Positions 1-64,000 of a stretch of 64,000 nucleotides of DNA are shown in pieces (position 1 is the first letter of the stretch; each line of letters begins with the position of its first letter). The notes under the pieces are model-generated. The model ran no database searches and had not been told where the DNA came from. It was given only the letters and a program-made list of their open reading frames with translations. Where the stretch lies: the NCBI GenBank assembly GCA_022703055.1, contig JAKLEP010000003.1:22238-86237 (forward strand), written 5' to 3'. This DNA is from Candidatus Omnitrophota bacterium. GTDB lineage: Bacteria > Omnitrophota > Gorgyraeia > VGKH01. A program made the position numbers and the translations under genes.

Positions 1-838
1 TGAATTTTGCATGTTGTCGCAAATCGAAATCGGTGCGGTTGGCAATGCCTTCCAATTCCGACCAGCCAAACGGGAAATTATATTCCACATCAGTGCAGGC
101 CTTGGCATAGTGGGCGAGTTCATCCTTTTGATGCTCACGCTTCTTCAAGTTATTTTTATTAAGTCCGAGGTTTAGATACCAGTTGAATCTTTGCTCAACC
201 CAGTATTCGTAGAATTTGTCGGCGTCTTTAGGCTCGACAAAATATTCTATCTCCATCTGTTCGAATTCCCGGGTGCGGAAAGTGAAATTTCCCGGAGTGA
301 CTTCGTTACGGAAAGATTTTCCGATTTGGGCGATTCCAAAGGGGAGTTTTTTTCTTGCAGAATTAAGAACGTTGCTAAAATTTACGAATATACCCTGGGC
401 GGTTTCGGGGCGAAGATAGCTTAAGGCGCTGGCATCTTCAACTGGCCCTAGATAGGTCTTAAGCATAAGGTTAAAAGCTCGGCCTTCAGTGAAGTCTTTG
501 GAGCCGCAATCGGGACAGGTATCTCCAATTTTATCTTTGCGGAATCTTTTTTTGCATTTTTTGCAGTCGACTAATATATCGGAGAAACTTTGGGTGTGTC
601 CTGATGCTTCCCAGGTTTTGGGATGCATGAGTATGGCGGCATCGAGACCGACCACATCATCCCTTGCTTGGACAACGGACTTCCACCAGGCATTTTTGAC
701 ATTACGTTTTAGCTCGGCTCCCAGCGGGCCATAATCCCAGCTGTTGGAAAGTCCGCCATAAATCTCGGAAGACTGGAAGACAAAACCCCTTCTTTTGCAG
801 AGTGATACGATTTTATCCATGAGATTTTCTTGTGGCAT
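1..838 (-). CDS. glyQS: Glycine--tRNA ligase, dimeric class II type, partial. The N-terminal 279 codons are present and the C-terminus lies beyond base 1.
   Basis: This ORF is absent from the ORF track because it runs off the window. I checked every minus-strand codon from the ATG (836-838) down to base 2 and found no stop. The translation [52 protein letters not shown]... is the hallmark GlyQS N-terminus. Confidence 0.9.
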
Positions 839-955
839 AGGCTTTTATTCTAACCTAAAAGAATCCAAATTTCAAGTTTTTAAATAATTAAATTAACTTG
901 ATAGTTTTTGATCTTGGTTAGGCAAGATTAAATTTGGGTTAATTCGGCTTGAAAA

Positions 956-1354
956 TTATTTTATAGCCGCTAGTAACGCGTCGTTATTGTCTGCACAGAT
1001 GACAAAGCTGCATGGGCAAGAACAGCTACATGCCGCTCCGTAACAATATTTTATGTTTATATTTTTTGCTTTAATCATGGCAGCCAATTTGTTTAATGCC
1101 CCAGGCTTATTCTCTAATCCGGCGATTACTACATCAGTTTCTTTGAGCTGCCAGCCTTTCGAGGATATAGCTTGTTTTACTTTTGCATTGTTATTTGTAA
1201 TCACGTAGAAGACGGCCTTGCCTTCCATTCCGTAGGCGCAAATCGCTTCGATATTTACTCCCTGAGCTGTAATGAGATTTGACAATTCTTCCAGCATCCC
1301 AACTTTGTCAGGCGCGGTAATAGTCAATTGCTTCGCTACTTTTGCTTGAGCCAT
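956..1354 (-). CDS. Small tandem ACT-domain protein with a Cys-rich C-terminal patch
   Basis: The 132 aa ORF has two repeats of the ACT-like pattern (PDKVGMLEELSNLI...; LENKPGALNKLAAMI...). It has a strong SD (GGGAGGAGG) 5 nt upstream of the ATG. Six Cys lie in CYGAACSCSCPCSFVIC. Confidence 0.6.
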   Translation of the reverse strand: MAQAKVAKQLTITAPDKVGMLEELSNLITAQGVNIEAICAYGMEGKAVFYVITNNNAKVKQAISSKGWQLKETDVVIAGLENKPGALNKLAAMIKAKNINIKYCYGAACSCSCPCSFVICADNNDALLAAIK

Positions 1355-1382
1355 ATCTTCCTCCTCCCTTCGTTTTTACTAA

Positions 1383-1411
1383 TTTATAACTCTAAAAATA
1401 TATTTTTGCAA
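1383..1411 (-). promoter_or_regulatory. Putative sigma70-type promoter for the ACT-domain gene
   Basis: On the minus strand I read TTGCAA, a 17 nt spacer, then TATAAA. The -10 element ends about 30 nt upstream of the ATG at 1354. Confidence 0.4.
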
Positions 1412-1462
1412 GGAAATAAAATTACGGTTTTGAAATCGGAGAATTATTTTAGATAAGATTAA

Positions 1463-1903
1463 CTATTCGTTTAAGGCAGGTAGATTTTCCTGTTTTTGGG
1501 ACTTCTTGTAGGTGTTGTAATCTACTCCGCGCTCAAGGAAACGCTCGTCAATTCTTTCCGGTTCAAAGAATTTCCTAACGAATTTCTTGGCTTTGGTAGT
1601 ATCGAATTCTTTGCAGCAGTATATATCAACAGAAATGTAATTTTTAACCGACAAAGTATGTATAACAACCGAGCTTTCAACTAAAGGAGCCCATCCTGAG
1701 AGGCCTGCTTTATCGGGAAACTTTGAGGCGTCGGTAAAGAAAATGCTGGGTGGGGCTTGTTTTTCCATTCCTAGGTAGGCGACAATCTCATCGAGGAATT
1801 TATAACCTAGTGCCAGGTCATCGCAGACACCAGGTTTGCAGTTATATAAATCTAATAAAAGTTCGTATCCGAACGGTTCGTGTTTCTTAAGTCTGTTTTC
1901 GAT
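1463..1903 (-). CDS. speH: Pyruvoyl-dependent S-adenosylmethionine decarboxylase family protein (SpeH-like). I extended it upstream of the track ORF 1463..1768.
   Basis: The track ORF contains the processing and active-site region LVES-SVVIHTLSVKNYISVDIYCC (compare ESH..HTWPE....D.FTC). The in-frame upstream stretch 1769-1915 is open and encodes the conserved N-terminal strand FGYELLLDLYNC. It has no ATG, GTG or TTG, so I placed the start provisionally at the ATC at 1901-1903, 6 nt after AAGGA. Confidence 0.6.
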   Translation of the reverse strand: MENRLKKHEPFGYELLLDLYNCKPGVCDDLALGYKFLDEIVAYLGMEKQAPPSIFFTDASKFPDKAGLSGWAPLVESSVVIHTLSVKNYISVDIYCCKEFDTTKAKKFVRKFFEPERIDERFLERGVDYNTYKKSQKQENLPALNE

Positions 1904-2001
1904 CTTAATTCCTTTTTAATCAGCAGAAATACTTTACTGATTTAATTTATAACAAGTTTTCAGATAAATGCAAGAAAAATTTTTAAAATTTTCTCTTGAT
2001 G

Positions 2002-2352
2002 TTAGTAATCTTCGGTAAGTTCAATTTTTTTTCTCAGTTGTTTTTTCTCCGATCGTATTTTCTTCTGTTTAAAAATCTCTTCTTTGATGCCTTGAGGCAC
2101 CATAGTTGTTATTCTTTTCTTTCTTTTTTTAGTTAATTCGAGTAATTTCTTCTTCAGTCTGTGGAGAGCGAGTTTTTTGTTGTCGATCTGCGAACGAAAC
2201 TCGGTAGCAATCGTCTCAATTCCTGTCGGAGTATGATGAACCCTGACAGCAGTTTCTTTTTTATTCTTTCTCTGTCCGCCGGGGCCTGGGCTACGGTAAA
2301 AGAATATTTTTGTCTCTTTGATAAGATTGTCTAAATTGATTCTTTGTTTCAT
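2002..2352 (-). CDS. GGQ-domain-only release-factor-like protein (ArfB-like peptidyl-tRNA hydrolase candidate)
   Basis: The 116 aa protein has SPGPGGQRKNKKETAVRVHHTPTGIETIATEFRSQIDNK, which matches RF1/RF2 domain 3. A Lys/Arg-rich tail follows. No codon-recognition domains are present. Confidence 0.7.
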   Translation of the reverse strand: MKQRINLDNLIKETKIFFYRSPGPGGQRKNKKETAVRVHHTPTGIETIATEFRSQIDNKKLALHRLKKKLLELTKKRKKRITTMVPQGIKEEIFKQKKIRSEKKQLRKKIELTEDY

Positions 2353-2369
2353 AAAGTTAGAAAATTGGG

Positions 2370-3200
2370 TTAAATTTTATCCAGTTCTTCTTTTTTAATC
2401 GTGAAGCTGTGTTCCGGGGTCGGAAATTTTCCGCTTACTACTTCTTCTATATATTGTTTGAATGCTTCCAGGATTTTTGGTGAAAGATTAATGTATTGTT
2501 TGACAAATTTTGGTTTGAACCGTTCAAAAAGACCTAGAAGATCATGCGTGACCAATACTTGGCCATCGCAATAAATTCCAGCACCGATTCCTACGGTGGG
2601 GATTCTTAATTTTTCCGTGATTTGTTTTGCGACCAGATCCGGGACGCATTCTAAAACAATGCTAAAGCATCCTAATTTTTCCAAGAGTTCTGCCTGTTGG
2701 ATTAATCTTTTGGCAGCCTCGGCGTCTTTGCCTTGGACTTTGAATCCGCCGAGCTGATCAGCAGTTTGTGGTGTAAGCCCTATGTGTCCCATAACCGGAA
2801 TTCCGGCTTTGATAATTTTCTCCGTGACTTGAGGGCATTTGTCAAACCACTCAAGCTTTACCGCATCGCAGCCTTCATCCATAAAACGCTTAGCATTTTT
2901 GACTGATTCTTCCGGGTTGACTTGGTAGGATTCAAAAGGCATATCCCCGACTAAAAATGCGTATTTTATGGCACGTTTGACTGCTTTGGTATGATGAATC
3001 ATTTCGGCCATCCCGACTTGGGTAGTGGATTTTAAACCCAATACCACATTGGCAACCGAATCGCCCACCAAAACCATGTCTATGCCGGCTTGGTCCATCA
3101 ATGAAGCTGTCGGAAAATCGTAAGCTGTGAGCATAGTAATTTTCTGTTTTTTCTGCTTCAGCCTCTTGATATCTTCAAGAGTAATTTTATTGCGTTCCAT
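2370..3200 (-). CDS. panB: 3-methyl-2-oxobutanoate hydroxymethyltransferase
   Basis: The 276 aa length and the motifs LTAYDFPTASLMDQAGIDMVLVGDS and GHIGLTPQ are typical of PanB. Confidence 0.93.
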   Translation of the reverse strand: MERNKITLEDIKRLKQKKQKITMLTAYDFPTASLMDQAGIDMVLVGDSVANVVLGLKSTTQVGMAEMIHHTKAVKRAIKYAFLVGDMPFESYQVNPEESVKNAKRFMDEGCDAVKLEWFDKCPQVTEKIIKAGIPVMGHIGLTPQTADQLGGFKVQGKDAEAAKRLIQQAELLEKLGCFSIVLECVPDLVAKQITEKLRIPTVGIGAGIYCDGQVLVTHDLLGLFERFKPKFVKQYINLSPKILEAFKQYIEEVVSGKFPTPEHSFTIKKEELDKI

Positions 3201-4574
3201 TTATTTCACCTTCTTTAGATAATTATCTATTGCCGCAGCTGCTTTTTTACCCGCGCCCATGGCAGAAATTACAGTATCGGCTCCGGTGATAATATCTCCT
3301 CCGGCAAAAACTCCCGGAATTGATGTCATCAAATTTTCATCAACCCAGATTGTGCCTTCTTCGTTGACTTTTAATTTAGGTGTCGATTTATAAAGCAAAG
3401 GGTTAGGATTTTGTCCTATCGCAACGATAACAGTATCAACATCCAGTATGAATTCAGAGTTTTTAATTGGAATTGGTCTACGCCTGCCCGAGGCATCAGG
3501 TTCGCCAAGCTGCATCTGTAGACATTTCATCCCGTTGACAAATCCCTTATCATCGACTAGAATTTCTGTCGGTTGAGTGAGCAATTTAAATTTTAAGCCT
3601 TCTTCTCTTGCGTTTTCGATTTCTTCGGCTCTTGCCGGCATCTCCTGTTCGCTTCTTCGATAAACCAGGGTGACATCTTTTCCTAGTCGCATTGCTACTC
3701 TGGCACAATCGAAAGCAACGTTTCCCGCGCCAACTACGGCGATCTTCTCCCCTATATTTATCGGCGTGGCATATTCGGGGAATTTATATGCCTTCATCAG
3801 ATTCATTCTGGTTAAGAATTCATTTGCTGAATATACTCTGTTAGCATTTTCTCCCGGGATTCTCATGAATTGTGGTAAGCCAGCTCCAACCGCGACAAAT
3901 ATCGCCTTGAAACCCTGCTTGAAAAGTTCATCAATAGTGTAAGTTTTTCCGATTAATACATTAGGACGGAAATCTACCCCCAGAGATTTGATATATTCCA
4001 CTTCTTGCAAGACAATTTTCTTAGGAAGTCTGAATTCTGGGATGCCATACATAAGAACACCACCGGGAAGATGCAGTGATTCAAACATGGTTACATTGTA
4101 TTCCAATTTTGCCAGATCCGCGGCAGCGGTTAATCCGGCCGGACCAGAACCGACTACCGCCACTTTATCAGATTTTGTAGCTTTGTTTGATCCCGTTATT
4201 TTTCTTGTTGTAGTTTCATGATCTGCAGCGAACCTTTCCAGAGAGCCTATATTGATCGCCATTTTTTTCTTGTTTAGGATACAGACGGCCTCGCATTGCG
4301 TCTCTTGCGGGCAGACACGCCCGCAAACAGCCGGCAAATTATTCTTCTCTTTGATTTTTTTAATCGCTTCTTCGAATTTGCCTTCGGCAATTAATTTGAT
4401 AAAAGCCGGAATATTTATTTGTACCGGGCAACCCTCAACGCAAAAAGGTTTCTTGCATTGCAGACAGCGTTTTGCCTCAAGTAAAGCCTGTTCTTTGGAA
4501 AAACCTAAAGCAACCTCAAAAAAGTTTTTTACCCGTTCTTCAGGTTTTTGCTTGGGCATCTTTTGTTGAGACAT
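3201..4574 (-). CDS. nfnB: NfnB/GltD-type NADPH-dependent oxidoreductase large subunit (glutamate synthase small-chain family)
   Basis: The N-terminal Fe-S Cys motifs are CLQCKKPFCVEGCP and CGRVCPQETQCEAVC. There are two dinucleotide folds, VAVVGSGPAGLTAA and IAVVGAGNVAFD. It is paired with a PyrK-like subunit directly upstream. Confidence 0.85.
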   Translation of the reverse strand: MSQQKMPKQKPEERVKNFFEVALGFSKEQALLEAKRCLQCKKPFCVEGCPVQINIPAFIKLIAEGKFEEAIKKIKEKNNLPAVCGRVCPQETQCEAVCILNKKKMAINIGSLERFAADHETTTRKITGSNKATKSDKVAVVGSGPAGLTAAADLAKLEYNVTMFESLHLPGGVLMYGIPEFRLPKKIVLQEVEYIKSLGVDFRPNVLIGKTYTIDELFKQGFKAIFVAVGAGLPQFMRIPGENANRVYSANEFLTRMNLMKAYKFPEYATPINIGEKIAVVGAGNVAFDCARVAMRLGKDVTLVYRRSEQEMPARAEEIENAREEGLKFKLLTQPTEILVDDKGFVNGMKCLQMQLGEPDASGRRRPIPIKNSEFILDVDTVIVAIGQNPNPLLYKSTPKLKVNEEGTIWVDENLMTSIPGVFAGGDIITGADTVISAMGAGKKAAAAIDNYLKKVK

Positions 4575-5377
4575 TCTTCCTGCTCCTTGAATAAATTAAG
4601 CCTAGATCTCAATTCTTTAAAATCGACTAGATGGCCATCGAATTCTGGGCCGTCAACACAGCCGAAATAAGTTTTTCCTCCGACTGTTACTCTGCATGCT
4701 CCGCACATGCCAGTGGCATCAACCATAATTGGGTTAAGATTCACAATAGTTTTTATTTTTAAAGGACGGGTGTATTCTGCGACTGCCGCCATCATAGGCA
4801 CAGGCCCTATGGCATACACTACATCAATATGCTTGTGCGCTTGAAATAATTTATTTAAGACTTCCGTGACTAATCCTTTTTGGCCGTATGAACCGTCATC
4901 GGTAGTTACGTATAATTGATCACAGGTATCCTTCATTTCTTTTTCTAGAAATATTAGGTCTTTGCTGCGGGAACCGATAATCCCGATTACTTCGTTTCCT
5001 TCATTCTTAAATGCCCGGCTTACTGGATAAACTTCGGCAATGCCTACGCCACCTCCGATACAAACGACCGTCCCCACATTTTTTATTTCCGTAGGTTTTC
5101 CTAGCGGGCCAAGGATTGCGTGAATATTGTCTCCTAATTTTAATTGTGCCAGGGTTTTTGTTGAGTGGCCAACTTCCTGGAAGATTAGTTTAATTGTTCC
5201 ATTTTTAGGATTCCAACCTGCTAAAGTCAAAGGGATTCTTTCGCCCTTTTCATCGGCAATAACTATGACAAATTGACCGGCCTTCGCTTTTTGAGCAATT
5301 TCAAAAGCATCGATTTCAATCTCGTTTATCCCGGGAGCAAGAATTTTCTTAGAACGTATCGAATGCATTAACTTCAT
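4529..5377 (-). CDS. nfnA: NfnA/PyrK-type FAD plus 2Fe-2S ferredoxin-NADP reductase small subunit
   Basis: The 282 aa protein has a ferredoxin-reductase fold (IGGGVGIAEVYP) and a C-terminal 2Fe-2S motif (GMCGACRV...GCVDGPEF). It overlaps nfnB by 46 nt. Confidence 0.8.
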   Translation of the reverse strand: MKLMHSIRSKKILAPGINEIEIDAFEIAQKAKAGQFVIVIADEKGERIPLTLAGWNPKNGTIKLIFQEVGHSTKTLAQLKLGDNIHAILGPLGKPTEIKNVGTVVCIGGGVGIAEVYPVSRAFKNEGNEVIGIIGSRSKDLIFLEKEMKDTCDQLYVTTDDGSYGQKGLVTEVLNKLFQAHKHIDVVYAIGPVPMMAAVAEYTRPLKIKTIVNLNPIMVDATGMCGACRVTVGGKTYFGCVDGPEFDGHLVDFKELRSRLNLFKEQEECLNKRCPSKNLKNG

Positions 5378-6305
5378 CCTCCGTATAAATTAATGCCTTT
5401 GTATTTTTATAATACTTTACTAAATCCATTCCCTTTGTTTTGCCTAGTACAAATATAGTCGTTGCCAGTGCGTCGGCAGATAGGCAATCCGGCGCGAGTA
5501 CGGTTGCCGAAATGACTTTGGAATCAGATGGAAATCCCGTTCGGGGGTCGATTATATGGGAATAACGCTTATTCCCTATTATAACCATCTGTTGATAGTC
5601 ACCGGATGTTGATACCGCCTGGTTTTCAAGATTCAAAGCATCCAGTAAATCTTTTTTATTGCGTGGGTGCTGGATTCCAATCTGCCAGGGCTCCCCGTTT
5701 TTATTACCTAGGCAATAAATATCGCCTGCAATAGCGATCAAGCAAGATTTCGTTCCATAGTCCCTGACTTTTTTAATCGCGCAGTCAACGGCATATCCTT
5801 TTCCAATGGCTCCTAAGTCAATACTCATGCCTTCTTTTAGGAAGGCAACCGTGGATTCTTTTTCATCTATTACGACTTTGTCGAATCCGACTAATTGCAT
5901 TGCCTTTTTGATATCTTCTTCTTGAGGCAATACTTTATTTTTAATTGCCTTTTTCCAGATATCAACTAAAGGACCAACAGTGACATCAAAAGCGCCGTTG
6001 CTTGTAATATAAAATTCTTTTGCTTTCGTTAATACATATAATAAATCAGGGCCCACCTTTAGTTTCCCTGAAGTATTTAATTTAGATACTTCGCTGTCAG
6101 AGACATATTTGCTTAAAAGGTTTTCAACCCTTTTTATTTCATTAAAGGCTATGTCAATGGCTCGTTGGTCTGAGCAGGTGATTTGAATGACTGTCCCCAG
6201 AGCGAATTCGTTACGTTTGTAATAAGGATTCTTGGAACAAGCAGATATACTAATAAGAAATGGTATTAAAATCAATAAAAAAAGTATATTTTTAAGCGGT
6301 CTCAT
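5349..6305 (-). CDS. apbE: FAD:protein FMN transferase ApbE, predicted lipoprotein
   Basis: A signal peptide with the lipobox ISISAC is present. ApbE motifs are GAFDVTVGPLVDIWK, IDLGAIGKGYAVD and STSGDYQQ. Confidence 0.85.
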   Translation of the reverse strand: MRPLKNILFLLILIPFLISISACSKNPYYKRNEFALGTVIQITCSDQRAIDIAFNEIKRVENLLSKYVSDSEVSKLNTSGKLKVGPDLLYVLTKAKEFYITSNGAFDVTVGPLVDIWKKAIKNKVLPQEEDIKKAMQLVGFDKVVIDEKESTVAFLKEGMSIDLGAIGKGYAVDCAIKKVRDYGTKSCLIAIAGDIYCLGNKNGEPWQIGIQHPRNKKDLLDALNLENQAVSTSGDYQQMVIIGNKRYSHIIDPRTGFPSDSKVISATVLAPDCLSADALATTIFVLGKTKGMDLVKYYKNTKALIYTEDEVNAFDTF

Positions 6306-8020
6306 TTTTTTATTTTTAAAAGGTTCTCAACATTGAGTGTGTTCACGACGTCATTTTTTTCAAGCCATCCTCTTCTGGCAACTGCCACACCGAATCTCAT
6401 GTTATCAAGTTGTTCGAAAAGGTGCGAGTCGGTTCCGATGGATAATTTTACTCCTTTTTCTTTAGCCGCCCTGGAATGTACATCATTTAGGTCAAGCCTA
6501 TTAGGAAAGGCATTAATTTCCAAGAAGGTCCCGGTATCATTGGCGACTTTTAAGATTTCATCAAAATCAAAATCATACGGTTCTCTTGTTCCCCACAGCC
6601 TTCCGGTTGGATGGGCGATTATATCAACATGCTTATTTTTGCAGGCGTTAACTATCCTTTTGGTGATTTGCGATTTGGATTGCTTAAATCCAGTGTGTAT
6701 CGCAGCGACAACTATGTCGAATTCTTCCAGGATGCTGTCTTTGTAATCCAGATTGCCACCAGAGTCGATATCTACCTCTGTTCCGTAAAGAATAACAAAA
6801 TTCTTGAAATTATTATTTAATTTCTCTATTTCTGCTTTTTTCTTCTTTAAGTCAGCAGCGCTCATTCCGTTAGCGACTCTTAAACTTTGCGAATGGTCGG
6901 TCAGGGCTATGTATTGGTAGCCCTTTTTTATCGCGGCCTTTGCCATGTCTGATATGGAGTTTCCTCCGTCGGAGTAAGTCGAGTGGGTGTGTAGGTCTCC
7001 TTTTATATCCTCGATATCTATCAGTTTTGGCAATTTGTGTTTTGAAGCAAGCTCAATTTCTCCAGTGTCTTCGCGCATCTCGGGCTCTATATAATCGAGT
7101 TTTAGAAATTTGAATATTTCTTCTTCGGTTTTTCCCGCAAGGTATTTCTCCTTAGGTCCTTTTACCGAAAAAACACCGTATTCATTTATTTTTTGCTGAT
7201 TTCTTTGGGCTATATGGCGGAGTTTTACATTAAAGTTCTTTGAGCCTGTAAAGTACAACAGCGCTGCTCCAAATTCTTTTTCTTCTACGACACGCACATC
7301 AACTTGTACGTCATCTTTCGTGAGGACCGAGGATTTGGTTTCGCCTTTTGCCATAATTCGTTTTACTGCTGGTAATTTTGTAAAGACGTCCATAATCTTG
7401 CCAGGGAAATTCGAAACCACCAATATATCTATATCCCTGACTGTTTCTTTTTTTCTCCTAAGGCTTCCCGCGGTTGAAATTTCTTTAACTTCTGGGATTC
7501 TTGATAGAGCATTAGTAAAATAATTGGCTACGTCCATCGCGATAGCCAAAGACATTCTTTCTTTGCCTTTTTTAACTAGCTCAATCCCCTTTTGTATATT
7601 TTCGATTGTTTTTTCTTTTATCCCAAAGATGCCAGCCAGCTTGTTTTTCTTTATGGCTGATTCAAGATCGCTTATACTTTTTATTTTTAATTTATCATAA
7701 AGCAGTTTTGCCGTTTTGGGACCTACTGAAGGGATCTTTAATATTTCCAGCAAACCTTCAGGAATAGTTTTTTTAAGATCGGAAAGGAACTTTAGTTTCC
7801 CAGTGATATAAATTTCCTTTATTTTATCGGATAAGTCTTTCCCGATTCCCGGTATATCTGAAAGGCTGTCATTTTTGATAAAATCAGATATATCTTCGGT
7901 TAAAGATTCGATATTTTGCGCCGCCCTTTCATAGGCGCGGATCCTGAAAACATTTTCCCCTTTTATTTCCAGTATTTGTGCGATTTCTCGGAATATTTCA
8001 GCGATTTCAATATTGTTCAT
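6302..8020 (-). CDS. polX: Family X DNA polymerase with C-terminal PHP domain (PolX)
   Basis: The N-terminal HhH/PolX region includes GIGKDLSDKI, GVGPKTA and SLRRKKETVRDIDILV. The C-terminal PHP motif is GDLHTHSTYSDG...LTDHS. Confidence 0.9.
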   Translation of the reverse strand: MNNIEIAEIFREIAQILEIKGENVFRIRAYERAAQNIESLTEDISDFIKNDSLSDIPGIGKDLSDKIKEIYITGKLKFLSDLKKTIPEGLLEILKIPSVGPKTAKLLYDKLKIKSISDLESAIKKNKLAGIFGIKEKTIENIQKGIELVKKGKERMSLAIAMDVANYFTNALSRIPEVKEISTAGSLRRKKETVRDIDILVVSNFPGKIMDVFTKLPAVKRIMAKGETKSSVLTKDDVQVDVRVVEEKEFGAALLYFTGSKNFNVKLRHIAQRNQQKINEYGVFSVKGPKEKYLAGKTEEEIFKFLKLDYIEPEMREDTGEIELASKHKLPKLIDIEDIKGDLHTHSTYSDGGNSISDMAKAAIKKGYQYIALTDHSQSLRVANGMSAADLKKKKAEIEKLNNNFKNFVILYGTEVDIDSGGNLDYKDSILEEFDIVVAAIHTGFKQSKSQITKRIVNACKNKHVDIIAHPTGRLWGTREPYDFDFDEILKVANDTGTFLEINAFPNRLDLNDVHSRAAKEKGVKLSIGTDSHLFEQLDNMRFGVAVARRGWLEKNDVVNTLNVENLLKIKK

Positions 8021-8035
8021 GTAGAACTTATTAGT

Positions 8036-8584
8036 TTATAAATCCTTGAGATTTTTTATAAGGACTTCTATCCCCAGAAAAAGCATTGACAGTAAGCCTC
8101 CGATAATAAATCCGCCCGCGACATCTGAAGGATAATGAAGGCCGAGGTAGATTCGGGATACACCGACAATAATAGCTATAGGTATCAATACAAAGCTTAG
8201 TTTTTTATATTTGAAACAAAGTATAGTGGCGATAACAGCAATTAGTGTTGCATGCGTGGAAGGAAATGCTGGAGAATGTGCTGTACCTATGACGCTTATA
8301 TCAGGATAGACTTCTATTGGGCGTGGCCTGTTTATAATTCCTTTTAATGTCCCAGCTAGAAAAAATGCAATGTAGGAAGTGAATAAAATAAAGACAGCAA
8401 CAAGTTTCTCTTTATATCTTCCAAATATAAATAACAAAATACATATTACAATTATTGTTGGGATTTCGCCTAGTCGAGTTACAAGCGAGAAAAATTTATC
8501 TAATGTATCTGTTTGGAAGTTTTTATTTATGAAGTAAAATATCGATTGGTCTAACTGCAAGATTTTATTTAATATGCTCTCCAT
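8036..8584 (-). CDS. PAP2-family membrane phosphatase (undecaprenyl-diphosphatase/PgpB-like)
   Basis: All three PAP2 motifs are present: KGIINRPRP, FPSTH and SRIYLGLHYPSD. The protein contains multiple hydrophobic helices. Confidence 0.85.
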   Translation of the reverse strand: MESILNKILQLDQSIFYFINKNFQTDTLDKFFSLVTRLGEIPTIIVICILLFIFGRYKEKLVAVFILFTSYIAFFLAGTLKGIINRPRPIEVYPDISVIGTAHSPAFPSTHATLIAVIATILCFKYKKLSFVLIPIAIIVGVSRIYLGLHYPSDVAGGFIIGGLLSMLFLGIEVLIKNLKDL

Positions 8585-8602
8585 CTTTGCAATCTCCTGT
8601 GT

Positions 8603-9370
8603 TTAATTTAAATTAAAGAATTTCTTCGCATTTTGTAATGTTTTTTCTGCTACTACCGTTTTCTCTGAGTTCTTTATGCTTGAAACTAGTTCTAGTGTCG
8701 AAGTCACATCTTTAGGCTCAGAATTAAATCCGCCCTGTTGATTACGGTAAAATACCGGTGAATCAGTCTCAATTAGTAGGCTATCTAAAGGAGCGTTTTT
8801 TATGGCATCTTGATGCTGAGGGCTGTAGCTTAAAGCAGGCGTTGCCGAAACAAGATAATCGTTGTTTATTATCTCTTTCAAAATATCTACGGGTCCGCTA
8901 TACCAATGAAAGACCGCCTTTTTAATTCCAGCCTCTTTACAGAGAGTAAAACAATCTTGCCATGCACCACGGCTGTGGATAATCACCGGCAAATCGTATT
9001 CTTTAGCGATGCTGAGTTGTTTTCTGTATAAATTTTGCTGCAATTCTTTTTTCGTCTTGTCCTTCTTGACCTCTTTGTACCAGTAATCGAGTCCGATTTC
9101 TCCGATGGCGACAGCTTTATGATAATTTTCCTTAATGAACTCAAGGCATTTATCTGTTTCTTCTTTGGTGATTTCCCATGGATGAATTCCGAAAGCAGGC
9201 AAAATTCTTACTATTTTGTTTTTTGAAATTTCTAGAGTTCGAATACAGGAGTTATAATCAGAGCTGACAGCCACTATAGCTTTTACTCCAGCTTCCAGCG
9301 CGCGTTTTAGCACGCTATCTAGATTTTCGATTTGATCCAAATGCGCGTGCGTATCGGTGAGTTCAATCAT
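8603..9370 (-). CDS. tatD: TatD-family metal-dependent hydrolase/DNase
   Basis: The 255 aa protein has an N-terminal DTHAHLD motif, IGEIGLDY, and VIIHSR...FHWYSG. Confidence 0.9.
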   Translation of the reverse strand: MIELTDTHAHLDQIENLDSVLKRALEAGVKAIVAVSSDYNSCIRTLEISKNKIVRILPAFGIHPWEITKEETDKCLEFIKENYHKAVAIGEIGLDYWYKEVKKDKTKKELQQNLYRKQLSIAKEYDLPVIIHSRGAWQDCFTLCKEAGIKKAVFHWYSGPVDILKEIINNDYLVSATPALSYSPQHQDAIKNAPLDSLLIETDSPVFYRNQQGGFNSEPKDVTSTLELVSSIKNSEKTVVAEKTLQNAKKFFNLN

Positions 9371-9810
9371 TGCCTGCTATTTAGGATAAAGGTAACCGGA
9401 CCGTAGTTTACCAGATGTATGTCCATCATCGCGCCAAAAACGCCAGCTTCAACATTCAAAGAGCTTTGTTTTAATTTGTCGATAAAATAAAGGTATAATT
9501 TTTCTGCCAAATCCGGCTTGGCCGAGCCGTCAAATGAAGGCCTTCTTCCCTTGCTGCAATCACAGGATAAGGTAAATTGCGAAATAACCAGAAATTCACC
9601 TTTAATGTCTAGGCAAGAAAGGTTCATTTTATGATTAGCATCCTCAAACATCCTTAAATTTATAATCTTATCGCTTAAGAAATCGGCATCTTTCTGAGTA
9701 TCGCCTTCCTCAACGCAGAGCAAAATCAAAATCCCTTTTTTGATTTTGCCGATATCCTTGGTTTCAATTTTTACTGTTGCTTCTTTGACTCTTTGGATGA
9801 CTGCCTTCAT
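9367..9810 (-). CDS. dtd: D-aminoacyl-tRNA deacylase
   Basis: The 147 aa protein starts MKAVIQRV, contains SQFTL, and ends with NYGPVTF. Confidence 0.93.
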   Translation of the reverse strand: MKAVIQRVKEATVKIETKDIGKIKKGILILLCVEEGDTQKDADFLSDKIINLRMFEDANHKMNLSCLDIKGEFLVISQFTLSCDCSKGRRPSFDGSAKPDLAEKLYLYFIDKLKQSSLNVEAGVFGAMMDIHLVNYGPVTFILNSRQ

Positions 9811-10739
9811 ATATTTTCAATTCTTAATGCATAGCTTGATTCGATGGTTTTTACCAAATGCACAAGCGTAGAATTAATCGGGATCGGAATTCCTAAGCTT
9901 TCGCCCTCGCGGACGATTACATTATTGATAAAATCAATCTCAGTTTTTTTCTTTTTCAAAACGTCTTGAAGCATTGAAGAGATATTTCCAGATGTTGCTT
10001 CGCAGACGGCTTCAACTTTAGCCAGCGGATCATCATAGATAAGCTTAATCTTCTTTCTTTTGGCGATTTTCACCGCTTCGGTAACTGCTGAGCGTAAAAT
10101 TTGCCTTGTGCCGTCAAAATCAATCAATTTGCCATTTTTTAACCTGGTGATAGCGGTCAACGCGTTAATCCCCACGTTTATGATCAGTTTTGACCAAAGC
10201 AGGCCTTTTATATCGCGGGATATCCTGGTTTCAAGGCCAGCTTTATTAAAAGCCTCGCGGATATCGCGCAGTTGAACCGGGATTTTTCCGTCGATGCGGC
10301 CGATCACAGTTTCTCCTTTTCCGGCGTGGCGGATGTGGCCATCTCCTAAAAGAGTAGCGCCTTGGTTGGTTACTCCTCCAATCACTTTGTCGCTACCTGC
10401 GATTTCGCTGATTATTTCGATATTACCAACCCCATTTTGCAAAGTCAGAACTAGTGCATCCTGGCTTATTACGTTTTTTATCGCCTTTACCGCGTCTTTT
10501 GTGTCATAGGATTTTACGCAGATAATAATAAGCTCGGCGTTAGCTATCTCTCCTGGATCGGTTGTTGCCCTTAACTTAGCCTGCCAATTTCCCGAAACAC
10601 CTTCTATCTTAATTCCGTTCTGGTTTATGAATTTTGCCCTTTGTTCATTCTTGTCTAAAATAATTACTTCTTCTTTTTTGGATAAAAAAGCAGCAAATAA
10701 ACAACCCATCGCGCCTGGTCCGACAATTGCAATATTCAT
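9807..10739 (-). CDS. panE: 2-dehydropantoate 2-reductase
   Basis: The N-terminal Rossmann motif is IAIVGPGAMGCLFA. The ApbA/PanE-type body includes LWSKLIINVGINALTA. Confidence 0.85.
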   Translation of the reverse strand: MNIAIVGPGAMGCLFAAFLSKKEEVIILDKNEQRAKFINQNGIKIEGVSGNWQAKLRATTDPGEIANAELIIICVKSYDTKDAVKAIKNVISQDALVLTLQNGVGNIEIISEIAGSDKVIGGVTNQGATLLGDGHIRHAGKGETVIGRIDGKIPVQLRDIREAFNKAGLETRISRDIKGLLWSKLIINVGINALTAITRLKNGKLIDFDGTRQILRSAVTEAVKIAKRKKIKLIYDDPLAKVEAVCEATSGNISSMLQDVLKKKKTEIDFINNVIVREGESLGIPIPINSTLVHLVKTIESSYALRIENI

Positions 10740-10821
10740 TAATCTCCTCCTTAAAATTCAATTTTGATTATATATTTATTTAAATGCCTGGTCAATGAAA
10801 ATTAGAGTAATTTAGTAGAAT

Positions 10822-10850
10822 TTGACAAAATGAAGTAAGTATGTTAAAAA
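10822..10850 (+). promoter_or_regulatory. Possible promoter for the helicase gene (TTGACA, 17 nt, TAAAAA, with TG extended -10)
   Basis: TTGACA lies at 10822-10827, and TGtTAAAAA ends at 10850. The ATG at 10859 is only 8 nt downstream and has no Shine-Dalgarno sequence, so the mRNA may be leaderless or nearly so. Confidence 0.3.
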
Positions 10851-10858
10851 GATAAACT

Positions 10859-13033
10859 ATGTTGATTAAGGATATTGCCAAAGAACTAGAGTTTCCTCAG
10901 GAATTGATTGATTCCTTAGAGAAATCTGGAGTCAATAAACTGTATCCTTTTCAGGCTCAGGCCTTGCAAAAAGGAATCCGACATAAGAAAAATCTAGTCC
11001 TTTCTTTGCCTACCGCTTCAGGTAAGACGCTTATCGCGGAATTGTGCATGGTAAAGTCCATCCTCGATAATAAAGGCGGCTGCCTCTGTCTTTATGTTGT
11101 TCCTCTTAAGGCCTTGGCTAGCGAAAAATACGAAGATTTTAAATCTAAATATGAACATCTAGGGGTTAATGTCGGGATTGCCACTGGCGATTTTGATATC
11201 CCCAGCACTTATTTATCCAAATACAATATTCTTATTGCTACTTCTGAAAAAGTTGATTCTTTGCTGCGTTTTAGGGCAAAATGGCTGACGCAGCTTTTAA
11301 ACGTAGTAGTTTTAGATGAAATTCATTTTATTAATGATGTTCACCGCGGGCCAACTCTAGAAATCCTTACCGCAAGACTCAGGCAGCTAAATAAAAACAT
11401 TCAGATTTTAGCCTTGAGCGCAACTATAAGAAACGCCAAAGAAATGGCTGATTGGTTGGACGCCGAACTGATTTACAGCGAATGGCGACCGGTCCCATTA
11501 AAAGAAGGCGTATTTTATCTTGATGGAATCGATTTTTCCGACGGAACCAATAAGGCCATCAACATTTCTAATTTCGATGAATTAAATGCTGTTTGTCTGG
11601 ATACAGTTAAAGACAAAGGCCAGGTCTTGGTTTTTGTTAATAGCCGCCGCTCGACCCAGGCTGTGTCGAAAGATCTTATTAGGCAGCTCTCTGCTCAATT
11701 AAGCGAAGAAGAAAAGAAATCTTTAAAACAAGTAGCTGATAAAATCGAGAATGCTTTAGGAGAATCAACCAAAATTTGCCGGCAATTAGCTCATTCGGTT
11801 AGAAGCGGCGTTGCTTTTCATCATGCGGGCTTGCATTATAAACAGAGAAAGCTGATTGAAGAAGGTTTTAAACAAAATCTCATTAAGGTTATATGCGCTA
11901 CTCCAACTCTTGCAGCCGGCGTCAATCTTCCTGCCAGGCGCGTAATTTTAAGAGATTACAAAAGGTACCAGTCAGGACTTGGTTCAGTTCCTATACCTGT
12001 TTTTGAATATAAACAATGCGCCGGCCGTGCCGGCAGGCCTAAATATGATAAATATGGTGAATCGGTAGTTATGGCCAAGACTTTGTCAGAATACCGCGCA
12101 ATTTTTGATGAATACATTAATTCTATGCCTGAGCCGATTACTTCTAAATTGGGTAATGAATCGGCGCTTAGAACGCATATCCTTGCTTCTATTGCCAGCG
12201 GTTATGTCTATGACGTTAACGATATGTTCGAATTTCTGTCGCAGACATTCCTTGCTTTCCAGCAAAGGACACAGGATTTGATTGAAATGGTCAGCAAAAT
12301 CTTTGAATTCTTAGAACAGGAAGAGATGATTCAGCGTAAAGGCTTTCGCTTCTATCCCACTGCTTTCGGAACTTGCATCAGCCGACTTTATATTGATCCG
12401 CTTAGCGGAATAATTTTGAAGAAAGGACTTAAGAAATTAAATGGCTCAAAAACTATTTCTGAATTGGAGCTGCTTTATATAATCTGTTGTTGCGCAGATA
12501 TGGAACTCCTCAATGTGAATCGTAGCGATTTTACCAAGCTGGATATATTCTCTGAGACCAACGATATTTTGTTGGATATCCTAAATATCGGCGCAGGAAT
12601 AATCGATTCAGAAACCAGCCTTTCCGTGACCAAGACTAGCTGGATGCTAATCGATTGGATCAGCGAAGAAAAAGAAGAAATTATCTGTGATAGGTTCAAT
12701 GTCGGCCCCGGAGACATCAGGCGCATTATTGAGACTGCCGAATGGCTGGTTTACGGCGCCCGTTCCGTAGCCAAATTATTTAGTTTTATTAATACTATAG
12801 ATCCGCTTGAGAAATTGAATCAGAGAATTAAGTACGGTATTAAAGAAGAATTAATCGAGCTTGTAATATTAAAAGGGATCGGCCGCATTAGGGCCCGCAA
12901 CCTTTTTAAGAAAGGCTTTAAGAATTTGACCGATATTAAGAATGCCACTGTCAAAAACCTCGTTCAAGTCCCTCGTATCGCCGAAGGCCTCGCTCAGGAT
13001 ATTAAACAGCAGATCGTTAAGCTCAAAATATAA
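10859..13033 (+). CDS. hel308: Hel308/Hjm-type Ski2-like superfamily 2 DNA helicase
   Basis: The 724 aa protein has helicase motifs LPTASGKT, VLDEIHFI, LSAT, HHAGL, ATPTLAAGVNLPA and QCAGRAGR. LSATIRNAKEMADWLDAELIYSEWRPVPLKEGV is typical of Hel308. The C-terminus carries a HhH-like domain 5 (LKGIGRIRARNLFKKGF). Confidence 0.85.
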   Translation: MLIKDIAKELEFPQELIDSLEKSGVNKLYPFQAQALQKGIRHKKNLVLSLPTASGKTLIAELCMVKSILDNKGGCLCLYVVPLKALASEKYEDFKSKYEHLGVNVGIATGDFDIPSTYLSKYNILIATSEKVDSLLRFRAKWLTQLLNVVVLDEIHFINDVHRGPTLEILTARLRQLNKNIQILALSATIRNAKEMADWLDAELIYSEWRPVPLKEGVFYLDGIDFSDGTNKAINISNFDELNAVCLDTVKDKGQVLVFVNSRRSTQAVSKDLIRQLSAQLSEEEKKSLKQVADKIENALGESTKICRQLAHSVRSGVAFHHAGLHYKQRKLIEEGFKQNLIKVICATPTLAAGVNLPARRVILRDYKRYQSGLGSVPIPVFEYKQCAGRAGRPKYDKYGESVVMAKTLSEYRAIFDEYINSMPEPITSKLGNESALRTHILASIASGYVYDVNDMFEFLSQTFLAFQQRTQDLIEMVSKIFEFLEQEEMIQRKGFRFYPTAFGTCISRLYIDPLSGIILKKGLKKLNGSKTISELELLYIICCCADMELLNVNRSDFTKLDIFSETNDILLDILNIGAGIIDSETSLSVTKTSWMLIDWISEEKEEIICDRFNVGPGDIRRIIETAEWLVYGARSVAKLFSFINTIDPLEKLNQRIKYGIKEELIELVILKGIGRIRARNLFKKGFKNLTDIKNATVKNLVQVPRIAEGLAQDIKQQIVKLKI

Positions 13034-13044
13034 ACAAATTTACT

Positions 13045-13785
13045 TCAGATTGGTTGAAAAAGAAAACGGTAAGATTTCAGGTTTTTCTCTAGATGAAAAT
13101 TAAGGAAATTGTACAAAATTCCCCGTAATTCCTGCCTAATGGGTTTGCTTAAGTTGAGATTTAATGCCTTCTTCCAGGGTGAAGATTCAAGAAAGATAAT
13201 TGAGTTTATGGTGCCTTTTAGCACTGAGGCTGAATTTCTATCTTTTGTTTTGCAATCTTGACAGACCAATCCACCAAGATAAATGCTAAAATTTGCCTCC
13301 TGTTTTAGTTCTTTGCCGCAAGATATGCAAGTTTCCAAATGGGGCTTGAAACCAGAAAGGGTTAGGGTTTTAATCTGGAATAAATAGAGAATTTTCTCGG
13401 GATCATCTGTTTCTATGCTGTTCAGACAATTAACCAGCAATTCAAAGATCTTGATGTTTTTGTCATGCAGCTGCATAACCGTGTCAGTAAACTCAAGGAC
13501 ATAGCTTGCGAGTGCAAGTTTTCTTATATCTTTAGCGATGAAGCTATAATCTTTTTTTAAATCGCACTGGCTGATTAAATCTATCTCGGAATTCCTGCTT
13601 CTGTAAAAATGAATATCATTAAGCGAACAAATACTCAAGTTGCTGGCTATTTTCTTCGGGTCTTTTCTTACTCCTTTTATTAGGCCGTTTATTTTGCCGA
13701 ATTCTTTGGTGAAGAAACTCACCAGGAGGCTTGTTTCTCTGAAATTATTCCTTTTTAAAAGAATTCCTTCGGCTTTAGTAACCAT
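13045..13785 (-). CDS. recO: DNA repair protein RecO
   Basis: The 246 aa protein has the N-terminal OB-fold pattern GILLKRNNFRETSLLVSFFTKEFGKINGLIKG and the Zn finger CISCGK...CQDC. Confidence 0.85.
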   Translation of the reverse strand: MVTKAEGILLKRNNFRETSLLVSFFTKEFGKINGLIKGVRKDPKKIASNLSICSLNDIHFYRSRNSEIDLISQCDLKKDYSFIAKDIRKLALASYVLEFTDTVMQLHDKNIKIFELLVNCLNSIETDDPEKILYLFQIKTLTLSGFKPHLETCISCGKELKQEANFSIYLGGLVCQDCKTKDRNSASVLKGTINSIIFLESSPWKKALNLNLSKPIRQELRGILYNFLNFHLEKNLKSYRFLFQPI

Positions 13786-13786
13786 A

Positions 13787-14212
13787 TTAAGATATTTTCT
13801 GTAGGATATATTGTTCTCTTTTGCGCATCAGCTTAGTTTCTTGTTTTTTATGGTCATTAAAACCGCAGAGATGCAGAACCCCGTGTATTACATAAAGTAA
13901 AAGTTCGTCATATTGTTTTGTTTTGTAAATTTTTGAATTTCTTACAGCGGTTTCGGTAGAAATAACTATTTCTCCATTTATAGAGCTTGTATGCTCATTT
14001 TTGTCTTTTAGGTCAAAAGCCATAACATCTGTGGGGCGGTTTTTGCGCAGGAATTTTTTATTGAGTTTTTTTATGAGGTGATCATTTACAAATACGACGG
14101 AAAGGTTAGCAGCTACTTTATTCTGTAGCTTGAGAATCTTTTTTGTCTTGCTTAGAATCTTCTTTTTCGGTATGGGGATTTTGTTTTGAAGGTTTATTAT
14201 TCTTAGTTTCAT
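13787..14212 (-). CDS. ybeY: rRNA maturation endoribonuclease YbeY
   Basis: The motifs are PTDVMAF and the Zn site HGVLHLCGFNDH. The gene sits in the conserved phoH-HD-ybeY context. Confidence 0.9.
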   Translation of the reverse strand: MKLRIINLQNKIPIPKKKILSKTKKILKLQNKVAANLSVVFVNDHLIKKLNKKFLRKNRPTDVMAFDLKDKNEHTSSINGEIVISTETAVRNSKIYKTKQYDELLLYVIHGVLHLCGFNDHKKQETKLMRKREQYILQKIS

Positions 14213-15554
14213 GTTTTTCTTCAGGGTATCTTACCCTGGGATGGTATATCGCGCTTAAGATGCGCAAGAATACGTTTCCGATAACTTCCAGGTCTTTTAA
14301 AGTCAGGTCACACTCATCGAGTTGCCCATCAATGAATTTATTATTAATTACTTTTTTTACGATTTCCTCCAGCCTTTCGGCAGTGGGTTCGGAAAGAGTC
14401 CTTGATGCTGCTTCAGCAGCGTCAGCCAATAAGACAATTGCAGTTTCTTTTTTTTGAGGTTTGGGCCCGGGATAACGGAAAACTTCTTCCTGGGATTGGT
14501 TACTTTCTTCTATGCCCTGAATAGCTTTTCGATAAAAATAATAAATGACGCTGGTGCCGTGGTGCTGGGTTATGAAATCAATGATCATCGGGTTCAGCCT
14601 GTATTTTCTACCTAACTCCACTCCTTCTTTAATATGGTTAGTGATGATCAATCTGCTCATTGTAGGCTGAAGTTTATCATGTTTACTCTGGAAGTGGATC
14701 TGGTTTTCGCTAAAATACTCAGCTTTTTCAATCTTTCCTATATCATGATAGTAAGCTCCCACCCTGGCTAATAGAGAATTGGCCCCGACAGCCTCAGATG
14801 CGGCCTCAGCGAGGTTTCCAACAAGAAGGCTGTGTTGATAGGTCCCAGGCGCCTCCAGTATCATTTTCCTCAAAAGCGGATGGTTAAAATCTGATAGTTC
14901 AAGCAGACTGATGTTGGTTGTTACTTTAAAAAGATATTCAAATATCGGCAGGCTCCCAATAACAATAAAGGATGCGACTATGCCACCGCTTAAAACCGGG
15001 ACAGCGTAATTTTTCAGGAAATGGTCCAAAGAAAAAAACCTTAGGAATATAAGAAGAAAACAGAAAAGCTGCACAACTCCTACGTAGACGCCAGCCAAAA
15101 TAATCTGACTTCTTCTTCTTGCTCTCCAAATCGAAAGAATGCCGACTATGCCGCCAATGAAGAATATTAAAGTTATTGTCAGGTTAAAATTAGCTACAAC
15201 GCCTGTAAGTATGCTTGAGACAGCTGTAACTGCAAATCCAAGCACTAAGTCCTCAAATAGTATAACAGTAAGCATACTTACAGCTATCGCGGGAATAAAA
15301 TAATAAGATAAGCTTGAGTAATTTACAATAAACTTGGCAGATACGATTATTATGATAAGCAATAATCCAAGTTTGAGATAGATGTCCTCTTTGCCTTTCT
15401 TAAGATAAAACGATAAGAAACTAAAGAGGGAAAAAATTATTATAGGAACAATGAGGTTAAAGCCAGAAATCCAGGCAACAAAAAACGTCGCTATTATTGC
15501 CAGAGAATACAGTGCGATATTCAAAATCAAGGATTTATGTTTCATTGTTTGCAA
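14118..15554 (-). CDS. pgpH: 7TM-HD membrane phosphohydrolase (PgpH-like), short form without the N-terminal extracellular domain
   Basis: The N-terminal half consists of hydrophobic helices. The C-terminal HD domain has QHSLLVGNLA and GAYYHDIGK. It lies in the conserved position between phoH and ybeY. Confidence 0.8.
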   Translation of the reverse strand: MQTMKHKSLILNIALYSLAIIATFFVAWISGFNLIVPIIIFSLFSFLSFYLKKGKEDIYLKLGLLLIIIIVSAKFIVNYSSLSYYFIPAIAVSMLTVILFEDLVLGFAVTAVSSILTGVVANFNLTITLIFFIGGIVGILSIWRARRRSQIILAGVYVGVVQLFCFLLIFLRFFSLDHFLKNYAVPVLSGGIVASFIVIGSLPIFEYLFKVTTNISLLELSDFNHPLLRKMILEAPGTYQHSLLVGNLAEAASEAVGANSLLARVGAYYHDIGKIEKAEYFSENQIHFQSKHDKLQPTMSRLIITNHIKEGVELGRKYRLNPMIIDFITQHHGTSVIYYFYRKAIQGIEESNQSQEEVFRYPGPKPQKKETAIVLLADAAEAASRTLSEPTAERLEEIVKKVINNKFIDGQLDECDLTLKDLEVIGNVFLRILSAIYHPRVRYPEEKHETKNNKPSKQNPHTEKEDSKQDKKDSQATE

Positions 15555-16497
15555 ATTTAGCGTAGGCTTGTATGATTTCCTGCACTAGTTCGTGCCTTAC
15601 GACATCATCGCCGGTTAAAAAGATGAATTTTATGCCTTTTATTTCTTTGAGGATATCTATTGCCTGTAACAAGCCTAAGGGTTTTCCGCCAGGTAAATCG
15701 CTTTGGGTAATATCTCCGGTAATGACGGTTTTGGAATCAAATCCCAGCCTCGTAAGAAACATCTTCATCTGTTCGGTTGTGCAATTTTGCGCCTCATCAA
15801 GTACGATAAAGGCATCATTTAGGGTGCGGCCGCGCATATAAGCAAGCGGAGCAACTTCGATTATACCCATTTCGATATACTTTTCTATTCTTTCTGCCTC
15901 CATCATGTCGTATAGAGCGTCATATAGCGGACGAAGATAAGGAGAAATCTTTTCGTACATATCCCCGGGTAGATAACCAAGGCTCTCACCAGCTTCAAGA
16001 GCAGGCCTGGTCAAAATAATACGTCTAACTTCTCCCTTTTTTAGAGCCGAAACCGCCATCGCCATAGCGAGATAGGTTTTTCCCGTGCCAGCTGGACCGA
16101 CTCCGAATACAATGTCGTAATCTTTTATTGCTTCAATGTAGGAGAATTGGCCCTTGGTTTTTGGGGTGATGGCTTTCTTCTGCTGAGAAACGCCTAATTT
16201 CTCCTCGGATAATTGCAAAAGATCTACCCCTTCCTTTAATGTAGCATGTGGGGTTCTAGTAAGGTAAAGAATATCCTGTTTCTTGATTTCCTTATTTTTC
16301 TTAGCCATCTCAATTAAATGGTTTAATAATTGGTTCGCCTTTTCCAGGTTATGCTTATTTCCTGTGAGTTTCAGGCCTTCTGGATTGGCAACAATTTTTA
16401 CATTGCAACTTTCTTCAATAAGCTTGATATTCTCGTCATACTGGCCAACAATAGCCTGCAGAATATCGGTACTAGGAATCTTAATTATTTTCTTCAA
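15535..16497 (-). CDS. phoH: PhoH-family ATPase
   Basis: The Walker A motif is GPAGTGKTYLA. The protein also has LDEAQN and GDITQSDLP. Confidence 0.9.
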   Translation of the reverse strand: MKKIIKIPSTDILQAIVGQYDENIKLIEESCNVKIVANPEGLKLTGNKHNLEKANQLLNHLIEMAKKNKEIKKQDILYLTRTPHATLKEGVDLLQLSEEKLGVSQQKKAITPKTKGQFSYIEAIKDYDIVFGVGPAGTGKTYLAMAMAVSALKKGEVRRIILTRPALEAGESLGYLPGDMYEKISPYLRPLYDALYDMMEAERIEKYIEMGIIEVAPLAYMRGRTLNDAFIVLDEAQNCTTEQMKMFLTRLGFDSKTVITGDITQSDLPGGKPLGLLQAIDILKEIKGIKFIFLTGDDVVRHELVQEIIQAYAKFANNET

Positions 16498-16507
16498 ATC
16501 GCGAAAT

Positions 16508-17008
16508 TTATTCTGGTATATTGATTGTTATCCCTGGTTTTATTCTGTTGGGATCAGCAATCTTGTCTTTGTTGGCATTGTAGATTTTCTGCCACTTTTT
16601 ATATGTTCCGTAAAAGTTCTTGGATATCTTCTGAAGAGTATCTCCGCTTACGACCTTGTAAGTTTTTGCAACGGCTACTTCTTCAGTGGTCTCTTCTTCG
16701 GTTGAAAAATCTTCTTCTAAGGCAGTTTTTTCGGTTGTTGAAATTTCTTGAACAGGTGCTTTTGTCTTGGATGCATCGATGTTTTTAGTCGAACTTCCAA
16801 ACTCAACTTCCATAACATAGGTATCTCTTGTTGTAGATGCAGGCTTTGTTTCGCTTGCAGCTGAGCTACCGGCAAGATACCCTTTGTTACCGGCAACTTC
16901 CAGATCAACTCTTGGTTTTGTGACCTTGTAAGTCCGAACTGCGCAACCGGAAATTACAAAAATAGCGATTAAGGAAATCAGCAAAAAACTAATTCTACCC
17001 CTAGACAT
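16508..17008 (-). CDS. LysM-domain lipoprotein
   Basis: The signal peptide ends in the lipobox VISGC. The C-terminal LysM domain reads YKVVSGDTLQKISKNFYG...WQKIYNANKDKIADPNRIKPGITINIP. Confidence 0.75.
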   Translation of the reverse strand: MSRGRISFLLISLIAIFVISGCAVRTYKVTKPRVDLEVAGNKGYLAGSSAASETKPASTTRDTYVMEVEFGSSTKNIDASKTKAPVQEISTTEKTALEEDFSTEEETTEEVAVAKTYKVVSGDTLQKISKNFYGTYKKWQKIYNANKDKIADPNRIKPGITINIPE

Positions 17009-18401
17009 TCTTTACCTCCTTCTTCGTTATGCTTATGCCTAATTCTTTTAATTGTTCTTTTTTGACGGGTGAAGGCGCCTCGGTCAAAGGGCAAAATGCT
17101 TTTTGCGTCTTTGGAAAGGCGATCACCTCTCTTATCGACTCAGAACCGACCAAAATCGACATTAATCTATCTAGACCGAATGCTATTCCACCATGAGGCG
17201 GTGCGCCGAATTTAAATGCCCTTAAAAGGAAACCAAATCTTTCTTCGGCTTCCTCTTTGGATAGACCTATTATATCAAATATTTTCTGCTGTACATCATT
17301 TTTGTGGATTCTTATGGAGCCGCTGGCAATTTCCGTGCCATTGAGCACGAGGTCGTAGGACCTGGCCCTGATTTTATCAAGGTCTTTAGTGTTTAATAGA
17401 TGCAGATCTTCTTCTTTGGGCGATGTAAAAGGATGATGCTCGCTTTCCCAGCGTTTTTCTTCCTGGTTAAAATTAAAAAGCGGAAAATCTACAACCCAGC
17501 ATAAACTGTACTTTTCATCTTTATTTAAATGAGGTTTATCGGTGTTATATTTTTCTTTTGCCTCCTTATGAGAAATTCTAGGGAAAGGAATTTTGATATC
17601 TACATTTATTGTCTGCTTGAAGATCTTCTGAAATAACTTCTCCATTATTAGGAAAATGTCTTCATCATCAACAAAAGACATTTCTAAATCCAGTTGAGTA
17701 AATTCTGGTTGCCTATCGGCACGCAGGTCTTCATCGCGGAAACATTTGGCGATCTGAAAGTATTTATCCATTCCGGAAACCATGAGAATCTGTTTGAAGA
17801 GTTGCGGAGATTGCGGTAAAGCGTAAAAAAATCCTGGATTTAATCTAGATGGGACTAAATAATCTCTGGCTCCTTCGGGAGTGGATTTGGTTAAAATCGG
17901 AGTTTCGACTTCGACAAATCCTTCTGCGTCGAGGAAATCGCGGATAACTTTGCATAATTTGTGGCGGAGTATAAGGTTGTTCTGCAGCTGCGGCCTTCTT
18001 AAATCTAAATATCTGTAAGGAAGCCGGGTCTCTTCGGAGACTTCGGTTGTTGTATCGTCTATTTCAAAAGGTAGAGCTTCGGAAGGATTTAAAATCTCTA
18101 GATAGTTTGCGGCGATTTCAACCATTCCTGTGGCTAGCTTCGGATTTTCGGTACCTTTTGGTCTTTTCCCTACTTTTCCTCTTACCATGATTACAAATTC
18201 GCTTCTTAGTTCCTGAGCCACTTTATGAGCTTCGGCATTGTCTTTGGGATGAAAAACGATTTGTGTCAGGCCATATCTATCCCTAATATCTATAAAAATT
18301 AGTTTTCCATGGTCGCGTCTTCTAAAAACCCAGCCGCAAAGCTGGACTTCCTTATCTATATCCTGTTCTGTTAGTTGGCCGCAAGTATGTGTTCGTTTCA
18401 T
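17001..18401 (-). CDS. aspS: Aspartate--tRNA ligase, bacterial type, lacking the GAD insertion domain
   Basis: The sequence matches bacterial AspRS at RTHTCGQL...LCGWVFRRRDHGKLIFIDIRDRYG, TPEGARDYLVPSR, QSPQLFKQ, FRDEDLRADRQPEFTQLD and GGIAFGLDRL. It is only 466 aa. The junction reads DKPHLNKDEKYSLCWVVDFPLF where the GAD domain normally sits. Confidence 0.9.
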   Translation of the reverse strand: MKRTHTCGQLTEQDIDKEVQLCGWVFRRRDHGKLIFIDIRDRYGLTQIVFHPKDNAEAHKVAQELRSEFVIMVRGKVGKRPKGTENPKLATGMVEIAANYLEILNPSEALPFEIDDTTTEVSEETRLPYRYLDLRRPQLQNNLILRHKLCKVIRDFLDAEGFVEVETPILTKSTPEGARDYLVPSRLNPGFFYALPQSPQLFKQILMVSGMDKYFQIAKCFRDEDLRADRQPEFTQLDLEMSFVDDEDIFLIMEKLFQKIFKQTINVDIKIPFPRISHKEAKEKYNTDKPHLNKDEKYSLCWVVDFPLFNFNQEEKRWESEHHPFTSPKEEDLHLLNTKDLDKIRARSYDLVLNGTEIASGSIRIHKNDVQQKIFDIIGLSKEEAEERFGFLLRAFKFGAPPHGGIAFGLDRLMSILVGSESIREVIAFPKTQKAFCPLTEAPSPVKKEQLKELGISITKKEVKNV

Positions 18402-19648
18402 ATCTTATTTTTTAATTCGCTAATAAGTTGATTGGATTTGATTTTTTCCTGGTTGCCCGATGACATATCTTTAAGAGTGACGGAATCGGTTTTTATTTCA
18501 TCTTCACCAATAATAATTACGAACTTGGCTCCTGATTTATTTGCCGAGCGCATTTGGCTTTTTAATGAAGCGCCTTCGTAGTTCATGTCGCAAGAGATAT
18601 TTTCGTTACGTAGGCTGTTTAGAAGTAAAAAGCCTTTTTTCGTCGCCTCTTTGTCTAGAGTGATAAAGTAAGCAATGATTGAATCCTGCGTCTCATTTAT
18701 TTTTTTATTCGCTAAGAGCATTCTTTCGACACCGAGAGCGAATCCGACAGCGCTTAAATCCGGACCTCCAAGCTGACTGATTAAATTATCATAACGTCCG
18801 CCAGCGCCTAAAGCGTCCTGACTGCCAAGTGACGCATGGGTGATCTCAAATACCGTACGGGTGTAATAATCTAGTCCTCTGACTAAAAATGAAGAAATCT
18901 TAAAATTAATCTTCAGATTTTTTAAGGCTTCTTGGACAACGGCAAAATGCTCTTGGCAATCTGAGCAGATATGGTTTTCTTTAAGGGATATCTTTTTTAA
19001 TTCTTCTTTGCAGGCCTCGTTTTTGCAATCAAGTATCCTAAAGACATTACGATCAAAGCGTTCTTGGCAGAGATTGCAGAAATTTTTGATTCTATTCTTC
19101 AAGGTTGACCTTAGCAGCTTAGACCAGTTTTCCTTATCTTTGGCGCAGCCAAGATTGTTTATGTTAAGGGTATATCCCTCTATTCCAAAAGCTTCAATGA
19201 GCCTTACCGATAAAAAGATCAATTCTGCATCCAGATATGGATTCAAAGAGCCTATTGCCTCAGCTCCTATATGGTGAAATTGCCTTAATCTTCCTTTTTG
19301 AGGCCGTTCGCCTCTAAACATCGGACCGATATAATAGTATTTGCTAAAACCGTCTTTCAGATGCAGTCCGTGTTCGATGTACGCGCGTACAATGGAAGCT
19401 GTAGCTTCCGGCCTTAAGGCGAATTCATCTTCGCCATCGCTTTTTAGGCTCAATAATTGTTTCTGGACAATATCAGTGGTTTGGCCTAATGTCCGCTGAA
19501 ACAATTTGACATCTTCAAAAATGGGGGTTCTGAGTTCATGATAATTGAAAGCATCAAATATCTGACGCGAGGTTTTTTCAAGTTCCTGATAAACCCTAGC
19601 TTCTTGGGGAAGTATGTCTTTTGTCCCTCTGGGTGCGGATAATTTCAT
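18398..19648 (-). CDS. hisS: Histidine--tRNA ligase
   Basis: The 416 aa protein has PRGTKDILP, LRPEATASIVRAY, YYIGPMFRGERPQKGRLRQFHHIG and GAGGRYDNL. Confidence 0.95.
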   Translation of the reverse strand: MKLSAPRGTKDILPQEARVYQELEKTSRQIFDAFNYHELRTPIFEDVKLFQRTLGQTTDIVQKQLLSLKSDGEDEFALRPEATASIVRAYIEHGLHLKDGFSKYYYIGPMFRGERPQKGRLRQFHHIGAEAIGSLNPYLDAELIFLSVRLIEAFGIEGYTLNINNLGCAKDKENWSKLLRSTLKNRIKNFCNLCQERFDRNVFRILDCKNEACKEELKKISLKENHICSDCQEHFAVVQEALKNLKINFKISSFLVRGLDYYTRTVFEITHASLGSQDALGAGGRYDNLISQLGGPDLSAVGFALGVERMLLANKKINETQDSIIAYFITLDKEATKKGFLLLNSLRNENISCDMNYEGASLKSQMRSANKSGAKFVIIIGEDEIKTDSVTLKDMSSGNQEKIKSNQLISELKNKI

Positions 19649-19668
19649 ATAATTATGATTTTAATCTT

Positions 19669-19695
19669 AAGGGCGGAGAATTATCCTCCGCCCTT
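19669..19695 (-). terminator. GC-rich hairpin downstream of hup (possible terminator or stabiliser)
   Basis: A 10 bp perfect stem (aagggcggag / ctccgccctt) encloses a 7 nt loop. It lies 62 nt after the hup stop. No clear U-tract follows on either strand, so confidence is low. Confidence 0.4.
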
Positions 19696-19756
19696 GCATT
19701 ATATTAAATTAGGCCAACTCCTTGTAACTTTAAATCTGAAAAAGAGATAGGTTATC

Positions 19757-20029
19757 CTATTTAATTTTCTTTTTCATCTCGAGCCCAGGCTTGAAAACGA
19801 CAACTTTTCGAGGAGGCACTGGGACAACATCGCCTGTGCGGGGGTTTCTCCCGGTCCTGGCGCGTCTTTCTTTTATTTTAAAGACGCCGAAGTTACGTAA
19901 TTCCACCTTGTTAAATTGCACCAGGCTGTCAACTATGGCATCAAATGTTTTCTGGACGACCTTCTTTACATCTATCTGCTTTATGCCAGTGTCATCCGAA
20001 ATTTTGAGCACAATATCTTTTTTTGTCAT
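19757..20029 (-). CDS. hup: HU/IHF-family DNA-binding protein
   Basis: The 90 aa protein has the arm signature FGVFKIKERRARTGRNPRTGDVVPVPPRKVVVFKPG. The SD is AAGGAGG. Confidence 0.9.
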   Translation of the reverse strand: MTKKDIVLKISDDTGIKQIDVKKVVQKTFDAIVDSLVQFNKVELRNFGVFKIKERRARTGRNPRTGDVVPVPPRKVVVFKPGLEMKKKIK

Positions 20030-20068
20030 TAAAACCTCCTTGATTATAAGTAGAATAACAGCAAAAAC

Positions 20069-23000
20069 TTACAATGTCAAGGAAAACTTTTCTTTGCCCA
20101 GAATATCAGCTAAATCATTGATTAAAGTTTCATTAGGCTCAACAAAAAACTCATCTCCTACAAGTATTTGGACTTTTTTGGAGTTTTGGGTATCAGCGAC
20201 ATGAAGATAGACCGGGACCTTGCCCGGATAATTGGCCAATTTCTCTTTTAATACCATCAAGACTTTATTATGGACAGTAGAAAGCTCTATATTTATGGCA
20301 GATATAGACTTATAAGCATCATCAATAAAGGAAGCCTCGCTAGCAATAAGCTTAGGCATATCTTCTTTTAGTGTTAACCTGCCTTTTATAATTAGGACCA
20401 TATTTGGCTTTAGATACTTTTCTATCATTCTGAAAGTATTGGGGAATACGAGAACTTCTACGGCTCCGTTTAGGTCTTCTAGTTTGAGGATGGCCATTTT
20501 TTCGCCTGTTCTTCTTGTTGTAGTATGTTTTAGCTTAACGATCATGCCAGCGATCTTTACTTCTTGTCCCTCATAGCATTGCGATAAACGATCCGTAGTA
20601 AAGGTGCTGAATTTCTTAAGCTGGGTTTCATAGCGCGCTAAAGGATGGCCAGTTATATAGAAACCCAACATGTCTTTTTCAAATGTAAGGATTTGAGACT
20701 CGGGCCACTCCTTTATATCAGGTAGTTCCTCCAGATTCTTCTTGAAGCCATTAAATTCCTGATTGGTTTCGAAAAATGAGAATTGCCCTTTTGATTTTTC
20801 TTTTTGAGTTCTTCCTCCAAGCTCAATAGCCCTGTCTAAGATTGCCATTAATTGGGATCTGTAAGCCCCAAAGCTATCGAAAGCCCCACATTTAATTAAA
20901 CTTTCTATGACTTTTCTGTTAGCTAAGCGTAAATCGATTCGTTCACAGAAATCAAACAAAGAAATGAATTTTCCTTCTTTTCTGGCTTCGACAATTGAAT
21001 CGATAGCGGTCATGCCGACATTTTTTACCGATAGAAGTCCATACGAAATTGTTTTGTCATCAATGACTTTGAATTGGGCGTAGCTTTCGTTTATGTTGGG
21101 CGGAAGGATTTTTATTCCCATTCTGTTTGACTCATTAACGTATTCTACTACCTTATCGGTGTTATCTTTCTCGCTGGTCAGCAACGCCGCCATAAATTCA
21201 ACCGGATAGTTCGCTTTTAGATAAGCAGTGCGATAGGAAATAATGGCATAAGCGGCCGAATGGCTTTTATTAAAACCGTAGCCTGAAAAATATTCTATGA
21301 GTTCGAAGATGCGGTTAGCGAGACTTTTTGCGATCCCTTTTTTAATACATCCTTCAGAAAAAACTCGACGCTGTTGCTCCATGACTTCGGGAATCTTTTT
21401 GCTCATTGCCCTTCTTAAATGGTCGGCTTGAGTCAAATTGAAACCAGCCAATTGCGATGCAATCTGCATGACTTGTTCTTGGAAGACGATGATGCCGTAA
21501 GTTTCTTTTAATATCGGCTCAAGGCTAGGGTGGTCATATACGATAGAAACCTCCCCCTTTTTTCTACGCATAAAATCATCGAGCATCCCGCTGCCGATAG
21601 GGCCAGGCCGATAAAGAGCGAGCAGGGAAATTAAGTCTTCAATCTTCGTCGGCTGCAGTTTTTTCAATAGGTCTCTCATGCCGGTGCTTTCCAATTGGAA
21701 AATTCCCATAGTTTGTGAGCTGCCGAGTAAATCAAAAGTATTTTTATCGTCCAGAGGCAATTCTTCTATTTTTATAGTTTTATTGTGTCTTTCTTTGATT
21801 ATTTCAAGAGCGTGGCTAATCACGGTTAGAGTCCTTAACCCTAAGAAATCCATTTTTAAAAGGCCGATTTTGGATAGCGAGTTCATTGAATATCCTGTCG
21901 TAATCTGATCATCGCCAGTTTTAAATAGCGGCAGATAATTATTAAGCGGAATATCTGAGATAACAACTCCGGCGGCGTGAATCGATGCGTGTCTGGTAAG
22001 GCCTTCAAGGGATAGGGCTATATCAAAAATTTCTTTTACCTTGGTATCGTTTTTATAAAGGTTATTTAATTCTGGTTCTGATTTAAGAGCGTCGGCAAGA
22101 TGAATATGCGGATCGGGAGGGACAAGCTTGGCGATTCTATCAACTTCTGCGTAAGGAACATTCATTACCCTTCCTACATCTCTTATGACAGCGCGCGCCT
22201 GCATAGTTCCGAAAGTGATTATCTGGGCGACATTTTCCTTGCCAAATTTTTCGATTACATAGCTTATGACTTCGGGTCGTCTCTCGAAACAAAAATCGAT
22301 ATCGATATCTGGCAGTCCAATTCTTTCCAGGTTAAGGAATCTTTCAAAGAATAGTCCGTACCTTAGCGGGTCAATATCGGTTATCCCAAGAAGATAGCTT
22401 ACTAGGCTGCCAGCGGCGCTTCCTCTCCCTGGACCCACAGGGATATTGTTTTGCTTGGCGTAATGAATAAAATCCCATACGATTAAAAAGTAGCTAGTGA
22501 ATCCAAGCTTTTTTATAGTAGCTAATTCTCCGTCGAGCCTTTTGGTGATTTCTTTGGTGACAGTTGGAAATCTTTTCTTTAATCCTTCCTGGCAAAGCCC
22601 GTCAAGAAATTCATCTTTAGATTTTCCTTCAGGAGGATGATAGTTTGGTAGATGTATCTGTTTGAAGTTAAGCTCAAGATTACACCTCTCAGCGATTTTA
22701 ATCGTGTTTGTTAATGCTTCCGGGCAATATGAAAACGCCTTCTTCATCTCTTCGGGGCTTTTAAGATAAAATTCATCGGTCTGCATGCGCATTCTGTTAG
22801 GATCGTCAAGATTGGTCTGTGTCTGGATACAAAGCAGCGCCTCGTGTGCCCTGGCTTTATCCTTAGTTAGATAATGAACGTCGTTAGTGGCTACGAGTGG
22901 AATTTTTAATTCTTCAGAAATAGACAAAAGCCCTTGGTTTACTTTTTTCTGTTCGGGAATCCCATTTTCTTGCAGCTCTAGATAAAAATTATCAGCTCCA

Positions 23001-23512
23001 AATATTTGCCTGTAGTCGTCGGCAACTTTTAGCGCTTCTTTGAACTGGTTGTTTTGTAGCATGGTTGGGATTTCACCATGAAGGCAAGATGTCAAGCCAA
23101 TTAAGCCTTTTGAATATTGGGACAGTATTTCTTTGTCAATGCGCGGGCGATAGTAAAATCCTTCCAGATATCCGATCGATACCAGCTTCATTAGATTTCT
23201 GTATCCTTCTTCATCCTTTGATAGCAAAACTAAATGCCCGGCTGATTCCTGGCCTGTCTTATAAGATTTCTCGAATCTGCTTCTGGGGGCAATATAGGTT
23301 TCGACGCCGATTATCGGCTTTATACCTATTTTAATCGCCTCATCGTAGAATTCTATTGCTCCGAACATGTTTCCGTGGTCGGTAATTGCAAGGGCTGGAT
23401 ATTTGAAGTGGCTGGCCTGCTTTAATAGATCCTCTATTTTACAGGCTCCGTCAAGAAGACTGTATTGCGTGTGGACATGAAGATGGACAAAATCAGAATG
23501 AGATACCAGCAT
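20069..23512 (-). CDS. dnaE: DNA polymerase III alpha subunit
   Basis: The 1147 aa protein has the N-terminal PHP motif FVHLHVHTQYSLLDG, a polymerase core with GLLKMDFLGL, and a C-terminal OB fold. Confidence 0.97.
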   Translation of the reverse strand: MLVSHSDFVHLHVHTQYSLLDGACKIEDLLKQASHFKYPALAITDHGNMFGAIEFYDEAIKIGIKPIIGVETYIAPRSRFEKSYKTGQESAGHLVLLSKDEEGYRNLMKLVSIGYLEGFYYRPRIDKEILSQYSKGLIGLTSCLHGEIPTMLQNNQFKEALKVADDYRQIFGADNFYLELQENGIPEQKKVNQGLLSISEELKIPLVATNDVHYLTKDKARAHEALLCIQTQTNLDDPNRMRMQTDEFYLKSPEEMKKAFSYCPEALTNTIKIAERCNLELNFKQIHLPNYHPPEGKSKDEFLDGLCQEGLKKRFPTVTKEITKRLDGELATIKKLGFTSYFLIVWDFIHYAKQNNIPVGPGRGSAAGSLVSYLLGITDIDPLRYGLFFERFLNLERIGLPDIDIDFCFERRPEVISYVIEKFGKENVAQIITFGTMQARAVIRDVGRVMNVPYAEVDRIAKLVPPDPHIHLADALKSEPELNNLYKNDTKVKEIFDIALSLEGLTRHASIHAAGVVISDIPLNNYLPLFKTGDDQITTGYSMNSLSKIGLLKMDFLGLRTLTVISHALEIIKERHNKTIKIEELPLDDKNTFDLLGSSQTMGIFQLESTGMRDLLKKLQPTKIEDLISLLALYRPGPIGSGMLDDFMRRKKGEVSIVYDHPSLEPILKETYGIIVFQEQVMQIASQLAGFNLTQADHLRRAMSKKIPEVMEQQRRVFSEGCIKKGIAKSLANRIFELIEYFSGYGFNKSHSAAYAIISYRTAYLKANYPVEFMAALLTSEKDNTDKVVEYVNESNRMGIKILPPNINESYAQFKVIDDKTISYGLLSVKNVGMTAIDSIVEARKEGKFISLFDFCERIDLRLANRKVIESLIKCGAFDSFGAYRSQLMAILDRAIELGGRTQKEKSKGQFSFFETNQEFNGFKKNLEELPDIKEWPESQILTFEKDMLGFYITGHPLARYETQLKKFSTFTTDRLSQCYEGQEVKIAGMIVKLKHTTTRRTGEKMAILKLEDLNGAVEVLVFPNTFRMIEKYLKPNMVLIIKGRLTLKEDMPKLIASEASFIDDAYKSISAINIELSTVHNKVLMVLKEKLANYPGKVPVYLHVADTQNSKKVQILVGDEFFVEPNETLINDLADILGKEKFSLTL

Positions 23513-23537
23513 GTTTGAAATTTAAGTATTTACTTAT

Positions 23538-25082
23538 TTATTCCCATTCAATTGTTGCGGGTGGTTTGGAGCTAATATCGTAGACAACTCGGTTTATGCC
23601 TTTAACTTCGTTTATTATCCGGTTGGAAATCTTCTCCAGAACTTCAGGAGGTAATTTTACCCAATCCGCTGTCATTCCGTCTTTGCTGGTAACACAGCGA
23701 AAAGCAATCACGTTTTCGTAAGAACGTTTGTCTCCCATAACGCCAACAGTTTTTATGGGGAGTAAAATTGCAAATGACTGCCAAACGGAATTATAGAGAT
23801 TCGCTTTTTTAATCTCATCCATTACGATTTCATCAGCATTTCTTAGAACATCTAAGCGGTCTTTGGTTGCTTCTCCGATAATCCTTATCGCAAGTCCTGG
23901 TCCGGGGAAAGGCTGTCTATAGAGAATATGATCAGGTATACCAAGTTGTTTTCCCAGAGTCCTTACTTCGTCCTTAAAAAGATCTCTTAAAGGCTCAATA
24001 AGCTGGAATTTCAAATCTTTAGGCAATCCTCCGACATTATGATGCGATTTTATCCTTGCCGAAGGAGCACCTGTTGGCGAAACTGATTCTATCACGTCAG
24101 GATAAAGCGTGCCTTGGGCAAAGAATTTGACCTTTTTTATTCCTCCGGCCTCTTTTTCAAAAACCTTAATAAACTCATGGCCGATAATCTTTCTTTTTTG
24201 TTCCGGATCGGTGATTCCTTTTAGTTTATCGAGAAATCTCTTTGTGGCATTAACATATTTTAAGCTGATGCGGAATTGGCTTCTAAAAGTCCTTTTTACT
24301 TGTTCCGGCTCATCTTTCCTTAAGAGGCCATTATCAATGAAGATGCATTTCAACTGGTTCTTAATAGCTTTATGAATTAAAACTGCCGTGACCGAAGAAT
24401 CTACTCCACCGCTTAGGCCGCAGATAACATTTTTGTTTCCTACGGTCTCTTTTATCTTCTGGATGGATTCATCAATGAATGAATCCATGGTCCACCTGGG
24501 GAAGCATCCGCAGATCTTAAAGACAAAATTGTTTAAAATTTGGTTTCCTCGTTGTGTATGCTCGACTTCTGGGTGGAACTGAACTCCGTAAATCTTTTTA
24601 TGCCTATTGGCTATTGCTGCAACGGGAGTGTTAAGGGTATGCGCTATAGTGACAAATCCCTGGGGGAGTTTTTTGATTTGGTCGCCATGGCTCATCCAGC
24701 AAGTCAGATTAGAAGGTAAACTATCAAAAAGGTCTTTGTGGCTGTCGATAAAAAGCTCGGTGCTGCCATATTCACGTTCGGTTGCAAACTTTACTTTCCC
24801 GCCTAAAAGCTCGGAAATGATTTGCATGCCATAACAAATACCCAATATAGGAATTCCTAATTTGAAAATATTTTTGGCTAAATCTGGGCTGCTTTTTTCG
24901 TAAACGCTGGCGGGCCCACCGGACAAAATTAATCCTTTTGGTGTCAGTTTGTCAATTTCGGTCGCTGAGATATTGTAGGGTACGATTTGGCTGAAGACCT
25001 TCATTTCTCTGACGCGCCGGGCGATAAGTTGAGTATATTGCGAACCGAAATCTAAAATCAAAATAAAATTTTTTCTTCTCAT
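23538..25082 (-). CDS. guaA: GMP synthase (glutamine-hydrolysing)
   Basis: The GATase domain has GICYGMQ and the ATP-PPase P-loop is GLSGGVDSS. The protein ends with the canonical ATIEWE. Confidence 0.97.
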
Positions 25083-26242
25083 TATTTACCCATTCCTACT
25101 CTTTGGAAGGTTTGCAGGAGCTTTCCTTCGGTTTTTATAGATGGAGCTATGATTATTTCTACCTTGTGCATCTCTTTTATGTTTTTGGCGCCCAAAGAAC
25201 CGAGCGATGTTGCTAATGCACCCATAAGATTCTGCGAGCCATCATCGACTCTTGCTGGGCCAAATAATATTTCTTCCAGGGTTCCGGTTGTCCCGACTTT
25301 TATTCTTGTCCCTCTAGGCAAGTTTACGTGCGGCGTTGCCATTCCCCAGTGATAACCTTTGCCCGGAGCCTCAAAAGCCCTGGCGAATGCAGATCCTACC
25401 ATTACCGCATCTGCTCCGCAGGCAAATGCCTTGCAGATATCGCCACCGGATTGCATTCCTCCGTCGGTGATCACAGATACGTAGCGGCCTTTTTTCTTGT
25501 AATAGAAATCCCTGGCTGCGGCAGCGTCAATAGTTGCTGTGACTTGCGGAACGCCGATTCCCAGAACTCCTCTTGTGGTGCAGGCAGCGCCTGGGCCAAT
25601 ACCGATTAATAATCCCGCAGCACCTGTATCCATAAGATCCAAAGTAACATCATAAGTCACGCTGTTTCCGATGATAACAGGCATCTTGGTAGATTTGCAG
25701 AATTTAGTTAAATCTAAAGCTTTGTATTCTTTTGAGATATGTTTTGTGGATGTTACTGTGGATTGGACTACGAAGAAGTCGCATCCTGCCTCTTCTGCTA
25801 TATTGGCGTATTTCTCCGCATGCTGAGGAATGCAGCTTACAATCGCAGGGACCTTCTTGGATTTTATTTCTTTGATTCTTTTGGCGATAAGATTATCTTT
25901 GATGGGTTTTAGATAAACACTTTGGACTAATTTGGTGGCTTCTTCGGGCGGTGCCTTGGCAACTTCATTTAAGACTTTTTCCGGATCGTCATAGCGGGTT
26001 TGGACACCGTCAAGGTTTAGCACCCCTAGACCGCCTAATCGGCCCATTTCAATGGCGAATTTGACATCAACTACGCCGTCCATGGCTGCGGCAATTATCG
26101 GGACGCGAAACTTTTTATCGGCAATTTGCCAAGTTGTATCTACTTCGTTAGGATTTATGGTTACTTCACCCGGCACTAAAGCAATTTCGTCAAAACCGTA
26201 ACAACGCCTGGCTTTGCGTTGGATTCCTATCCATTCTCCCAT
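25082..26242 (-). CDS. IMP dehydrogenase-family protein, short CBS-less GuaB3 type
   Basis: The 386 aa protein begins like mycobacterial GuaB3 ([18 protein letters not shown]...[15 protein letters not shown]). It keeps the Cys loop [11 protein letters not shown]. Its stop overlaps the guaA start as TAATG. Confidence 0.8.
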
Positions 26243-26270
26243 GATTATTTCCTTTCTGGTTAGAGCTCCT

Positions 26271-26299
26271 ATTTTATAGATAAAAGCTTAGGTTGTCAA
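26271..26299 (-). promoter_or_regulatory. Putative sigma70 promoter for the guaB3-like/guaA/dnaE unit
   Basis: On the minus strand I read TTGACA (26294-26299), a 17 nt spacer, then TAAAAT (26271-26276). It sits immediately downstream of the groEL terminator. Confidence 0.45.
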
Positions 26300-26301
26300 T
26301 T

Positions 26302-26345
26302 AAAAAAATGGCTCTTTGCGCGCCTTAAAAAGCGCGCAAAGAGCC
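26302..26345 (-). terminator. Rho-independent terminator of groESL
   Basis: A perfect 14 bp stem (ggctctttgcgcgc / gcgcgcaaagagcc) encloses an 8 nt loop. On the minus-strand transcript it is followed by A then U7. It lies 54 nt after the groEL stop. Confidence 0.8.
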
Positions 26346-26398
26346 ACCTGGTTTTTTAGTGTAATTTAATGCTGTGTAAAAAGTTGTGGCTTTAATTT

Positions 26399-28063
<1,665 letters not shown>

Positions 28064-28354
28064 TTATTTTATAATTGCTAAAATATCCTCTTCTTTGATG
28101 ATGATGTATTCTTCGCCGGATTTTGTGGAGACTTCTGTTCCGGAATATTTTCCGTAAAGGACCTTATCGCCGACTTTTACGCCAGGCTCCTGTATTTTGC
28201 CGCTTTCTAATACTTTTCCTGGGCCAACGGCAATGACTTTGCCTTCTTGCGGTTTCTCTTTGGCAGTATCAGGTAAGACTATACCACCCTTGGTTTTTTC
28301 TTCAGCTTCTAACTGTTTGATTAAGACCCTATCCCCCAATGGTTTTATGTCCAT
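28064..28354 (-). CDS. groES: Co-chaperonin GroES
   Basis: The 96 aa protein begins [13 protein letters not shown] and contains [22 protein letters not shown]. Confidence 0.97.
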
Positions 28355-28376
28355 GCTAAATCCTCCTTCTTATTTA

Positions 28377-28403
28377 TTAGCACTCTTTGGTTGGAAGTGC
28401 TAA
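28377..28403 (-). promoter_or_regulatory. CIRCE operator (HrcA binding site) in the groES leader
   Basis: The sequence TTAGCACTC-TTTGGTTGG-AAGTGCTAA differs from the consensus TTAGCACTC-N9-GAGTGCTAA at one position. It lies 23 nt upstream of the groES ATG. Confidence 0.9.
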
Positions 28404-28430
28404 TATAACGTAAAAGAAATTGTTTGTCAA
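28402..28430 (-). promoter_or_regulatory. groESL sigma70 promoter
   Basis: On the minus strand I read TTGACA (28425-28430), a 17 nt spacer, then TATATT (28402-28407). The -10 element abuts the CIRCE element, and an A/T-only tract lies just upstream (UP-like). Confidence 0.7.
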
Positions 28431-28479
28431 GAAAAATTTTTATTAAAAAAATTTTTCTTTATCTGAGCGGCGATAGGGA

Positions 28480-29235
28480 TCAAATGGTTTTATTTTTTGC
28501 GGGGGTTAACCTTTTTTGCAGGAACTCTCGGAATTCAGGCGGGAATTCTATTTTTGCCGTGCCGGCGCTGCACTTATCAATACTGTCGATAATCCTAGGT
28601 ATAATATTATAAGGAAAGCTGATGATTAATTTGTCTTTTTCCACATTGCACATTTTCCTGGCAGTATAATCATAAAAAGAGATATTCGGTTCTCCAGTTA
28701 ACAATGGCTCCATGATGATCATTCTGCAGGTAGGGCCTCCGATTTTAATTTTAGGCATCTTGCCTTCTAGGAAAGTTAAGAAAGTAAGTAATCTGCAGGC
28801 AGCTTCTGCGTTGACGACAAATAAAACCAGGTCTGGCTTATGCTCGCTATTTTCTAATGGAGAAAGCAGGAAAAATGAATCGGAGTTATCCGGAACGTCA
28901 ACAAATTGGCTCATTAGATTATCCAGGGCTTCGTAGGAAGAAAAAAGCTTCTCTCCTTCTACCACGAATTTCTTTACCATACCGGAGACTTTGGGATCTT
29001 TAATTTTATGGAAGCCTAAATGCCACGATGCGCCAAAACAGGCATTGTTTTCGGCGCCTAAGCAAGTAGCCGTGCCTTTTGAAGCATCTAGAATTGCGCG
29101 GCAGATCCTAACCTTTTTTTGGGAAGGAGTTTGCGGGTTTTTGGTAAGCGTTACAGCAACCGGGCTAGAATCTAAACATAATAACTGTTTGAATGTTTGC
29201 GAGTATTCTCGCCACTCTTTTTTATTCTCAGACAT
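28480..29235 (-). CDS. Conserved hypothetical protein, DUF169-like (tentative)
   Basis: The 251 aa protein has an N-terminal [10 protein letters not shown] pattern and conserved Cys/Gly positions that I recall for DUF169 (COG2043). This assignment is from memory and has not been checked by a search. Confidence 0.45.
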
Positions 29236-30163
29236 TGAAATCCTTTTCCATGGAAACGTATTTTTCCCATCCGTCGGGGAAAATGACGACTACAGTTTTA
29301 CCTTTGCCTAATGTTTGAGAGATTTTTAAAGCTGCCCACATTGCCGCGCCTGATGAAATACCAGCAGAGACTCCTTCTTCTTTGTTGAGCGCTTTGGCGG
29401 TTTTAAAAGCATCATTGTCATCTACAGTAATAATTTGGTCAATCACTTTACGATTCAGTATCTCAGGGATAAATCCTGCGCCGATACCTTGAATTTTGTG
29501 TGGGCCGGCAGTGCCTCCGGAAAGCACCGGGCTTTTAGCCGGTTCAACAGCCACGATCTTTATATTGGGATTGGATTTCTTTAAAACCTCTCCCACACCC
29601 GTGATAGTCCCTCCTGTTCCCACACCAGCCACAAAGGCGTCAATTTTTCCTTCTGTCGCATCAATAATCTCTTTGGCTGTTGTCTTGCGATGGATTTCTG
29701 GGTTAGCTTCATTTGTGAACTGCTGTGGCATAAAACTGTTTGGCGTATTCTTCGACAATTCTTCAGCTTTTTTAATTGCCCCTGGCATTCTTTCTGGTGC
29801 AGGCGTGAGTACCAGCTCTGCGCCATAAGATTTAAGTATTTGTTTTCTTTCCTCGCTCATATTTTCAGGCATGGTTAAAATGACCTTATATCCTTTTGCC
29901 GCGGCGACTAATGCCAAGCCGATACCGGTATTCCCGCTGGTTGGCTCAATAATCGTGGCTCCTGGTTTTAACCTGCCTTTTTTCTCGGCGTCATCAATCA
30001 TAGCAAGTGCAATTCTGTCCTTTACGCTTCCCCCGGGATTAAAGGATTCCAGTTTAGCCAAGATTCTAGCCGCATTCGGTTGGTTCAGCTTTTTTATTTC
30101 CACCAAAGGAGTATTCCCTATCGAATTCAAAATATTTTTCGGTGTTTTTGATGCTTGCGACAT
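29228..30163 (-). CDS. cysK: Cysteine synthase (O-acetylserine sulfhydrylase)
   Basis: The PLP-lysine motif is NPGGSVKDR. The protein also has [10 protein letters not shown] and [10 protein letters not shown]. Confidence 0.9.
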
Positions 30164-30210
30164 CTATCCTCCAAATGAATAACTAATATTACAGCAAGCC
30201 CGACCTTTTA

Positions 30211-31170
30211 TCAAGGCTTTTTATTTATCGGAAAATGACAGGCAACAAAATGTCCGGGGGAGAGTTCTTTCAGAGGTGGTTCTTGCTGTTTGCAAATATG
30301 CTGTCGTAAATTACAGCGTGGATAAAAACAGCATCCGCCAAAAGAATCAGTTGAAGCAGAAATTTCTTTTTTAACCTCAGCTTTAAATTTTATTGCGGCG
30401 GTCAATAAAAGATCAGTATAAGGATGAAGCGGATTGTTAAACAGTTCTTCAGTAGATGCCTTTTCTACGATTTTGCCCAGGTACATGACCGCGACCTGGC
30501 TACAGATTTTTCTTATGATGCGTAAATTATGCGAAATAAAAAGATAAGTCAAGCCAAGTCGTTTTTGCAAGTCTTTGAGCAATTCCAGGATCTGGGCCTG
30601 GACAATAACATCGAGACTTGAAACCGCCTCATCGAGAATTAAAAGCTCGGGGTTAGAGACCAAGCTTCTGGCTATGGCGATGCGTTGCCTTTCCCCTCCG
30701 GAGAATTCATAAGGATAGCGGCCCAGGCTATCCTTTGGCAGTATCACAGTAGCTATTAATTCTTCTATCCTTGATTCAATCTTGTTTTTATCCCAGTCAG
30801 GAAAAAAGATAAAGGCTTCTTTAATTATATTTCTGACGGTGAATCTTGGGTCAAGGCTGCTGAAAGGGTCTTGGAAAACAATTTGTAGGTTTTTTCGAAT
30901 GCTGCGCATTCTTCTATTAGATAAAGCTGTAATATCATTACTGCGAAAGATTATTCTGCCAGAGTCAGCTTCGATTAATTTGAGGATTACTCTGGCTAGG
31001 GTCGTCTTTCCGCATCCGGATTCACCGACGAGGCCGAGATTTTCTCCTTTTCTTATCGACAAATCAACGTTATCAACCGCCCTGACAAATCCTGCCGAAC
31101 GCTTCAAGAACCCTCTTTTTATGGGGTAATGTTTCTTTATGTTCTTTAATTCCAGTATCGTCTCTTGCAT
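30211..31170 (-). CDS. oppF: Oligopeptide/dipeptide ABC transporter ATP-binding protein (OppF/DppF-like)
   Basis: The Walker A motif is GESGCGKTT, the signature is FSGGERQR, and the Walker B is LILDEAVSSLD. The C-terminal Cys-rich extension is CCFYPRC...C...C. Confidence 0.85.
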   Translation of the reverse strand: MQETILELKNIKKHYPIKRGFLKRSAGFVRAVDNVDLSIRKGENLGLVGESGCGKTTLARVILKLIEADSGRIIFRSNDITALSNRRMRSIRKNLQIVFQDPFSSLDPRFTVRNIIKEAFIFFPDWDKNKIESRIEELIATVILPKDSLGRYPYEFSGGERQRIAIARSLVSNPELLILDEAVSSLDVIVQAQILELLKDLQKRLGLTYLFISHNLRIIRKICSQVAVMYLGKIVEKASTEELFNNPLHPYTDLLLTAAIKFKAEVKKEISASTDSFGGCCFYPRCNLRQHICKQQEPPLKELSPGHFVACHFPINKKP

Positions 31171-31953
31171 TTAGACACCCACTGCCTCAATTAATTTCTT
31201 TGTATATGAATCCGTAGGATTACTGATAATGTTCTTAGGGTTTCCTTCCTCAACTATTTTTCCATCATGAATGATTGCGACTCGGTCAGCCAGCTCTGAA
31301 ACAACAGCGATATCATGGGTTATAAGTAGAATTGAAAGATTTAAGCGCTGTTTTAATTCTTTAAAAAGCTCTAAAATCTGAGCCTGAAGTGTTACATCTA
31401 AATTACTGGTTGGCTCGTCGGCGATAATCAGCTTGGGACTAGCGGCAATCGCCTGAGCAATCATTACTCTCTGCCTTAGTCCGCCGCTAAGTTGATGAGG
31501 ATAATCATCGATAATTTTTTCCGCTTGGCTGATACCAACCTGCCTAAAGAGTTCGATTGTCCGGCTTTTGTAGTTTTGCTTTATTTCAGTATGAAGTTTT
31601 AAGACTTCAGCAATTTGAAATCCTATAGTGAAAAGCGGATTAAGGCTGGTTAATGGCTCTTGAAAAACCATAGAAATTTCTTTTCCTCTTATCGTGCGCA
31701 TCTGGTTTTCCGAAAGCTCAAAGATATCTTTACCTTGCCAGAATATTTTTCCTCCTGCAATAGTCGCCTGTGGTGGCTGCAATCTTAGGATTGTCAGGCC
31801 AGTGATGGTTTTGCCGCAGCCCGATCCTCCGACCAAAGCCAAAATTTCCGATTCGCTAACTGTTAAGTTTAATCCATCTACGACTCTGTTTGTTCCCGAC
31901 TCAGCAGGAAAATAAATTCTTAGGTTTTCTATTTGTAAAATATCCCTACTCAT
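31171..31953 (-). CDS. oppD: Oligopeptide/dipeptide ABC transporter ATP-binding protein (OppD/DppD-like, short form)
   Basis: The Walker A motif is GGSGCGKT, the signature is LSGGLRQR, and the Walker B is IIADEPTSNLD. At 260 aa it lacks the usual C-terminal extension. Confidence 0.85.
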   Translation of the reverse strand: MSRDILQIENLRIYFPAESGTNRVVDGLNLTVSESEILALVGGSGCGKTITGLTILRLQPPQATIAGGKIFWQGKDIFELSENQMRTIRGKEISMVFQEPLTSLNPLFTIGFQIAEVLKLHTEIKQNYKSRTIELFRQVGISQAEKIIDDYPHQLSGGLRQRVMIAQAIAASPKLIIADEPTSNLDVTLQAQILELFKELKQRLNLSILLITHDIAVVSELADRVAIIHDGKIVEEGNPKNIISNPTDSYTKKLIEAVGV

Positions 31954-33061
31954 TTTTTAAGCCTTCTTCTTTTAGCATCGGGTCCAGCGCGTCCCTTAAG
32001 CCATCGCCAAGCACATTAAAAGCAATAACCGTAATAAATATGAACAACCCGGGAAGCAAAATCCAGGGATAAAATTTTATCTGCATAATTCCCATCGCTT
32101 CGGATAAAAGATTTCCCCAGCTGGCGTGTGGATCTTGGATACCCAAACCGATAAGGCTTAAGCCTGATTCCCCGAGGATAAATCCCGGGATAGACATGCT
32201 GGCTGCCACAATCGTATAAGACATCGTATGCGGCAGGATATGCCTTAAGATAATCTTTAAATCAGAGATGCCCAGGGATTTTGCAGCCAGGACATATTCC
32301 CTTTCTCTTAATGATATGCTCATGCCCCGGATAACTCTCGCCATACCCGCCCAGCCGATAAAAGAAAAAATTAAAACGATTAAAATATAGACTTGGAGAG
32401 AATTCAGGTTTGGCGGGAAAGCGGCTCTCAATGCCAACATTAAATAGAATCCGGGGATCATCATTATCATTTCGCAAGCCCGCATAATTAGATTATCGAT
32501 TTTTCCTCCGTAATATCCAGAGATGCCGCCGACAATGAGCCCGATGAAAAATGAAATCAATACACCCAGAAATCCTATGGATAAAGATACTCTTGAGCCG
32601 TAGAATACCCTACTAAACAAGTCTCTTCCTCTGTAATCAGCGCCCCACAAAAATATTCTTGCTTTAGAATCAACGCCAAAAAGATGAATTGAAGCTGGGA
32701 TAAAACCTAAAAATCGGTATTTATCTCCGCGAACGAAGAATTTCAAAGGATAAATTTCTTTTTTATCTTCAGAGTAAATCCTTCTTTTGTACTCGTCGAA
32801 AGAGGACGACATGCCATAAATAAATGGACATCCCAGTTTTCCCGAAGGCGAAATAAAATGGATTTTTGTCGGCGGAGCGTATGAATAGTCCCTTGCCTCG
32901 TTATCGTAAGAATACGGGGAGATAAAATCAGCGAATATAGCCCCCAGATAAAGCAATACTATAATCCAGAGGCAAATTAAGGCCAAAGAGTTTTTCTTGA
33001 GTCTTTGGATTGATAGCCAGAATTCGCTTTTTGATTTATTTATTCCTATATTATTATTCAT
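31946..33061 (-). CDS. oppC: ABC transporter permease (OppC/DppC-like)
   Basis: This multi-TM protein carries an EAA-loop region (AAKSLGISDLKIILRHILP). Confidence 0.85.
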   Translation of the reverse strand: MNNNIGINKSKSEFWLSIQRLKKNSLALICLWIIVLLYLGAIFADFISPYSYDNEARDYSYAPPTKIHFISPSGKLGCPFIYGMSSSFDEYKRRIYSEDKKEIYPLKFFVRGDKYRFLGFIPASIHLFGVDSKARIFLWGADYRGRDLFSRVFYGSRVSLSIGFLGVLISFFIGLIVGGISGYYGGKIDNLIMRACEMIMMIPGFYLMLALRAAFPPNLNSLQVYILIVLIFSFIGWAGMARVIRGMSISLREREYVLAAKSLGISDLKIILRHILPHTMSYTIVAASMSIPGFILGESGLSLIGLGIQDPHASWGNLLSEAMGIMQIKFYPWILLPGLFIFITVIAFNVLGDGLRDALDPMLKEEGLKNE

Positions 33062-34019
33062 AGCGTATGCGTGGATCTGCCCACGCCAGTAAAATATCGG
33101 AGACTAAATTTCCTGCCAATAAAAGGATTCCTCCCATCATCATGCTCGCCATAACTAGATAAATATCCTGCGCCCTTACCGCGGCAAGTAAAAGCGAGCC
33201 TAAACCCGGCCAGCTGCAGATAATCTCGGTTAAAGCAGCACCACTTAAAAGTCCGGAGAATTCATATCCGAAAACAGTAATTAGAGGATTGATGGCGTTA
33301 CGAAGAGCATGAAAATAGATTACTTTGTTTTCCGGTAAGCCTTTGGCTCTGGCGGTCAGTATATACTGCTGCCTTAATACATCAAGTAGGCTGCCACGCA
33401 TTATTCTTTGTAAGCCGGCGAAAGCAGAGGCAGAAATTACTAAGGTAGGAATTATGATGTGTTTTGCGATATCGAATAACCTTTCTAAAGTATTCAGGGA
33501 ATCAAAATTTGCCGAACGCATTCCGCCAAGAGGCAGGATTCCTGTTTGGCTAGCGAAATAAAGCAATAGCAATGCAAAGAAAAAACTTGGGATAGATAAC
33601 CCCACAAATGAAATTAATGAGAAAAACCGATCCGCGAATCTGTTGCGTTTAACGGCAGCGATAATTCCCAGAGGTATGGCGATAATCCAGGTAAAAATAA
33701 GGCTTACTACCGATAGAAGCAGCGTATTTAACAATCTTCCGGCAATGATTTTCTTGACTGAGCAATTATAGAAAAATGAATATCCCAAATCGAATTTTAG
33801 TAGGTTTTTTAGCCAATAAAAATATTGCACAATGACCGGCTTGTCCAAATGATACAGAGATTCATAATGCTGGATGGTTTCTTCAGAGAATTGCGGATCA
33901 AGCTTCAAGCTATCGAAAAAGTTTCCCGGCGCCAGATTAATTGCTAAGAAAGTCACCAGCGACATGACTAAAAGTAGTGGAATAGCGACCAGGATTCTTC
34001 TTAAGATGTAATTTATCAT
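33054..34019 (-). CDS. oppB: ABC transporter permease (OppB/DppB-like)
   Basis: The N-terminus MINYILRRIL is typical of OppB. The EAA loop reads TARAKGLPENKVIYFHALRNA. Confidence 0.85.
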   Translation of the reverse strand: MINYILRRILVAIPLLLVMSLVTFLAINLAPGNFFDSLKLDPQFSEETIQHYESLYHLDKPVIVQYFYWLKNLLKFDLGYSFFYNCSVKKIIAGRLLNTLLLSVVSLIFTWIIAIPLGIIAAVKRNRFADRFFSLISFVGLSIPSFFFALLLLYFASQTGILPLGGMRSANFDSLNTLERLFDIAKHIIIPTLVISASAFAGLQRIMRGSLLDVLRQQYILTARAKGLPENKVIYFHALRNAINPLITVFGYEFSGLLSGAALTEIICSWPGLGSLLLAAVRAQDIYLVMASMMMGGILLLAGNLVSDILLAWADPRIRYE

Positions 34020-35782
34020 TTCCTACACTCTTTTTTTATGTAGATTTCTTCCAGATTGTGAAAGGCTCCCCCATAAGGAGTCGGCTTTAAATTCCCGAAT
34101 TTATTTCTTACCGCAAAAATCGATGCAGGTAAAACCGTATAAATAACAGGGAGTTCTTCTGAGATAATATATTGCCATTCATCATAAAGTACTTTTCTTT
34201 TTTTATCGTTTAGCTCTTGTACTCCTTGATTGAATATCCCATCCACCCTTTTCTCCCATTCGGTATCCGGCTTAGCCTGTTTTGGATGCCACATATGAAG
34301 TTGGCCCGATGAATCCCAAACATTCTTTCCGAAATGCGGCTCAATTCCTCCGGTTAAACCGATTATTATCGCATCCCAATCAAATGTAGAAGTGAGCTTG
34401 CTGACTAAGTTGTTAAATTCTAATGCCATGAAGTTAACCTTCATGCCTAAGTTTTGTAAGTCTTTCCTTATAATGCTTGCGATCTGGATGCGTTCAGTGC
34501 TTCCCGAATTCGTGAAAAGATTAAACTCTACCTTATTGCCGTCTTTATCCTCGATTATGCCGTCATTATTGCGATCGAAGAAACCGGCATTCTTTAGTAT
34601 TTCTTTTGCCTTGTCCAAGTCATAATTATATTTTGTGACATTAGGGTTGTAAAAATATCCGCTACTTTGACTCATCGATGAATTTTGTTCGTAGCCCAAA
34701 CCATTCATTAATATCTCGATGATTTTTTGCTTGTCTATTGCATGAGCAACCGCTTTACGGAAATCTATATTTAAAAACCATGAAAGTTTGTTTTTATCGA
34801 TATATGTTCTGCCGGTTTTAGGATTAATCGAGGTGTTTAAGTTAAACACCAGGAAATTACTGCCGAATGAGGCTCCCGTGTCGTAAATGGTAAAATTACC
34901 TGTTTTTTCCTGAGGCTTTAATAAAGGATAGTCGCTTCCTCTTAATCCGTAATAATCTATCTCGCCGTCTTGAAATTTCAGTAAGTCAGTATCCTGGCTC
35001 TGGACAATCAAATATATGATCTTTTCAATATACGGAAGCCTATCGTCGTCTTTTGAGACTCTCCAATAGCGCGGATTCTTTTCTAAGACGATTCTCTCGC
35101 CAGGAAAATATTCTTTGAGTTGATAAGGTCCGGTTCCGATTATGTCCTTGGGTGAGGTGTCAGTGCCCCAGGTAAAATTAAATTTATTTTGTTTAACGGC
35201 ATTCTCTAAGGCATGCTTAGGGAGGATCTCTTGCGACATGCTCCTTAAAAAAGGCGCAAATTTTACCGGCAAAATAAATTCAACAGTATAATCGTCTATT
35301 TTCTTCAGCTGGAATGTTTTACCTTCAATGGTAAAAATATCGCGGGAAGAGTTTGGGATATTAGGATTATAAATAAGCTCGTTAAAAGTAAAGATTACAT
35401 CATCAGCGGTGAATTTTTTGCCATCGGTCCAAAAAACATCATTTCTTAAACGAAAGACCCATGATAAACCGTCCTGCCGTATCTCCCAACTTTCTGCCAA
35501 ATTTGGTTCAATTTCTAAGGTTTCTCCGTTAGTGCGGGTAAGACCCTCAAAAATAATTCCGGTGATTGCGGTGGTCGATGTTTCTTTTGCTAGGACAGGA
35601 TTAAATGATCGCGGATCAGAAGTGGTGGCAAGGACAATCTGTCCGCCATATTTATCGGATTCGGCAAAGCCGCTAATACAGACAAAGATGAATAAAAAAA
35701 CTACCGCTACAAACGGTAGTTTTTTAAGATTATTAAGGAAAGTAAGATTATTGTTGTTTTGTTTCTTGTCCTGTTTTTTCAA
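34016..35782 (-). CDS. oppA: ABC transporter substrate-binding protein, family 5 (OppA/DppA-like)
   Basis: The 588 aa protein has an N-terminal signal or anchor helix. Its SBP_bac_5-like body includes NPVLAKETS...IFEGLTR and WTDGKKFTADDV. Confidence 0.85.
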   Translation of the reverse strand: MKKQDKKQNNNNLTFLNNLKKLPFVAVVFLFIFVCISGFAESDKYGGQIVLATTSDPRSFNPVLAKETSTTAITGIIFEGLTRTNGETLEIEPNLAESWEIRQDGLSWVFRLRNDVFWTDGKKFTADDVIFTFNELIYNPNIPNSSRDIFTIEGKTFQLKKIDDYTVEFILPVKFAPFLRSMSQEILPKHALENAVKQNKFNFTWGTDTSPKDIIGTGPYQLKEYFPGERIVLEKNPRYWRVSKDDDRLPYIEKIIYLIVQSQDTDLLKFQDGEIDYYGLRGSDYPLLKPQEKTGNFTIYDTGASFGSNFLVFNLNTSINPKTGRTYIDKNKLSWFLNIDFRKAVAHAIDKQKIIEILMNGLGYEQNSSMSQSSGYFYNPNVTKYNYDLDKAKEILKNAGFFDRNNDGIIEDKDGNKVEFNLFTNSGSTERIQIASIIRKDLQNLGMKVNFMALEFNNLVSKLTSTFDWDAIIIGLTGGIEPHFGKNVWDSSGQLHMWHPKQAKPDTEWEKRVDGIFNQGVQELNDKKRKVLYDEWQYIISEELPVIYTVLPASIFAVRNKFGNLKPTPYGGAFHNLEEIYIKKECRK

Positions 35783-36215
35783 TATCTTGCGGTATTGGTG
35801 GTGTTGGCGTTACGGTTACGGATTCTGGAGTTACTGTTGCTGCAGCCGGGACAACAGCCGCTTCTTGTGCTGGTTTGGTCGGTTCAGAGGCTTGTTTTGC
35901 TGTTTCGGTGGTTGTCTTGGTTTCTTCTTTGGGTATTGTTATAGTCCTTGGGGCCTGCTTGGAAGTTATTTCGTTCTGCAATAACGATTCGCCTCTTTTT
36001 TTAGAAAGATAAGACAGGCTTAAGCTTGTAATCAAGAAAATCACAGAAAGTATGACCGTTCCGCGAACAAGAAAAACGTTGGTTTTCGTTCCGAATATCG
36101 ATTCAACTCCCGAGAATGTTTCGGTTAATCCGCCACCGCGGCCAGATTGCATAAGTATGATGATTACTAATAAAATTCCGACTAAAACATGGATAATTAA
36201 GAGCGTGCCAAACAT
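35748..36215 (-). CDS. secG: Preprotein translocase subunit SecG with a long low-complexity C-terminal extension
   Basis: The N-terminal 75 aa carry the SecG signature (LLVIIILMQSGRGGGL...FG, plus a second TM). An extra tail of about 80 aa rich in T, P, E and A follows. Confidence 0.8.
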   Translation of the reverse strand: MFGTLLIIHVLVGILLVIIILMQSGRGGGLTETFSGVESIFGTKTNVFLVRGTVILSVIFLITSLSLSYLSKKRGESLLQNEITSKQAPRTITIPKEETKTTTETAKQASEPTKPAQEAAVVPAAATVTPESVTVTPTPPIPQDIEKTGQETKQQ

Positions 36216-36989
36216 TTAGTTTCCTTTCTTGGCTTGTGATGAGGTTTTTACGATTTTTGTAAAAGAGTCAATATCGAGGCTGGCCCCTCCGACTAAAGCG
36301 CCGTCAATATCTTTTTGATTAATTAAATCCTTGATATTATCTGCGGTGACGCTGCCGCCATACTGTATCCGTATTTTCTCGGCAGTATCATTATCGAATA
36401 TTTCCTTTAGTAGTTTCCTGATGAATTCATGAACCTCTTGGGCTTGCGCGGGCGTGGCATTTTTTCCTGTCCCAATTGCCCACACTGGTTCATAGGCGAT
36501 AACAAGCCTTGCAGGGTCAGTCAATGAAATGCTTCTTAAACATTCATGTACTTGGATTTTAATTACTTCAAAAGTTTCGTTTTTTTCTCTCTGCTCTAGC
36601 GTTTCGCCTACACAAACAATAGGGATTAAATCGTTTTTTAATAATGACGTTATTTTCTTATTTATTTCCGAGTTAGTTTCGTTAAAATATTTTCTTCTTT
36701 CGGAATGCCCAACGATAACATATTGGCAGCCGGCATCTTTAAGCATCGAGCACGATACTTCGCCGGTAAAAGCCCCTTTTTCCTGCCAATAGACATCTTG
36801 AGCGCCTAAAGCTATATTGGTTTCGGCTATAATCTCGTACACTTCACCTAAAGCCGTAAACGGCGGGCAAATCACGATTTCAACCGTATCTATTTCGTAT
36901 AGATTACGATTAAGACCATTAGCTAATTCAATAGCCTCGGAAATATTTTTGTTCATTTTCCAATTTCCAGCAATAATAATTTTTCTCAT
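36216..36989 (-). CDS. tpiA: Triosephosphate isomerase
   Basis: The motifs are IIAGNWKMN, VGHSERR and AYEPVWAIGTG. Confidence 0.95.
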   Translation of the reverse strand: MRKIIIAGNWKMNKNISEAIELANGLNRNLYEIDTVEIVICPPFTALGEVYEIIAETNIALGAQDVYWQEKGAFTGEVSCSMLKDAGCQYVIVGHSERRKYFNETNSEINKKITSLLKNDLIPIVCVGETLEQREKNETFEVIKIQVHECLRSISLTDPARLVIAYEPVWAIGTGKNATPAQAQEVHEFIRKLLKEIFDNDTAEKIRIQYGGSVTADNIKDLINQKDIDGALVGGASLDIDSFTKIVKTSSQAKKGN

Positions 36990-36990
36990 C

Positions 36991-38172
36991 TTATTTTTTG
37001 TCGGTTAATGCAGCTATGCCTGGCAAAACCTTTCCTTCCATGTATTCCAGTGAAGCCCCGCCTCCGGTTGAGATGTGTGTCATTTTGTTTTCTAATCCGA
37101 ATTTAGACATTGCTGCGGCAGTATCTCCTCCACCGATTATAGTCGTTGCTTTTAGCTTAGAAATGAATTCTCCGATAGATCTTGTACCGTTGGCAAAGGC
37201 GTCAATCTCGGAAATTCCTAAAGGGCCGTTCCAGCAGATAGTTTTAGCATCTTTTAGGGCATTCTCAAATATTTTGATGGTTTCATCTCCGATATCCACT
37301 GCGATAAAACCTTCTGGGATGTCTTTTACCTTTTTAACTTGACCGACAGGGTCGATACTGTCAGTGATAACGTGATCAACCGGTAATAATATTTTTACAT
37401 TTAATTTTTCGGCTTTGTCTATTAACTGCTTGGCAAGGTCCATCTTATCTGCCTCGAGCTTTGATTTTCCGATATTGATTCCGTTAGCTTTAAGAAACGT
37501 GTAAGCCATTCCTCCGCCAATCAGGATTGCTTGAGCTTTGGGAAGTAAATTCTCAATAACTCCGATTTTATCAGATACCTTAGCTCCTCCCAAGATAACT
37601 GCAAAGGGCCTAGCAGGAGATTCTAAAGTTTTACCGAGATAATTTATCTCTTTTTCTAACAAAAGTCCCGCTGCAGAAGGCAGGTATTTTGTTATTCCGG
37701 CTGTTGAGGCGTGCGCGCGATGAACAGTTCCGAAAGCGTCACTAACGTAAACATCGGCTAATTTTGCCAGGCTTTTAGCGAAATTATCATCGTTTTTTTC
37801 TTCTTCGGCGTGAAATCTTAAGTTCTCGAGCATTATAATTTTCTCGCCAGATGAATTGATTTTGCTTTCGACATCACTCCCTATGCAATCATCTAATTTT
37901 AAAACTTTTTGCCCCAGGAGCTTCTCTAGCCTTTTTGCAACAGGAGTCAGCCGTAGCTCTTCTTTTACTTTTCCGTCTGGCCTACCCAGATGGCTCATCA
38001 AGATTACTTTCTTGGGATTTTTATCCAGGATATACTTTATTGTTGGTATCGCTGCAGTGATTCTCGTATCATCGGTAATATTTAGGTTTTTATCTAAAGG
38101 GACATTAAAATCCACTCTAATAAGCACCTTTTTATTATTGAAATTACAATCTTTGATTGTTGTTTTATTCAT
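36991..38172 (-). CDS. pgk: Phosphoglycerate kinase
   Basis: The motifs are RVDFNVP, MSHLGRP, GGAKVSDKIGVI and STGGGASLE. Confidence 0.97.
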   Translation of the reverse strand: MNKTTIKDCNFNNKKVLIRVDFNVPLDKNLNITDDTRITAAIPTIKYILDKNPKKVILMSHLGRPDGKVKEELRLTPVAKRLEKLLGQKVLKLDDCIGSDVESKINSSGEKIIMLENLRFHAEEEKNDDNFAKSLAKLADVYVSDAFGTVHRAHASTAGITKYLPSAAGLLLEKEINYLGKTLESPARPFAVILGGAKVSDKIGVIENLLPKAQAILIGGGMAYTFLKANGINIGKSKLEADKMDLAKQLIDKAEKLNVKILLPVDHVITDSIDPVGQVKKVKDIPEGFIAVDIGDETIKIFENALKDAKTICWNGPLGISEIDAFANGTRSIGEFISKLKATTIIGGGDTAAAMSKFGLENKMTHISTGGGASLEYMEGKVLPGIAALTDKK

Positions 38173-38198
38173 GGCTTATCCTTTCATTAATATAGAGT

Positions 38199-38226
38199 AT
38201 TATATTTATATTTTTTTCTCAGTCAA
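38199..38226 (-). promoter_or_regulatory. Putative sigma70 promoter for pgk-tpiA-secG
   Basis: On the minus strand I read TTGACT (38221-38226), a 16 nt spacer, then a perfect TATAAT (38199-38204). The -10 element ends 26 nt upstream of the pgk ATG. Confidence 0.55.
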
Positions 38227-38237
38227 AGGAAAAAAAC

Positions 38238-39455
38238 TTAAATTTCAATAGGTCCATTTTTTGCTATAGCAATAGCTAATCCAATCATTATCCAGAAGAA
38301 ATCTGATAATTGCATCGAGTAAAAATGAGTATCAATGCTTGCATGAAGAAGATAAGCAAATAACCCGCAAGCGACCCCCAGTAATAAGAAATCCCTATTT
38401 TTAAGGACGTGTTTAAGAGTTGTTTTTAAAAAAACAGCTATGATTAATAGAAATGAGGCTAATCCTATCACTCCAATCTCTACAAGCATTTGCAAATAGC
38501 AATTATGTGCATAGGTGGGTAGTAGGCTCGGATTAATTTTAATATGCTCTGTCATAAAACTGCCTGGGCCATATCCTAGCCAAGGTCTATCTTTGAATAA
38601 TAAAAATGCGTAGTGCCATATCCCAAATCTTCCTGCATTCCAACCCGCTACGCTCGGTATCCTTTCTGATATCCAATACTTGGGTATAGTAACCTGTATA
38701 ATAAATAGGGTTGCTAAAATTAAGAGGATCCCTATTTCCAGAGTAATCCGTGGGAGTTTTTTTAGCTTAAGCTTCAGAAAACAAAAAGGTAAAATAAGGA
38801 TGCATGCCAATAAAGAAGCAGAACATCCGCCTTTGGATAAGGTCATGATTAAACAATAACCAAGAAGTATCGTTATAAAACCAAAAATTAGCCTATTTTT
38901 TTTGTCTTTGCCGCAAATTGACAAACATAAGGTTAACGGTAGCAAAACTCCAAGATAACCAGCAAAATTGTTGTAATGATTGAAAGAAGCGCTCATTTTG
39001 TAATCGTAATTATGCCCCCTAAATAAGTCAGCCCCAGTTATTTGCTGGTAAATGCCATCAAAACAAACACTGATAGCCGATAGAAGTAAAATTATCAAAA
39101 AAATCTTGATTCTTTTTTTCGTATTTAATGTAGTAACTATTGCAAAAAATAATAAAAACCACTCAGCATACTTTTTGATTAAGGTAATCAAGCTTGTTCG
39201 AAAATCAACAGCAAAGATTACCGATAAGCACAAGCATATAAAAAAAATAAATAATGGTATATCCAATTCAGTCTTGTGGAAGTTTTGGAGTTTTTTTGTT
39301 ATGAGTGTGGCGAAAAAACAGAGAATTGATAAACTAACAAAAATTTGAATGCTGGCTTTAGAAATTGGCAGAAAGAATATCAGGGCGCATAAGGAAAACA
39401 AAGTAGCCATATCAAAAGAATTATAAATTTTATTTATATCTATTTTAAATTCCAT
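38238..39455 (-). CDS. O-antigen ligase/polymerase family membrane protein (Wzy_C domain)
   Basis: This 405 aa polytopic protein carries the Wzy_C signature AHNCYLQMLVEIGVIGL. Confidence 0.75.
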   Translation of the reverse strand: MEFKIDINKIYNSFDMATLFSLCALIFFLPISKASIQIFVSLSILCFFATLITKKLQNFHKTELDIPLFIFFICLCLSVIFAVDFRTSLITLIKKYAEWFLLFFAIVTTLNTKKRIKIFLIILLLSAISVCFDGIYQQITGADLFRGHNYDYKMSASFNHYNNFAGYLGVLLPLTLCLSICGKDKKNRLIFGFITILLGYCLIMTLSKGGCSASLLACILILPFCFLKLKLKKLPRITLEIGILLILATLFIIQVTIPKYWISERIPSVAGWNAGRFGIWHYAFLLFKDRPWLGYGPGSFMTEHIKINPSLLPTYAHNCYLQMLVEIGVIGLASFLLIIAVFLKTTLKHVLKNRDFLLLGVACGLFAYLLHASIDTHFYSMQLSDFFWIMIGLAIAIAKNGPIEI

Positions 39456-39458
39456 TTT

Positions 39459-40904
39459 TTAGTACCTTTTTAGACTATTTTTTAGCTGTTTCAAAACAGT
39501 ATTGCTGGTCAAAATTCTATAAAAATAATTTAGTTCAGAATTAGTTTTAATTTTGGATACCATAACTCTAGGTAGTATTTTATGCAAGGGTTTTTTACCT
39601 TTATATACATTGTAGTCAAACCACACATAACTTTTTTGTATTTGTTTTTTATTGAATCCAGGAAGATCTAAAACTGCTTTATTTCTTTCCATTGTAGTAT
39701 CAAAAGGCTCCTTTAGCAATCCCATGTCTTTAGATAAATTATATAATTCAGTTCCAGGATAAGGGAAAAATATACTAAGAAAATGCCAGTCAGGCAAACA
39801 CTGACGATTAATTTCTATCGTTTGATTGAAATCCTCAATCGTCTCTCCTGGAATACCAAGTAAATTGAAGAAACAGATTTTCAGATCGTATTTACGCGCT
39901 AGTTTAGTAACTTTAATCACGTCCTCGTTTGAATATTCCCTCTTAAGCATTTGGCTGCGTATTCTTTCGCTTCCTGATTCTACCCCGATATTTATAAACT
40001 TAAAATTGCATTTTTTGAACAAGTTAAATATCTCATTAAAATCAATATTCTTAGCTATCCTTATATTGGTTCCAAATTCCAAGGGAGATTCTAGGGTCGA
40101 GTTAAAATGTTCCAATGCCGAACAGAGTTCAATACAAAAGTTTCTATTCAAAGTTATGGACTCAACTTCAAGATAGATTTCTTTCATGCCCGGGTAATTA
40201 TTAACAATTTTTTCAATTTCATTCAGAATATTTTCTGGCGATCTTAATCTAACATATGGTCCAGAAGCGATTTTTTTAAGCGCATGGTTACAACAGTAAG
40301 TGCATTCGAATGGGCAGCCTCTACCAACAAGCACGGACGAGTTTATTTCTGGCTCAGCTATCCATCCTTCCCACATTTTTCGATCAGGAGGTGGCAAAAT
40401 ATCGAGATGGTGCAAAAAGGGACGTGTAGAATTTTTTTCTAAGCTATCGCCATGTTTAATCCATAGATTAGAAATCATAGATGGTTCCTGGCCATTTTGC
40501 AACTGTTCAACTAACTCAAGAGTAGGATATTCCCCTTCCCCTATGCATAAAGCATCGAAGGAATCCTTGATGCATTCAACGGGATTAAGAGAGGGGTGAG
40601 CACCGCCAATTAACAAGAATATTTCCGGGAATCGATTCTTTATATATTCTGCAATTTCTGCAATAAATCTATATTCCGAATAAACCGCAGTAAAACAGAT
40701 CAAGGAAGGCAAAAAATCTTTTAGAAATTTTTCTAATTTATATTTCTTTGTTTTTTTCGTTATTACAAATAGCTTAGTATTATGGCCATATTGTTTTAAT
40801 AATGATGAGATATACGAGATACCAAATTGAATCTGTTCTTGGTTTTGAATGGGTTTATCAGTCGAGTAGTAATCCTGTCGTGAATAAATGAAAAGTATAT
40901 TCAA
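39459..40904 (-). CDS. B12-binding (class B) radical SAM enzyme no. 1
   Basis: The N-terminal cobalamin-type Rossmann region has FLLIGGAHPS. The radical SAM motif is GRGCPFECTYCC (CxxxCxxC). Also present are INIGVESGSERI and LLGIPGET. Confidence 0.85.
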   Translation of the reverse strand: MNILFIYSRQDYYSTDKPIQNQEQIQFGISYISSLLKQYGHNTKLFVITKKTKKYKLEKFLKDFLPSLICFTAVYSEYRFIAEIAEYIKNRFPEIFLLIGGAHPSLNPVECIKDSFDALCIGEGEYPTLELVEQLQNGQEPSMISNLWIKHGDSLEKNSTRPFLHHLDILPPPDRKMWEGWIAEPEINSSVLVGRGCPFECTYCCNHALKKIASGPYVRLRSPENILNEIEKIVNNYPGMKEIYLEVESITLNRNFCIELCSALEHFNSTLESPLEFGTNIRIAKNIDFNEIFNLFKKCNFKFINIGVESGSERIRSQMLKREYSNEDVIKVTKLARKYDLKICFFNLLGIPGETIEDFNQTIEINRQCLPDWHFLSIFFPYPGTELYNLSKDMGLLKEPFDTTMERNKAVLDLPGFNKKQIQKSYVWFDYNVYKGKKPLHKILPRVMVSKIKTNSELNYFYRILTSNTVLKQLKNSLKRY

Positions 40905-40935
40905 TTAAAACCTTTCTCGTTTCTCACAATATACA

Positions 40936-42375
40936 TTAATAGGCGCCCTTTCTTTTTAAAACTACTGGTATCGTCAGCCATAGAATTTTTAGATCTAAGC
41001 CAAAGCTCCAGTTATTGATATACCAGAGGTCTAGCTTAACCCATTTATAAAAACTTAAGTTGCTTCTTCCTCTTATTTGCCAAAGGCAGGTAATGCCTGG
41101 TTTGATTTGCAGCCTTTTTAGCTGCCAATCTTTGTATTGTTCTACTTCTTCGGGCGTAGGTGGGCGAGGCCCAACCAGGCTCATGTCTCCCTTAAATACA
41201 TTCCAAAGCTGGGGCAGTTCATCTAGGCTTAGTTTGCGCATAAGTCTTCCTAATTTTGTAACGCGCGGGTCATCGGCCATTTTAAAAATTGGTCCTTTCT
41301 TCTCGTTCTTGTCTTTTAGAGATCCCAGCATGGTATCTGCGTTTTGCACCATCGAGCGAAATTTATAGAAATTAAATAACCTTCCTTTCCTCCCGCATCG
41401 TTTTGATATATACCAGATCGGTCCAGGGCTATCCAGTTTGATTAAAACGCTTAAAATCAAAAATAGCGGGCAGCATAGCAACAAGGCCAACCCAGATAAG
41501 CATAAATCAAGAGCTCGCTTTATAATCAAATCTGTACCATGAATTTCTTTAATGTGATATTGAAGAAGTGGCACTGAGCCAATATGATGCATTTCAATGG
41601 TACTAATGGAAAGATCGAATAATTCCGGCACCATCCTTACGGTGACGCCGAGCCTCTTTGCTTCAGAAGTTACTTCGACAACCTTTTGCTTTTGGGAAGG
41701 AATAGTAATATATACTTCGTCAATGAATTTTTTCTTTACTATTTTTTCAAAATCAGTTGTTTCTCCTAAGATATGGTATCCGTTTATGACATCTGTCTTG
41801 TTTCTGTAGTCATCGAGAAAACCAACGATATTTAAGCCTAAAAAGGGATGATTCTTTATTTCATCAACCAACATAGCTCCGGTTTTCCCCGCTCCGACTA
41901 TCAGAACATTGAGGTTATTATAACCTTCGAGAATGAGTTGTCTGACATATAATCTTTTGATTATTCTCCATAGGCTTAAACATATAAATATGGTGACAGC
42001 GGAGATGCCAAAAATTAATCTAGAGAAAATCATAACCTTCAGGAAGAATATAGCAGCGAGCGGTGGCAAAGATGCAAAAAATATGGCCCTCAAGACTAAA
42101 ATAATTTCTCTTGGGATGGAAAGCTCTCTGTCGGTTCCATATAGGCCGTAGTTATTCAATATTAAGATTATAAGTAGTGTCCAGAATACAAAAATAAGCG
42201 AGTAAGTCGGAAGATTGCTAAAATGCAGAGTTTTCCAGAAGATAGGCAGATTAATCAACTGTTCTATTGTCAATCTGTTGTAGCGAAGTATATACGGGAC
42301 ATATACGCAGATGGCTATAAGCACTATATCAAAAACTATATAAAGCGCATTGGCTTTTGTTAATTCTTTACGCAT
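40936..42375 (-). CDS. Polyprenyl-phosphate glycosylphosphotransferase (WbaP/WcaJ-type initiating enzyme)
   Basis: The protein has N-terminal TM helices, a central Rossmann-like region ([10 protein letters not shown]), and a C-terminal Bac_transf domain ([21 protein letters not shown]). Confidence 0.9.
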
Positions 42376-43480
42376 TTAGCAACTCCCTGATAATTATCGG
42401 ACTGGCCTTTCCGTTTCCATAGGGATTTTTAGCAGTTATCATTTTTGAATATTGCTTACTATCTTTAAGCAGCCCAGATACCGAATTGACTATATCAGAT
42501 TTTTTTGTACCAATCAATTTAGCAATTCCTTCTTCTATCCCTTCCATTCTTTCGCTTACATTTCTCATGACGATTACGGGTTTTTTAATGCTTGGGGCCT
42601 CTTCCTGAACTCCGCCTGAATCGGTTAATATAAGATAAGAATTCTTCATCAACCAGACAAAAGACGGATAATTGAGAGGTTCTATCAAATGCATATTGTT
42701 AACCTTTGAAAGAATCTGAAAAACCGTTTTTCTGACATTCGGATTTAGATGCACCGGATAGACTATCTCAAGATTAGGAAATTCTCTTGCGATTTGTTTT
42801 AATCCTAGGCATATTTCCTGAAAAGGCTTGCCGAAGCTTTCTCTCCTATGTCCGGTGACAAGAAGAATCTTCTTAGAAAAGTCTATGTTTTTTAAGCTTC
42901 CAGCAAATTTATTTCTCGGAATACTTTTGATTTTATCGAGTGTATAAAATAAAGCGTCGATCCCGGTATTTCCAGTAATGAATATCTTCTTTTTTTCAAT
43001 GTTCTCTTTTAGCAGTGATTTCTCTGCTTTTTTTGTGGGGGCAAAATGGATATCGGCAAGTTGAGTTGTCAGTGTGCGGTTTATCTCTTCCGGAAAAGGA
43101 GAGAATTTATTGTATGTCCTTAAGCCCGCCTCAACATGAGCAATCTTGGTTTTGTTATAGAAAGCGCATAGAGCCCCTACAAAAGTAGTAGTTGTGTCTC
43201 CTTGTACTATCACCCAATCAGGATTGACTTTCTTGATGATGTCCCCAAGTTTTAATATTGCTTTCGATGTAATATCGAAAAGATTCTGGTTAGGCTCCAT
43301 TAAGTTTAAATCAAAATCTGGCCTAATGCCAAAAAAATTGACTACTTGATCAAGCATGTGCCTATGCTGTCCGGTGAGGCAGATATAGATCTTTATTTTT
43401 TTATGTTTTCTCGCCTCTTGGATAACTGGCGCCAATTTAATCGCGTCAGGGCGAGTTCCTAAAATAAAAAGTAATTTCAT
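42368..43480 (-). CDS. wecB: UDP-N-acetylglucosamine 2-epimerase (non-hydrolysing)
   Basis: The motifs are ILGTRPDAIKLAPV, VQGDTTT and DSGGVQEEAP. Confidence 0.9.
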   Translation of the reverse strand: MKLLFILGTRPDAIKLAPVIQEARKHKKIKIYICLTGQHRHMLDQVVNFFGIRPDFDLNLMEPNQNLFDITSKAILKLGDIIKKVNPDWVIVQGDTTTTFVGALCAFYNKTKIAHVEAGLRTYNKFSPFPEEINRTLTTQLADIHFAPTKKAEKSLLKENIEKKKIFITGNTGIDALFYTLDKIKSIPRNKFAGSLKNIDFSKKILLVTGHRRESFGKPFQEICLGLKQIAREFPNLEIVYPVHLNPNVRKTVFQILSKVNNMHLIEPLNYPSFVWLMKNSYLILTDSGGVQEEAPSIKKPVIVMRNVSERMEGIEEGIAKLIGTKKSDIVNSVSGLLKDSKQYSKMITAKNPYGNGKASPIIIRELLNA

Positions 43481-44565
43481 TTCTTTTTCTTTTTGTCGAA
43501 CTGAAAATCTCTTACTGCCGAGGACATTCCTGGAGGGAAATCAGCATCTTTTTCGATTTTATCCCAATTAGCTTTAAACCAGGCAATTGCATTCTTGATT
43601 CCTTCATCAAAAGTAGTATTTGGGCTATAACCGATCAGTTTATTGGCTTTGTCGATTGAGGCACAAAGCCGGTTTTTGGTATCCCACTTTCTTTTGGCGA
43701 CAAATTTGACCCCAGCAGGATTTTTTGTCAATTTATTGATTAAATTCGCCAAATCAATAATTTTGGTTTCTTTTCCTGACGCAAGATTGATATCTTCTCC
43801 CGCTGCCTTATCATTCGCAGCCGCTCTTAGAAGTCCTTCGACGATATCTCCGACATAAGTGAAATCTCTTGTCTCATCTCCTGTTCCAGTAATGGGTAGT
43901 GTTTTTTTCTGCATTGCCCAGAAAATGAAATTGGGGATTACATTACGGTATTGGCCAGGAATCTCTCCAGGGCCATAGGAATTAAAGAACCTAGTTTTAA
44001 CTACTTTTAAGTTGTAGTGATGATTGAAGAAATTGCAATAAAGTTCGCCCAACATTTTTGTTATCTGATAAGGTGAGCTCAAATGCAGAGACATGAATTC
44101 TTCTTTTAACGGTAAAGGTGAGCTGCTACCGTATATTGAACAGCCAGAAGACGCATAAATGAATTTATCAACTCCGGTTAGCACCGAATACTCAAGAAGT
44201 TTTAGCGTGCCCATTCCATTGACCAACAAGTCTTGTTCTGGATGATCTACGGAATTCTGGTTAGCAAAAAAAGCGGCCAGATGAAAAACACAATTTGGTT
44301 TTTCAAAAAATATCCTTTTTAGCTTAATTTCATCAAGGATGCTCCCTTCAACTAGCATGACATTGGGTAGCGATGGAACGCTCCATTTTTGCGCGGAAGA
44401 GAAATCATCCAGGATAATAACCATCTTGGCGCCTAATTCAGCCAGGGCGGCAGTCAAATTACAGCCGATTGCCCCTGCGCCTCCGGAGATAAGAATTTTC
44501 TTCCCTTTAAAATATTCACTAAAATTAACCAAGTTGCCTCCTTTAAAGTATTTTAGTTTTAGCAA
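43477..44565 (-). CDS. NAD-dependent sugar-nucleotide epimerase/dehydratase (extended SDR)
   Basis: The cofactor motif is ISGGAGAIGCNL and the catalytic YxxxK is SPYQITK. The substrate cannot be assigned from sequence alone. Confidence 0.8.
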   Translation of the reverse strand: MLKLKYFKGGNLVNFSEYFKGKKILISGGAGAIGCNLTAALAELGAKMVIILDDFSSAQKWSVPSLPNVMLVEGSILDEIKLKRIFFEKPNCVFHLAAFFANQNSVDHPEQDLLVNGMGTLKLLEYSVLTGVDKFIYASSGCSIYGSSSPLPLKEEFMSLHLSSPYQITKMLGELYCNFFNHHYNLKVVKTRFFNSYGPGEIPGQYRNVIPNFIFWAMQKKTLPITGTGDETRDFTYVGDIVEGLLRAAANDKAAGEDINLASGKETKIIDLANLINKLTKNPAGVKFVAKRKWDTKNRLCASIDKANKLIGYSPNTTFDEGIKNAIAWFKANWDKIEKDADFPPGMSSAVRDFQFDKKKKK

Positions 44566-45979
44566 CGGAAGATCTGATAAGAGCTGATATTCCGTTAGAG
44601 ATCTTGCGGATGTCAGAAACAGTCCTTATATTCGTAAGGTAGGAAAGAATTATGCTCGGCCTTACATAGAACTCCAAAAACGCCTTTTTTCGGTATGATT
44701 CAAGGGTTTCTTTTTTTAAGCCCTTAGGGACGAAAACAGGAAACCACATGCTCATTTTGTCCCAATTTCTATCGAATTCACCGTATTGGTCAGCCATATC
44801 GTAAATTTCTGAACCGGGCAGCGGCGTTAAGAACGTAGCATGAAAATCATCTAGTTTTATGCGTTTGGCGAAATCGATGGTTTGCTGCAAAGTTTCTTCC
44901 GTTTCCATGAAATTGCCCATCATAAAGAAACCTTTTGATTTTATCCCAACTTTTCTGGTCCATCCGATGACTTTTTCCATTTGTGCCAATGTCTCATTTT
45001 TGCGATAAAAGTCTAAAATATCCTGTGAGCCGCTCTCAAGGCCAAACGATATTCTCCAGCATCCGGCTTGTTTCATCATCAAAAGAAGCGATTCGTCAGT
45101 AATATTGTCGATACGGCCGTAGCATCCCCATGTTAAATCAATCTTTTCTTTAATCACTGCATTACAAAACTCTACCAGCCTGCTTTTCAGCATTATGAAG
45201 TTATCGTCGTTAAAGAATATATCTTTGATTCCGTATTGTTTCTGCAAATACTTTACTATTTCCAAGAGACGTTTTGTACTGTAAGCTCTTACTTTTGTTC
45301 CGAACATTGAATTGTCGCAGAACCTGCATTTGTAGGGACAGCCTCTTGAGGTTATAAGAGATGTGGTCGGTAGTCTGCCAAGTTTATGTACGGATGACTT
45401 ATAAGAGTGTGGAAAACCAGGCAGAAGATCCAAAGCATCCATAGGCAAGGAATCCAAATCTTTCAATAATTCAGCTCTGCCGGTGTTTATTGCGTGCTCA
45501 CCATCACGAAAAACCAACCCTTTTAATTTACTAAAATCCTTATTTTGTTCGAGAAGTTTTAATAGTTCAACAGTGGTGACTTCGCCTTCCCCTACGACTC
45601 CGATGTCAAACATGGGGAACATTTTGATGGTTTCTTCCGGCATAGCAGTGATGTGAGGCCCTCCAATTAAGATCTTAATCTCAGGATTGGTATTTTTTAT
45701 CCTTTCGGCGATTTTAGCTGCTTTATTTATCGAAACGGTAACAGTGGTAAAACCTACGTAGGCAGGTTTCTCTTCCAGGATAGCGCTCACGGTGCCTTCC
45801 ATACCTAACCCTAGTACCGCAGCGTCTAGAATTGAGACTGGGATATTGTTCTGTCTTAAAACGGCAGCCAAGATCGTAAGGCCAAGCGGCGGAAGCGACG
45901 TCCCGCCTTTAGCTAAGGTTCCGTATCGTTCTTCCAGGGTTAAGGGTGGATTAACTAGTACTATTTTTTTCATAACCAA
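44543..45979 (-). CDS. B12-binding (class B) radical SAM enzyme no. 2
   Basis: The N-terminus has LPPLGLTILAAVL and ILIGGPHITA. The radical SAM motif is SRGCPYKCRFCDN. FGLESGSQDIL is also present. Confidence 0.85.
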   Translation of the reverse strand: MVMKKIVLVNPPLTLEERYGTLAKGGTSLPPLGLTILAAVLRQNNIPVSILDAAVLGLGMEGTVSAILEEKPAYVGFTTVTVSINKAAKIAERIKNTNPEIKILIGGPHITAMPEETIKMFPMFDIGVVGEGEVTTVELLKLLEQNKDFSKLKGLVFRDGEHAINTGRAELLKDLDSLPMDALDLLPGFPHSYKSSVHKLGRLPTTSLITSRGCPYKCRFCDNSMFGTKVRAYSTKRLLEIVKYLQKQYGIKDIFFNDDNFIMLKSRLVEFCNAVIKEKIDLTWGCYGRIDNITDESLLLMMKQAGCWRISFGLESGSQDILDFYRKNETLAQMEKVIGWTRKVGIKSKGFFMMGNFMETEETLQQTIDFAKRIKLDDFHATFLTPLPGSEIYDMADQYGEFDRNWDKMSMWFPVFVPKGLKKETLESYRKKAFLEFYVRPSIILSYLTNIRTVSDIRKISNGISALIRSSVAKTKIL

Positions 45980-46709
45980 ATATCTCCCTCAAAACAACCC
46001 AGATAAAAATCAAATTGGTTGTGGCGTATCTTTTCCACAGCCGTTTCGGTTCCTGCAGAAATCTGTAAAACCATTCAAAACCTATTTTGCTTACCCATTT
46101 TGGGGCGAATTTACAATAACCAGCTGCGATGTCAATAGTTCCCCCTACGCCAAATGACACAGGTACATTCAACCTGGAAAGGTTTTTACTGATAAACCTT
46201 TCTTTGAGAGGGCTGCTCATGGCGACAAAAAGAACATCGGGCCTTGCTTCATTAATTTTCTTTATAATATCATAATCCTGGGAAAAGTCAAAATATCCGT
46301 GATGACGCCCAACTATATTCAAATTTGGGTGTTTTCCCTTAAGATTAGAGATAGCTTTCTCTAGAATTTCTTCTTTAGCGCCCAAGAAAAACAGCCGGTA
46401 GCCAGTATTTTGAGTTTTTTCAAGAAATCTAAACATTAATTTCGCAGCGCTTACGGGTTCTTTTAGCGATTTTCCTAAAAGCCTGCAGGCAAAATATACT
46501 ACGTGGCTATCAACAGTAAGCATGTCTGCTGATGCATATATTTTCTTAAGTTCCTTATCCTTATGCGCCCTAGCGACTAGTTCCGCACCAGTAGTAAATA
46601 CTGCTCGCGGCCTTCTTTCTTTTATAAACTCTTCCATTGTAGCGACCGCATCATCCAAAGTCACATTATTGTAGTTCAATCCAAAAACTTTGAAAGTTTG
46701 ATTTTTCAT
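45951..46709 (-). CDS. tagA: WecB/TagA/CpsF-family glycosyltransferase (N-acetylmannosaminyl-type)
   Basis: The 252 aa protein has FFLGAKEEILEKA...NIVGRHHGYF and VPVSFGVGGTID. It lies close to wecB, which supplies ManNAc. Confidence 0.8.
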   Translation of the reverse strand: MKNQTFKVFGLNYNNVTLDDAVATMEEFIKERRPRAVFTTGAELVARAHKDKELKKIYASADMLTVDSHVVYFACRLLGKSLKEPVSAAKLMFRFLEKTQNTGYRLFFLGAKEEILEKAISNLKGKHPNLNIVGRHHGYFDFSQDYDIIKKINEARPDVLFVAMSSPLKERFISKNLSRLNVPVSFGVGGTIDIAAGYCKFAPKWVSKIGFEWFYRFLQEPKRLWKRYATTNLIFIWVVLREIFGYEKNSTS

Positions 46710-48850
46710 AGCCCTATCTTTTTTAAATCAACCGACTCAGGCATAACGCTCTTTAGGGAATCAATGATTTTGAATGTTAAATATGTAGAGCTGGCGATAT
46801 CTTCAAATTTAATCGGCATACCTTGTTTATTTAAAATGCAATTTATGAAACTGTCGATTTCATTTTGGTAGCCCATATCGCGGTTGAGTTTTGACATTCG
46901 CGATGTTTTATTATTCCTTGTGAATTCTGCACTGCGGAAATTATCGATAATACAAACTGAATCTTGGCCAAAAACTTCTATTCTTTCTCTCGGGAATGAT
47001 GAATCTCCGATAGAATTATAATTAATCATTCCTATAGAATTATCTTTATATTTAATAGTGATGACTAGACTTTGAGATTTTTCTTCTTCGCTATTTTTGG
47101 TTGCTTCAGCAAAAATCCTTATCGGTTCACTTGCAGTTATAAATTGCAGTAAATCGACAAAATGGCAGACTTCGCCGACAATCCTCCCTCCGCCTTCAGA
47201 AATATTATTCAGCCAGTGTGAATCATCAAGACGCCCCGCATTAATGCGATAGTTGATTATCAATGGGCCAGTCCGGTTTTTATAAAAATCTTTTAATTTC
47301 ACGGTAAAAGGTGAAAAACGCCTGTTAAAACCGATCATCAGTTTACCGTTTGTTTCTTTATAAGTTTTGATTATCTGATTTAATTCATCTTCGAGTATGC
47401 ATAGCGGCTTTTCCACAAAGACAACCTTGTTGTTTTTTAATCCCTCAATAACAAAATTAGCATGCAGATTATGCCTGGTGGCAACAACTACAGCATCAAT
47501 GTTTTTGTCCCCGAAAATCTCTTTGTTTTCTGAAGTGGCATAGTCGAAATTAAACTTTTCAGCGATGTTTTTAGAGCTTAATCCTCGAGAAGCCGACACT
47601 GCCCTAAGGTAGACTTTCTTATTTTTAGCGAAAATCGGTAAAAGATAACCCATAGAAAAGCTGCCTGCGCCGATGAAGCCGATATTGGCCACGCCCTTTT
47701 TTATCTCAGGTTTTTTAGAAGTAAATACTTTCTTTGTCTTCTCTACTTGCCCTGAATAATTAATGAGAATCCCCAATGATTTATTATCTTTGGCTAATAA
47801 TTCGTAGGCGCTTTTAGCCAGATTGATATCAAATTCTTTGCTTATAAGTTTTTCCACGTTTACTAGCTTTTTTGATATCAGGCTTAAGAATTCTTCTGCA
47901 TTTTTCTTGGCGCTAAAGATAGTCTTTTTTTGCTTAAGCGTAATATCTTCTGTGAGAGTTTCGTCTCCAAAACCACGAGAAACTACGAAATCGAGTTCTT
48001 TATCAAAGAACTCTTTTCGCGGAATATTGATCGGGACCAGGCCAACCAAGACTACCTTCCCGTATTTTTTGGTAATAGCTCCAGCTAATTCTATCGGCTT
48101 ACTATCCTTACTGGCTGCAGTAATAATCACGGCATCCAGGCCGGCATCGTTAGAAAAGCTTTTTGCTAATGATTCAATATTGTCTTTTCTGGGGTTGCCT
48201 ATAGCTACCCCTAAATCTTTAGCTAAAGATAGTTTGTGGTCATCAAGGTCTATACCCATAACATCGCAACCTAATGCCTTGAGTATCTGGATTGAAAGTT
48301 GGCCAAGCAATCCCAGCCCTATTACCACGATCTTATCGCCTTTTTGTATATTGGCGTTTCTGATTCCTTGCATGGCAATAGCCCCCAGCCCGATAAAACT
48401 AGCTTGTTTGTAGTTGACATTCTCTGGAATTTTGGCGCACATATTGGCCGGGACAGAATTTATCTCTGCATGGGCTGCCAGTCCTTCCCCAAAACAGGCA
48501 ACTCTATTGTTGATTTTAAAATCATTCACTTCATTTCCGGTGTCTATTATGTCACCGGAACAGCTATAACCCAATGAAATAGGCGTATCAAGCTTAATCA
48601 AAGCTTTTCTTACTGTGGAGAAAAGTCCTTCTTGCTTGAGATTATTCATTACTATTTTAACCTGGTCTGGTCTTGATTTTGCTTTAGCAATAATGTTCTT
48701 GGAGGCAAGTTCAATTTTTGAGCGCTCGGTTCCAGTGCTGATTAACGAACATTTGTTCTGTACCAACACTCCATTGGATTTAAGAATTGGCGACGGGACA
48801 TTTTCTACTGATAATTTACCAGTCTTATAATTTTGTTGAATTTGTTTCAT
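46706..48850 (-). CDS. Bi-domain oxidoreductase: MDR/Zn-alcohol-dehydrogenase-like N-terminus fused to a Gfo/Idh/MocA C-terminus
   Basis: The N-terminal half has GYSCSG and VVIGLGLLGQL (MDR Rossmann). The C-terminal half has IGFIGAGSF and VFVEKPL (Gfo/Idh/MocA). It is a single 714 aa ORF. Confidence 0.75.
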   Translation of the reverse strand: MKQIQQNYKTGKLSVENVPSPILKSNGVLVQNKCSLISTGTERSKIELASKNIIAKAKSRPDQVKIVMNNLKQEGLFSTVRKALIKLDTPISLGYSCSGDIIDTGNEVNDFKINNRVACFGEGLAAHAEINSVPANMCAKIPENVNYKQASFIGLGAIAMQGIRNANIQKGDKIVVIGLGLLGQLSIQILKALGCDVMGIDLDDHKLSLAKDLGVAIGNPRKDNIESLAKSFSNDAGLDAVIITAASKDSKPIELAGAITKKYGKVVLVGLVPINIPRKEFFDKELDFVVSRGFGDETLTEDITLKQKKTIFSAKKNAEEFLSLISKKLVNVEKLISKEFDINLAKSAYELLAKDNKSLGILINYSGQVEKTKKVFTSKKPEIKKGVANIGFIGAGSFSMGYLLPIFAKNKKVYLRAVSASRGLSSKNIAEKFNFDYATSENKEIFGDKNIDAVVVATRHNLHANFVIEGLKNNKVVFVEKPLCILEDELNQIIKTYKETNGKLMIGFNRRFSPFTVKLKDFYKNRTGPLIINYRINAGRLDDSHWLNNISEGGGRIVGEVCHFVDLLQFITASEPIRIFAEATKNSEEEKSQSLVITIKYKDNSIGMINYNSIGDSSFPRERIEVFGQDSVCIIDNFRSAEFTRNNKTSRMSKLNRDMGYQNEIDSFINCILNKQGMPIKFEDIASSTYLTFKIIDSLKSVMPESVDLKKIGL

Positions 48851-48851
48851 T

Positions 48852-49955
48852 TCAGTTCGAAATCTCCTTATTAAATATATCTATTAGATTTTCTTCAAAC
48901 TTATCGAAAGTATAATTAGCTAAAAATTTCTTACGGCCCTGTGTCCCCATTTTTATTCGTAATTGTTTATCCCTTATAAGCGTTTCTATCTTTTTTGAAA
49001 GAGATGGGCCGTTCTTTTTGGGAATAATGAAACCCGTTACGTTATCTTCAACTATTTCCGGTATAGCTCCCTCATCAGTTGAAATTATTGGAAGCCCATA
49101 CTCCATAGCTTCTAAGTTTACAATACCAAAGATATCATTGTAAGTTGGGTAGACAAAAATATCTGACTCTTCTAGTATAAAGGATTTGTCTTTCCCGGTT
49201 TTAAAACCAAGATACTTGACTTCGTTTTTCAGATTGCATTGCTCTACCTTATCAAAAAATTCCTCACTAGAAACGTCTTTCCATTCGCCGACAAAATAAA
49301 ACTTAAAATTAAGGCCATTGTTTTTTAAAATCTGCGCTGCCTCCAAAGCAAAAAAGGCGCCTTTGTTTCTAGTTATGTTTGACAAAAATAGTAAATCAGC
49401 TCTCTCTTTAAAAGACCTTTTTTTAATTATTTTTTCAAATTCACTATCTTTTAGAGTATTGTGTATGGCATTAGGTAATACAAATACGTTTTTTTTATCA
49501 ATATAATCTTTTATATCATAAAAAAGTGACTGAGATACAAGTATGACTTTGCTTTTATTAAAACAATATTTATATAAAAGTTTGTGCAAAAAATCTTTTT
49601 TTAGCGATACTCCCTTTCCATGCAAGTGATACAAGCGTTTTACATGGAAAATTCTAAGCAATAAAACGAAAATCATATCCTTATAAAAAGCTATTCCCGT
49701 CGGTGCCAAAGAAAAATAACAAAAACAGAAGCGATTTAAGAGCAATTTTCTTACTAACTTTGATACAATCGAGAAAAAAACGCATATTTTAGTTAATGAT
49801 AATTTCTCTACTTCATTTAGTTTCCTTGAAGTATTTATGGAAATAGTATCTAGATTAAAATACTTGTTCAGTTGCCCATTGATGATATTTTTATTCAATA
49901 CTGTAACGCCATAAGCGGGCGGAGGCAAATGAATTAAGCATAGTATTTTTTTCAT
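48852..49955 (-). CDS. GT4-family glycosyltransferase
   Basis: The C-terminal GT-B signature is GIVNLEAMEYGLPIISTDEGAIPEIVEDNVTGFI. Confidence 0.8.
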   Translation of the reverse strand: MKKILCLIHLPPPAYGVTVLNKNIINGQLNKYFNLDTISINTSRKLNEVEKLSLTKICVFFSIVSKLVRKLLLNRFCFCYFSLAPTGIAFYKDMIFVLLLRIFHVKRLYHLHGKGVSLKKDFLHKLLYKYCFNKSKVILVSQSLFYDIKDYIDKKNVFVLPNAIHNTLKDSEFEKIIKKRSFKERADLLFLSNITRNKGAFFALEAAQILKNNGLNFKFYFVGEWKDVSSEEFFDKVEQCNLKNEVKYLGFKTGKDKSFILEESDIFVYPTYNDIFGIVNLEAMEYGLPIISTDEGAIPEIVEDNVTGFIIPKKNGPSLSKKIETLIRDKQLRIKMGTQGRKKFLANYTFDKFEENLIDIFNKEISN

Positions 49956-49972
49956 AGTGACTAAGTGTAATA

Positions 49973-51454
49973 TTACCTGTCTTTATAACAATAAGCTAAT
50001 GTTAACCCGAATAAACTCCAAAACGGAATAGCAAAATATGGTAACTCTAGGAAAACAATAAAATTTGCTAAAACTAACCAAAATAATAAAGCACTGCTTA
50101 ACAAGAGACCGATAAAATCTCGCCTTGTAATAAAATCTATTGTCAATTTGATGAATAATCCCCAAATAAATATTATGAATAATAATCCCATAATACCTGC
50201 TCTGTATAAAATGTGTATATAAGAATTATGGGGTTCTAGCCAGCCAACATCACTCCCAGTATGCCAACCAATGCCGCTGAGTTGATTTGAAGTTTCCAAA
50301 CTAACTGAACGGAATGGCTTCCCAAAATCCTCTCCCAAAATAATTTTGTCATGATAGACTTCCGAAACCATGTCTCGCCAGACAAACATTCTCCATAATA
50401 TATTGTATTCATCCTGGCCTCCAGATCTTGATATAACTGTTTGTTGTGATTGATTATCAACTTTTTTTATTTTCTCTTTATAATAATCAATGGGCAGCTC
50501 TATAGTTTCATAAACTATCCCTACAAGTTGTTTCGGGATTGAAACAGATGATTTTTCATCAGGTATTCGATATTCGCTATACAGTTTTATATTAGAATCC
50601 TTCGGTTTATATAAGGTACGAGCTGAATGTAGTTCTTTATTGAAGACCATGAAATCATTTATTGTACCTTTGATATTGGCCCAGATCTGTATCCGTTTAT
50701 GCATTTTTTCATTTACTAAGAAATTAAAAATTAATAATAAAATAATAAATGGGGCTAGATAAGAAAAAGATTTAAACTTCCAATTTTTAATTTTAATTAT
50801 TAGTAGTGGGTAAACTATAAACAGTAAATATATAATTGATACCCATAAAGAGATAAACATTCCCTTTGTTTGATTGAAAAGATTCCCAATGAATATAAAA
50901 TAAATAAAAATAATCAGTCCAACTAACTTTAAAAATCTATATTCAAAACTAATATATATCGCAAGAATTAAAATATAATATATAAATTGAAAATAGAGAG
51001 AAGGGTATGCTAAAGAGGCAAGAGTGGTTAATAAAATTAAAATAGCTAATTTAATACTGATTTTTTCAAATATGTTTTTATTATAAAAATAATAACTGAA
51101 TATAGCAAATATCGTATAATAAAAAAGGGCGGCGGATCTAAAAGAAAGTGCTCCCCATTTATAATATCCGGATAGCGCCTTTAGAACAATGAAGCCGAGA
51201 AAGGCTAAGAAAAGATAATGCCAAATACCAAGTTTTGCCTTTAATTTTGTAGTCTTATAGGTTAATAAAATAAAACAAGTCCCCAGCAAAATTTCCCCAA
51301 TGAAGATAGGAAAATTGACAAATTCAAATCTTATATTTAATTTTGCAAAATTATTAGCGAATAACGAATATAACAAACAAAATAGCCCAATCCCAAAAAT
51401 ACAAAAAATATCAATCCAAAATATATCATTATAATGTATTTTCTTGAGTTGCAT
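49973..51454 (-). CDS. Wzy-type O-antigen polymerase/ligase family membrane protein (second Wzy_C protein)
   Basis: This 493 aa protein is very hydrophobic and has a central soluble loop. The Wzy_C-like signature is PHNSYIHILYRAGIMGL. Confidence 0.65.
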   Translation of the reverse strand: MQLKKIHYNDIFWIDIFCIFGIGLFCLLYSLFANNFAKLNIRFEFVNFPIFIGEILLGTCFILLTYKTTKLKAKLGIWHYLFLAFLGFIVLKALSGYYKWGALSFRSAALFYYTIFAIFSYYFYNKNIFEKISIKLAILILLTTLASLAYPSLYFQFIYYILILAIYISFEYRFLKLVGLIIFIYFIFIGNLFNQTKGMFISLWVSIIYLLFIVYPLLIIKIKNWKFKSFSYLAPFIILLLIFNFLVNEKMHKRIQIWANIKGTINDFMVFNKELHSARTLYKPKDSNIKLYSEYRIPDEKSSVSIPKQLVGIVYETIELPIDYYKEKIKKVDNQSQQTVISRSGGQDEYNILWRMFVWRDMVSEVYHDKIILGEDFGKPFRSVSLETSNQLSGIGWHTGSDVGWLEPHNSYIHILYRAGIMGLLFIIFIWGLFIKLTIDFITRRDFIGLLLSSALLFWLVLANFIVFLELPYFAIPFWSLFGLTLAYCYKDR

Positions 51455-51529
51455 TAGCTCTCCTTATTAATATACTAAATAATGTTTATAATTGTTTAAA
51501 AACTATTTCACTAAAATTATATTGCTTTA

Positions 51530-52567
51530 TCAAACGTCTTTTTCAATAACATCAAGAATAACTTTAGCAAAGCTTTCTTTTGTAAAAAGTTTGTATTTCT
51601 CAGAACTTAAATATATGCGAGCATTTTCGCGATATTGCTGAATTTCATTTTCAGTCAAAGATTGAAGGTATTCTCTTAAATTAGAATAATCGCTGAATTC
51701 CCTCATATCAATAAAACATTCCTTTGGAACATAATTAGTTATATCTGGAGCTCCTAAATATACTGGAATCGTTCCAGTAAAAAAACAATCAAAGATTTTC
51801 TCGGTAACATAGCCTTCGAATATCATGTTTTCAAAACAAAGGGCAAAATTATATTGTGCAAGCATTTCATATTTCGATTTTATCGAACCCTTATAACATT
51901 TCAAAATCGATTTTCGATTTAATAAATACGGCCAATATAAAATATGTTTTCTCCAGCCGTATCCGTATAAGTCAAAGTCGTTGTATTGGCTGAAAAATTC
52001 TATTGCCCTAATTCTCTCTCTGTAAAGTTCTTTTTTAGCTAGTACTGGCTTTTTGTTAGCATTTATTAAAGTTAAAAATTTTCTTTTCTTGTTTCCCCAT
52101 AGACTCTCTATTACTGAATTTTCTGTTTGCGGCCAGTAAAATTTATGTATATTTTTTGTTTTATCGATATATTCGGATAGCTCATCGCTGGTATTATGAA
52201 GAAAAATATTTTTAAAAAAGGTTGATATTCTTTTTATGTTTTTATAAAGTTCGGGGGCCACTACCAATGGTTCAAATATAAAAAAAGAATTTAATATTAC
52301 ATTCCGCTTTAGGGCAAGCTTTCGATAGTTTTTTACTACTCCTAAAGAAATATAAATGTTTAATTTTTCTGACTCCGAGCCATTCGATAAATAATCGGCA
52401 GTAAATACGCTATAGCCTTTAGATTCAAGAAACTTTTTAAGATAAATAAACGGTAAAAGACAATTATCTCTATTCAGATTATTATTCTTTTCATCGAATA
52501 GTCTATTTTTATAATAGCTTTTTGAGGTTGGATCGATAAATATTTTTATATCATTTACATTAACCAT
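51530..52567 (-). CDS. GT10-family (alpha-1,3/4-fucosyltransferase-like) glycosyltransferase
   Basis: FALCFENMIFEGYVTEKIFDCFFTGTIPVYLGAP matches the FucT motif (FENS...YVTEK..DA....IPIY.G). Confidence 0.75.
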   Translation of the reverse strand: MVNVNDIKIFIDPTSKSYYKNRLFDEKNNNLNRDNCLLPFIYLKKFLESKGYSVFTADYLSNGSESEKLNIYISLGVVKNYRKLALKRNVILNSFFIFEPLVVAPELYKNIKRISTFFKNIFLHNTSDELSEYIDKTKNIHKFYWPQTENSVIESLWGNKKRKFLTLINANKKPVLAKKELYRERIRAIEFFSQYNDFDLYGYGWRKHILYWPYLLNRKSILKCYKGSIKSKYEMLAQYNFALCFENMIFEGYVTEKIFDCFFTGTIPVYLGAPDITNYVPKECFIDMREFSDYSNLREYLQSLTENEIQQYRENARIYLSSEKYKLFTKESFAKVILDVIEKDV

Positions 52568-53589
52568 AGATTTAATGCATTTATTTGTTTTTTAACATTA
52601 AATAGGGTAAATAATAACAAAAAACCGAACATGAATGATTTAGATAAATTTTTTATAGTCTTTGGGCTAGACAAAAGTTTATGCCAAGAAAATGATTTTA
52701 ATAGAAGACTTCGTGCTTCGTTTTGCTTTCTTTGTTTAATTAGATTAAATGAGATTTTGACATCATCCCAAAATTTGTTAAATTCATATTGTCCTAATAC
52801 AGATTTTTTTAATTGAATATTTTTTGCTTCCAAAGATGAATTCAGGTACTCGTCTAAAATAACAAAATGATTTGCTCTACTAATGCGCGTAGATTCATAT
52901 CTATACGTTCCTCGAGATCTGCTAATTCGCCTTCTGATTAGGCGCTCTTTCAGAATTCCTATAGAATATTTTTCTGCGATTTTTAGCCACAAAGCCATAT
53001 CGCTTCCCGAACCATCTGAATCGCCGTATTTTAATGTTTCATCAAACAGGCCAACGTTATCTATAACATTCCTTTTTGTCATAAATGTTGGCGTAACCAA
53101 GAAGCTCCCAGATTTATATAATAATTCTTGAAATAGAACACTGAAATCTAAGATAGCACTATTTCCAATGTTTTTAGGTAGCTCTACTCCGTTCCCGATA
53201 AATATGTCTTTTTCATTGATTAATTTATCCAAAGAAAAAACCGCACCAACTCTTAAATTTGATAATAAAAAGTTAACTTCCTTTTCGATAATTTGCGGTT
53301 CGTAAATATCGTCTGAATGATATATTGCTATACATTCTCCTTTTGCCATCTTTAACCCGAAATTCCAATTAGTTATACAGCTTGTTGTTTTTGAACTTTT
53401 GTAATATTTTATCCTTTCATCCTTGAAGGAATCCACTATCTCCTTCGTGTTGTCCGTGGAGGCGTTATCACAAACTATTATCTCCAAATCTTTATAAGTC
53501 TGATTAATAATAGATTCTAAGGATTTCTTTAAGTAATTTGAGTCATTATAAGTTGGGACACAAACACTAACAAGAGGGTTATTTACCAT
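52555..53589 (-). CDS. GT2-family glycosyltransferase
   Basis: The N-terminus reads VSVCVPTYNDSNYLKKSLESIINQTYKDLEIIVCDNASTDNT, followed by a DxD-type SDD. Confidence 0.85.
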   Translation of the reverse strand: MVNNPLVSVCVPTYNDSNYLKKSLESIINQTYKDLEIIVCDNASTDNTKEIVDSFKDERIKYYKSSKTTSCITNWNFGLKMAKGECIAIYHSDDIYEPQIIEKEVNFLLSNLRVGAVFSLDKLINEKDIFIGNGVELPKNIGNSAILDFSVLFQELLYKSGSFLVTPTFMTKRNVIDNVGLFDETLKYGDSDGSGSDMALWLKIAEKYSIGILKERLIRRRISRSRGTYRYESTRISRANHFVILDEYLNSSLEAKNIQLKKSVLGQYEFNKFWDDVKISFNLIKQRKQNEARSLLLKSFSWHKLLSSPKTIKNLSKSFMFGFLLLFTLFNVKKQINALNLWLM

Positions 53590-54604
53590 ATTTTATCCCT
53601 GTAAGATTAAAAATTTCTTTAATTCTTTTTTCATATGTATGTTCGCTTAGTGTTCTTTTATAGCCATTCTGTGCGATTTCGCCACGCTCAGATTCGTTTT
53701 TTAAATAATATCTTATTTTTTCAATTAAGTCGTCCATATCCATATAAATCGTGATTTCCTTGCCAACCTCATAACAGTGCTCTAATCCTTCAACGTAATA
53801 AGATAATTGAAACCCTCCGCAACCAGGAATTTCAAAATGTCTACCCTTTATTTGTTCTCTATTTTTTACGTCTCCCTTTTTAAAACGCGACATCGCATTC
53901 CTGAATGCCTTTGCGGAAGATAGCATATATCTAATATCTAAGCTACCGCTATTTGATAAATTTAAATTTATCTTGCTCTGATTAAAAACATTTATCAATT
54001 CCTCGAAGGAAATATATCCATTTTTCCATCCCGCTCCCACTATATAAACATTGATACCCGCTTTCCTCAGCTTTTTTAATATCCATTCTCTATAGGGATG
54101 ATACGCTCCGGCAAAAGAAACATCGTACTTTTTAGGAAAATCATTTTTTGCCCATAAATAGTGATTACATCCGAAAGGCGAATAGATCACTTTCTCTAAT
54201 CCCCTCTCTCGCCATTTTCTGATTCCATTAAAATCAGGCGTGGTTATGTAGTCAAAATGAGGCGCCCAATAGGTAGAAAACTTTATTCTCCACTGATCGT
54301 CCCAGAAATAACATAAAGTTTTAGTATGTTCTCTTATTTGGTCTAAAACTTCAGGAATAAATTGATTTGTATATAAAGAAAATATGGTTAATTCAGGTTT
54401 TTCTTTTTTAATCGTTCTTAGCAACTGCTCGTTGAGTAAATACTTTTCTTGTTTATCAAAAACGTTCTTGTAATCAAAAAATAAAGCATTCTCTCCTAAC
54501 ACTCTCTTTAATACATCATAAATATTGTAATAATCGTAAGAGAAACCTCGCTCTTTAATTCCATAATCATATAGCATCGAAACCATTAAGACTTTAGTAT
54601 TCAT
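53579..54604 (-). CDS. CgeB-family / DUF3880-type glycosyltransferase
   Basis: The C-terminal region GRHFEIPGCGGFQLS...IAQNGYKRTLSEHTYEKR is typical of the CgeB-like Glyco_trans_1_2 family. Confidence 0.65.
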   Translation of the reverse strand: MNTKVLMVSMLYDYGIKERGFSYDYYNIYDVLKRVLGENALFFDYKNVFDKQEKYLLNEQLLRTIKKEKPELTIFSLYTNQFIPEVLDQIREHTKTLCYFWDDQWRIKFSTYWAPHFDYITTPDFNGIRKWRERGLEKVIYSPFGCNHYLWAKNDFPKKYDVSFAGAYHPYREWILKKLRKAGINVYIVGAGWKNGYISFEELINVFNQSKINLNLSNSGSLDIRYMLSSAKAFRNAMSRFKKGDVKNREQIKGRHFEIPGCGGFQLSYYVEGLEHCYEVGKEITIYMDMDDLIEKIRYYLKNESERGEIAQNGYKRTLSEHTYEKRIKEIFNLTGIKYGK

Positions 54605-56085
54605 AAATTTCCAAATACAATTGATTTAATTTTTTGTTCAAAATCGTCTAAAAAGGGCATTTTTAACGGAAATTTAAGCCATTTCCTTGCTAAAATCACC
54701 TCAATCAATAAAACGTAAATCCCTGTTGCTGATAGTAACATGATTGACTGAAAAAGTGTGGGCATCAATAACACTTTCTTCATGGCTGAGAAAAATGCAA
54801 TTACCGGTAAGCTAAGGGTAAATCCATAAAAAATTCGTTTCCAGGGAATCTGAATTGGCAGAAGCTTTCTCATTTTAAAATAAAGATGGACTAAGGCAAG
54901 CAACCATCCAAGGAAAAGAGCCAGTCCTGCTCCAAGAAACGGGTTAATTTTTACGAACAAAAAGACGCCTGTTATCGCTACGAAAGCCCCGGTTATACCT
55001 GGAAAAATAAGAGGCTTCATCTTCATTTCGGCATGAGACACCATTCCTAGCGTGGAAAAAATCATCCTCAGCAACTCTGAAACTGCGCCCCACAAAACAA
55101 TGCTTCCTACTGCATGAAACTTCTCGTCAGTAAAAACTGTGATAAATAAATGTCCCCCCGCAGATACATAAACTGCTACAATTATTGCTGCAGGAAAAAA
55201 GGCATAAGAATAATTATTCCAGGCAATAGTTTTCTCTTTTTTATCGCTATTAGAAATATCATTATAAAAAACAGGATGATAGTATTGATTAAATAAGGTG
55301 TCAAAGGAAAGCATCAAATTGCTTCCTATTCCGAAACCAACAACAAAAAAACCAAGAAGCTCAGTTCCTGCAATGCTTTGAAAAACAAAACGATAACCTT
55401 GCGTATGGCACCAGTACAAGAAAGTTCCGATTGCAAGCGGCCAGGCGAAATTAAATACCGCAGACAAAGTAAAACCTTCTTTATTGTTGGATGTGGCGCT
55501 ATTGTTTTTTCTTAATATTTTAAAGAGAACTGGTATCGCTAGAAATAGAACCAACGCATTCCCAAGTAATTGTCCCAAAAGCCAATATTCAGCTTTTGAA
55601 AATAACCTCAAGACAAAAAATATAGAAATACCTATGCCTAGCCATAAAGTCAAAACGCTAAAAAAAACGAATAAAAATCTTTTCCTAAACAGATTTAACC
55701 AGCCTAAAACAGATGTGTTCAGGCTATAAAGTAGAATACTTCCAGCAATAATAATAAATATCCATAAGGAACTGGCTATAATGCCTATTCCAATCAAGTA
55801 GTTTAGAATAACAATGCCAAATCCCGCTAGCAATGACACAATTATGAAGTATTTAAATAAACAAATCAAATTCTTATGAACAACTTCAAGCGTATCCCAT
55901 TCAATAATTTTCCTATTTACATACATAACAACTGGGTTAAGCAAAACCAGCGCAAACCAGCCATAAATTGCTAAAAAAATATTTAAACGGCCAATTTCAG
56001 TAGGTGAAAGTAAAGTAGTAAATAAACGAATAGAAATAATGGAGGTAATCATTATCAGAATTCGCCCAAGTACTATGATAAACAT
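54601..56085 (-). CDS. wzx: Wzx-like polysaccharide flippase (MOP superfamily)
   Basis: The 494 aa protein has about 12-14 hydrophobic helices throughout. The call rests on its position within the GT cluster and on topology, with no specific motif. Confidence 0.6.
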   Translation of the reverse strand: MFIIVLGRILIMITSIISIRLFTTLLSPTEIGRLNIFLAIYGWFALVLLNPVVMYVNRKIIEWDTLEVVHKNLICLFKYFIIVSLLAGFGIVILNYLIGIGIIASSLWIFIIIAGSILLYSLNTSVLGWLNLFRKRFLFVFFSVLTLWLGIGISIFFVLRLFSKAEYWLLGQLLGNALVLFLAIPVLFKILRKNNSATSNNKEGFTLSAVFNFAWPLAIGTFLYWCHTQGYRFVFQSIAGTELLGFFVVGFGIGSNLMLSFDTLFNQYYHPVFYNDISNSDKKEKTIAWNNYSYAFFPAAIIVAVYVSAGGHLFITVFTDEKFHAVGSIVLWGAVSELLRMIFSTLGMVSHAEMKMKPLIFPGITGAFVAITGVFLFVKINPFLGAGLALFLGWLLALVHLYFKMRKLLPIQIPWKRIFYGFTLSLPVIAFFSAMKKVLLMPTLFQSIMLLSATGIYVLLIEVILARKWLKFPLKMPFLDDFEQKIKSIVFGNL

Positions 56086-56145
56086 TTTACTGATCTTCCT
56101 TTTCTTTAGAAATATTCATTCCTGATTTTGAAGTTAGCGGAATAG

Positions 56146-57150
56146 TTAAGTTTCATTTTTGCGCTTATAATTAATCAAAGATTTTCTTAAGTTATAAATA
56201 AAAGTACAGAGATTGCTTGGTAAAAACATTAAAGGGAAAATGAAAAACCAAAAAAAAGGATATTTTTTGAATTCTTTAATGAATTTTAAAGTGTAAGGTT
56301 TAAAAACTATGCTATTACTTCTCGAGACTAATATTTCTCTAGGTAGGCTACTAAACATCACTTCAACTGTTCGTCTGACAGATTTCCTGCTATACTTGCT
56401 GCTGTGAGCATTTATTATCCTCATCAAGCTAATTGTATTTTTCAGATTTTTCTCACCATGTTTATCCCATCGCAAGTTATTATACCGATATAAAACATAA
56501 GGTTTTGAGATGCAATAAGAACTATTCCCTGGTAAAAGCGAAAGCAGGGTGGCAAACTGAATCCAAAACGAACCCATATAAATACTGTTATCCGTCTTTT
56601 CCCATAATGAACGATTGACGATATTTGATGAAAGAAGAACCGGAGTCAACCTAACAGTATGCAAAAAATCATCAGCGGTTTTACAAAAGATATCGCTTTT
56701 TGAAGTAATTCCATATCTACCTATTTTATATTGTTGTTTTAAATCTAGGCTGGCAGACTGCCAATTAACAAATATTGCGGCAATATTTCTATTTTCTTCT
56801 AGAACACTTAAAACTTTTTTTAGCGAGCCTTCTAGCATCTTGTCATCATCGCTAAAAAGCCATACATACTCTCCCTTTGATCTTCTTACAGACAAATCAA
56901 TATTTCTGTCAGGGCCAAGATCCATTTCATTTCTAAAATAAGAAAATATTCCGGGGTATCTTTCTTTATATTCGTCAATTATCATAGGTGTTTTATCTGT
57001 AGAAGCATTATCGCTGATTACTATTTCGATTTTTTCCTCAATATCGTTTAATTGAGAAACAATACTATCAAGCGCTTCCCTTATATATTCTGATCCATTA
57101 TAAGTTGGAATTCCAATAGACAACCTCAAACGAGAAGTACTTAATTCCAT
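56146..57150 (-). CDS. GT2-family glycosyltransferase
   Basis: The N-terminus reads LSIGIPTYNGSEYIREALDSIVSQ...EIVISDNASTDKT, followed by a FSDDD DxD motif. The C-terminus has a TM segment. Confidence 0.85.
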   Translation of the reverse strand: MELSTSRLRLSIGIPTYNGSEYIREALDSIVSQLNDIEEKIEIVISDNASTDKTPMIIDEYKERYPGIFSYFRNEMDLGPDRNIDLSVRRSKGEYVWLFSDDDKMLEGSLKKVLSVLEENRNIAAIFVNWQSASLDLKQQYKIGRYGITSKSDIFCKTADDFLHTVRLTPVLLSSNIVNRSLWEKTDNSIYMGSFWIQFATLLSLLPGNSSYCISKPYVLYRYNNLRWDKHGEKNLKNTISLMRIINAHSSKYSRKSVRRTVEVMFSSLPREILVSRSNSIVFKPYTLKFIKEFKKYPFFWFFIFPLMFLPSNLCTFIYNLRKSLINYKRKNET

Positions 57151-58550
57151 CTAGAACTCCTGAAATTTGTTAAGCTAAAAACTTTTTTTACCGTCTGAAC
57201 AGGAGATTTTAGTAAATAAACAAATCCTTTATAAACAAAAAAGGCTCTTCCTCTTATAGCAAAAAAACCAGAAGTCATTTTTGCCTTTAATCTCAATAGA
57301 TCTTGATAAGAATGTTCGACAGTAAAATAGGGAACTTCTTTATCTGACAACCAGTAATCGTCCCCAATCAATCTTTTTTCTTTCATTAAATCAAAAACTT
57401 CAGTATTTGGGTATACCCACAAAATGGCAACTCCGTAAACTCCAAATTTTCTTATCTTATACAACTCTTTAAGGAAATTCACGGACTCCTCTACTGTTTT
57501 ATCGCTTTCTCCGGGAAAACCTAACATCATATAAAGGGTTATACTTATTTTTTTTACCTTCGTTAAGTTTCTGAAGGTCTCTTTTACGTCTTCCCGAGTT
57601 ATGTTTTTATGGATTGAAGCTAATAGTTTCTCACTGCCTGTTTCAAGCCCAAAACCGATGCTTACAAATCCCGCCTCTTCCATCAGCTTAAACATCTCTT
57701 TGCTGGAAGGCTTTATCCTTGCCGAACACGAGAGTTTCACTTTAATATTTCGTTTTACTATTTCCTTACAAAATTCCATCGCCCTTTCTACATCAAGAGT
57801 AAAGGTATCATCCGCTATTTGTATAGAATTAATGTTTTTAAATGCGCTTAATATATATTCTATTTCCTTTATAATATTATCAACAGATCTTTTCCTATAT
57901 ATCCTCTTTGATATTGTATGCAAACAGCAAAAACTGCATTTAAAAGGACATCCTCTGCTTGTCAAAATACAAGCCATTTTCCTTTTGCTAGTGATAAAGA
58001 GTTCATGTTTTGGAAAAGGTAGTTCGTCTAAGTTTTCTACTAACTCTCTTTCTTCGGTTTTGACCACTTGCCCGTTTCTTCTGTAAGAAATGCCTCTTAT
58101 CTTTGAGGTGTCTTCAGCTTTATCCAAAGCCCTTAACAATTCAACTATTGTCTTCTCGCCTTCTCCTAAAACCGCATAATCAATATCAAAATTGTTTAGA
58201 AGTTGCTCGTACATTATGGTTGCATGCACTCCCCCGATAATTACCTTGATATCATTTTTTAATTCTTTTGCAATTTTAAATACTTTGTAACTGGTAACTC
58301 TATTCATGGAGAATAGTTGCATTAAAAGATAATCCGGGTTAAAGCCAGAAATCTCTTCTCTGATATCATTTAATGAAGCAACCTCGTCAGATGTATTATA
58401 ATTTTTCGTCTTAATAGCGTACCCGGATTTTTCAATTACAGAATGAAGATACCCCAATCCTAAACTGTATGAATTTTCATCGTCGGATATATTTTTAAGT
58501 TTAAAACTTTCTTCTAAGGGAGCGCTTATTAGGAGTATTCTTTTCATCAC
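57141..58550 (-). CDS. B12-binding (class B) radical SAM enzyme no. 3
   Basis: The N-terminus has VIIGGVHATI and the radical SAM motif is SRGCPFKCSFCC. FGLETGSEKLL and MLGFPGES are also present. Confidence 0.85.
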   Translation of the reverse strand: MMKRILLISAPLEESFKLKNISDDENSYSLGLGYLHSVIEKSGYAIKTKNYNTSDEVASLNDIREEISGFNPDYLLMQLFSMNRVTSYKVFKIAKELKNDIKVIIGGVHATIMYEQLLNNFDIDYAVLGEGEKTIVELLRALDKAEDTSKIRGISYRRNGQVVKTEERELVENLDELPFPKHELFITSKRKMACILTSRGCPFKCSFCCLHTISKRIYRKRSVDNIIKEIEYILSAFKNINSIQIADDTFTLDVERAMEFCKEIVKRNIKVKLSCSARIKPSSKEMFKLMEEAGFVSIGFGLETGSEKLLASIHKNITREDVKETFRNLTKVKKISITLYMMLGFPGESDKTVEESVNFLKELYKIRKFGVYGVAILWVYPNTEVFDLMKEKRLIGDDYWLSDKEVPYFTVEHSYQDLLRLKAKMTSGFFAIRGRAFFVYKGFVYLLKSPVQTVKKVFSLTNFRSSRWN

Positions 58551-58551
58551 T

Positions 58552-59925
58552 TTATTTATTTTTAATAAAGATTATTTGTTTTTTAAAAATAAAATACATA
58601 AAAAAAGGAAAAATATATACGATAATTGTTTTTATCAAAATATCCAGTTTGAATATTGGGTATTTTTCTAAAATTATAGTTGGGAGCTCAGCAGAGAATT
58701 TAAATAAATGTGAAATTATATAAATTAAATACAAAAGGCCCCCTTTAAAAATTACTATTAAGAATTCTGTTGGCTGCTTAAATAAAGTCTTCCACACTTC
58801 AAGCTGGTAAAACAAATTACCCCCACTCCATCCGCCTTCTGATACCGGCTTAACCGAGAAATCCTGAATGAAACTTAGATTTGTTTTATTGCCCTCATAA
58901 GATAAAAGAGAAAATGTAGAAACTAATGCGATCGCGAAAAATATAAATAATATTTTTTTATAACCATATTTTTTCTGAATCTTTCCTAACAAGAAAGAAA
59001 ACGGAAAAACAACGATTGGCAATAAGGAAAAAATGATATACCTATAGCCATACCAGCCGCCAAAATGAGGAACGCCAGCAGTTATATAAAAATTAAATAA
59101 TAATGAAAGAAAAAGATAAATTAAGGGCTTTTTGTTTTCGTATCTCATAAAAAATAACGCATAAAGCCCCAATAACATAAAAGGTACGGTGTAAATAAGC
59201 CCCATGTCAGGCCAAAAGAATATATAAAGCATTCTTTGAATTAAAAATAACGGACCGCGCCATTTAAGAAACTCTCCAGCATTTGATGCATGAAAATAAG
59301 TCTCTCCATAAACAAAAGTAGGCAATATTTTGAAAATAAAAGCAAGAAACAGCGTTATAGCATAAACACCTATAATTTCCTTGATTTTTTCTTTATACGA
59401 AAATCTTCCGTTACGAAAACAGAAAATAACCATTGGCGCAATCAAAGATACGAATACATTGTTATACCTTACTAAAAAAATTAAGCCATTGACTAACCCT
59501 AAAATTAATACATGAAACGCGGATGTTGTATCTAAAAATTTAATTTTTGTATCTTTCAAAATGAAATAAACAATAATGCACATTAGAAATAACTCGTAAA
59601 TATGCGAAAAAACCGGCCGCCGAAAAACATACAAGGGAAACATTTGTAAAAGCAATAAGAAAAGAATTGTAAAAAATGATATCTTTTCATCAAAATAGTA
59701 GCGCAAAGCTTTATAAAGCAGCAAACAAAGGAGCCAAAAATAGAAATAAGTCGAAATCAAAAAGCCAAAAAGAGACCAAGAAGGCCATACATTTTCTTTT
59801 TCTCTCTTTTGAACAATTGAAGCACCTTGCAGGCGGTCTATCAGGGAAAAGGCGAAAACAAAAGGCGAAGCCATAATTCCTGCGCCAATATTATGCATTG
59901 GCATACCCTGCCCTTGAAATTCCAT
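58552..59925 (-). CDS. Large polytopic membrane protein, possible GT-C-type glycosyltransferase or polymerase (function unassigned)
   Basis: The 457 aa protein has at least 10 hydrophobic segments. It lies downstream of a polyprenyl-P GT2-like gene. I recognise no diagnostic motif. Confidence 0.45.
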   Translation of the reverse strand: MEFQGQGMPMHNIGAGIMASPFVFAFSLIDRLQGASIVQKREKENVWPSWSLFGFLISTYFYFWLLCLLLYKALRYYFDEKISFFTILFLLLLQMFPLYVFRRPVFSHIYELFLMCIIVYFILKDTKIKFLDTTSAFHVLILGLVNGLIFLVRYNNVFVSLIAPMVIFCFRNGRFSYKEKIKEIIGVYAITLFLAFIFKILPTFVYGETYFHASNAGEFLKWRGPLFLIQRMLYIFFWPDMGLIYTVPFMLLGLYALFFMRYENKKPLIYLFLSLLFNFYITAGVPHFGGWYGYRYIIFSLLPIVVFPFSFLLGKIQKKYGYKKILFIFFAIALVSTFSLLSYEGNKTNLSFIQDFSVKPVSEGGWSGGNLFYQLEVWKTLFKQPTEFLIVIFKGGLLYLIYIISHLFKFSAELPTIILEKYPIFKLDILIKTIIVYIFPFFMYFIFKKQIIFIKNK

Positions 59926-60035
59926 TTCGTTATCATAAGAAGGGAATTTAAAAAAAGCTAACGAAGAAGCATGAGAAAAATAAGATTCGTCTGATATCTT
60001 TTTTATTTATATGAATAATTCAACATAACATTTTA

Positions 60036-60893
60036 TTAATCTGAAATTTGTTCAATATTAACTGAAGTATGGCCAAATTCCTGAAACCGGTTAGTTTTTA
60101 CTTTTACATCGCAAGGATTACAATGTCCGAAAAAATTGCAACGCCTAGGGATATCTTCTATTTTAAAATTCTCGTCTAATAAATTGCCTATCGGTTGCCG
60201 ATTTTCATATAAATCAGCATGACAGCGATAAACAGCTGCTCCCGGACCGACAATAAGCTCGGTGGTTTTACATAGGCATTGCTTTTTAGATTTCTTACTG
60301 CAAGAACCAACATATTTGTATGTGCCGTAAAGCTGGCCATTATATTCTCCAAGGAATTCTTTAGTACGGAAATCGATACCTTCTGATAAACAAGCAACTT
60401 GTGCTGAAATAATTTCGTCTTTTTGCTCAGGATGTAGCACGCCCCATACCCCAACGCTAAACCCAAGCGCAAGCAGGCGTTTAACTTTTAAAACCGTATC
60501 ATTCAGATTCATTACTGCCGGATGATAACTAACTCTAATCGATGCGTAAGGGGCATCACGCTTAAGCCGATCAGAATCAACCTTATCGGAAAATTCATCT
60601 ACATCAAACTGCAAATTAGTCAATATGTCTATGTGCAATGTAGGTTTAATGTTATTAATAATATATATGAAATCTTTATGCAAGCTAGGCTCTCCTCCCT
60701 GTAAAGTTACGGGGAGATCCTCTCGCGAGTTTATTCTATTAAGCGCCTTAACCCAGTCGTTACCAGAAATAATTTTATTTGCAAAATTTTTGCCGCTAAA
60801 GTAATTAATGCAATAACTACAACGGTAATTACAGGCAAAAGTTAAGAACGCGGCAATGTAATTATAATTTGAAGGGATTGTGATATTTTTCAT
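60036..60893 (-). CDS. Radical SAM enzyme with a Cys-rich C-terminal region (possible auxiliary Fe-S, SPASM/twitch-like)
   Basis: The radical SAM motif is FACNYRCSYCIN (CxxxCxxC), and GGEPSL is present. The C-terminal cysteines follow the pattern C-x7-C-x-C ... C ... C-x5-C-x2-C. Confidence 0.8.
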   Translation of the reverse strand: MKNITIPSNYNYIAAFLTFACNYRCSYCINYFSGKNFANKIISGNDWVKALNRINSREDLPVTLQGGEPSLHKDFIYIINNIKPTLHIDILTNLQFDVDEFSDKVDSDRLKRDAPYASIRVSYHPAVMNLNDTVLKVKRLLALGFSVGVWGVLHPEQKDEIISAQVACLSEGIDFRTKEFLGEYNGQLYGTYKYVGSCSKKSKKQCLCKTTELIVGPGAAVYRCHADLYENRQPIGNLLDENFKIEDIPRRCNFFGHCNPCDVKVKTNRFQEFGHTSVNIEQISD

Positions 60894-60899
60894 GGATTA

Positions 60900-61679
60900 T
60901 CAGCCCTGGCGTCTAATTCTTGTGACCGAATCAGAAGCAAAATCTTTATTTTGAGATGTTTTTGAACTTCTCATAAAATAATAATCCCAAATCAAAAATA
61001 TATAAGCTTTAGCTATTTTTGCAAAGGAATAAAATGATATTGCCTTGGACTTTCCTGACTTACGCGAAAGTAACCTGCAAGGCACCTCTGCAAAAAGATA
61101 GCCTTTCTTTGTCAAACGAACCAAAATATCAGTTTGAAAGAAAAAACCATATGACCTGCTGTTTAATTGTCGTAAAATAGACCTTCTGTATAATATTGTC
61201 CCGTTTGTATAATTAAAATTGATAGCGAAAGTAAAATTAACGATCATCCGGTAAAGATTCGACAGAATCCTTCGGGATAAAGGCCTTGTTTCTTGGTTAA
61301 AAAAGAAAGGAACCACAATATCTACATGGTCGAGTAATTTAAAATAGCGCAATATTTCAACCGGGTCGGTCTCATTATCTCCGGGGATTAACAACACTGC
61401 CTTACCGGTAGCGCTATCAACTCCATCCCAAAAAGAACCGCCGATACCCCATGGCCGCTCATGTTCGAGAAGTCTAACGCAGTTATTTTGTTTAATAATA
61501 CTTTTAACAATATCAGCTGTTTTATCGGTTGAGCCATCATTGACGACAATCACCTCGCCATCAATGCCAAAATTATCCATAGCCATTAAAACAGCTAAAA
61601 CAGTAGCTTCAATACTACCCTCTTCATTAAGTGCTGGAACTATTACCGAAAGGACGTTGCCTTTTTTATTTTTATCCAT
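60900..61679 (-). CDS. GT2 glycosyltransferase of the polyprenyl-phosphate sugar synthase type (Dpm1/GtrB/ArnC-like)
   Basis: LSVIVPALNEEGSIEATV...EVIVVNDGSTDKTADIV and LIPGDNE are typical of the Dpm1/ArnC clade. Confidence 0.75.
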   Translation of the reverse strand: MDKNKKGNVLSVIVPALNEEGSIEATVLAVLMAMDNFGIDGEVIVVNDGSTDKTADIVKSIIKQNNCVRLLEHERPWGIGGSFWDGVDSATGKAVLLIPGDNETDPVEILRYFKLLDHVDIVVPFFFNQETRPLSRRILSNLYRMIVNFTFAINFNYTNGTILYRRSILRQLNSRSYGFFFQTDILVRLTKKGYLFAEVPCRLLSRKSGKSKAISFYSFAKIAKAYIFLIWDYYFMRSSKTSQNKDFASDSVTRIRRQG

Positions 61680-61705
61680 ATTTTATTTTAGTATTTCTAT
61701 TATTC

Positions 61706-62197
61706 CTATACCCGCATATAACCGGCTCTGTCAGAAACCAGCCAGTCATCGACTAGCTTAGTAAAAGAACGCTTGTCGCTGTAGGGATCATAAATATCTA
61801 AATTGATAAGTTTCATTAATGCGATGTCGTCTTTACCGCAGCAATGCGACGGCCCAAGGAGCTTAAAATAATTATTAACCCCAGTTGCGATGAATTTTAC
61901 GTTTAATTTTTGTAAAACTACATCATTACGCATCTGCTCTAATGACCTGAAAACCAAGAAATTAACTATTGAATAAACTAGCGGTATTAATCCGCTCATG
62001 CTCATACCCGCAGCAATACCGATAGTGCCCTGTTCCATTACGCCGCAATTAATTATACGTTTTGGATATTCTGCACGCAGCTTATCAATTACTCCAAAAC
62101 CCATATCGCAAACTAGCAAATAATAACGAGGGTCTTTACGAAAGTACGGTAATAAAGCGTTGCCAATATCTCTACGGTAATTTTTAACTCTGGCCAT
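61706..62197 (-). CDS. Transketolase-like ThDP enzyme, small subunit containing only the Pyr domain
   Basis: From the internal Met (MARVKNY...) the sequence aligns to the transketolase C-section pattern (NCGVMEQGTIGIAAGMSMSG with the catalytic Glu). It stops at ...AGYMRV, where the extra C-terminal domain would begin. The track ORF extends to 62257. Confidence 0.7.
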   Translation of the reverse strand: MARVKNYRRDIGNALLPYFRKDPRYYLLVCDMGFGVIDKLRAEYPKRIINCGVMEQGTIGIAAGMSMSGLIPLVYSIVNFLVFRSLEQMRNDVVLQKLNVKFIATGVNNYFKLLGPSHCCGKDDIALMKLINLDIYDPYSDKRSFTKLVDDWLVSDRAGYMRV

Positions 62198-63017
62198 AAA
62201 GATCCTCCGCATCCAATTCTTCGCCTGTAGGTACGCGGTAATGAAATTTAGGCACATTTTCCATGCATTTTAAACCATAACCTTTAATTGTCTTAGCCAC
62301 TATAACTCTTGGAACATTTTTAGAAGGTTTCTTTTTTAGCCGCTCGAACAATCCAGCCACACAATGACCGGAACATACTTCCGGATGAAGACCGAATCCT
62401 TTAAGGCGGTTTATAATTTCATAATCTTTTCTGTCTAAAATGTTGGCGAGAAAATCCATGGCCTGTAAACGGTTTGCATCAATTATTATTGTAAGATTAT
62501 TTACTTTATGCTTAACTGCAAATTGCAAAGCTTCCCAGTTAGAGCCTTCCTGCAATTCCCCGTCGCCTGTTAAGCAAAAAGTATGATATTTTTTCTTTTG
62601 TTTTTTTGCTCCATAAGCTATGCCGACTGCGATAGGCAATCCATGCCCTAATGAGCCACAGCCAACCTCTAATCCATAGCAAAGCTTACGTTCAACACAA
62701 CCAGATAATTTGCCTGAACGAGTATAAAAATTCCCCCATTCTTTTTTAGGGATAACACCAATATCAGACAATATTGCAAAAAGTCCATAACAGCCATGAG
62801 CCTTAGAGAGAACTAAACGATCACGATCTTCCCATTCCGGGTTGTTTTTCTGATAATTCATAATTCCATAATAAAGAACTGTCAATATCTCTACTGTGGA
62901 AAAAGATGGTGCTATGTGGCCAGCTTGATTACGCACACAAATATCAATTATGTCTTTACGGATTGCTTTTGCTTTTTTATTTAAAATTGCTGTATTAATT
63001 TTATTCATATCTGTCAA
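62184..63017 (-). CDS. Transketolase-like ThDP enzyme, N-terminal (PP-domain) subunit
   Basis: The motifs are SKAHGCYG and GSLGHGLPIAVG. The ThDP motif is GDGELQEGSNWEALQFAVKHKVNNLTIIIDAN. Confidence 0.85.
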   Translation of the reverse strand: MTDMNKINTAILNKKAKAIRKDIIDICVRNQAGHIAPSFSTVEILTVLYYGIMNYQKNNPEWEDRDRLVLSKAHGCYGLFAILSDIGVIPKKEWGNFYTRSGKLSGCVERKLCYGLEVGCGSLGHGLPIAVGIAYGAKKQKKKYHTFCLTGDGELQEGSNWEALQFAVKHKVNNLTIIIDANRLQAMDFLANILDRKDYEIINRLKGFGLHPEVCSGHCVAGLFERLKKKPSKNVPRVIVAKTIKGYGLKCMENVPKFHYRVPTGEELDAEDLYGQS

Positions 63018-64000
63018 ATAAAGTTAAAATGGGCTGCCGGATACTTGAGCTCCCAAAGGTAAGTATTGATTTCATCAAGCCGGCAATTTTTCCGGCATTT
63101 ATAAGTATTTAAATTTGTTGCACAGTATTTGATAATTCGGCGTCTCGCCAAGCTGTTAAATATATCCTTAAACGGACTTTTATATATATTGCCAAAGTTG
63201 AATTCTTTTCTTCCTAGATATGAGCTGCAGGCAAAAAAATTTCCCTCTGCATCAAGATATGCCCAAAACGGCAGGCCTAAACAATGCGCATACCGGCGCT
63301 TACTTTTTAATTTCATCATTGTATGCTTACGCAGATAGATTTTGAAACTGTCATTTTCCAGCTTTTTAAATTTATCTTCATTTTTTATGCAGTTTTCGTA
63401 TCGATAATCATCCTTGACTTTTGAATGGCTATATAAATGTTTCGAGTACGGCTTAATTATCAGATAATCCACACCTAAATCGCGAAGTTTTTCAGCAAGC
63501 TTAACTTCTTCACCGCTATTTTCTTTTATTAAAAGAAACTGTACGCCAATTGTAACCGGATATTTATTGCGCCTCTTAAGCACTACTGCAGTTGAAAGAT
63601 TATCCAATACACGATTAAAGTCCTCTTTTGCGGCACGATGAATTTTCATATATGTTTTAGCACTGGCTGCATCAAGGCTTATCCGTATCCAGGACAGATG
63701 TGGTAATATTTTTTTAGCCAATTCACCGGATAATTTAACACCATTTGTTGTGACTGCACTATCAATTCCACAAAGTTTCGTGTATTCTATAATTTCAGCA
63801 ATATCTTTATGTAAGAGAGGTTCTCCCTCTCCAGCAAACATTATGCTTTTTACTCCGCAATGGCTTGCTGTTTTGATAGTCTTTTTTAAAGAACTTGTAT
63901 CTAAAAATACTCTTTTATACTTGAGGTAGTCTTTGGCACAAAATATACAACGGTGGTTACATCCTCCCGAAGGAGAAATTTCCATATATATTGGATAAAT
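63014..64000 (-). CDS. Radical SAM enzyme with a Cys-rich C-terminus. It is probably 5-prime partial because the frame stays open to the window edge.
   Basis: The radical SAM motif is GGCNHRCIFCAK (CxxxCxxC), and GEGEPLL is present. The C-terminal cysteines follow C-x17-C ... C-x9-C-x3-C. The 15 nt upstream of the ATG at 63985 are in frame and contain no stop. Confidence 0.8.
   Translation of the reverse strand: MYPIYMEISPSGGCNHRCIFCAKDYLKYKRVFLDTSSLKKTIKTASHCGVKSIMFAGEGEPLLHKDIAEIIEYTKLCGIDSAVTTNGVKLSGELAKKILPHLSWIRISLDAASAKTYMKIHRAAKEDFNRVLDNLSTAVVLKRRNKYPVTIGVQFLLIKENSGEEVKLAEKLRDLGVDYLIIKPYSKHLYSHSKVKDDYRYENCIKNEDKFKKLENDSFKIYLRKHTMMKLKSKRRYAHCLGLPFWAYLDAEGNFFACSSYLGRKEFNFGNIYKSPFKDIFNSLARRRIIKYCATNLNTYKCRKNCRLDEINTYLWELKYPAAHFNFI

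Follow-up and report, generated by a model that had tools for sequence, protein, structure and literature searches.

What could three class-B radical SAM proteins be doing in a single surface-polysaccharide operon? The question is raised by the window, a stretch of 64,000 nucleotides from an Omnitrophota MAG, in which three genes, here called R1, R2 and R3, encode proteins that combine a B12-binding domain with a radical SAM core.

The preliminary description had read a B12-type domain and radical SAM motifs in these three minus-strand ORFs, and this reading is borne out. All three proteins exceed the Pfam gathering cut-offs for B12-binding (PF02310, 32.1 bits) and Radical_SAM (PF04055, 29.5 bits), with 48.3 and 84 bits for R1, 83.7 and 81.1 bits for R2, and 59.5 and 97.7 bits for R3, respectively. 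Each carries one GGxH motif (R1 GGAH at 100, R2 GGPH at 106, R3 GGVH at 106), one GEGE motif (at 122, 130 and 129), one CxxxCxxC motif (R1 CPFECTYC at 197, R2 CPYKCRFC at 214, R3 CPFKCSFC at 201) and one GxExGS motif (R1 GVESGS at 307, R2 GLESGS at 313, R3 GLETGS at 301). The family alignment of R1 (A1) starts at the same residue as R1. R2 and R3 are 100% identical to database copies (P0001 and P0241) that start two residues and one residue downstream of the respective ORF starts.

The AF2 models of R1 and R2 (pLDDT 93.4 and 89.9) match solved class-B enzymes across both domains with TM scores of 0.64-0.75, and the B12-type fold, which the preliminary description regarded as decisive, is kept in both models. 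Full-length Foldseek matches of R1 are MgmA (9ccb), TsrM, AprD4, CysS, OxsB and TokK, while the best match of R2 is AprD4 (6fd2; TM 0.74, E 5e-28, 22% identity), followed by TsrM, MgmA, OxsB, TokK and CysS. In sequence alignments, the cobalamin domains of TokK, CysS and OxsB pair with the N-terminal domains of all three proteins, and the match between R3 and CysS (9n1b) covers residues 28-360. AprD4 shows sequence similarity in the radical SAM core only.

The link to cell-surface glycan assembly that had been proposed for R1-R3 is supported by the operon itself, which has 23 co-directional genes separated by gaps of at most 110 nt and spans at least 26 kb (Table 1). Its contents include six glycosyltransferases, Wzy_C, UDP-GlcNAc 2-epimerase, WecG and an initiating phosphoglycosyl transferase that passes the TIGR03025 cut-off; a Pfam scan of its genes revealed none for lipids or peptide precursors. 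R1-R3 are translationally coupled to the adjoining glycan genes, which they overlap or from which they are separated by 1-31 nt. Two further radical SAM genes, without a B12 domain, lie just beyond the range covered by the preliminary description.

Table 1. Coordinates of R1-R3 and other operon genes in the window.
Position	Strand	Product	Evidence
38238..39455	-	Polytopic membrane protein of the Wzy_C family, of polymerase or ligase type	Wzy_C 68.9 bits; ~13 TM; 3 nt downstream of R1
39459..40904	-	R1, radical SAM protein of class B with B12-binding domain	481 aa, TTG start
40936..42375	-	Initiating polyprenyl-phosphate hexose-1-phosphate transferase	Bac_transf 227 bits + CoA_binding_3; TIGR03025 EPS_sugtrans 442.9 vs cut-off 295.6
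42368..43480	-	UDP-GlcNAc 2-epimerase	Pfam Epimerase_2 390 bits
43477..44565	-	Extended SDR nucleotide-sugar epimerase/dehydratase	Epimerase 165.8 bits, GDP_Man_Dehyd; overlaps R2 stop by 23 nt; under every NCBIfam equivalog cut-off
44543..45979	-	R2, class-B radical SAM protein	476 aa from the probable true start, ATG 45973
45951..46709	-	WecG/TagA/CpsF-family glycosyltransferase	Glyco_tran_WecG 192.5 bits; TIGR00696 117 bits vs cut-off 69
46706..48850	-	Zn-ADH-like + GFO/IDH/MocA oxidoreductase fusion, 714 aa, sugar dehydrogenase type	ADH_zinc_N, GFO_IDH_MocA; partial NCBIfam matches, UDP-GlcNAc 3-dehydrogenase and IolG, under cut-off
48852..49955	-	GT4 glycosyltransferase	Glycos_transf_1 125.8 bits
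49973..51454	-	Polytopic membrane protein	~11 TM segments; no Pfam or NCBIfam match
51530..52567	-	GT10-like glycosyltransferase, R3 cassette	Glyco_transf_10 69.3 bits
52555..53589	-	GT2 glycosyltransferase, R3 cassette	Glycos_transf_2 106.8 bits
53579..54604	-	Glyco_trans_1_2 glycosyltransferase-like, R3 cassette	PF13524 121 bits
54601..56085	-	Polytopic membrane protein, probably Wzx-type flippase, R3 cassette	~14 TM; no Pfam match
56146..57150	-	GT2 glycosyltransferase	Glycos_transf_2 86.6 bits; overlaps R3 stop by 10 nt
57141..58550	-	R3, class-B radical SAM protein	468 aa from the probable true start, ATG 58547
58552..59925	-	Membrane protein with 12 TM segments, possible glycosyltransferase of GT-C type	lies upstream of R3 with a 1-nt gap; 30.5 bits (cut-off 200) for the NCBIfam putative glycosyltransferase family LA_3751/LA_3752; PMT_2 profile matched weakly by hhalign (E 0.006, probability 6%)
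60036..60893	-	285-aa radical SAM protein, no B12 domain	Radical_SAM 33.5 bits; no NCBIfam family reached
60900..61679	-	Short GT2, possibly polyprenyl-phosphate sugar synthase type	Glycos_transf_2 78.1 bits; weak NCBIfam matches ArnC, PpgS, AglJ, all under cut-off
61706..63017	-	Split transketolase-like ThDP enzyme	62184-63017 encodes the N-terminal and 61706-62257 the pyrimidine-binding subunit; Transketolase_N 93.6 bits, Transket_pyr 51.1 bits; partial NCBIfam transketolase matches
63014..63985	-	Radical SAM/SPASM protein	Radical_SAM 70.5, SPASM 26.8 bits; frame open upstream of ATG to window edge

We show that R1, R2 and R3 form three separate orthologous groups. Since their pairwise BLASTP identities are only 28% (R1-R2), 24% (R1-R3) and 29% (R2-R3), the three proteins are divergent, in agreement with the earlier view that they did not arise by recent duplication. 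With orthologues in other phyla each of them gives 360-750 bits, but with members of the other two families only 50-170 bits. More than 100 full-length homologues were found per family, distributed among Omnitrophota, Elusimicrobia, Margulisbacteria, Planctomycetes, Desulfobacterota, Patescibacteria and DPANN archaea, and 45-60 family-specific positions per family are invariant across phyla, with about as many nearly invariant. Each family is widespread, has conserved partner genes of its own, and is uncharacterised; our literature search found no paper describing the R1, R2 or R3 families. R1-R3 are best explained as intact cytoplasmic radical SAM enzymes of class B, in which a cobalamin-type Rossmann domain at the N-terminus precedes a [4Fe-4S]/SAM core. 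On this view their families are ancient and have moved horizontally between phyla, and the operon makes a Wzx/Wzy-type surface polysaccharide (O-antigen or EPS-like).

Which partners are conserved was judged from small samples of 4-10 independent loci per family. The flanking genes named in the preliminary description are all present, namely the phosphoglycosyl transferase and Wzy_C genes around R1, the WecG/TagA-family and SDR genes around R2, and the GT2 and 12-TM membrane protein genes around R3, but they agree with the conserved partners just in part, the pairing of R1 with Wzy_C being one that recurs elsewhere. The partners of R1 across loci are Wzy_C or other polytopic membrane proteins and glycosyltransferases. 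A GT, Wzy or Wzx gene is the immediate neighbour of close R1 orthologues in seven of ten independent loci; Wzy_C abuts them in L005 and L007/L008, and the pairing is known from Margulisbacteria and Planctomycetes. As R1-like genes at a greater distance (36-51% identity) are often found outside glycan contexts (thiolase/NRPS, MqnC-like, PAD, SulP), inference from context is limited to close orthologues. Among the flanks of 80 related class-B loci, glycosyltransferase-type genes account for 74 of ~643.

The TagA/SDR flanks of R2 were seen only in this lineage. Its orthologues are instead accompanied by PMT or PMT_2-type GT-C transferase genes in all four loci examined (L003, L004, L112, L113), a class-I methyltransferase gene directly adjoins the orthologue in L112, and R2 homologues fused to class-I methyltransferases occur in both domain orders. 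What accompanies R3 from locus to locus is a portable cassette made up of GT10-like, Glyco_trans_1_2, GT2 and flippase genes, not the large membrane protein in particular. Orthologues of the three glycosyltransferase genes are found in all four other R3 loci (L009, L011, L110, L111), with full-length identities of 28-34% for GT10, 38-47% for Glyco_trans_1_2 and 33-37% for GT2. The putative flippase of the cassette is 26% identical (E 2e-37) to a 480-aa membrane protein adjoining R3 in L009 and weakly matches the Polysacc_synt flippase of L110. That each family keeps a different gene context speaks for three separate reactions rather than redundancy, as had been suggested, and three distinct glycan-tailoring roles are well supported.

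How could such enzymes act on a glycan? That each of the three belongs to a family with partners of its own would point to radical chemistry on surface sugars. Each enzyme would cleave SAM reductively, and the 5'-deoxyadenosyl radical would take a hydrogen from a carbon of a nucleotide-activated or polyprenyl-(di)phosphate-linked sugar intermediate at the cytoplasmic face of the membrane. The methyl group of methylcobalamin would then be transferred to this unactivated carbon. We argue that C-methylation is the most likely reaction of R1-R3, with AprD4-like dehydration as the main rival, and consider this explanation as a whole rather probable. Several paralogues in one natural-product cluster can C-methylate different positions. 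It is conceivable that R1 modifies the repeat unit handled by the co-inherited Wzy_C protein, that R2 works with the class-I methyltransferase on a sugar later delivered by the GT-C transferase, and that R3 tailors a sugar built or transferred by the GT10, Glyco_trans_1_2 and GT2 cassette.

Cobalamin itself calls for more caution. The preliminary description had proposed that cell-surface synthesis depends on it, which over-reads an inference drawn from domain homology only; AprD4 is evidence that a B12-type fold can function without cobalamin. Cobalamin binding is not readable from sequence: the DxHxxG motif is absent from 93 of the 93 family members examined, as is normal for class B, and thus offers no positive evidence. 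An Rfam search of the window gave no cobalamin riboswitch and no match of any kind, and cobalamin synthesis is not universal among Omnitrophota (PMC10066038).

The main rival explanation is that at least one of the three enzymes, R2 above all, is independent of cobalamin and does not methylate: like the 1,2-diol dehydratase AprD4, it would form a keto product for reduction by the neighbouring SDR to a deoxy sugar, or it would catalyse epimerisation, oxidation or ring contraction, the last of which has reportedly been proposed for HpnJ and demonstrated for OxsB. Among solved structures AprD4 matches R2 best, by both sequence (102.5 bits) and fold, and the overlap of R2 with the SDR gene recalls AprD4/AprD3, which are a dehydratase-reductase pair. 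Moreover, the best NCBIfam matches of R1-R3 include non-methylases (BchE, HpnJ), and the fusion of R2 homologues to a separate methyltransferase could imply another job for the radical SAM domain. However, R2 reaches only 108 bits with the AprD4 model of NCBIfam (cut-off 500), which aligns over just the radical SAM core, the BchE, HpnJ and ApyD models outscore it, and the N-terminal domains of R1-R3 align to the cobalamin-binding domains mentioned above and not to the N-terminal domain of AprD4. Since the adjacency of R2 and SDR is also not kept in L003, L112 and L113, we consider this explanation unlikely.

Class-B enzymes are also known in lipid, tetrapyrrole and RiPP chemistry, and R1-R3 could act on a membrane lipid, peptide or cofactor, their place in the operon being incidental or due to envelope co-regulation. 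R3 scores 164 bits against the ladderane-lipid model TIGR04072, distant R1-like genes adjoin thiolase-like and NRPS genes, and a plasmid of Clostridium estertheticum has distant relatives within a RiPP cluster. Yet the TIGR04072 score, like all the curated-family scores, is far under its cut-off, and none of R1-R3 falls in a clade of known non-glycan function among the curated BchE, HpnJ/HpnR, ladderane lipid, MCR and RiPP methylase families. In several phyla, close orthologues of all three families recur amid genes for glycosyltransferases, flippases, Wzy or GT-C proteins; together with the translational coupling to glycan genes and the lack of lipid or peptide-precursor genes in the operon, this renders a non-polysaccharide target very improbable. 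Redundant or decaying paralogues could likewise share a domain architecture and an operon, but the low mutual identity, the invariant family-specific positions, the intact proteins with complete cluster motifs and confident models (R1, R2), and the differing partners contradict this idea, which we find hardly credible.

Compared with known systems, R1-R3 resemble BchE and HpnJ most among curated families, although no NCBIfam cut-off was reached (BchE, HpnJ, HpnR, AprD4, PhpK, MgmA and others). The top scores were 120 bits for R1 (HpnJ), 195 and 189 bits for R2 (BchE, aligned over its full length, and HpnJ) and 168 and 162 bits for R3 (BchE and HpnJ), which are 2.5- to 5-fold under the cut-offs of 481 (BchE, TIGR02026) and 578 (HpnJ, TIGR03471), and neither tetrapyrrole nor hopanoid genes occur in the window. 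HpnJ is said to rearrange lipid-linked glucosamine in a proposed reaction, a substrate type comparable to that suggested here. MgmA (9CCB), TsrM (6WTE/6WTF), CysS (9N1B-D), TokK (7KDX/7KDY) and OxsB (5UL2-4) match full-length R1 and R2 in fold, and their sequence matches to R1-R3 take in the cobalamin domain, but at only 13-20% identity. The first four are methylases and OxsB is ring-contracting, and their substrates are protein, amino acid, carrier-linked polyketide or carbapenam intermediates, or nucleotide. AprD4 (6FD2, apramycin biosynthesis) has a sugar substrate and shares with R2 the order of a B12-like N-terminal domain and a radical SAM barrel; it lacks cobalamin and dehydrates instead of methylating.

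Also close are GenK and GenD1 (gentamicin) and MoeK5 (moenomycin), reportedly cobalamin-dependent radical SAM sugar C-methyltransferases, the proposed substrate of MoeK5 being a lipid-linked sugar. They belong to actinomycete antibiotic pathways, whereas R1-R3 come from an uncultured anaerobe and its Wzx/Wzy surface-polysaccharide operon, and the likeness is taken at the level of the superfamily. These enzymes have the two-domain class-B architecture of R1-R3, act on carbohydrate carbons, and occur as several paralogues per cluster that methylate different positions.

The three B12-domain radical SAM proteins of the window, here R1, R2 and R3, each combine a B12-binding domain (PF02310; 48.3, 83.7 and 59.5 bits, respectively, against a Pfam cut-off of 32.1) with a Radical_SAM domain (PF04055; 84, 81 and 98 bits; cut-off 29.5). 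The CxxxCxxC motif, which binds the [4Fe-4S] cluster, occurs exactly once in each protein, at positions 197, 214 and 201, and the GGxH, GEGE and GxExGS motifs are present in all three. These results confirm the combination of a B12-type region with radical SAM motifs that the preliminary description had read from the ORFs, and its further claim of high divergence agrees with the 24-29% identity that pairwise alignment of the three proteins gives. A scan for hydrophobic segments typical of membrane proteins found none in R1, R2 or R3.

AlphaFold models were built from the family alignments for R1 (pLDDT 93.4, pTM 0.91) and R2 (pLDDT 89.9, pTM 0.88) and compared with the PDB by Foldseek. Both match MgmA, TsrM, CysS, TokK and OxsB over 440-575 aligned columns with TM scores of 0.64-0.75, and the matches are full-length and cover both domains. 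The R1 model ranks MgmA (9CCB, E 1e-22) first, followed by TsrM, AprD4, CysS, OxsB and TokK, while the best match of the R2 model is AprD4 (6FD2, E 5e-28, TM 0.74, 22% identity), followed by TsrM, MgmA, OxsB (TM 0.75), TokK and CysS. Sequence alignment pairs the N-terminal domains of R1, R2 and R3 with the cobalamin domains of TokK, CysS and/or OxsB. TokK, a relative of ThnK, matches R1-R3 at the superfamily level only.

Family membership was judged by the NCBIfam score against the cut-off of each curated family. For R1, R2 and R3, respectively, the scores are 100, 195 and 168 bits on BchE, the anaerobic Mg-protoporphyrin IX monomethyl ester cyclase (TIGR02026; equivalog cut-off 481), 120, 189 and 162 bits on hopanoid HpnJ (TIGR03471; 578), 79, 84 and 99 bits on hopanoid HpnR (TIGR04367; 650), and 70.5, 108 and 78 bits, over the radical SAM core only, on the AprD4-family diol dehydratase (NF033070; 500). 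All three are also under the cut-offs of PhpK P-methylase, ApyD, KedN5, BzaD, MgmA (TIGR04014), TsrM (TIGR04428), ladderane lipid (TIGR04072), ArsL, TIGR04295 and others, the nearest approach in this latter group being R3 on TIGR04072 (164 bits; cut-off 360). The top matches are thus HpnJ for R1, BchE for R2, and BchE with the ladderane-lipid model for R3; none of the class-B models that scored is named GenK, Fom3, ThnK or HpnP. Domain architecture, fold matches and scores below the cut-offs together argue that R1-R3 are class-B by architecture and by predicted fold (modelled for R1 and R2), and that, as judged by NCBIfam, they lie outside every characterised class-B subfamily. Neither outcome that the preliminary description had named as counting against its reading was found: no protein falls in a known non-glycan clade, all scores being under the cut-offs, and the B12-type fold is retained in the R1 and R2 models. 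A non-glycan substrate for R1-R3 is unlikely.

Each of R1-R3 retrieves more than 100 full-length homologues of its own kind, at 54-66% (R1), 45-81% (R2) and 40-64% (R3) identity. The hosts include Omnitrophota, Elusimicrobia, Margulisbacteria, Planctomycetes (Scalindua among them), Desulfobacterota and Patescibacteria, as well as the archaeal Pace-, Woese- and Nanoarchaeota. The scores of orthologues are 360-750 bits with the window protein of their own family but 50-170 bits with the other two, which bears out that these genes are not recent duplicates and shows that they were not made in this lineage. Each family has 45-60 invariant family-specific positions and about as many nearly invariant ones. 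R1-R3 are therefore ancient paralogous families spread by horizontal transfer, and simple redundancy, in which the three would do the same work, is unlikely. A scan of a genome collection with the R1 alignment returned mostly distant class-B paralogues (25-37% identity) and only about ten of the R1 type, and was used for a rough enrichment count, not for orthologue statistics; in a metagenome scan, only about nine close relatives of R1 could be used. On plasmids, the searches turned up no orthologues; all relatives detected there were less than 33% identical, and one of them, in Clostridium estertheticum, sits in a RiPP cluster.

In the window, the minus strand carries all genes from position ~29 kb up to the right-hand edge, and R1-R3 lie in a long co-directional array that is followed by pgk, tpiA and secG. 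This operon is a heteropolysaccharide locus (O-antigen, capsule or EPS) of the Wzx/Wzy type: an initiating transferase, glycosyltransferases, a Wzy-type protein and a flippase, the last by inference only, are united in one operon, as in Wzx/Wzy-dependent clusters.

Features of the window discussed in the text, with coordinates within the window
Feature	Position	Strand	Basis or remark
R1	39459-40904	minus	TTG start, consistent with the family alignment
R2	44543-45979	minus	database copy has ATG start at 45973, two codons downstream of the TTG start
R3	57141-58550	minus	database copy has ATG start at 58547
Array of 23 co-directional ORFs	63985 down to 38238	minus	overlaps or gaps of at most 110 nt
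Five radical SAM proteins (R1-R3 and two without B12 domain)	operon	minus	
Radical SAM genes without B12 domain	60036-60893, 63014-63985	minus	one with SPASM domain, its frame open to the window edge
Initiating polyprenyl-phosphate hexose-1-phosphate transferase	40936-42375	minus	TIGR03025, 442.9 bits (cut-off 295.6)
UDP-GlcNAc 2-epimerase, extended SDR, WecG/TagA-family transferase	operon	minus	Pfam/NCBIfam
Zn-ADH/GFO/IDH/MocA oxidoreductase fusion, 714 aa	46706-48850	minus	Pfam/NCBIfam
Glycosyltransferases: one GT4, three GT2, one GT10-like, one Glyco_trans_1_2	operon	minus	Pfam
Wzy_C protein	operon	minus	Pfam, 68.9 bits
Polytopic membrane proteins without family assignment	49973-51454, 54601-56085, 58552-59925	minus	
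R3 cassette	51530-58550		
Cassette GT10-like gene	51530-52567	minus	
Cassette GT2 gene	52555-53589	minus	
Cassette Glyco_trans_1_2 gene	53579-54604	minus	
Short GT2	60900-61679	minus	
Split transketolase-like ThDP enzyme	61706-63017	minus	
Low-GC stretch	48800-60000		

A Candidatus Omnitrophica MAG encodes a protein with 100% identity to R2; it occurs on JGI 3300010429 contig Ga0116241_10000035 (486 kb) and in NCBI GCA_028686955.1, in both within the same gene order. The oxidoreductase fusion, which joins a Zn-dependent alcohol-dehydrogenase-like domain to GFO/IDH/MocA and is kept in the sister assembly, has partial NCBIfam matches, under cut-off, to UDP-GlcNAc 3-dehydrogenase and IolG. The two B12-less radical SAM genes, the split ThDP enzyme and the short GT2 in the operon suggest a further, unusual branch of sugar modification. 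None of the three polytopic membrane proteins has a meaningful Pfam match even at E <= 1, and the same holds for the membrane proteins beside R1 orthologues in two of our comparison loci from other genomes (L096, L097; such loci carry L-numbers below). The 12-TM protein lying 1 nt upstream of R3 (58552-59925) matches PMT_2 marginally (E 0.006, probability 6%) and the Leptospira LA_3751/LA_3752 putative glycosyltransferase family weakly (30.5 bits; cut-off 200). It could be a GT-C enzyme of divergent sequence; the protein at 49973-51454 has no match to PMT_2.

The conserved surroundings of the three families differ. Neighbours of R1 orthologues were typed with Pfam; home-made profiles missed divergent Wzy_C proteins. 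In a Margulisbacteria MAG (L005) and a Planctomycetes MAG (L007/L008), the R1 orthologue has a Wzy_C gene immediately next to it, as R1 does in the window; in a Verrucomicrobiota MAG (L014) the distance is two genes. Close orthologues (identity >=53%) were compared at ten independent loci: a glycosyltransferase, Wzy or Wzx is the immediate neighbour in seven, and unassigned 9- and 14-TM proteins lie beside the orthologue in two more. More distant R1-like genes (36-51% identity) have mixed contexts, which include thiolase/NRPS, MqnC-like radical SAM, PAD and SulP genes.

For R2, each of the four orthologue loci examined has PMT or PMT_2 GT-C glycosyltransferases. These adjoin the orthologue in L003 and L113, are separated from it in L112 by a single gene, which encodes a class-I methyltransferase, and in L004 lie at a distance of 4-8 kb. 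The Arn-like cluster L003 contains genes for DegT, GT2, a formyltransferase, an epimerase and a deacetylase. L112 has a GtrA-type gene as well, and a GT2-GtrA fusion is the neighbour of an R2-like gene (346 bits) in L111. In the databases, eight homologues of R2 (P0046, P0054, P0055, P0064, P0066, P0069, P0077 and P0088) are fused to a class-I SAM methyltransferase, N-terminally in seven and C-terminally in one. Since the methyltransferase is found at either end, the fusion arose more than once, independently, and links the two activities. The neighbour pair that the preliminary description gave for R2, TagA and the SDR, is present in the window but was seen in this lineage only.

R3 has GT10-like, Glyco_trans_1_2, GT2 and flippase-position genes as companions in all four other R3 loci, from Elusimicrobia (L009/L010), Desulfobacterales (L011), L110 and L111. 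The window's GT10-like, Glyco_trans_1_2 and GT2 genes are 28-34%, 38-47% and 33-37% identical to their counterparts there. The membrane protein at 54601-56085 is clearly homologous to a 480-aa membrane protein of L009 (26%) and weakly matches the flippase of L110; from this homology to flippase-position genes we infer a flippase role for it. With partner genes recurring at four other loci, R3 thus belongs to a portable cassette, which here lies within the low-GC stretch. The GC content, 0.40 where the window carries housekeeping genes, is 0.35 across the cluster and 0.29-0.35 at 48.8-60 kb. This last drop, coinciding with the R3 cassette, suggests horizontal acquisition. In L009 (7502-8974) and L110 (13745-15205), the cassette includes a second class-B gene, with Glyco_trans_1_2 on one side and GT10 on the other; it forms a sister clade of R3 (378-387 bits to R3) and is absent from the window's copy.

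Related glycan loci often carry several class-B genes: three in L004 and L110, four in L012, and at least four in L007 and L112. Around 80 related class-B genes in GTDB genomes, 43 loci have at least one glycosyltransferase-type gene within 6 kb, and such genes make up 74 of the ~643 flanking genes, a rough count based on home-made profiles. In glycan loci of two unrelated organisms (L007/L008, 14509-16742; L111, 14594-16967), a carbamoyltransferase and a small SxtJ-like protein, joined in L111 by DUF5989, are encoded a few hundred bases from further class-B genes.

Drawing on established class-B chemistry, R1-R3 would cleave SAM reductively and abstract a hydrogen from a sugar carbon of a cytoplasmic intermediate, either nucleotide-sugar or polyprenyl-linked, with an outcome specific to each family. 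That outcome would most likely be methyl transfer from methylcobalamin, i.e. C-methylation, because the N-terminal domains resemble true cobalamin domains and because, where one biosynthetic cluster encodes several class-B paralogues, these usually methylate different positions. The main rival is a non-methylating radical reaction, possibly independent of cobalamin, above all for R2, whose best solved relative, AprD4, is a sugar diol-dehydratase and whose gene overlaps that of the SDR. AprD4 illustrates that a class-B-type fold can be without cobalamin. However, R2 scores far below the AprD4 family model, and the sequence similarity of AprD4 to R1-R3 covers the radical SAM core and leaves out the N-terminal domain. 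As the adjacency of R2 and the SDR is not conserved, an AprD4/AprD3-like pair of the two is only a rival to C-methylation. Cobalamin binding has no diagnostic sequence motif here: DxHxxG is absent from all 93 family members, as is usual for class B. The window holds no cobalamin genes and no cobalamin riboswitch, an Rfam scan of the full 64 kb giving no family at gathering score, no riboswitch and no tRNA. Cobalamin biosynthesis was present, though not universal, in a survey of Omnitrophota (PMC10066038).

R1-R3 clearly belong to a known superfamily, carry generic database annotations and have no characterised close relative; what is newly recognised here is three separate families, each with a distinct conserved module. 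A literature search for class-B enzymes in O-antigen, capsule or EPS loci found no description, and we know of no class-B enzyme shown to tailor a cell-surface polysaccharide; to our knowledge, function is known for only a minority of class-B sequences. A possible, still somewhat doubtful, reading is that loci with two to five class-B genes mark a widespread, unstudied envelope chemistry among lineages of anaerobes, most of them uncultured (Omnitrophota, Elusimicrobia, Planctomycetes, Desulfobacterota, CPR bacteria and DPANN archaea). There, lipid-linked surface glycans would receive C-methyl groups or other radical-derived modifications from cobalamin-dependent radical enzymes. At least three portable modules would be at work, pairing R1 with Wzy, R2 with a methyltransferase and GT-C, and R3 with GT10/Glyco_trans_1_2, and envelope synthesis would be B12-dependent. 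If the three families are confirmed, bacterial and archaeal envelopes would gain new sugar modifications, many uncultured anaerobes would have an envelope structure tied to cobalamin availability, and new catalysts for modifying unactivated sugar carbons would come into reach. The families will not surprise a radical SAM specialist, yet the three enzyme families defined by the locus and its relatives are testable, have clear candidate partners and candidate substrates, and offer an entry to a possibly widespread B12-linked glycan chemistry.

Two of the related loci invite comparison with better-known systems. In the Planctomycetes MAG (GCA_019456255.1; L007/L008, 5252-12838), the R1 orthologue is preceded by a cytidylyltransferase-PEP mutase fusion, a ThDP decarboxylase, an Fe-alcohol dehydrogenase and Glyphos_transf, and followed by the Wzy_C gene. 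This set resembles the early fosfomycin pathway (Fom1, Fom2, FomC), in which the class-B enzyme Fom3 comes next, and hints at a phosphonate-decorated glycan. A glycan cluster in a cultured bacterium, on plasmid pDMC1 of Solidesulfovibrio magneticus RS-1 (L115; record 22514-32602), encodes a class-B radical SAM protein ~27% identical to R1 and R2, with two GT2, NUDIX, a kinase, a ThDP E1-alpha/transketolase-C pair, GDP-fucose synthase, DegT and an epimerase. This strain could serve as a tractable model, and in pairing a split ThDP enzyme with a radical SAM gene its cluster recalls the window.

Follow-up and report, generated by a model that had tools for sequence, protein, structure and literature searches.

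A small radical SAM enzyme beside a Dpm1-like glycosyltransferase in an Omnitrophota genome: possible fragment of a widespread sugar-tailoring cassette

What does a radical SAM (rSAM) enzyme do when its gene lies between those of a glycosyltransferase of polyprenyl-phosphate type and a large polytopic membrane protein? Modification of surface glycans by two components, a Dpm1-like synthase and a GT-C transferase, is well known, and in the Arn pathway the carrier-linked sugar is tailored between the two transfers (Ara4FN synthesis, deformylation and GT-C transfer to lipid A). The question is raised by an Omnitrophota genome, in which a stretch of 64,000 nucleotides (hereafter, the window) carries three such genes, originally predicted to act together in the radical editing of a sugar linked to a lipid carrier. 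Our analysis supports that reading in part. We favour another, to which we assign a probability of roughly 45%: that the three genes belong to a widespread, uncharacterised cassette for the tailoring of a sugar by radical and TPP chemistry, of which they are a rearranged fragment.

Results

The locus around the window cassette is large (38-64 kb and beyond), resembles those for O-antigen or capsule and has a low and patchy GC content (0.29-0.37), and all the genes described here are on the minus strand. The three open reading frames, confirmed within 58552-61679, are a GT2 of 259 aa (60900..61679; PF00535, E 1e-21), a small rSAM enzyme of 285 aa (60036..60893; PF04055) that starts 6 nt past the GT2 stop codon, and a membrane protein of 457 aa, MEMB (58552..59925). 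Since they have 2052, 2518 and 106 homologues in databases, respectively, with E-values to 1e-100 and below, they are genes and not chance reading frames. Their neighbours, together with the short N-terminus of MEMB, had been overlooked. Directly upstream of the GT2 are a split TPP enzyme (61706-63017), consisting of a pyrimidine-binding subunit (61706..62257; PF02779, 1.7e-13; 163 aa at 61706-62197 in the source annotation) and a TPP-binding N-terminal subunit of a transketolase/DXS-like enzyme (62184..63017; PF00456, 1.6e-26, and PF13292), and an rSAM/SPASM enzyme, SPASM A (63014..64000; PF04055 and PF13186). The latter is cut by the window end and has 358 aa on the source contig (L048), where a GT9 gene lies directly upstream of it, outside the window. 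On the other side, 1 nt downstream of MEMB, is the gene of a B12-binding rSAM enzyme (57141..58550; PF02310 and PF04055), a probable member of the cassette and a candidate orthologue of the copies in other cassettes.

The GT2 has the GT-A catalytic domain, with D48, S50, D52, D101 and D120 invariant in the family alignment. When the family profile was compared with the PDB, the best matches were characterised polyprenyl-phosphate sugar synthases, as the original prediction had anticipated: DPMS (7.5e-21, profile positions 5-228 of 257), ArnC (4e-20, positions 6-219) and GtrB (sll0501; 5e-20, positions 3-158). The similarity is not confined to the nucleotide-binding half but includes the acceptor/interface region, and other GT2s in the PDB align only over the N-terminal part, up to about 110-130. 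A Kyte-Doolittle scan found no hydrophobic segment that could form C-terminal TM helices, only an amphipathic C-terminal helix; the enzyme resembles the TM-less Dpm1/PpgS class in this respect, which rules out the GtrB/ArnC subtype only. The best near-full-length NCBIfam matches were the PpgS, AglJ and Dol-P-hexose transferase models, and the scores against equivalogs (PgfS the best with 56 bits, ArnC 38.5, PpgS 34.4) were all far under the cut-offs. Fusions of GT2 with NUDIX exist among the homologues. From these similarities, we regard the GT2 as Dpm1-like and a putative polyprenyl-phosphate sugar synthase.

The small rSAM enzyme belongs to a large and unusually conserved family (more than 2,500 sequence clusters) without a member of known function. 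Mean column identity is 64% across bacteria and DPANN archaea, whose proteins are about 50-70% identical to each other. PF04055 is matched with 33.5 bits, just over its cut-off of 29.5, there is no match to the Pfam SPASM domain (PF13186), and no NCBIfam model scores over its cut-off. Both the CX3CX2C motif (C21/C25/C28) and five C-terminal cysteines (C208, C224, C252, C258 and C261) are invariant in the family; the pattern of the latter, C-x15-C ... C-x5-C-x2-C, differs from the canonical seven-cysteine SPASM motif and would be consistent with one or more auxiliary Fe-S clusters. The predicted model (pLDDT 91) is a partial TIM barrel, and the nearest folds were those of anSME (E 4e-6, TM 0.55), viperin, SpeY and EpeE. 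SpeY gave the highest identity (20% over about 157 residues), and the lipid rSAM enzyme GDGT-MAS was also among the matches. By sequence, the best PDB matches (CteB-like 5wgg, SkfB and PqqE) cover only the N-terminal ~65 residues, in the cluster-binding region, while weak matches to MoaA (E ~1e-4) extend to profile position 186. No membrane-binding segment was found in a hydropathy scan. Natural fusions exist in the family: in P0348 a cassette-type GT2 (33% identity) is joined to the rSAM enzyme (49%) by a hydrophobic helix, in P0380 the partner is a domain resembling heptose-1-P adenylyltransferase (a nucleotidyltransferase), and in P0423 and P0480 it is GT9.

MEMB had been predicted to have at least 10 TM segments and, as the decisive point, a GT-C fold, and both expectations were borne out: about 13 hydrophobic segments were counted by hydropathy, the model (pLDDT 88, pTM 0.90) is a helical bundle, and the top 18 Foldseek matches in the PDB (AglB, PglB, STT3, ArnT, Pmt1/2 and AftA) are all GT-C enzymes, with weak E-values (0.05-1). 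ArnT has the highest TM-score, 0.45, and AftA, AftB and EmbC are among the fold matches. The model, with its polytopic helical core, suggests that MEMB is a GT-C-fold membrane protein. Searches of the PDB by sequence and profile were empty, Pfam gave no significant match for the window copy (PF13231 is found in only 2 of 46 family members), and the NCBIfam match, NF047440 ('putative glycosyltransferase'), reached 30.5 bits against a cut-off of 200. In seven unrelated MEMB loci, AglJ/PpgS/ArnC-like GT2s adjoin or lie near the MEMB gene; a B12-rSAM gene adjoins MEMB homologues in L046, L086 and L103, is near one in L065, and is present as fragments in L074.

The window copy of MEMB is ~55-60 residues shorter at the N-terminus than every homologue. 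It lacks TM1, and it starts downstream of the D-D-x-x-Y (DD..Y) motif that is present in 45/45 homologues and would correspond to the conserved acidic motif expected of GT-C enzymes in the first extracytoplasmic loop behind TM1. Positions 59926..60006 on the minus strand hold an untranslated, in-frame remnant of the 5' coding region, IKKISDESYFSHASSLAFFKFPSYDNE, identical in three assemblies, which corresponds in alignment to residues ~31-58 of P0002, a full-length homologue. A TAA stop codon (60007-60009) precedes the remnant, in which there is no ATG, GTG or TTG, so that the DD-motif stretch, which reads SDE here, is in frame and untranslated; the first ~30-35 codons, including TM1, are gone. 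Judging from the sequence, the gene is probably inactive. Its 5' loss coincides with the rearrangement by which the rSAM gene came to lie between GT2 and MEMB, and is probably the scar of that recombination. In L113, the closest relative, the MEMB gene is full-length and its start overlaps the orthologous GT2, without an intervening rSAM gene, which makes the intermediate position of the rSAM gene in the window, on which the original prediction had built, a local rearrangement. Of the GT2 and GT-C pair that it proposed, the Dpm1-like profile and the GT-C fold stand, but the membrane protein of the window is truncated and without its DD motif.

Comparison of loci also showed that the three genes are not a unit by themselves, as had been supposed, but part of a larger conserved cassette, of which we found no published description in the literature searched. 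It consists of GT9, one or two rSAM/SPASM enzymes of ~355 aa, the split TPP enzyme, the TM-less GT2, at least one B12-rSAM and the 285-aa rSAM and, usually, a GT-C of variable family (PMT/PMT_2, YfhO, DUF2079 or MEMB). The genes that flank our three (SPASM rSAM, TPP enzyme, GT9 and B12-rSAM) are those of this cassette, which was seen in at least seven phylum-level lineages; we found it in Omnitrophota, Planctomycetota, Deltaproteobacteria, Nitrospirae, Elusimicrobia and CPR, and also in DPANN archaea, where it lacks GT2 and GT-C. Among 44 loci centred on the small rSAM, which are not phylogenetically independent, 36 have a SPASM rSAM and 34 a B12-rSAM (counts from single-linkage clusters that may mix paralogues), 29 a GT2, 25 a TPP alpha/beta pair of transketolase or E1 type and 23 a GT9, and in nine the GT2 is directly upstream of the small rSAM. 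The position that follows the rSAM gene is occupied by a large polytopic membrane protein in 15/40 loci, compared with 7% of non-adjacent ORFs, and several of these proteins are PMT_2 or YfhO by Pfam; the MEMB family was found in 0/40. The co-occurrence that had been expected of the three families therefore holds for GT2 and rSAM, which adjoin in those nine loci and are fused once, and fails for MEMB.

The arrangement of the cassette varies. A GT-C-type gene lies within 10 kb in 5/5 GT2-centred loci, and the order GT2, small rSAM, GT-C is found in L012, L013, L016 (PMT_2) and L015 (PMT_2-like); in L019, GT2 and small rSAM are followed by an unclassified membrane protein with ~15-19 hydrophobic segments. 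Cassettes with GT2 and GT-C and no small rSAM nearby are found in L113, L116 and L118. A hint of heptose comes from L116 and L118, where GmhA-like and HldE-like genes directly precede the cassette; such genes are absent from the window, occur in only a few loci and score under the NCBIfam cut-offs. In Deltaproteobacteria the cassette stands alone, with a Cu-ATPase gene on one side and pilus genes on the other, and adjoins pilin, TPR and PMT_2 genes. The loci of DPANN archaea and Nitrospirae keep the rSAM gene (~50% identity) without GT2 or GT-C, beside GT9 or NUDIX.

Discussion

In the rearranged-cassette reading that we favour, a nucleotide-activated sugar, possibly heptose-derived, would be built in the cytoplasm and tailored there by TPP and radical chemistry. 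The small rSAM enzyme, of SPASM/twitch type, would most likely take a hydrogen atom from the sugar while this is nucleotide-linked, resulting in dehydrogenation or epimerisation. The tailored sugar could then be transferred directly in the cytoplasm by GT9, or be loaded on polyprenyl phosphate by the Dpm1-like GT2, in which case the GT-C enzyme would pass it from the lipid to a surface acceptor on the outer side of the membrane. The nucleotide-sugar stage is favoured over the lipid-linked one because the partners and fusions of the rSAM enzyme include GT9, NUDIX and heptose-1-P nucleotidyltransferase-like proteins.

The closest rival keeps the order of events originally proposed: the small rSAM would alter the polyprenyl-phosphate sugar made by the GT2, by oxidation or epimerisation for instance, at the cytoplasmic face of the membrane, and the GT-C would transfer it in the periplasm. 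Such a pathway would be the anaerobic counterpart of ArnC-ArnD-ArnT, or of DprE1/E2 and Emb/Aft. We consider this possible but doubtful. A Dpm1-like GT2 and a GT-C-like MEMB are the enzymes that it calls for, dehydrogenase- and epimerase-type enzymes have the folds nearest to that of the rSAM, and both the order GT2, small rSAM, GT-C, which recurs with different GT-C families, and the hydrophobic linker helix of the P0348 fusion point the same way. However, the enzyme itself lacks a membrane-binding segment, the GT-C of the window is truncated, and L113, L116 and L118 combine GT2 and GT-C with no small rSAM near. Moreover, what GT9, NUDIX and nucleotidyltransferase partners have in common is an NDP-sugar, not a lipid-linked one. 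The retention of the rSAM in DPANN and Nitrospirae loci that have neither GT2 nor GT-C, together with its fusions to GT9 and to a nucleotidyltransferase, implies that lipid-linked editing need not be invoked, nor is it the most parsimonious solution. The GT2::rSAM fusion and the frequent GT2-rSAM-GT-C order fit lipid-linked editing equally well.

Adjacency to glycosyltransferases could also reflect a shared pathway and not consecutive steps, the substrate of the small rSAM being an assembled glycan, a glycolipid or lipid, or a protein or peptide. Peptides are candidates because anSME and many SPASM enzymes modify them; anSME is the best structural match, the best PDB sequence matches are peptide maturases (over the N-terminal ~65 residues only), GDGT-MAS was also matched, and the deltaproteobacterial cassette has the pilin, TPR and PMT_2 genes beside it. 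We nevertheless find such a substrate improbable: the enzyme has only 285 aa, neither a precursor-peptide gene nor a RiPP recognition element was noticed, its consistent partners are all sugar-nucleotide or glycosyltransferase enzymes, as are its fusion partners (GT2, GT9 and nucleotidyltransferase), and the match of highest identity, SpeY, is a dehydrogenase of a sugar-like cyclitol. Even less probable, in our estimate, is that the three genes are chance neighbours with no specific functional tie in a crowded, horizontally shuffled O-antigen locus, with MEMB as a decaying pseudogene. The patchy GC content of the locus, the 5' truncation of MEMB, the different gene order in the closest relative and the absence of its family from the 40 rSAM genome loci would all agree with this, but GT2 and rSAM are neighbours in nine loci and once fused, the flanking genes form the same cassette in at least seven phylum-level lineages, and MEMB is coupled directly to the orthologous GT2 in L113.

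Among known systems, the Arn pathway shares with the cassette the pairing of a Dpm1-like GT2 and a GT-C, with ArnC among the best matches of the GT2 and ArnT at the top for MEMB. It differs in that the tailoring enzyme is here an rSAM and not an ArnD-type deformylase, that the GT2 is without the two C-terminal TM helices of ArnC, that equivalents of ArnA and ArnB were not found in the cassette and that, judging by context, the rSAM stage is more likely nucleotide-sugar. GtrA/GtrB/GtrC and the TM-less class (human-type Dpm1; mycobacterial PpgS with its GT-C) likewise combine a polyprenyl-phosphate-sugar synthase with a polytopic periplasmic transferase, and the PpgS, AglJ and Dol-P-hexose transferase models are also the best for GT2s beside MEMB homologues. 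Yet the cassette GT2 scores far under these equivalog cut-offs, inspection of the ORFs of at least 80 aa at 50-64 kb showed no GtrA-like flippase gene, and three rSAM classes, a TPP enzyme and GT9 are additional in the cassette. DprE1 and DprE2, which are FAD- and NADH-dependent, oxidise and then reduce one carbon of decaprenyl-phosphoryl-ribose before the Emb/Aft GT-C arabinosyltransferases act, with a lipid-linked donor that comes from a UbiA-type phosphoribosyltransferase. They are a precedent for redox editing on a lipid ahead of a GT-C, and AftA, AftB and EmbC match the MEMB fold, but there is no radical SAM chemistry in that system and its donor is not made by a GT2. The small rSAM resembles the SPASM/twitch dehydrogenases and epimerases (anSME, SpeY, BtrN-type and EpeE) in the fold of its model and has CX3CX2C, and its five invariant C-terminal cysteines would be consistent with one or more auxiliary Fe-S clusters, although it has no Pfam SPASM match and its C-terminal cysteine pattern is non-canonical. 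Lastly, the tailoring of the hopanoid side chain by HpnI (GT2), HpnK and HpnJ (a B12-type rSAM) is a precedent for an rSAM that remodels a sugar once a GT2 has linked it to a lipid. The window B12-rSAM has HpnJ as one of its best NCBIfam matches, but the score, 161.8 bits, is far under the cut-off of 577.6, there are no hopanoid genes here, and the cassette occurs in a polysaccharide context and also in archaea.

A conserved two-component system tied to three rSAM classes and a TPP enzyme was not described in the literature searched. A bolder proposal, which we think unlikely, is that the small rSAM family represents a new, oxygen- and NAD-independent class of sugar editors which, with the SPASM and B12 rSAM enzymes and the TPP enzyme, builds a new radical-tailored sugar, possibly heptose-derived, branched or of higher carbon number, and in the boldest form does so on the polyprenyl-phosphate carrier. 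If that form were true, it would be the first radical SAM step 'on carrier' that feeds GT-C enzymes. Uncultivated anaerobes (Omnitrophota, anammox Planctomycetota, Deltaproteobacteria, CPR and DPANN archaea) commonly carry the cassette. Many of these cells are tiny and host-associated, with the surface as their main interface. The natural fusions suggest NDP-heptose-like sugars or polyprenyl-phosphate derivatives as candidate substrates, and solving the function would yield a new radical SAM sugar reaction and probably a sugar new to microbial glycobiology. The window itself is a more modest case, a rearranged copy in which the GT-C is probably dead. Apart from its truncation, the MEMB reading frame is intact over 457 codons in AT-rich DNA, and it may yet be expressed and have some function.

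Results

The GT2, radical SAM and membrane protein genes that the original prediction had grouped together are all present on the minus strand: a Dpm1/ArnC/GtrB-like glycosyltransferase (GT2; 60900-61679, 259 aa; PF00535, E 1e-21), a small radical SAM (rSAM) enzyme (60036-60893, 285 aa; PF04055, 33.5 bits against a cut-off of 29.5) whose CX3CX2C motif reads CNYRCSYC (C21/C25/C28), and a polytopic membrane protein, MEMB (58552-59925, 457 aa), with about 13 hydrophobic segments and no significant match in a Pfam search. The stop codon of GT2 lies 6 nt from the start of the small rSAM gene, which is separated from MEMB by 110 nt. Homologue clusters in the database number 2052 for GT2, 2518 for the small rSAM and 106 for MEMB, with E-values far beyond chance, and an entry 100% identical to the small rSAM carries the label Candidatus Omnitrophica.

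The three genes sit in a polysaccharide locus encoded on one strand, from about 38.2 kb to past the window end. In rising coordinate it comprises a Wzy_C protein, a B12-binding rSAM (39459-40904), an initiating Bac_transf, a UDP-GlcNAc 2-epimerase, an epimerase, a second B12-rSAM (44543-45979), a WecG glycosyltransferase, an oxidoreductase fusion, a GT4, a polytopic protein, a GT10, a GT2, a GT1-like protein, another polytopic protein, another GT2, a third B12-rSAM (57141-58550, 1 nt after MEMB), MEMB, the small rSAM, the GT2 studied here, a TPP enzyme of split transketolase-like type (61706-63017) and, running past the window end, an rSAM/SPASM gene (from 63014). Upstream of the latter, past position 64000, the source contig (L048 1-6794, the extended source-contig locus) carries a GT9 gene and, beyond it, a CDP-yersiniose-like set (DegT/DdhC-like enzyme, 580-aa YerE-like TPP enzyme, two epimerase/dehydratases and NTP_transferase), which suggests that a branched-chain deoxysugar is also made here. 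GC content is 0.29-0.37 within the locus (0.29-0.34 at 50000-60000) versus about 0.40 in the housekeeping remainder of the window (DnaE, GuaA/B, GroEL, aminoacyl-tRNA synthetases, PGK, TIM, Opp); the low GC at 50000-60000 fits surface-glycan genes that were acquired horizontally and shuffled.

With five rSAM genes on the minus strand (three B12-binding, one SPASM at 63014-64000 and the small one at 60036-60893), the locus is unusually radical-rich for an O-antigen- or capsule-like cluster. The oxidoreductase fusion (46706-48850, minus strand, 714 aa) joins a zinc-ADH-like domain to a GFO/IDH/MocA oxidoreductase. The split transketolase-like subunits (61706-62257 and 62184-63017) overlap by up to 74 nt as maximal open reading frames; the pyrimidine-binding one, at a very short 163-183 aa, has no transketolase C-terminal domain, and in other cassettes an E1 alpha/beta pair takes the place of the split transketolase.

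Searched as a single sequence against the PDB, GT2 matched GtrB (sll0501), ArnC and Dol-P-Man synthase best. A family profile built from 36 sequences (257 positions) matched DPMS (E 7.5e-21, positions 5-228), ArnC (E 4e-20, 6-219) and GtrB (E 5e-20, 3-158), with weaker matches to chondroitin/heparosan synthases, TagF, SpsA and others that mostly covered only the N-terminal 110-130 or so positions. The longest NCBIfam matches, each under its cut-off, were ArnC, AglJ, PpgS and Dol-P-hexose transferase, and GT2 has no TM helix, as in human-type Dpm1 or PpgS. At the sequence level, GT2 thus groups with polyprenyl-phosphate synthases, as had been proposed, and not with processive GT2s.

For MEMB, neither the single sequence nor a 46-sequence profile gave any PDB match at E up to 10, and the fold search was the only informative PDB comparison; the structural model matched GT-C enzymes only, so that MEMB is probably GT-C-like, in line with the original prediction, rather than a Wzy or transporter. 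A role as Wzy, ligase or flippase was ruled out, given this fold result and the lack of Wzy_C or Polysacc_synt Pfam matches. Two of the 46 family members match Pfam PMT_2. In unrelated loci, MEMB homologues adjoin or lie near AglJ/PpgS/ArnC-like GT2s, and such a pairing is usual for GT-C enzymes whose donors are polyprenyl-P-monosaccharides. In L053 (1701-2267) and L055 (4906-5472), a full-length MEMB homologue is immediately preceded by a GmhA-like SIS-domain gene and followed by an AglJ/PpgS-like GT2, which hints that the family may use a polyprenyl-P-heptose donor.

Most MEMB homologues extend N-terminally through TM1, some 55-60 residues beyond the start of MEMB in the window. A D-D-x-x-Y stretch just after TM1, at the position of the catalytic acidic motif that GT-C enzymes (PglB, ArnT, PMT, Emb) carry in their first external loop, is invariant in 45/45 homologues; the window protein alone in the alignment lacks both this stretch and TM1. 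The same frame upstream of the ATG at 59925 still encodes IKKISDESYFSHASSLAFFKFPSYDNE, which aligns with residues ~31-58 of a homologue (P0002), is preceded by a TAA stop at 60007-60009 and contains no ATG, GTG or TTG; the part holding DD in homologues reads SDE and is not translated. This upstream sequence is identical across three assemblies. The stop, the missing start codon and the homologue alignment show that TM1 and the original start codon have been deleted, and the GT-C is likely inactivated in this genome. Since the remaining 457 codons are intact, the deletion would be recent or the product would keep some role. The nearest homologue of MEMB is only 62% identical, a distance at which synonymous sites are saturated.

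The closest relative, locus L113, has the order SPASM rSAM, PMT_2, the two transketolase-like subunits (TK-N and TK-C), GT2 and MEMB, with identities to the window proteins of 47% (SPASM rSAM), 69% (TK-N), 75% (TK-C), 66% (GT2) and 62% (MEMB, full-length at 517 aa). Its GT2 stop codon overlaps the MEMB start, with no rSAM between them; in the window the small rSAM gene sits exactly at this junction, where the 5' end of MEMB is absent. The simplest reading would be a scar left when a GT2-rSAM cassette recombined with a GT2-MEMB pair.

We then compared 44 loci centred on the small rSAM (40 from a scan of one genome per species and 4 from contig look-ups), clustering the neighbouring open reading frames. 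They span Omnitrophota, Brocadia and other Planctomycetota, Deltaproteobacteria, Nitrospirae, Elusimicrobia, Patescibacteria/Peribacteria and DPANN archaea. An rSAM/SPASM gene was present in 36/44, a B12-rSAM in 34/44, the same GT2 cluster in 29/44, a TPP alpha/beta pair (transketolase or E1 type) in 25/44 and GT9 in 23/44; directly upstream of the small rSAM were GT2 (9 loci), GT9 (9), SPASM (6) or NUDIX (5). A ladderane or hopanoid role, raised by NCBIfam matches of the B12-rSAM, was ruled out because the scores fall far under the cut-offs and the cassette extends far beyond the anammox bacteria.

A large polytopic protein occupied position +1 of the small rSAM in 15/40 loci (37.5%), versus 7.2% of non-adjacent open reading frames in the same loci (Fisher's test for +1 and -1 together, p = 5e-4, with loci that are not independent). 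Several of these neighbours are PMT_2 or YfhO proteins by Pfam, and it is on these matches, made for some of the clusters, that the adjacency of GT-C and rSAM rests; others, including clusters c29, c167 and c171, have no family assignment. The MEMB profile showed no significant relation to clusters c12, c24, c28, c29, c49, c135, c167 or c171 by hhalign (best probability 22%). All five GT2-centred loci have a PMT, PMT_2, YfhO or DUF2079 gene within 10 kb. From this enrichment, the Pfam matches and the GT2-centred loci, the predicted trio of GT2, rSAM and GT-C recurs at the level of fold, with interchangeable GT-C families; as a trio with MEMB itself it does not, the MEMB family being found in 0/40 genome loci centred on the small rSAM. 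Among 60 MEMB-centred metagenome loci, an rSAM relative occurred only in the window's organism and two others, and was divergent in those two (~200 bits).

The small rSAM family has a mean column identity of 64%, with C208, C224, C252, C258 and C261 invariant besides the radical SAM triad. No NCBIfam model scored above its cut-off, and similarity to PDB sequences was weak and mostly limited to the N-terminal core. The structural model (pLDDT 90.9) is nearest to anSME (E 4e-6, TM 0.55), viperin, SpeY (a twitch dehydrogenase, 20% identity), EpeE (an epimerase) and GDGT-MAS; these neighbours suggest a hydrogen-abstraction enzyme of dehydrogenase or epimerase type. HMMER, run in full against 1.84 billion representative proteins, gave 127 matches at E up to 1e-30. 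Natural fusions among these join the rSAM to a cassette-type GT2 33% identical to that of the window (P0348; rSAM part 49% identical to the window enzyme), to a heptose-1-P adenylyltransferase-like domain (P0380; 38%), to GT9 with TPR and GT1-like domains (P0423; 33%) and to GT9 with a GT1 domain (P0480; 27%). The cassette GT2 is itself naturally fused to a NUDIX hydrolase in P0306 (L116 10001-11209) and P0343.

In six loci of Brocadia and DPANN (L007, L008, L036, L039, L041, L042), a stand-alone NUDIX gene immediately precedes the small rSAM or is separated from it by one gene. The DPANN loci (L036, L037, L039, L041-L043, L045; Nanoarchaeota, Woesearchaeota, Pacearchaeota) mostly hold SPASM rSAM genes, the longer ones also GT9, TPP enzyme and NUDIX, without GT2 and GT-C. 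The small rSAM of the window is ~46-55% identical to these archaeal relatives, which implies inter-domain transfer.

Discussion

The metabolite common to all partners of the small rSAM is a nucleotide-activated sugar, which a nucleotidyltransferase makes, NUDIX takes as a substrate and GT9 and GT2 use as donor. Because of this, and because the enzyme is kept in loci of archaea and Nitrospirae from which both GT2 and GT-C are missing, we favour editing at the NDP-sugar stage, with a probability a little under one half (about 0.45). The edited sugar would next be taken up by GT9, or GT2 would load it onto polyprenyl phosphate for use by a GT-C. The original prediction had the radical enzyme act on the sugar once linked to its lipid carrier, before GT-C transfer; the GT2::rSAM fusion and the recurrent order GT2-rSAM-GT-C speak for it, and the loci without GT2 and GT-C weigh towards the earlier stage; we consider editing on the carrier rather unlikely.

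The sugar itself may derive from a heptose. GT9 is the family of heptosyltransferases, sedoheptulose-7-P is a transketolase product, and in L116 and L118 the cassette is immediately preceded by GmhA-like and HldE-like genes. Against this, the latter matches fall under curated cut-offs and no such genes are found in the window.

In its way of working the cassette would resemble the Arn and Gtr two-component systems. It is also reminiscent of DprE1/E2 with Emb/Aft and of HpnI/HpnK/HpnJ, and belongs to none of these systems. No description of it was found in the literature searched; an Omnitrophota preprint mentions radical SAM in passing only. Its interest lies in the size, conservation and phylogenetic breadth of an uncharacterised small rSAM family and in the testable substrates that the fusions suggest, and is tempered because the GT-C of this genome is probably inactive.

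Many cassettes carry, after a second SPASM rSAM, a conserved pair of small membrane proteins (~173 and ~175 aa; L116 14940-15996, L114 11901-12946, L119 11961-13018, L028 8279-9307, L033 8901-9916), absent from the window, each with about 3-4 hydrophobic segments, a soluble tail and no Pfam or NCBIfam match. In Deltaproteobacteria the eight-gene cassette stands alone, with a Cu-ATPase gene on one side and genes for type IV pili on the other; in L001 (8857-16870) and L051 (10891-20888) its back-to-back neighbours encode PMT_2 or TPR membrane proteins, a type IV pilin (N_methyl), PilR/PilS and pilus ATPases, and pilin glycosylation is a possible target of the cassette product in these bacteria.
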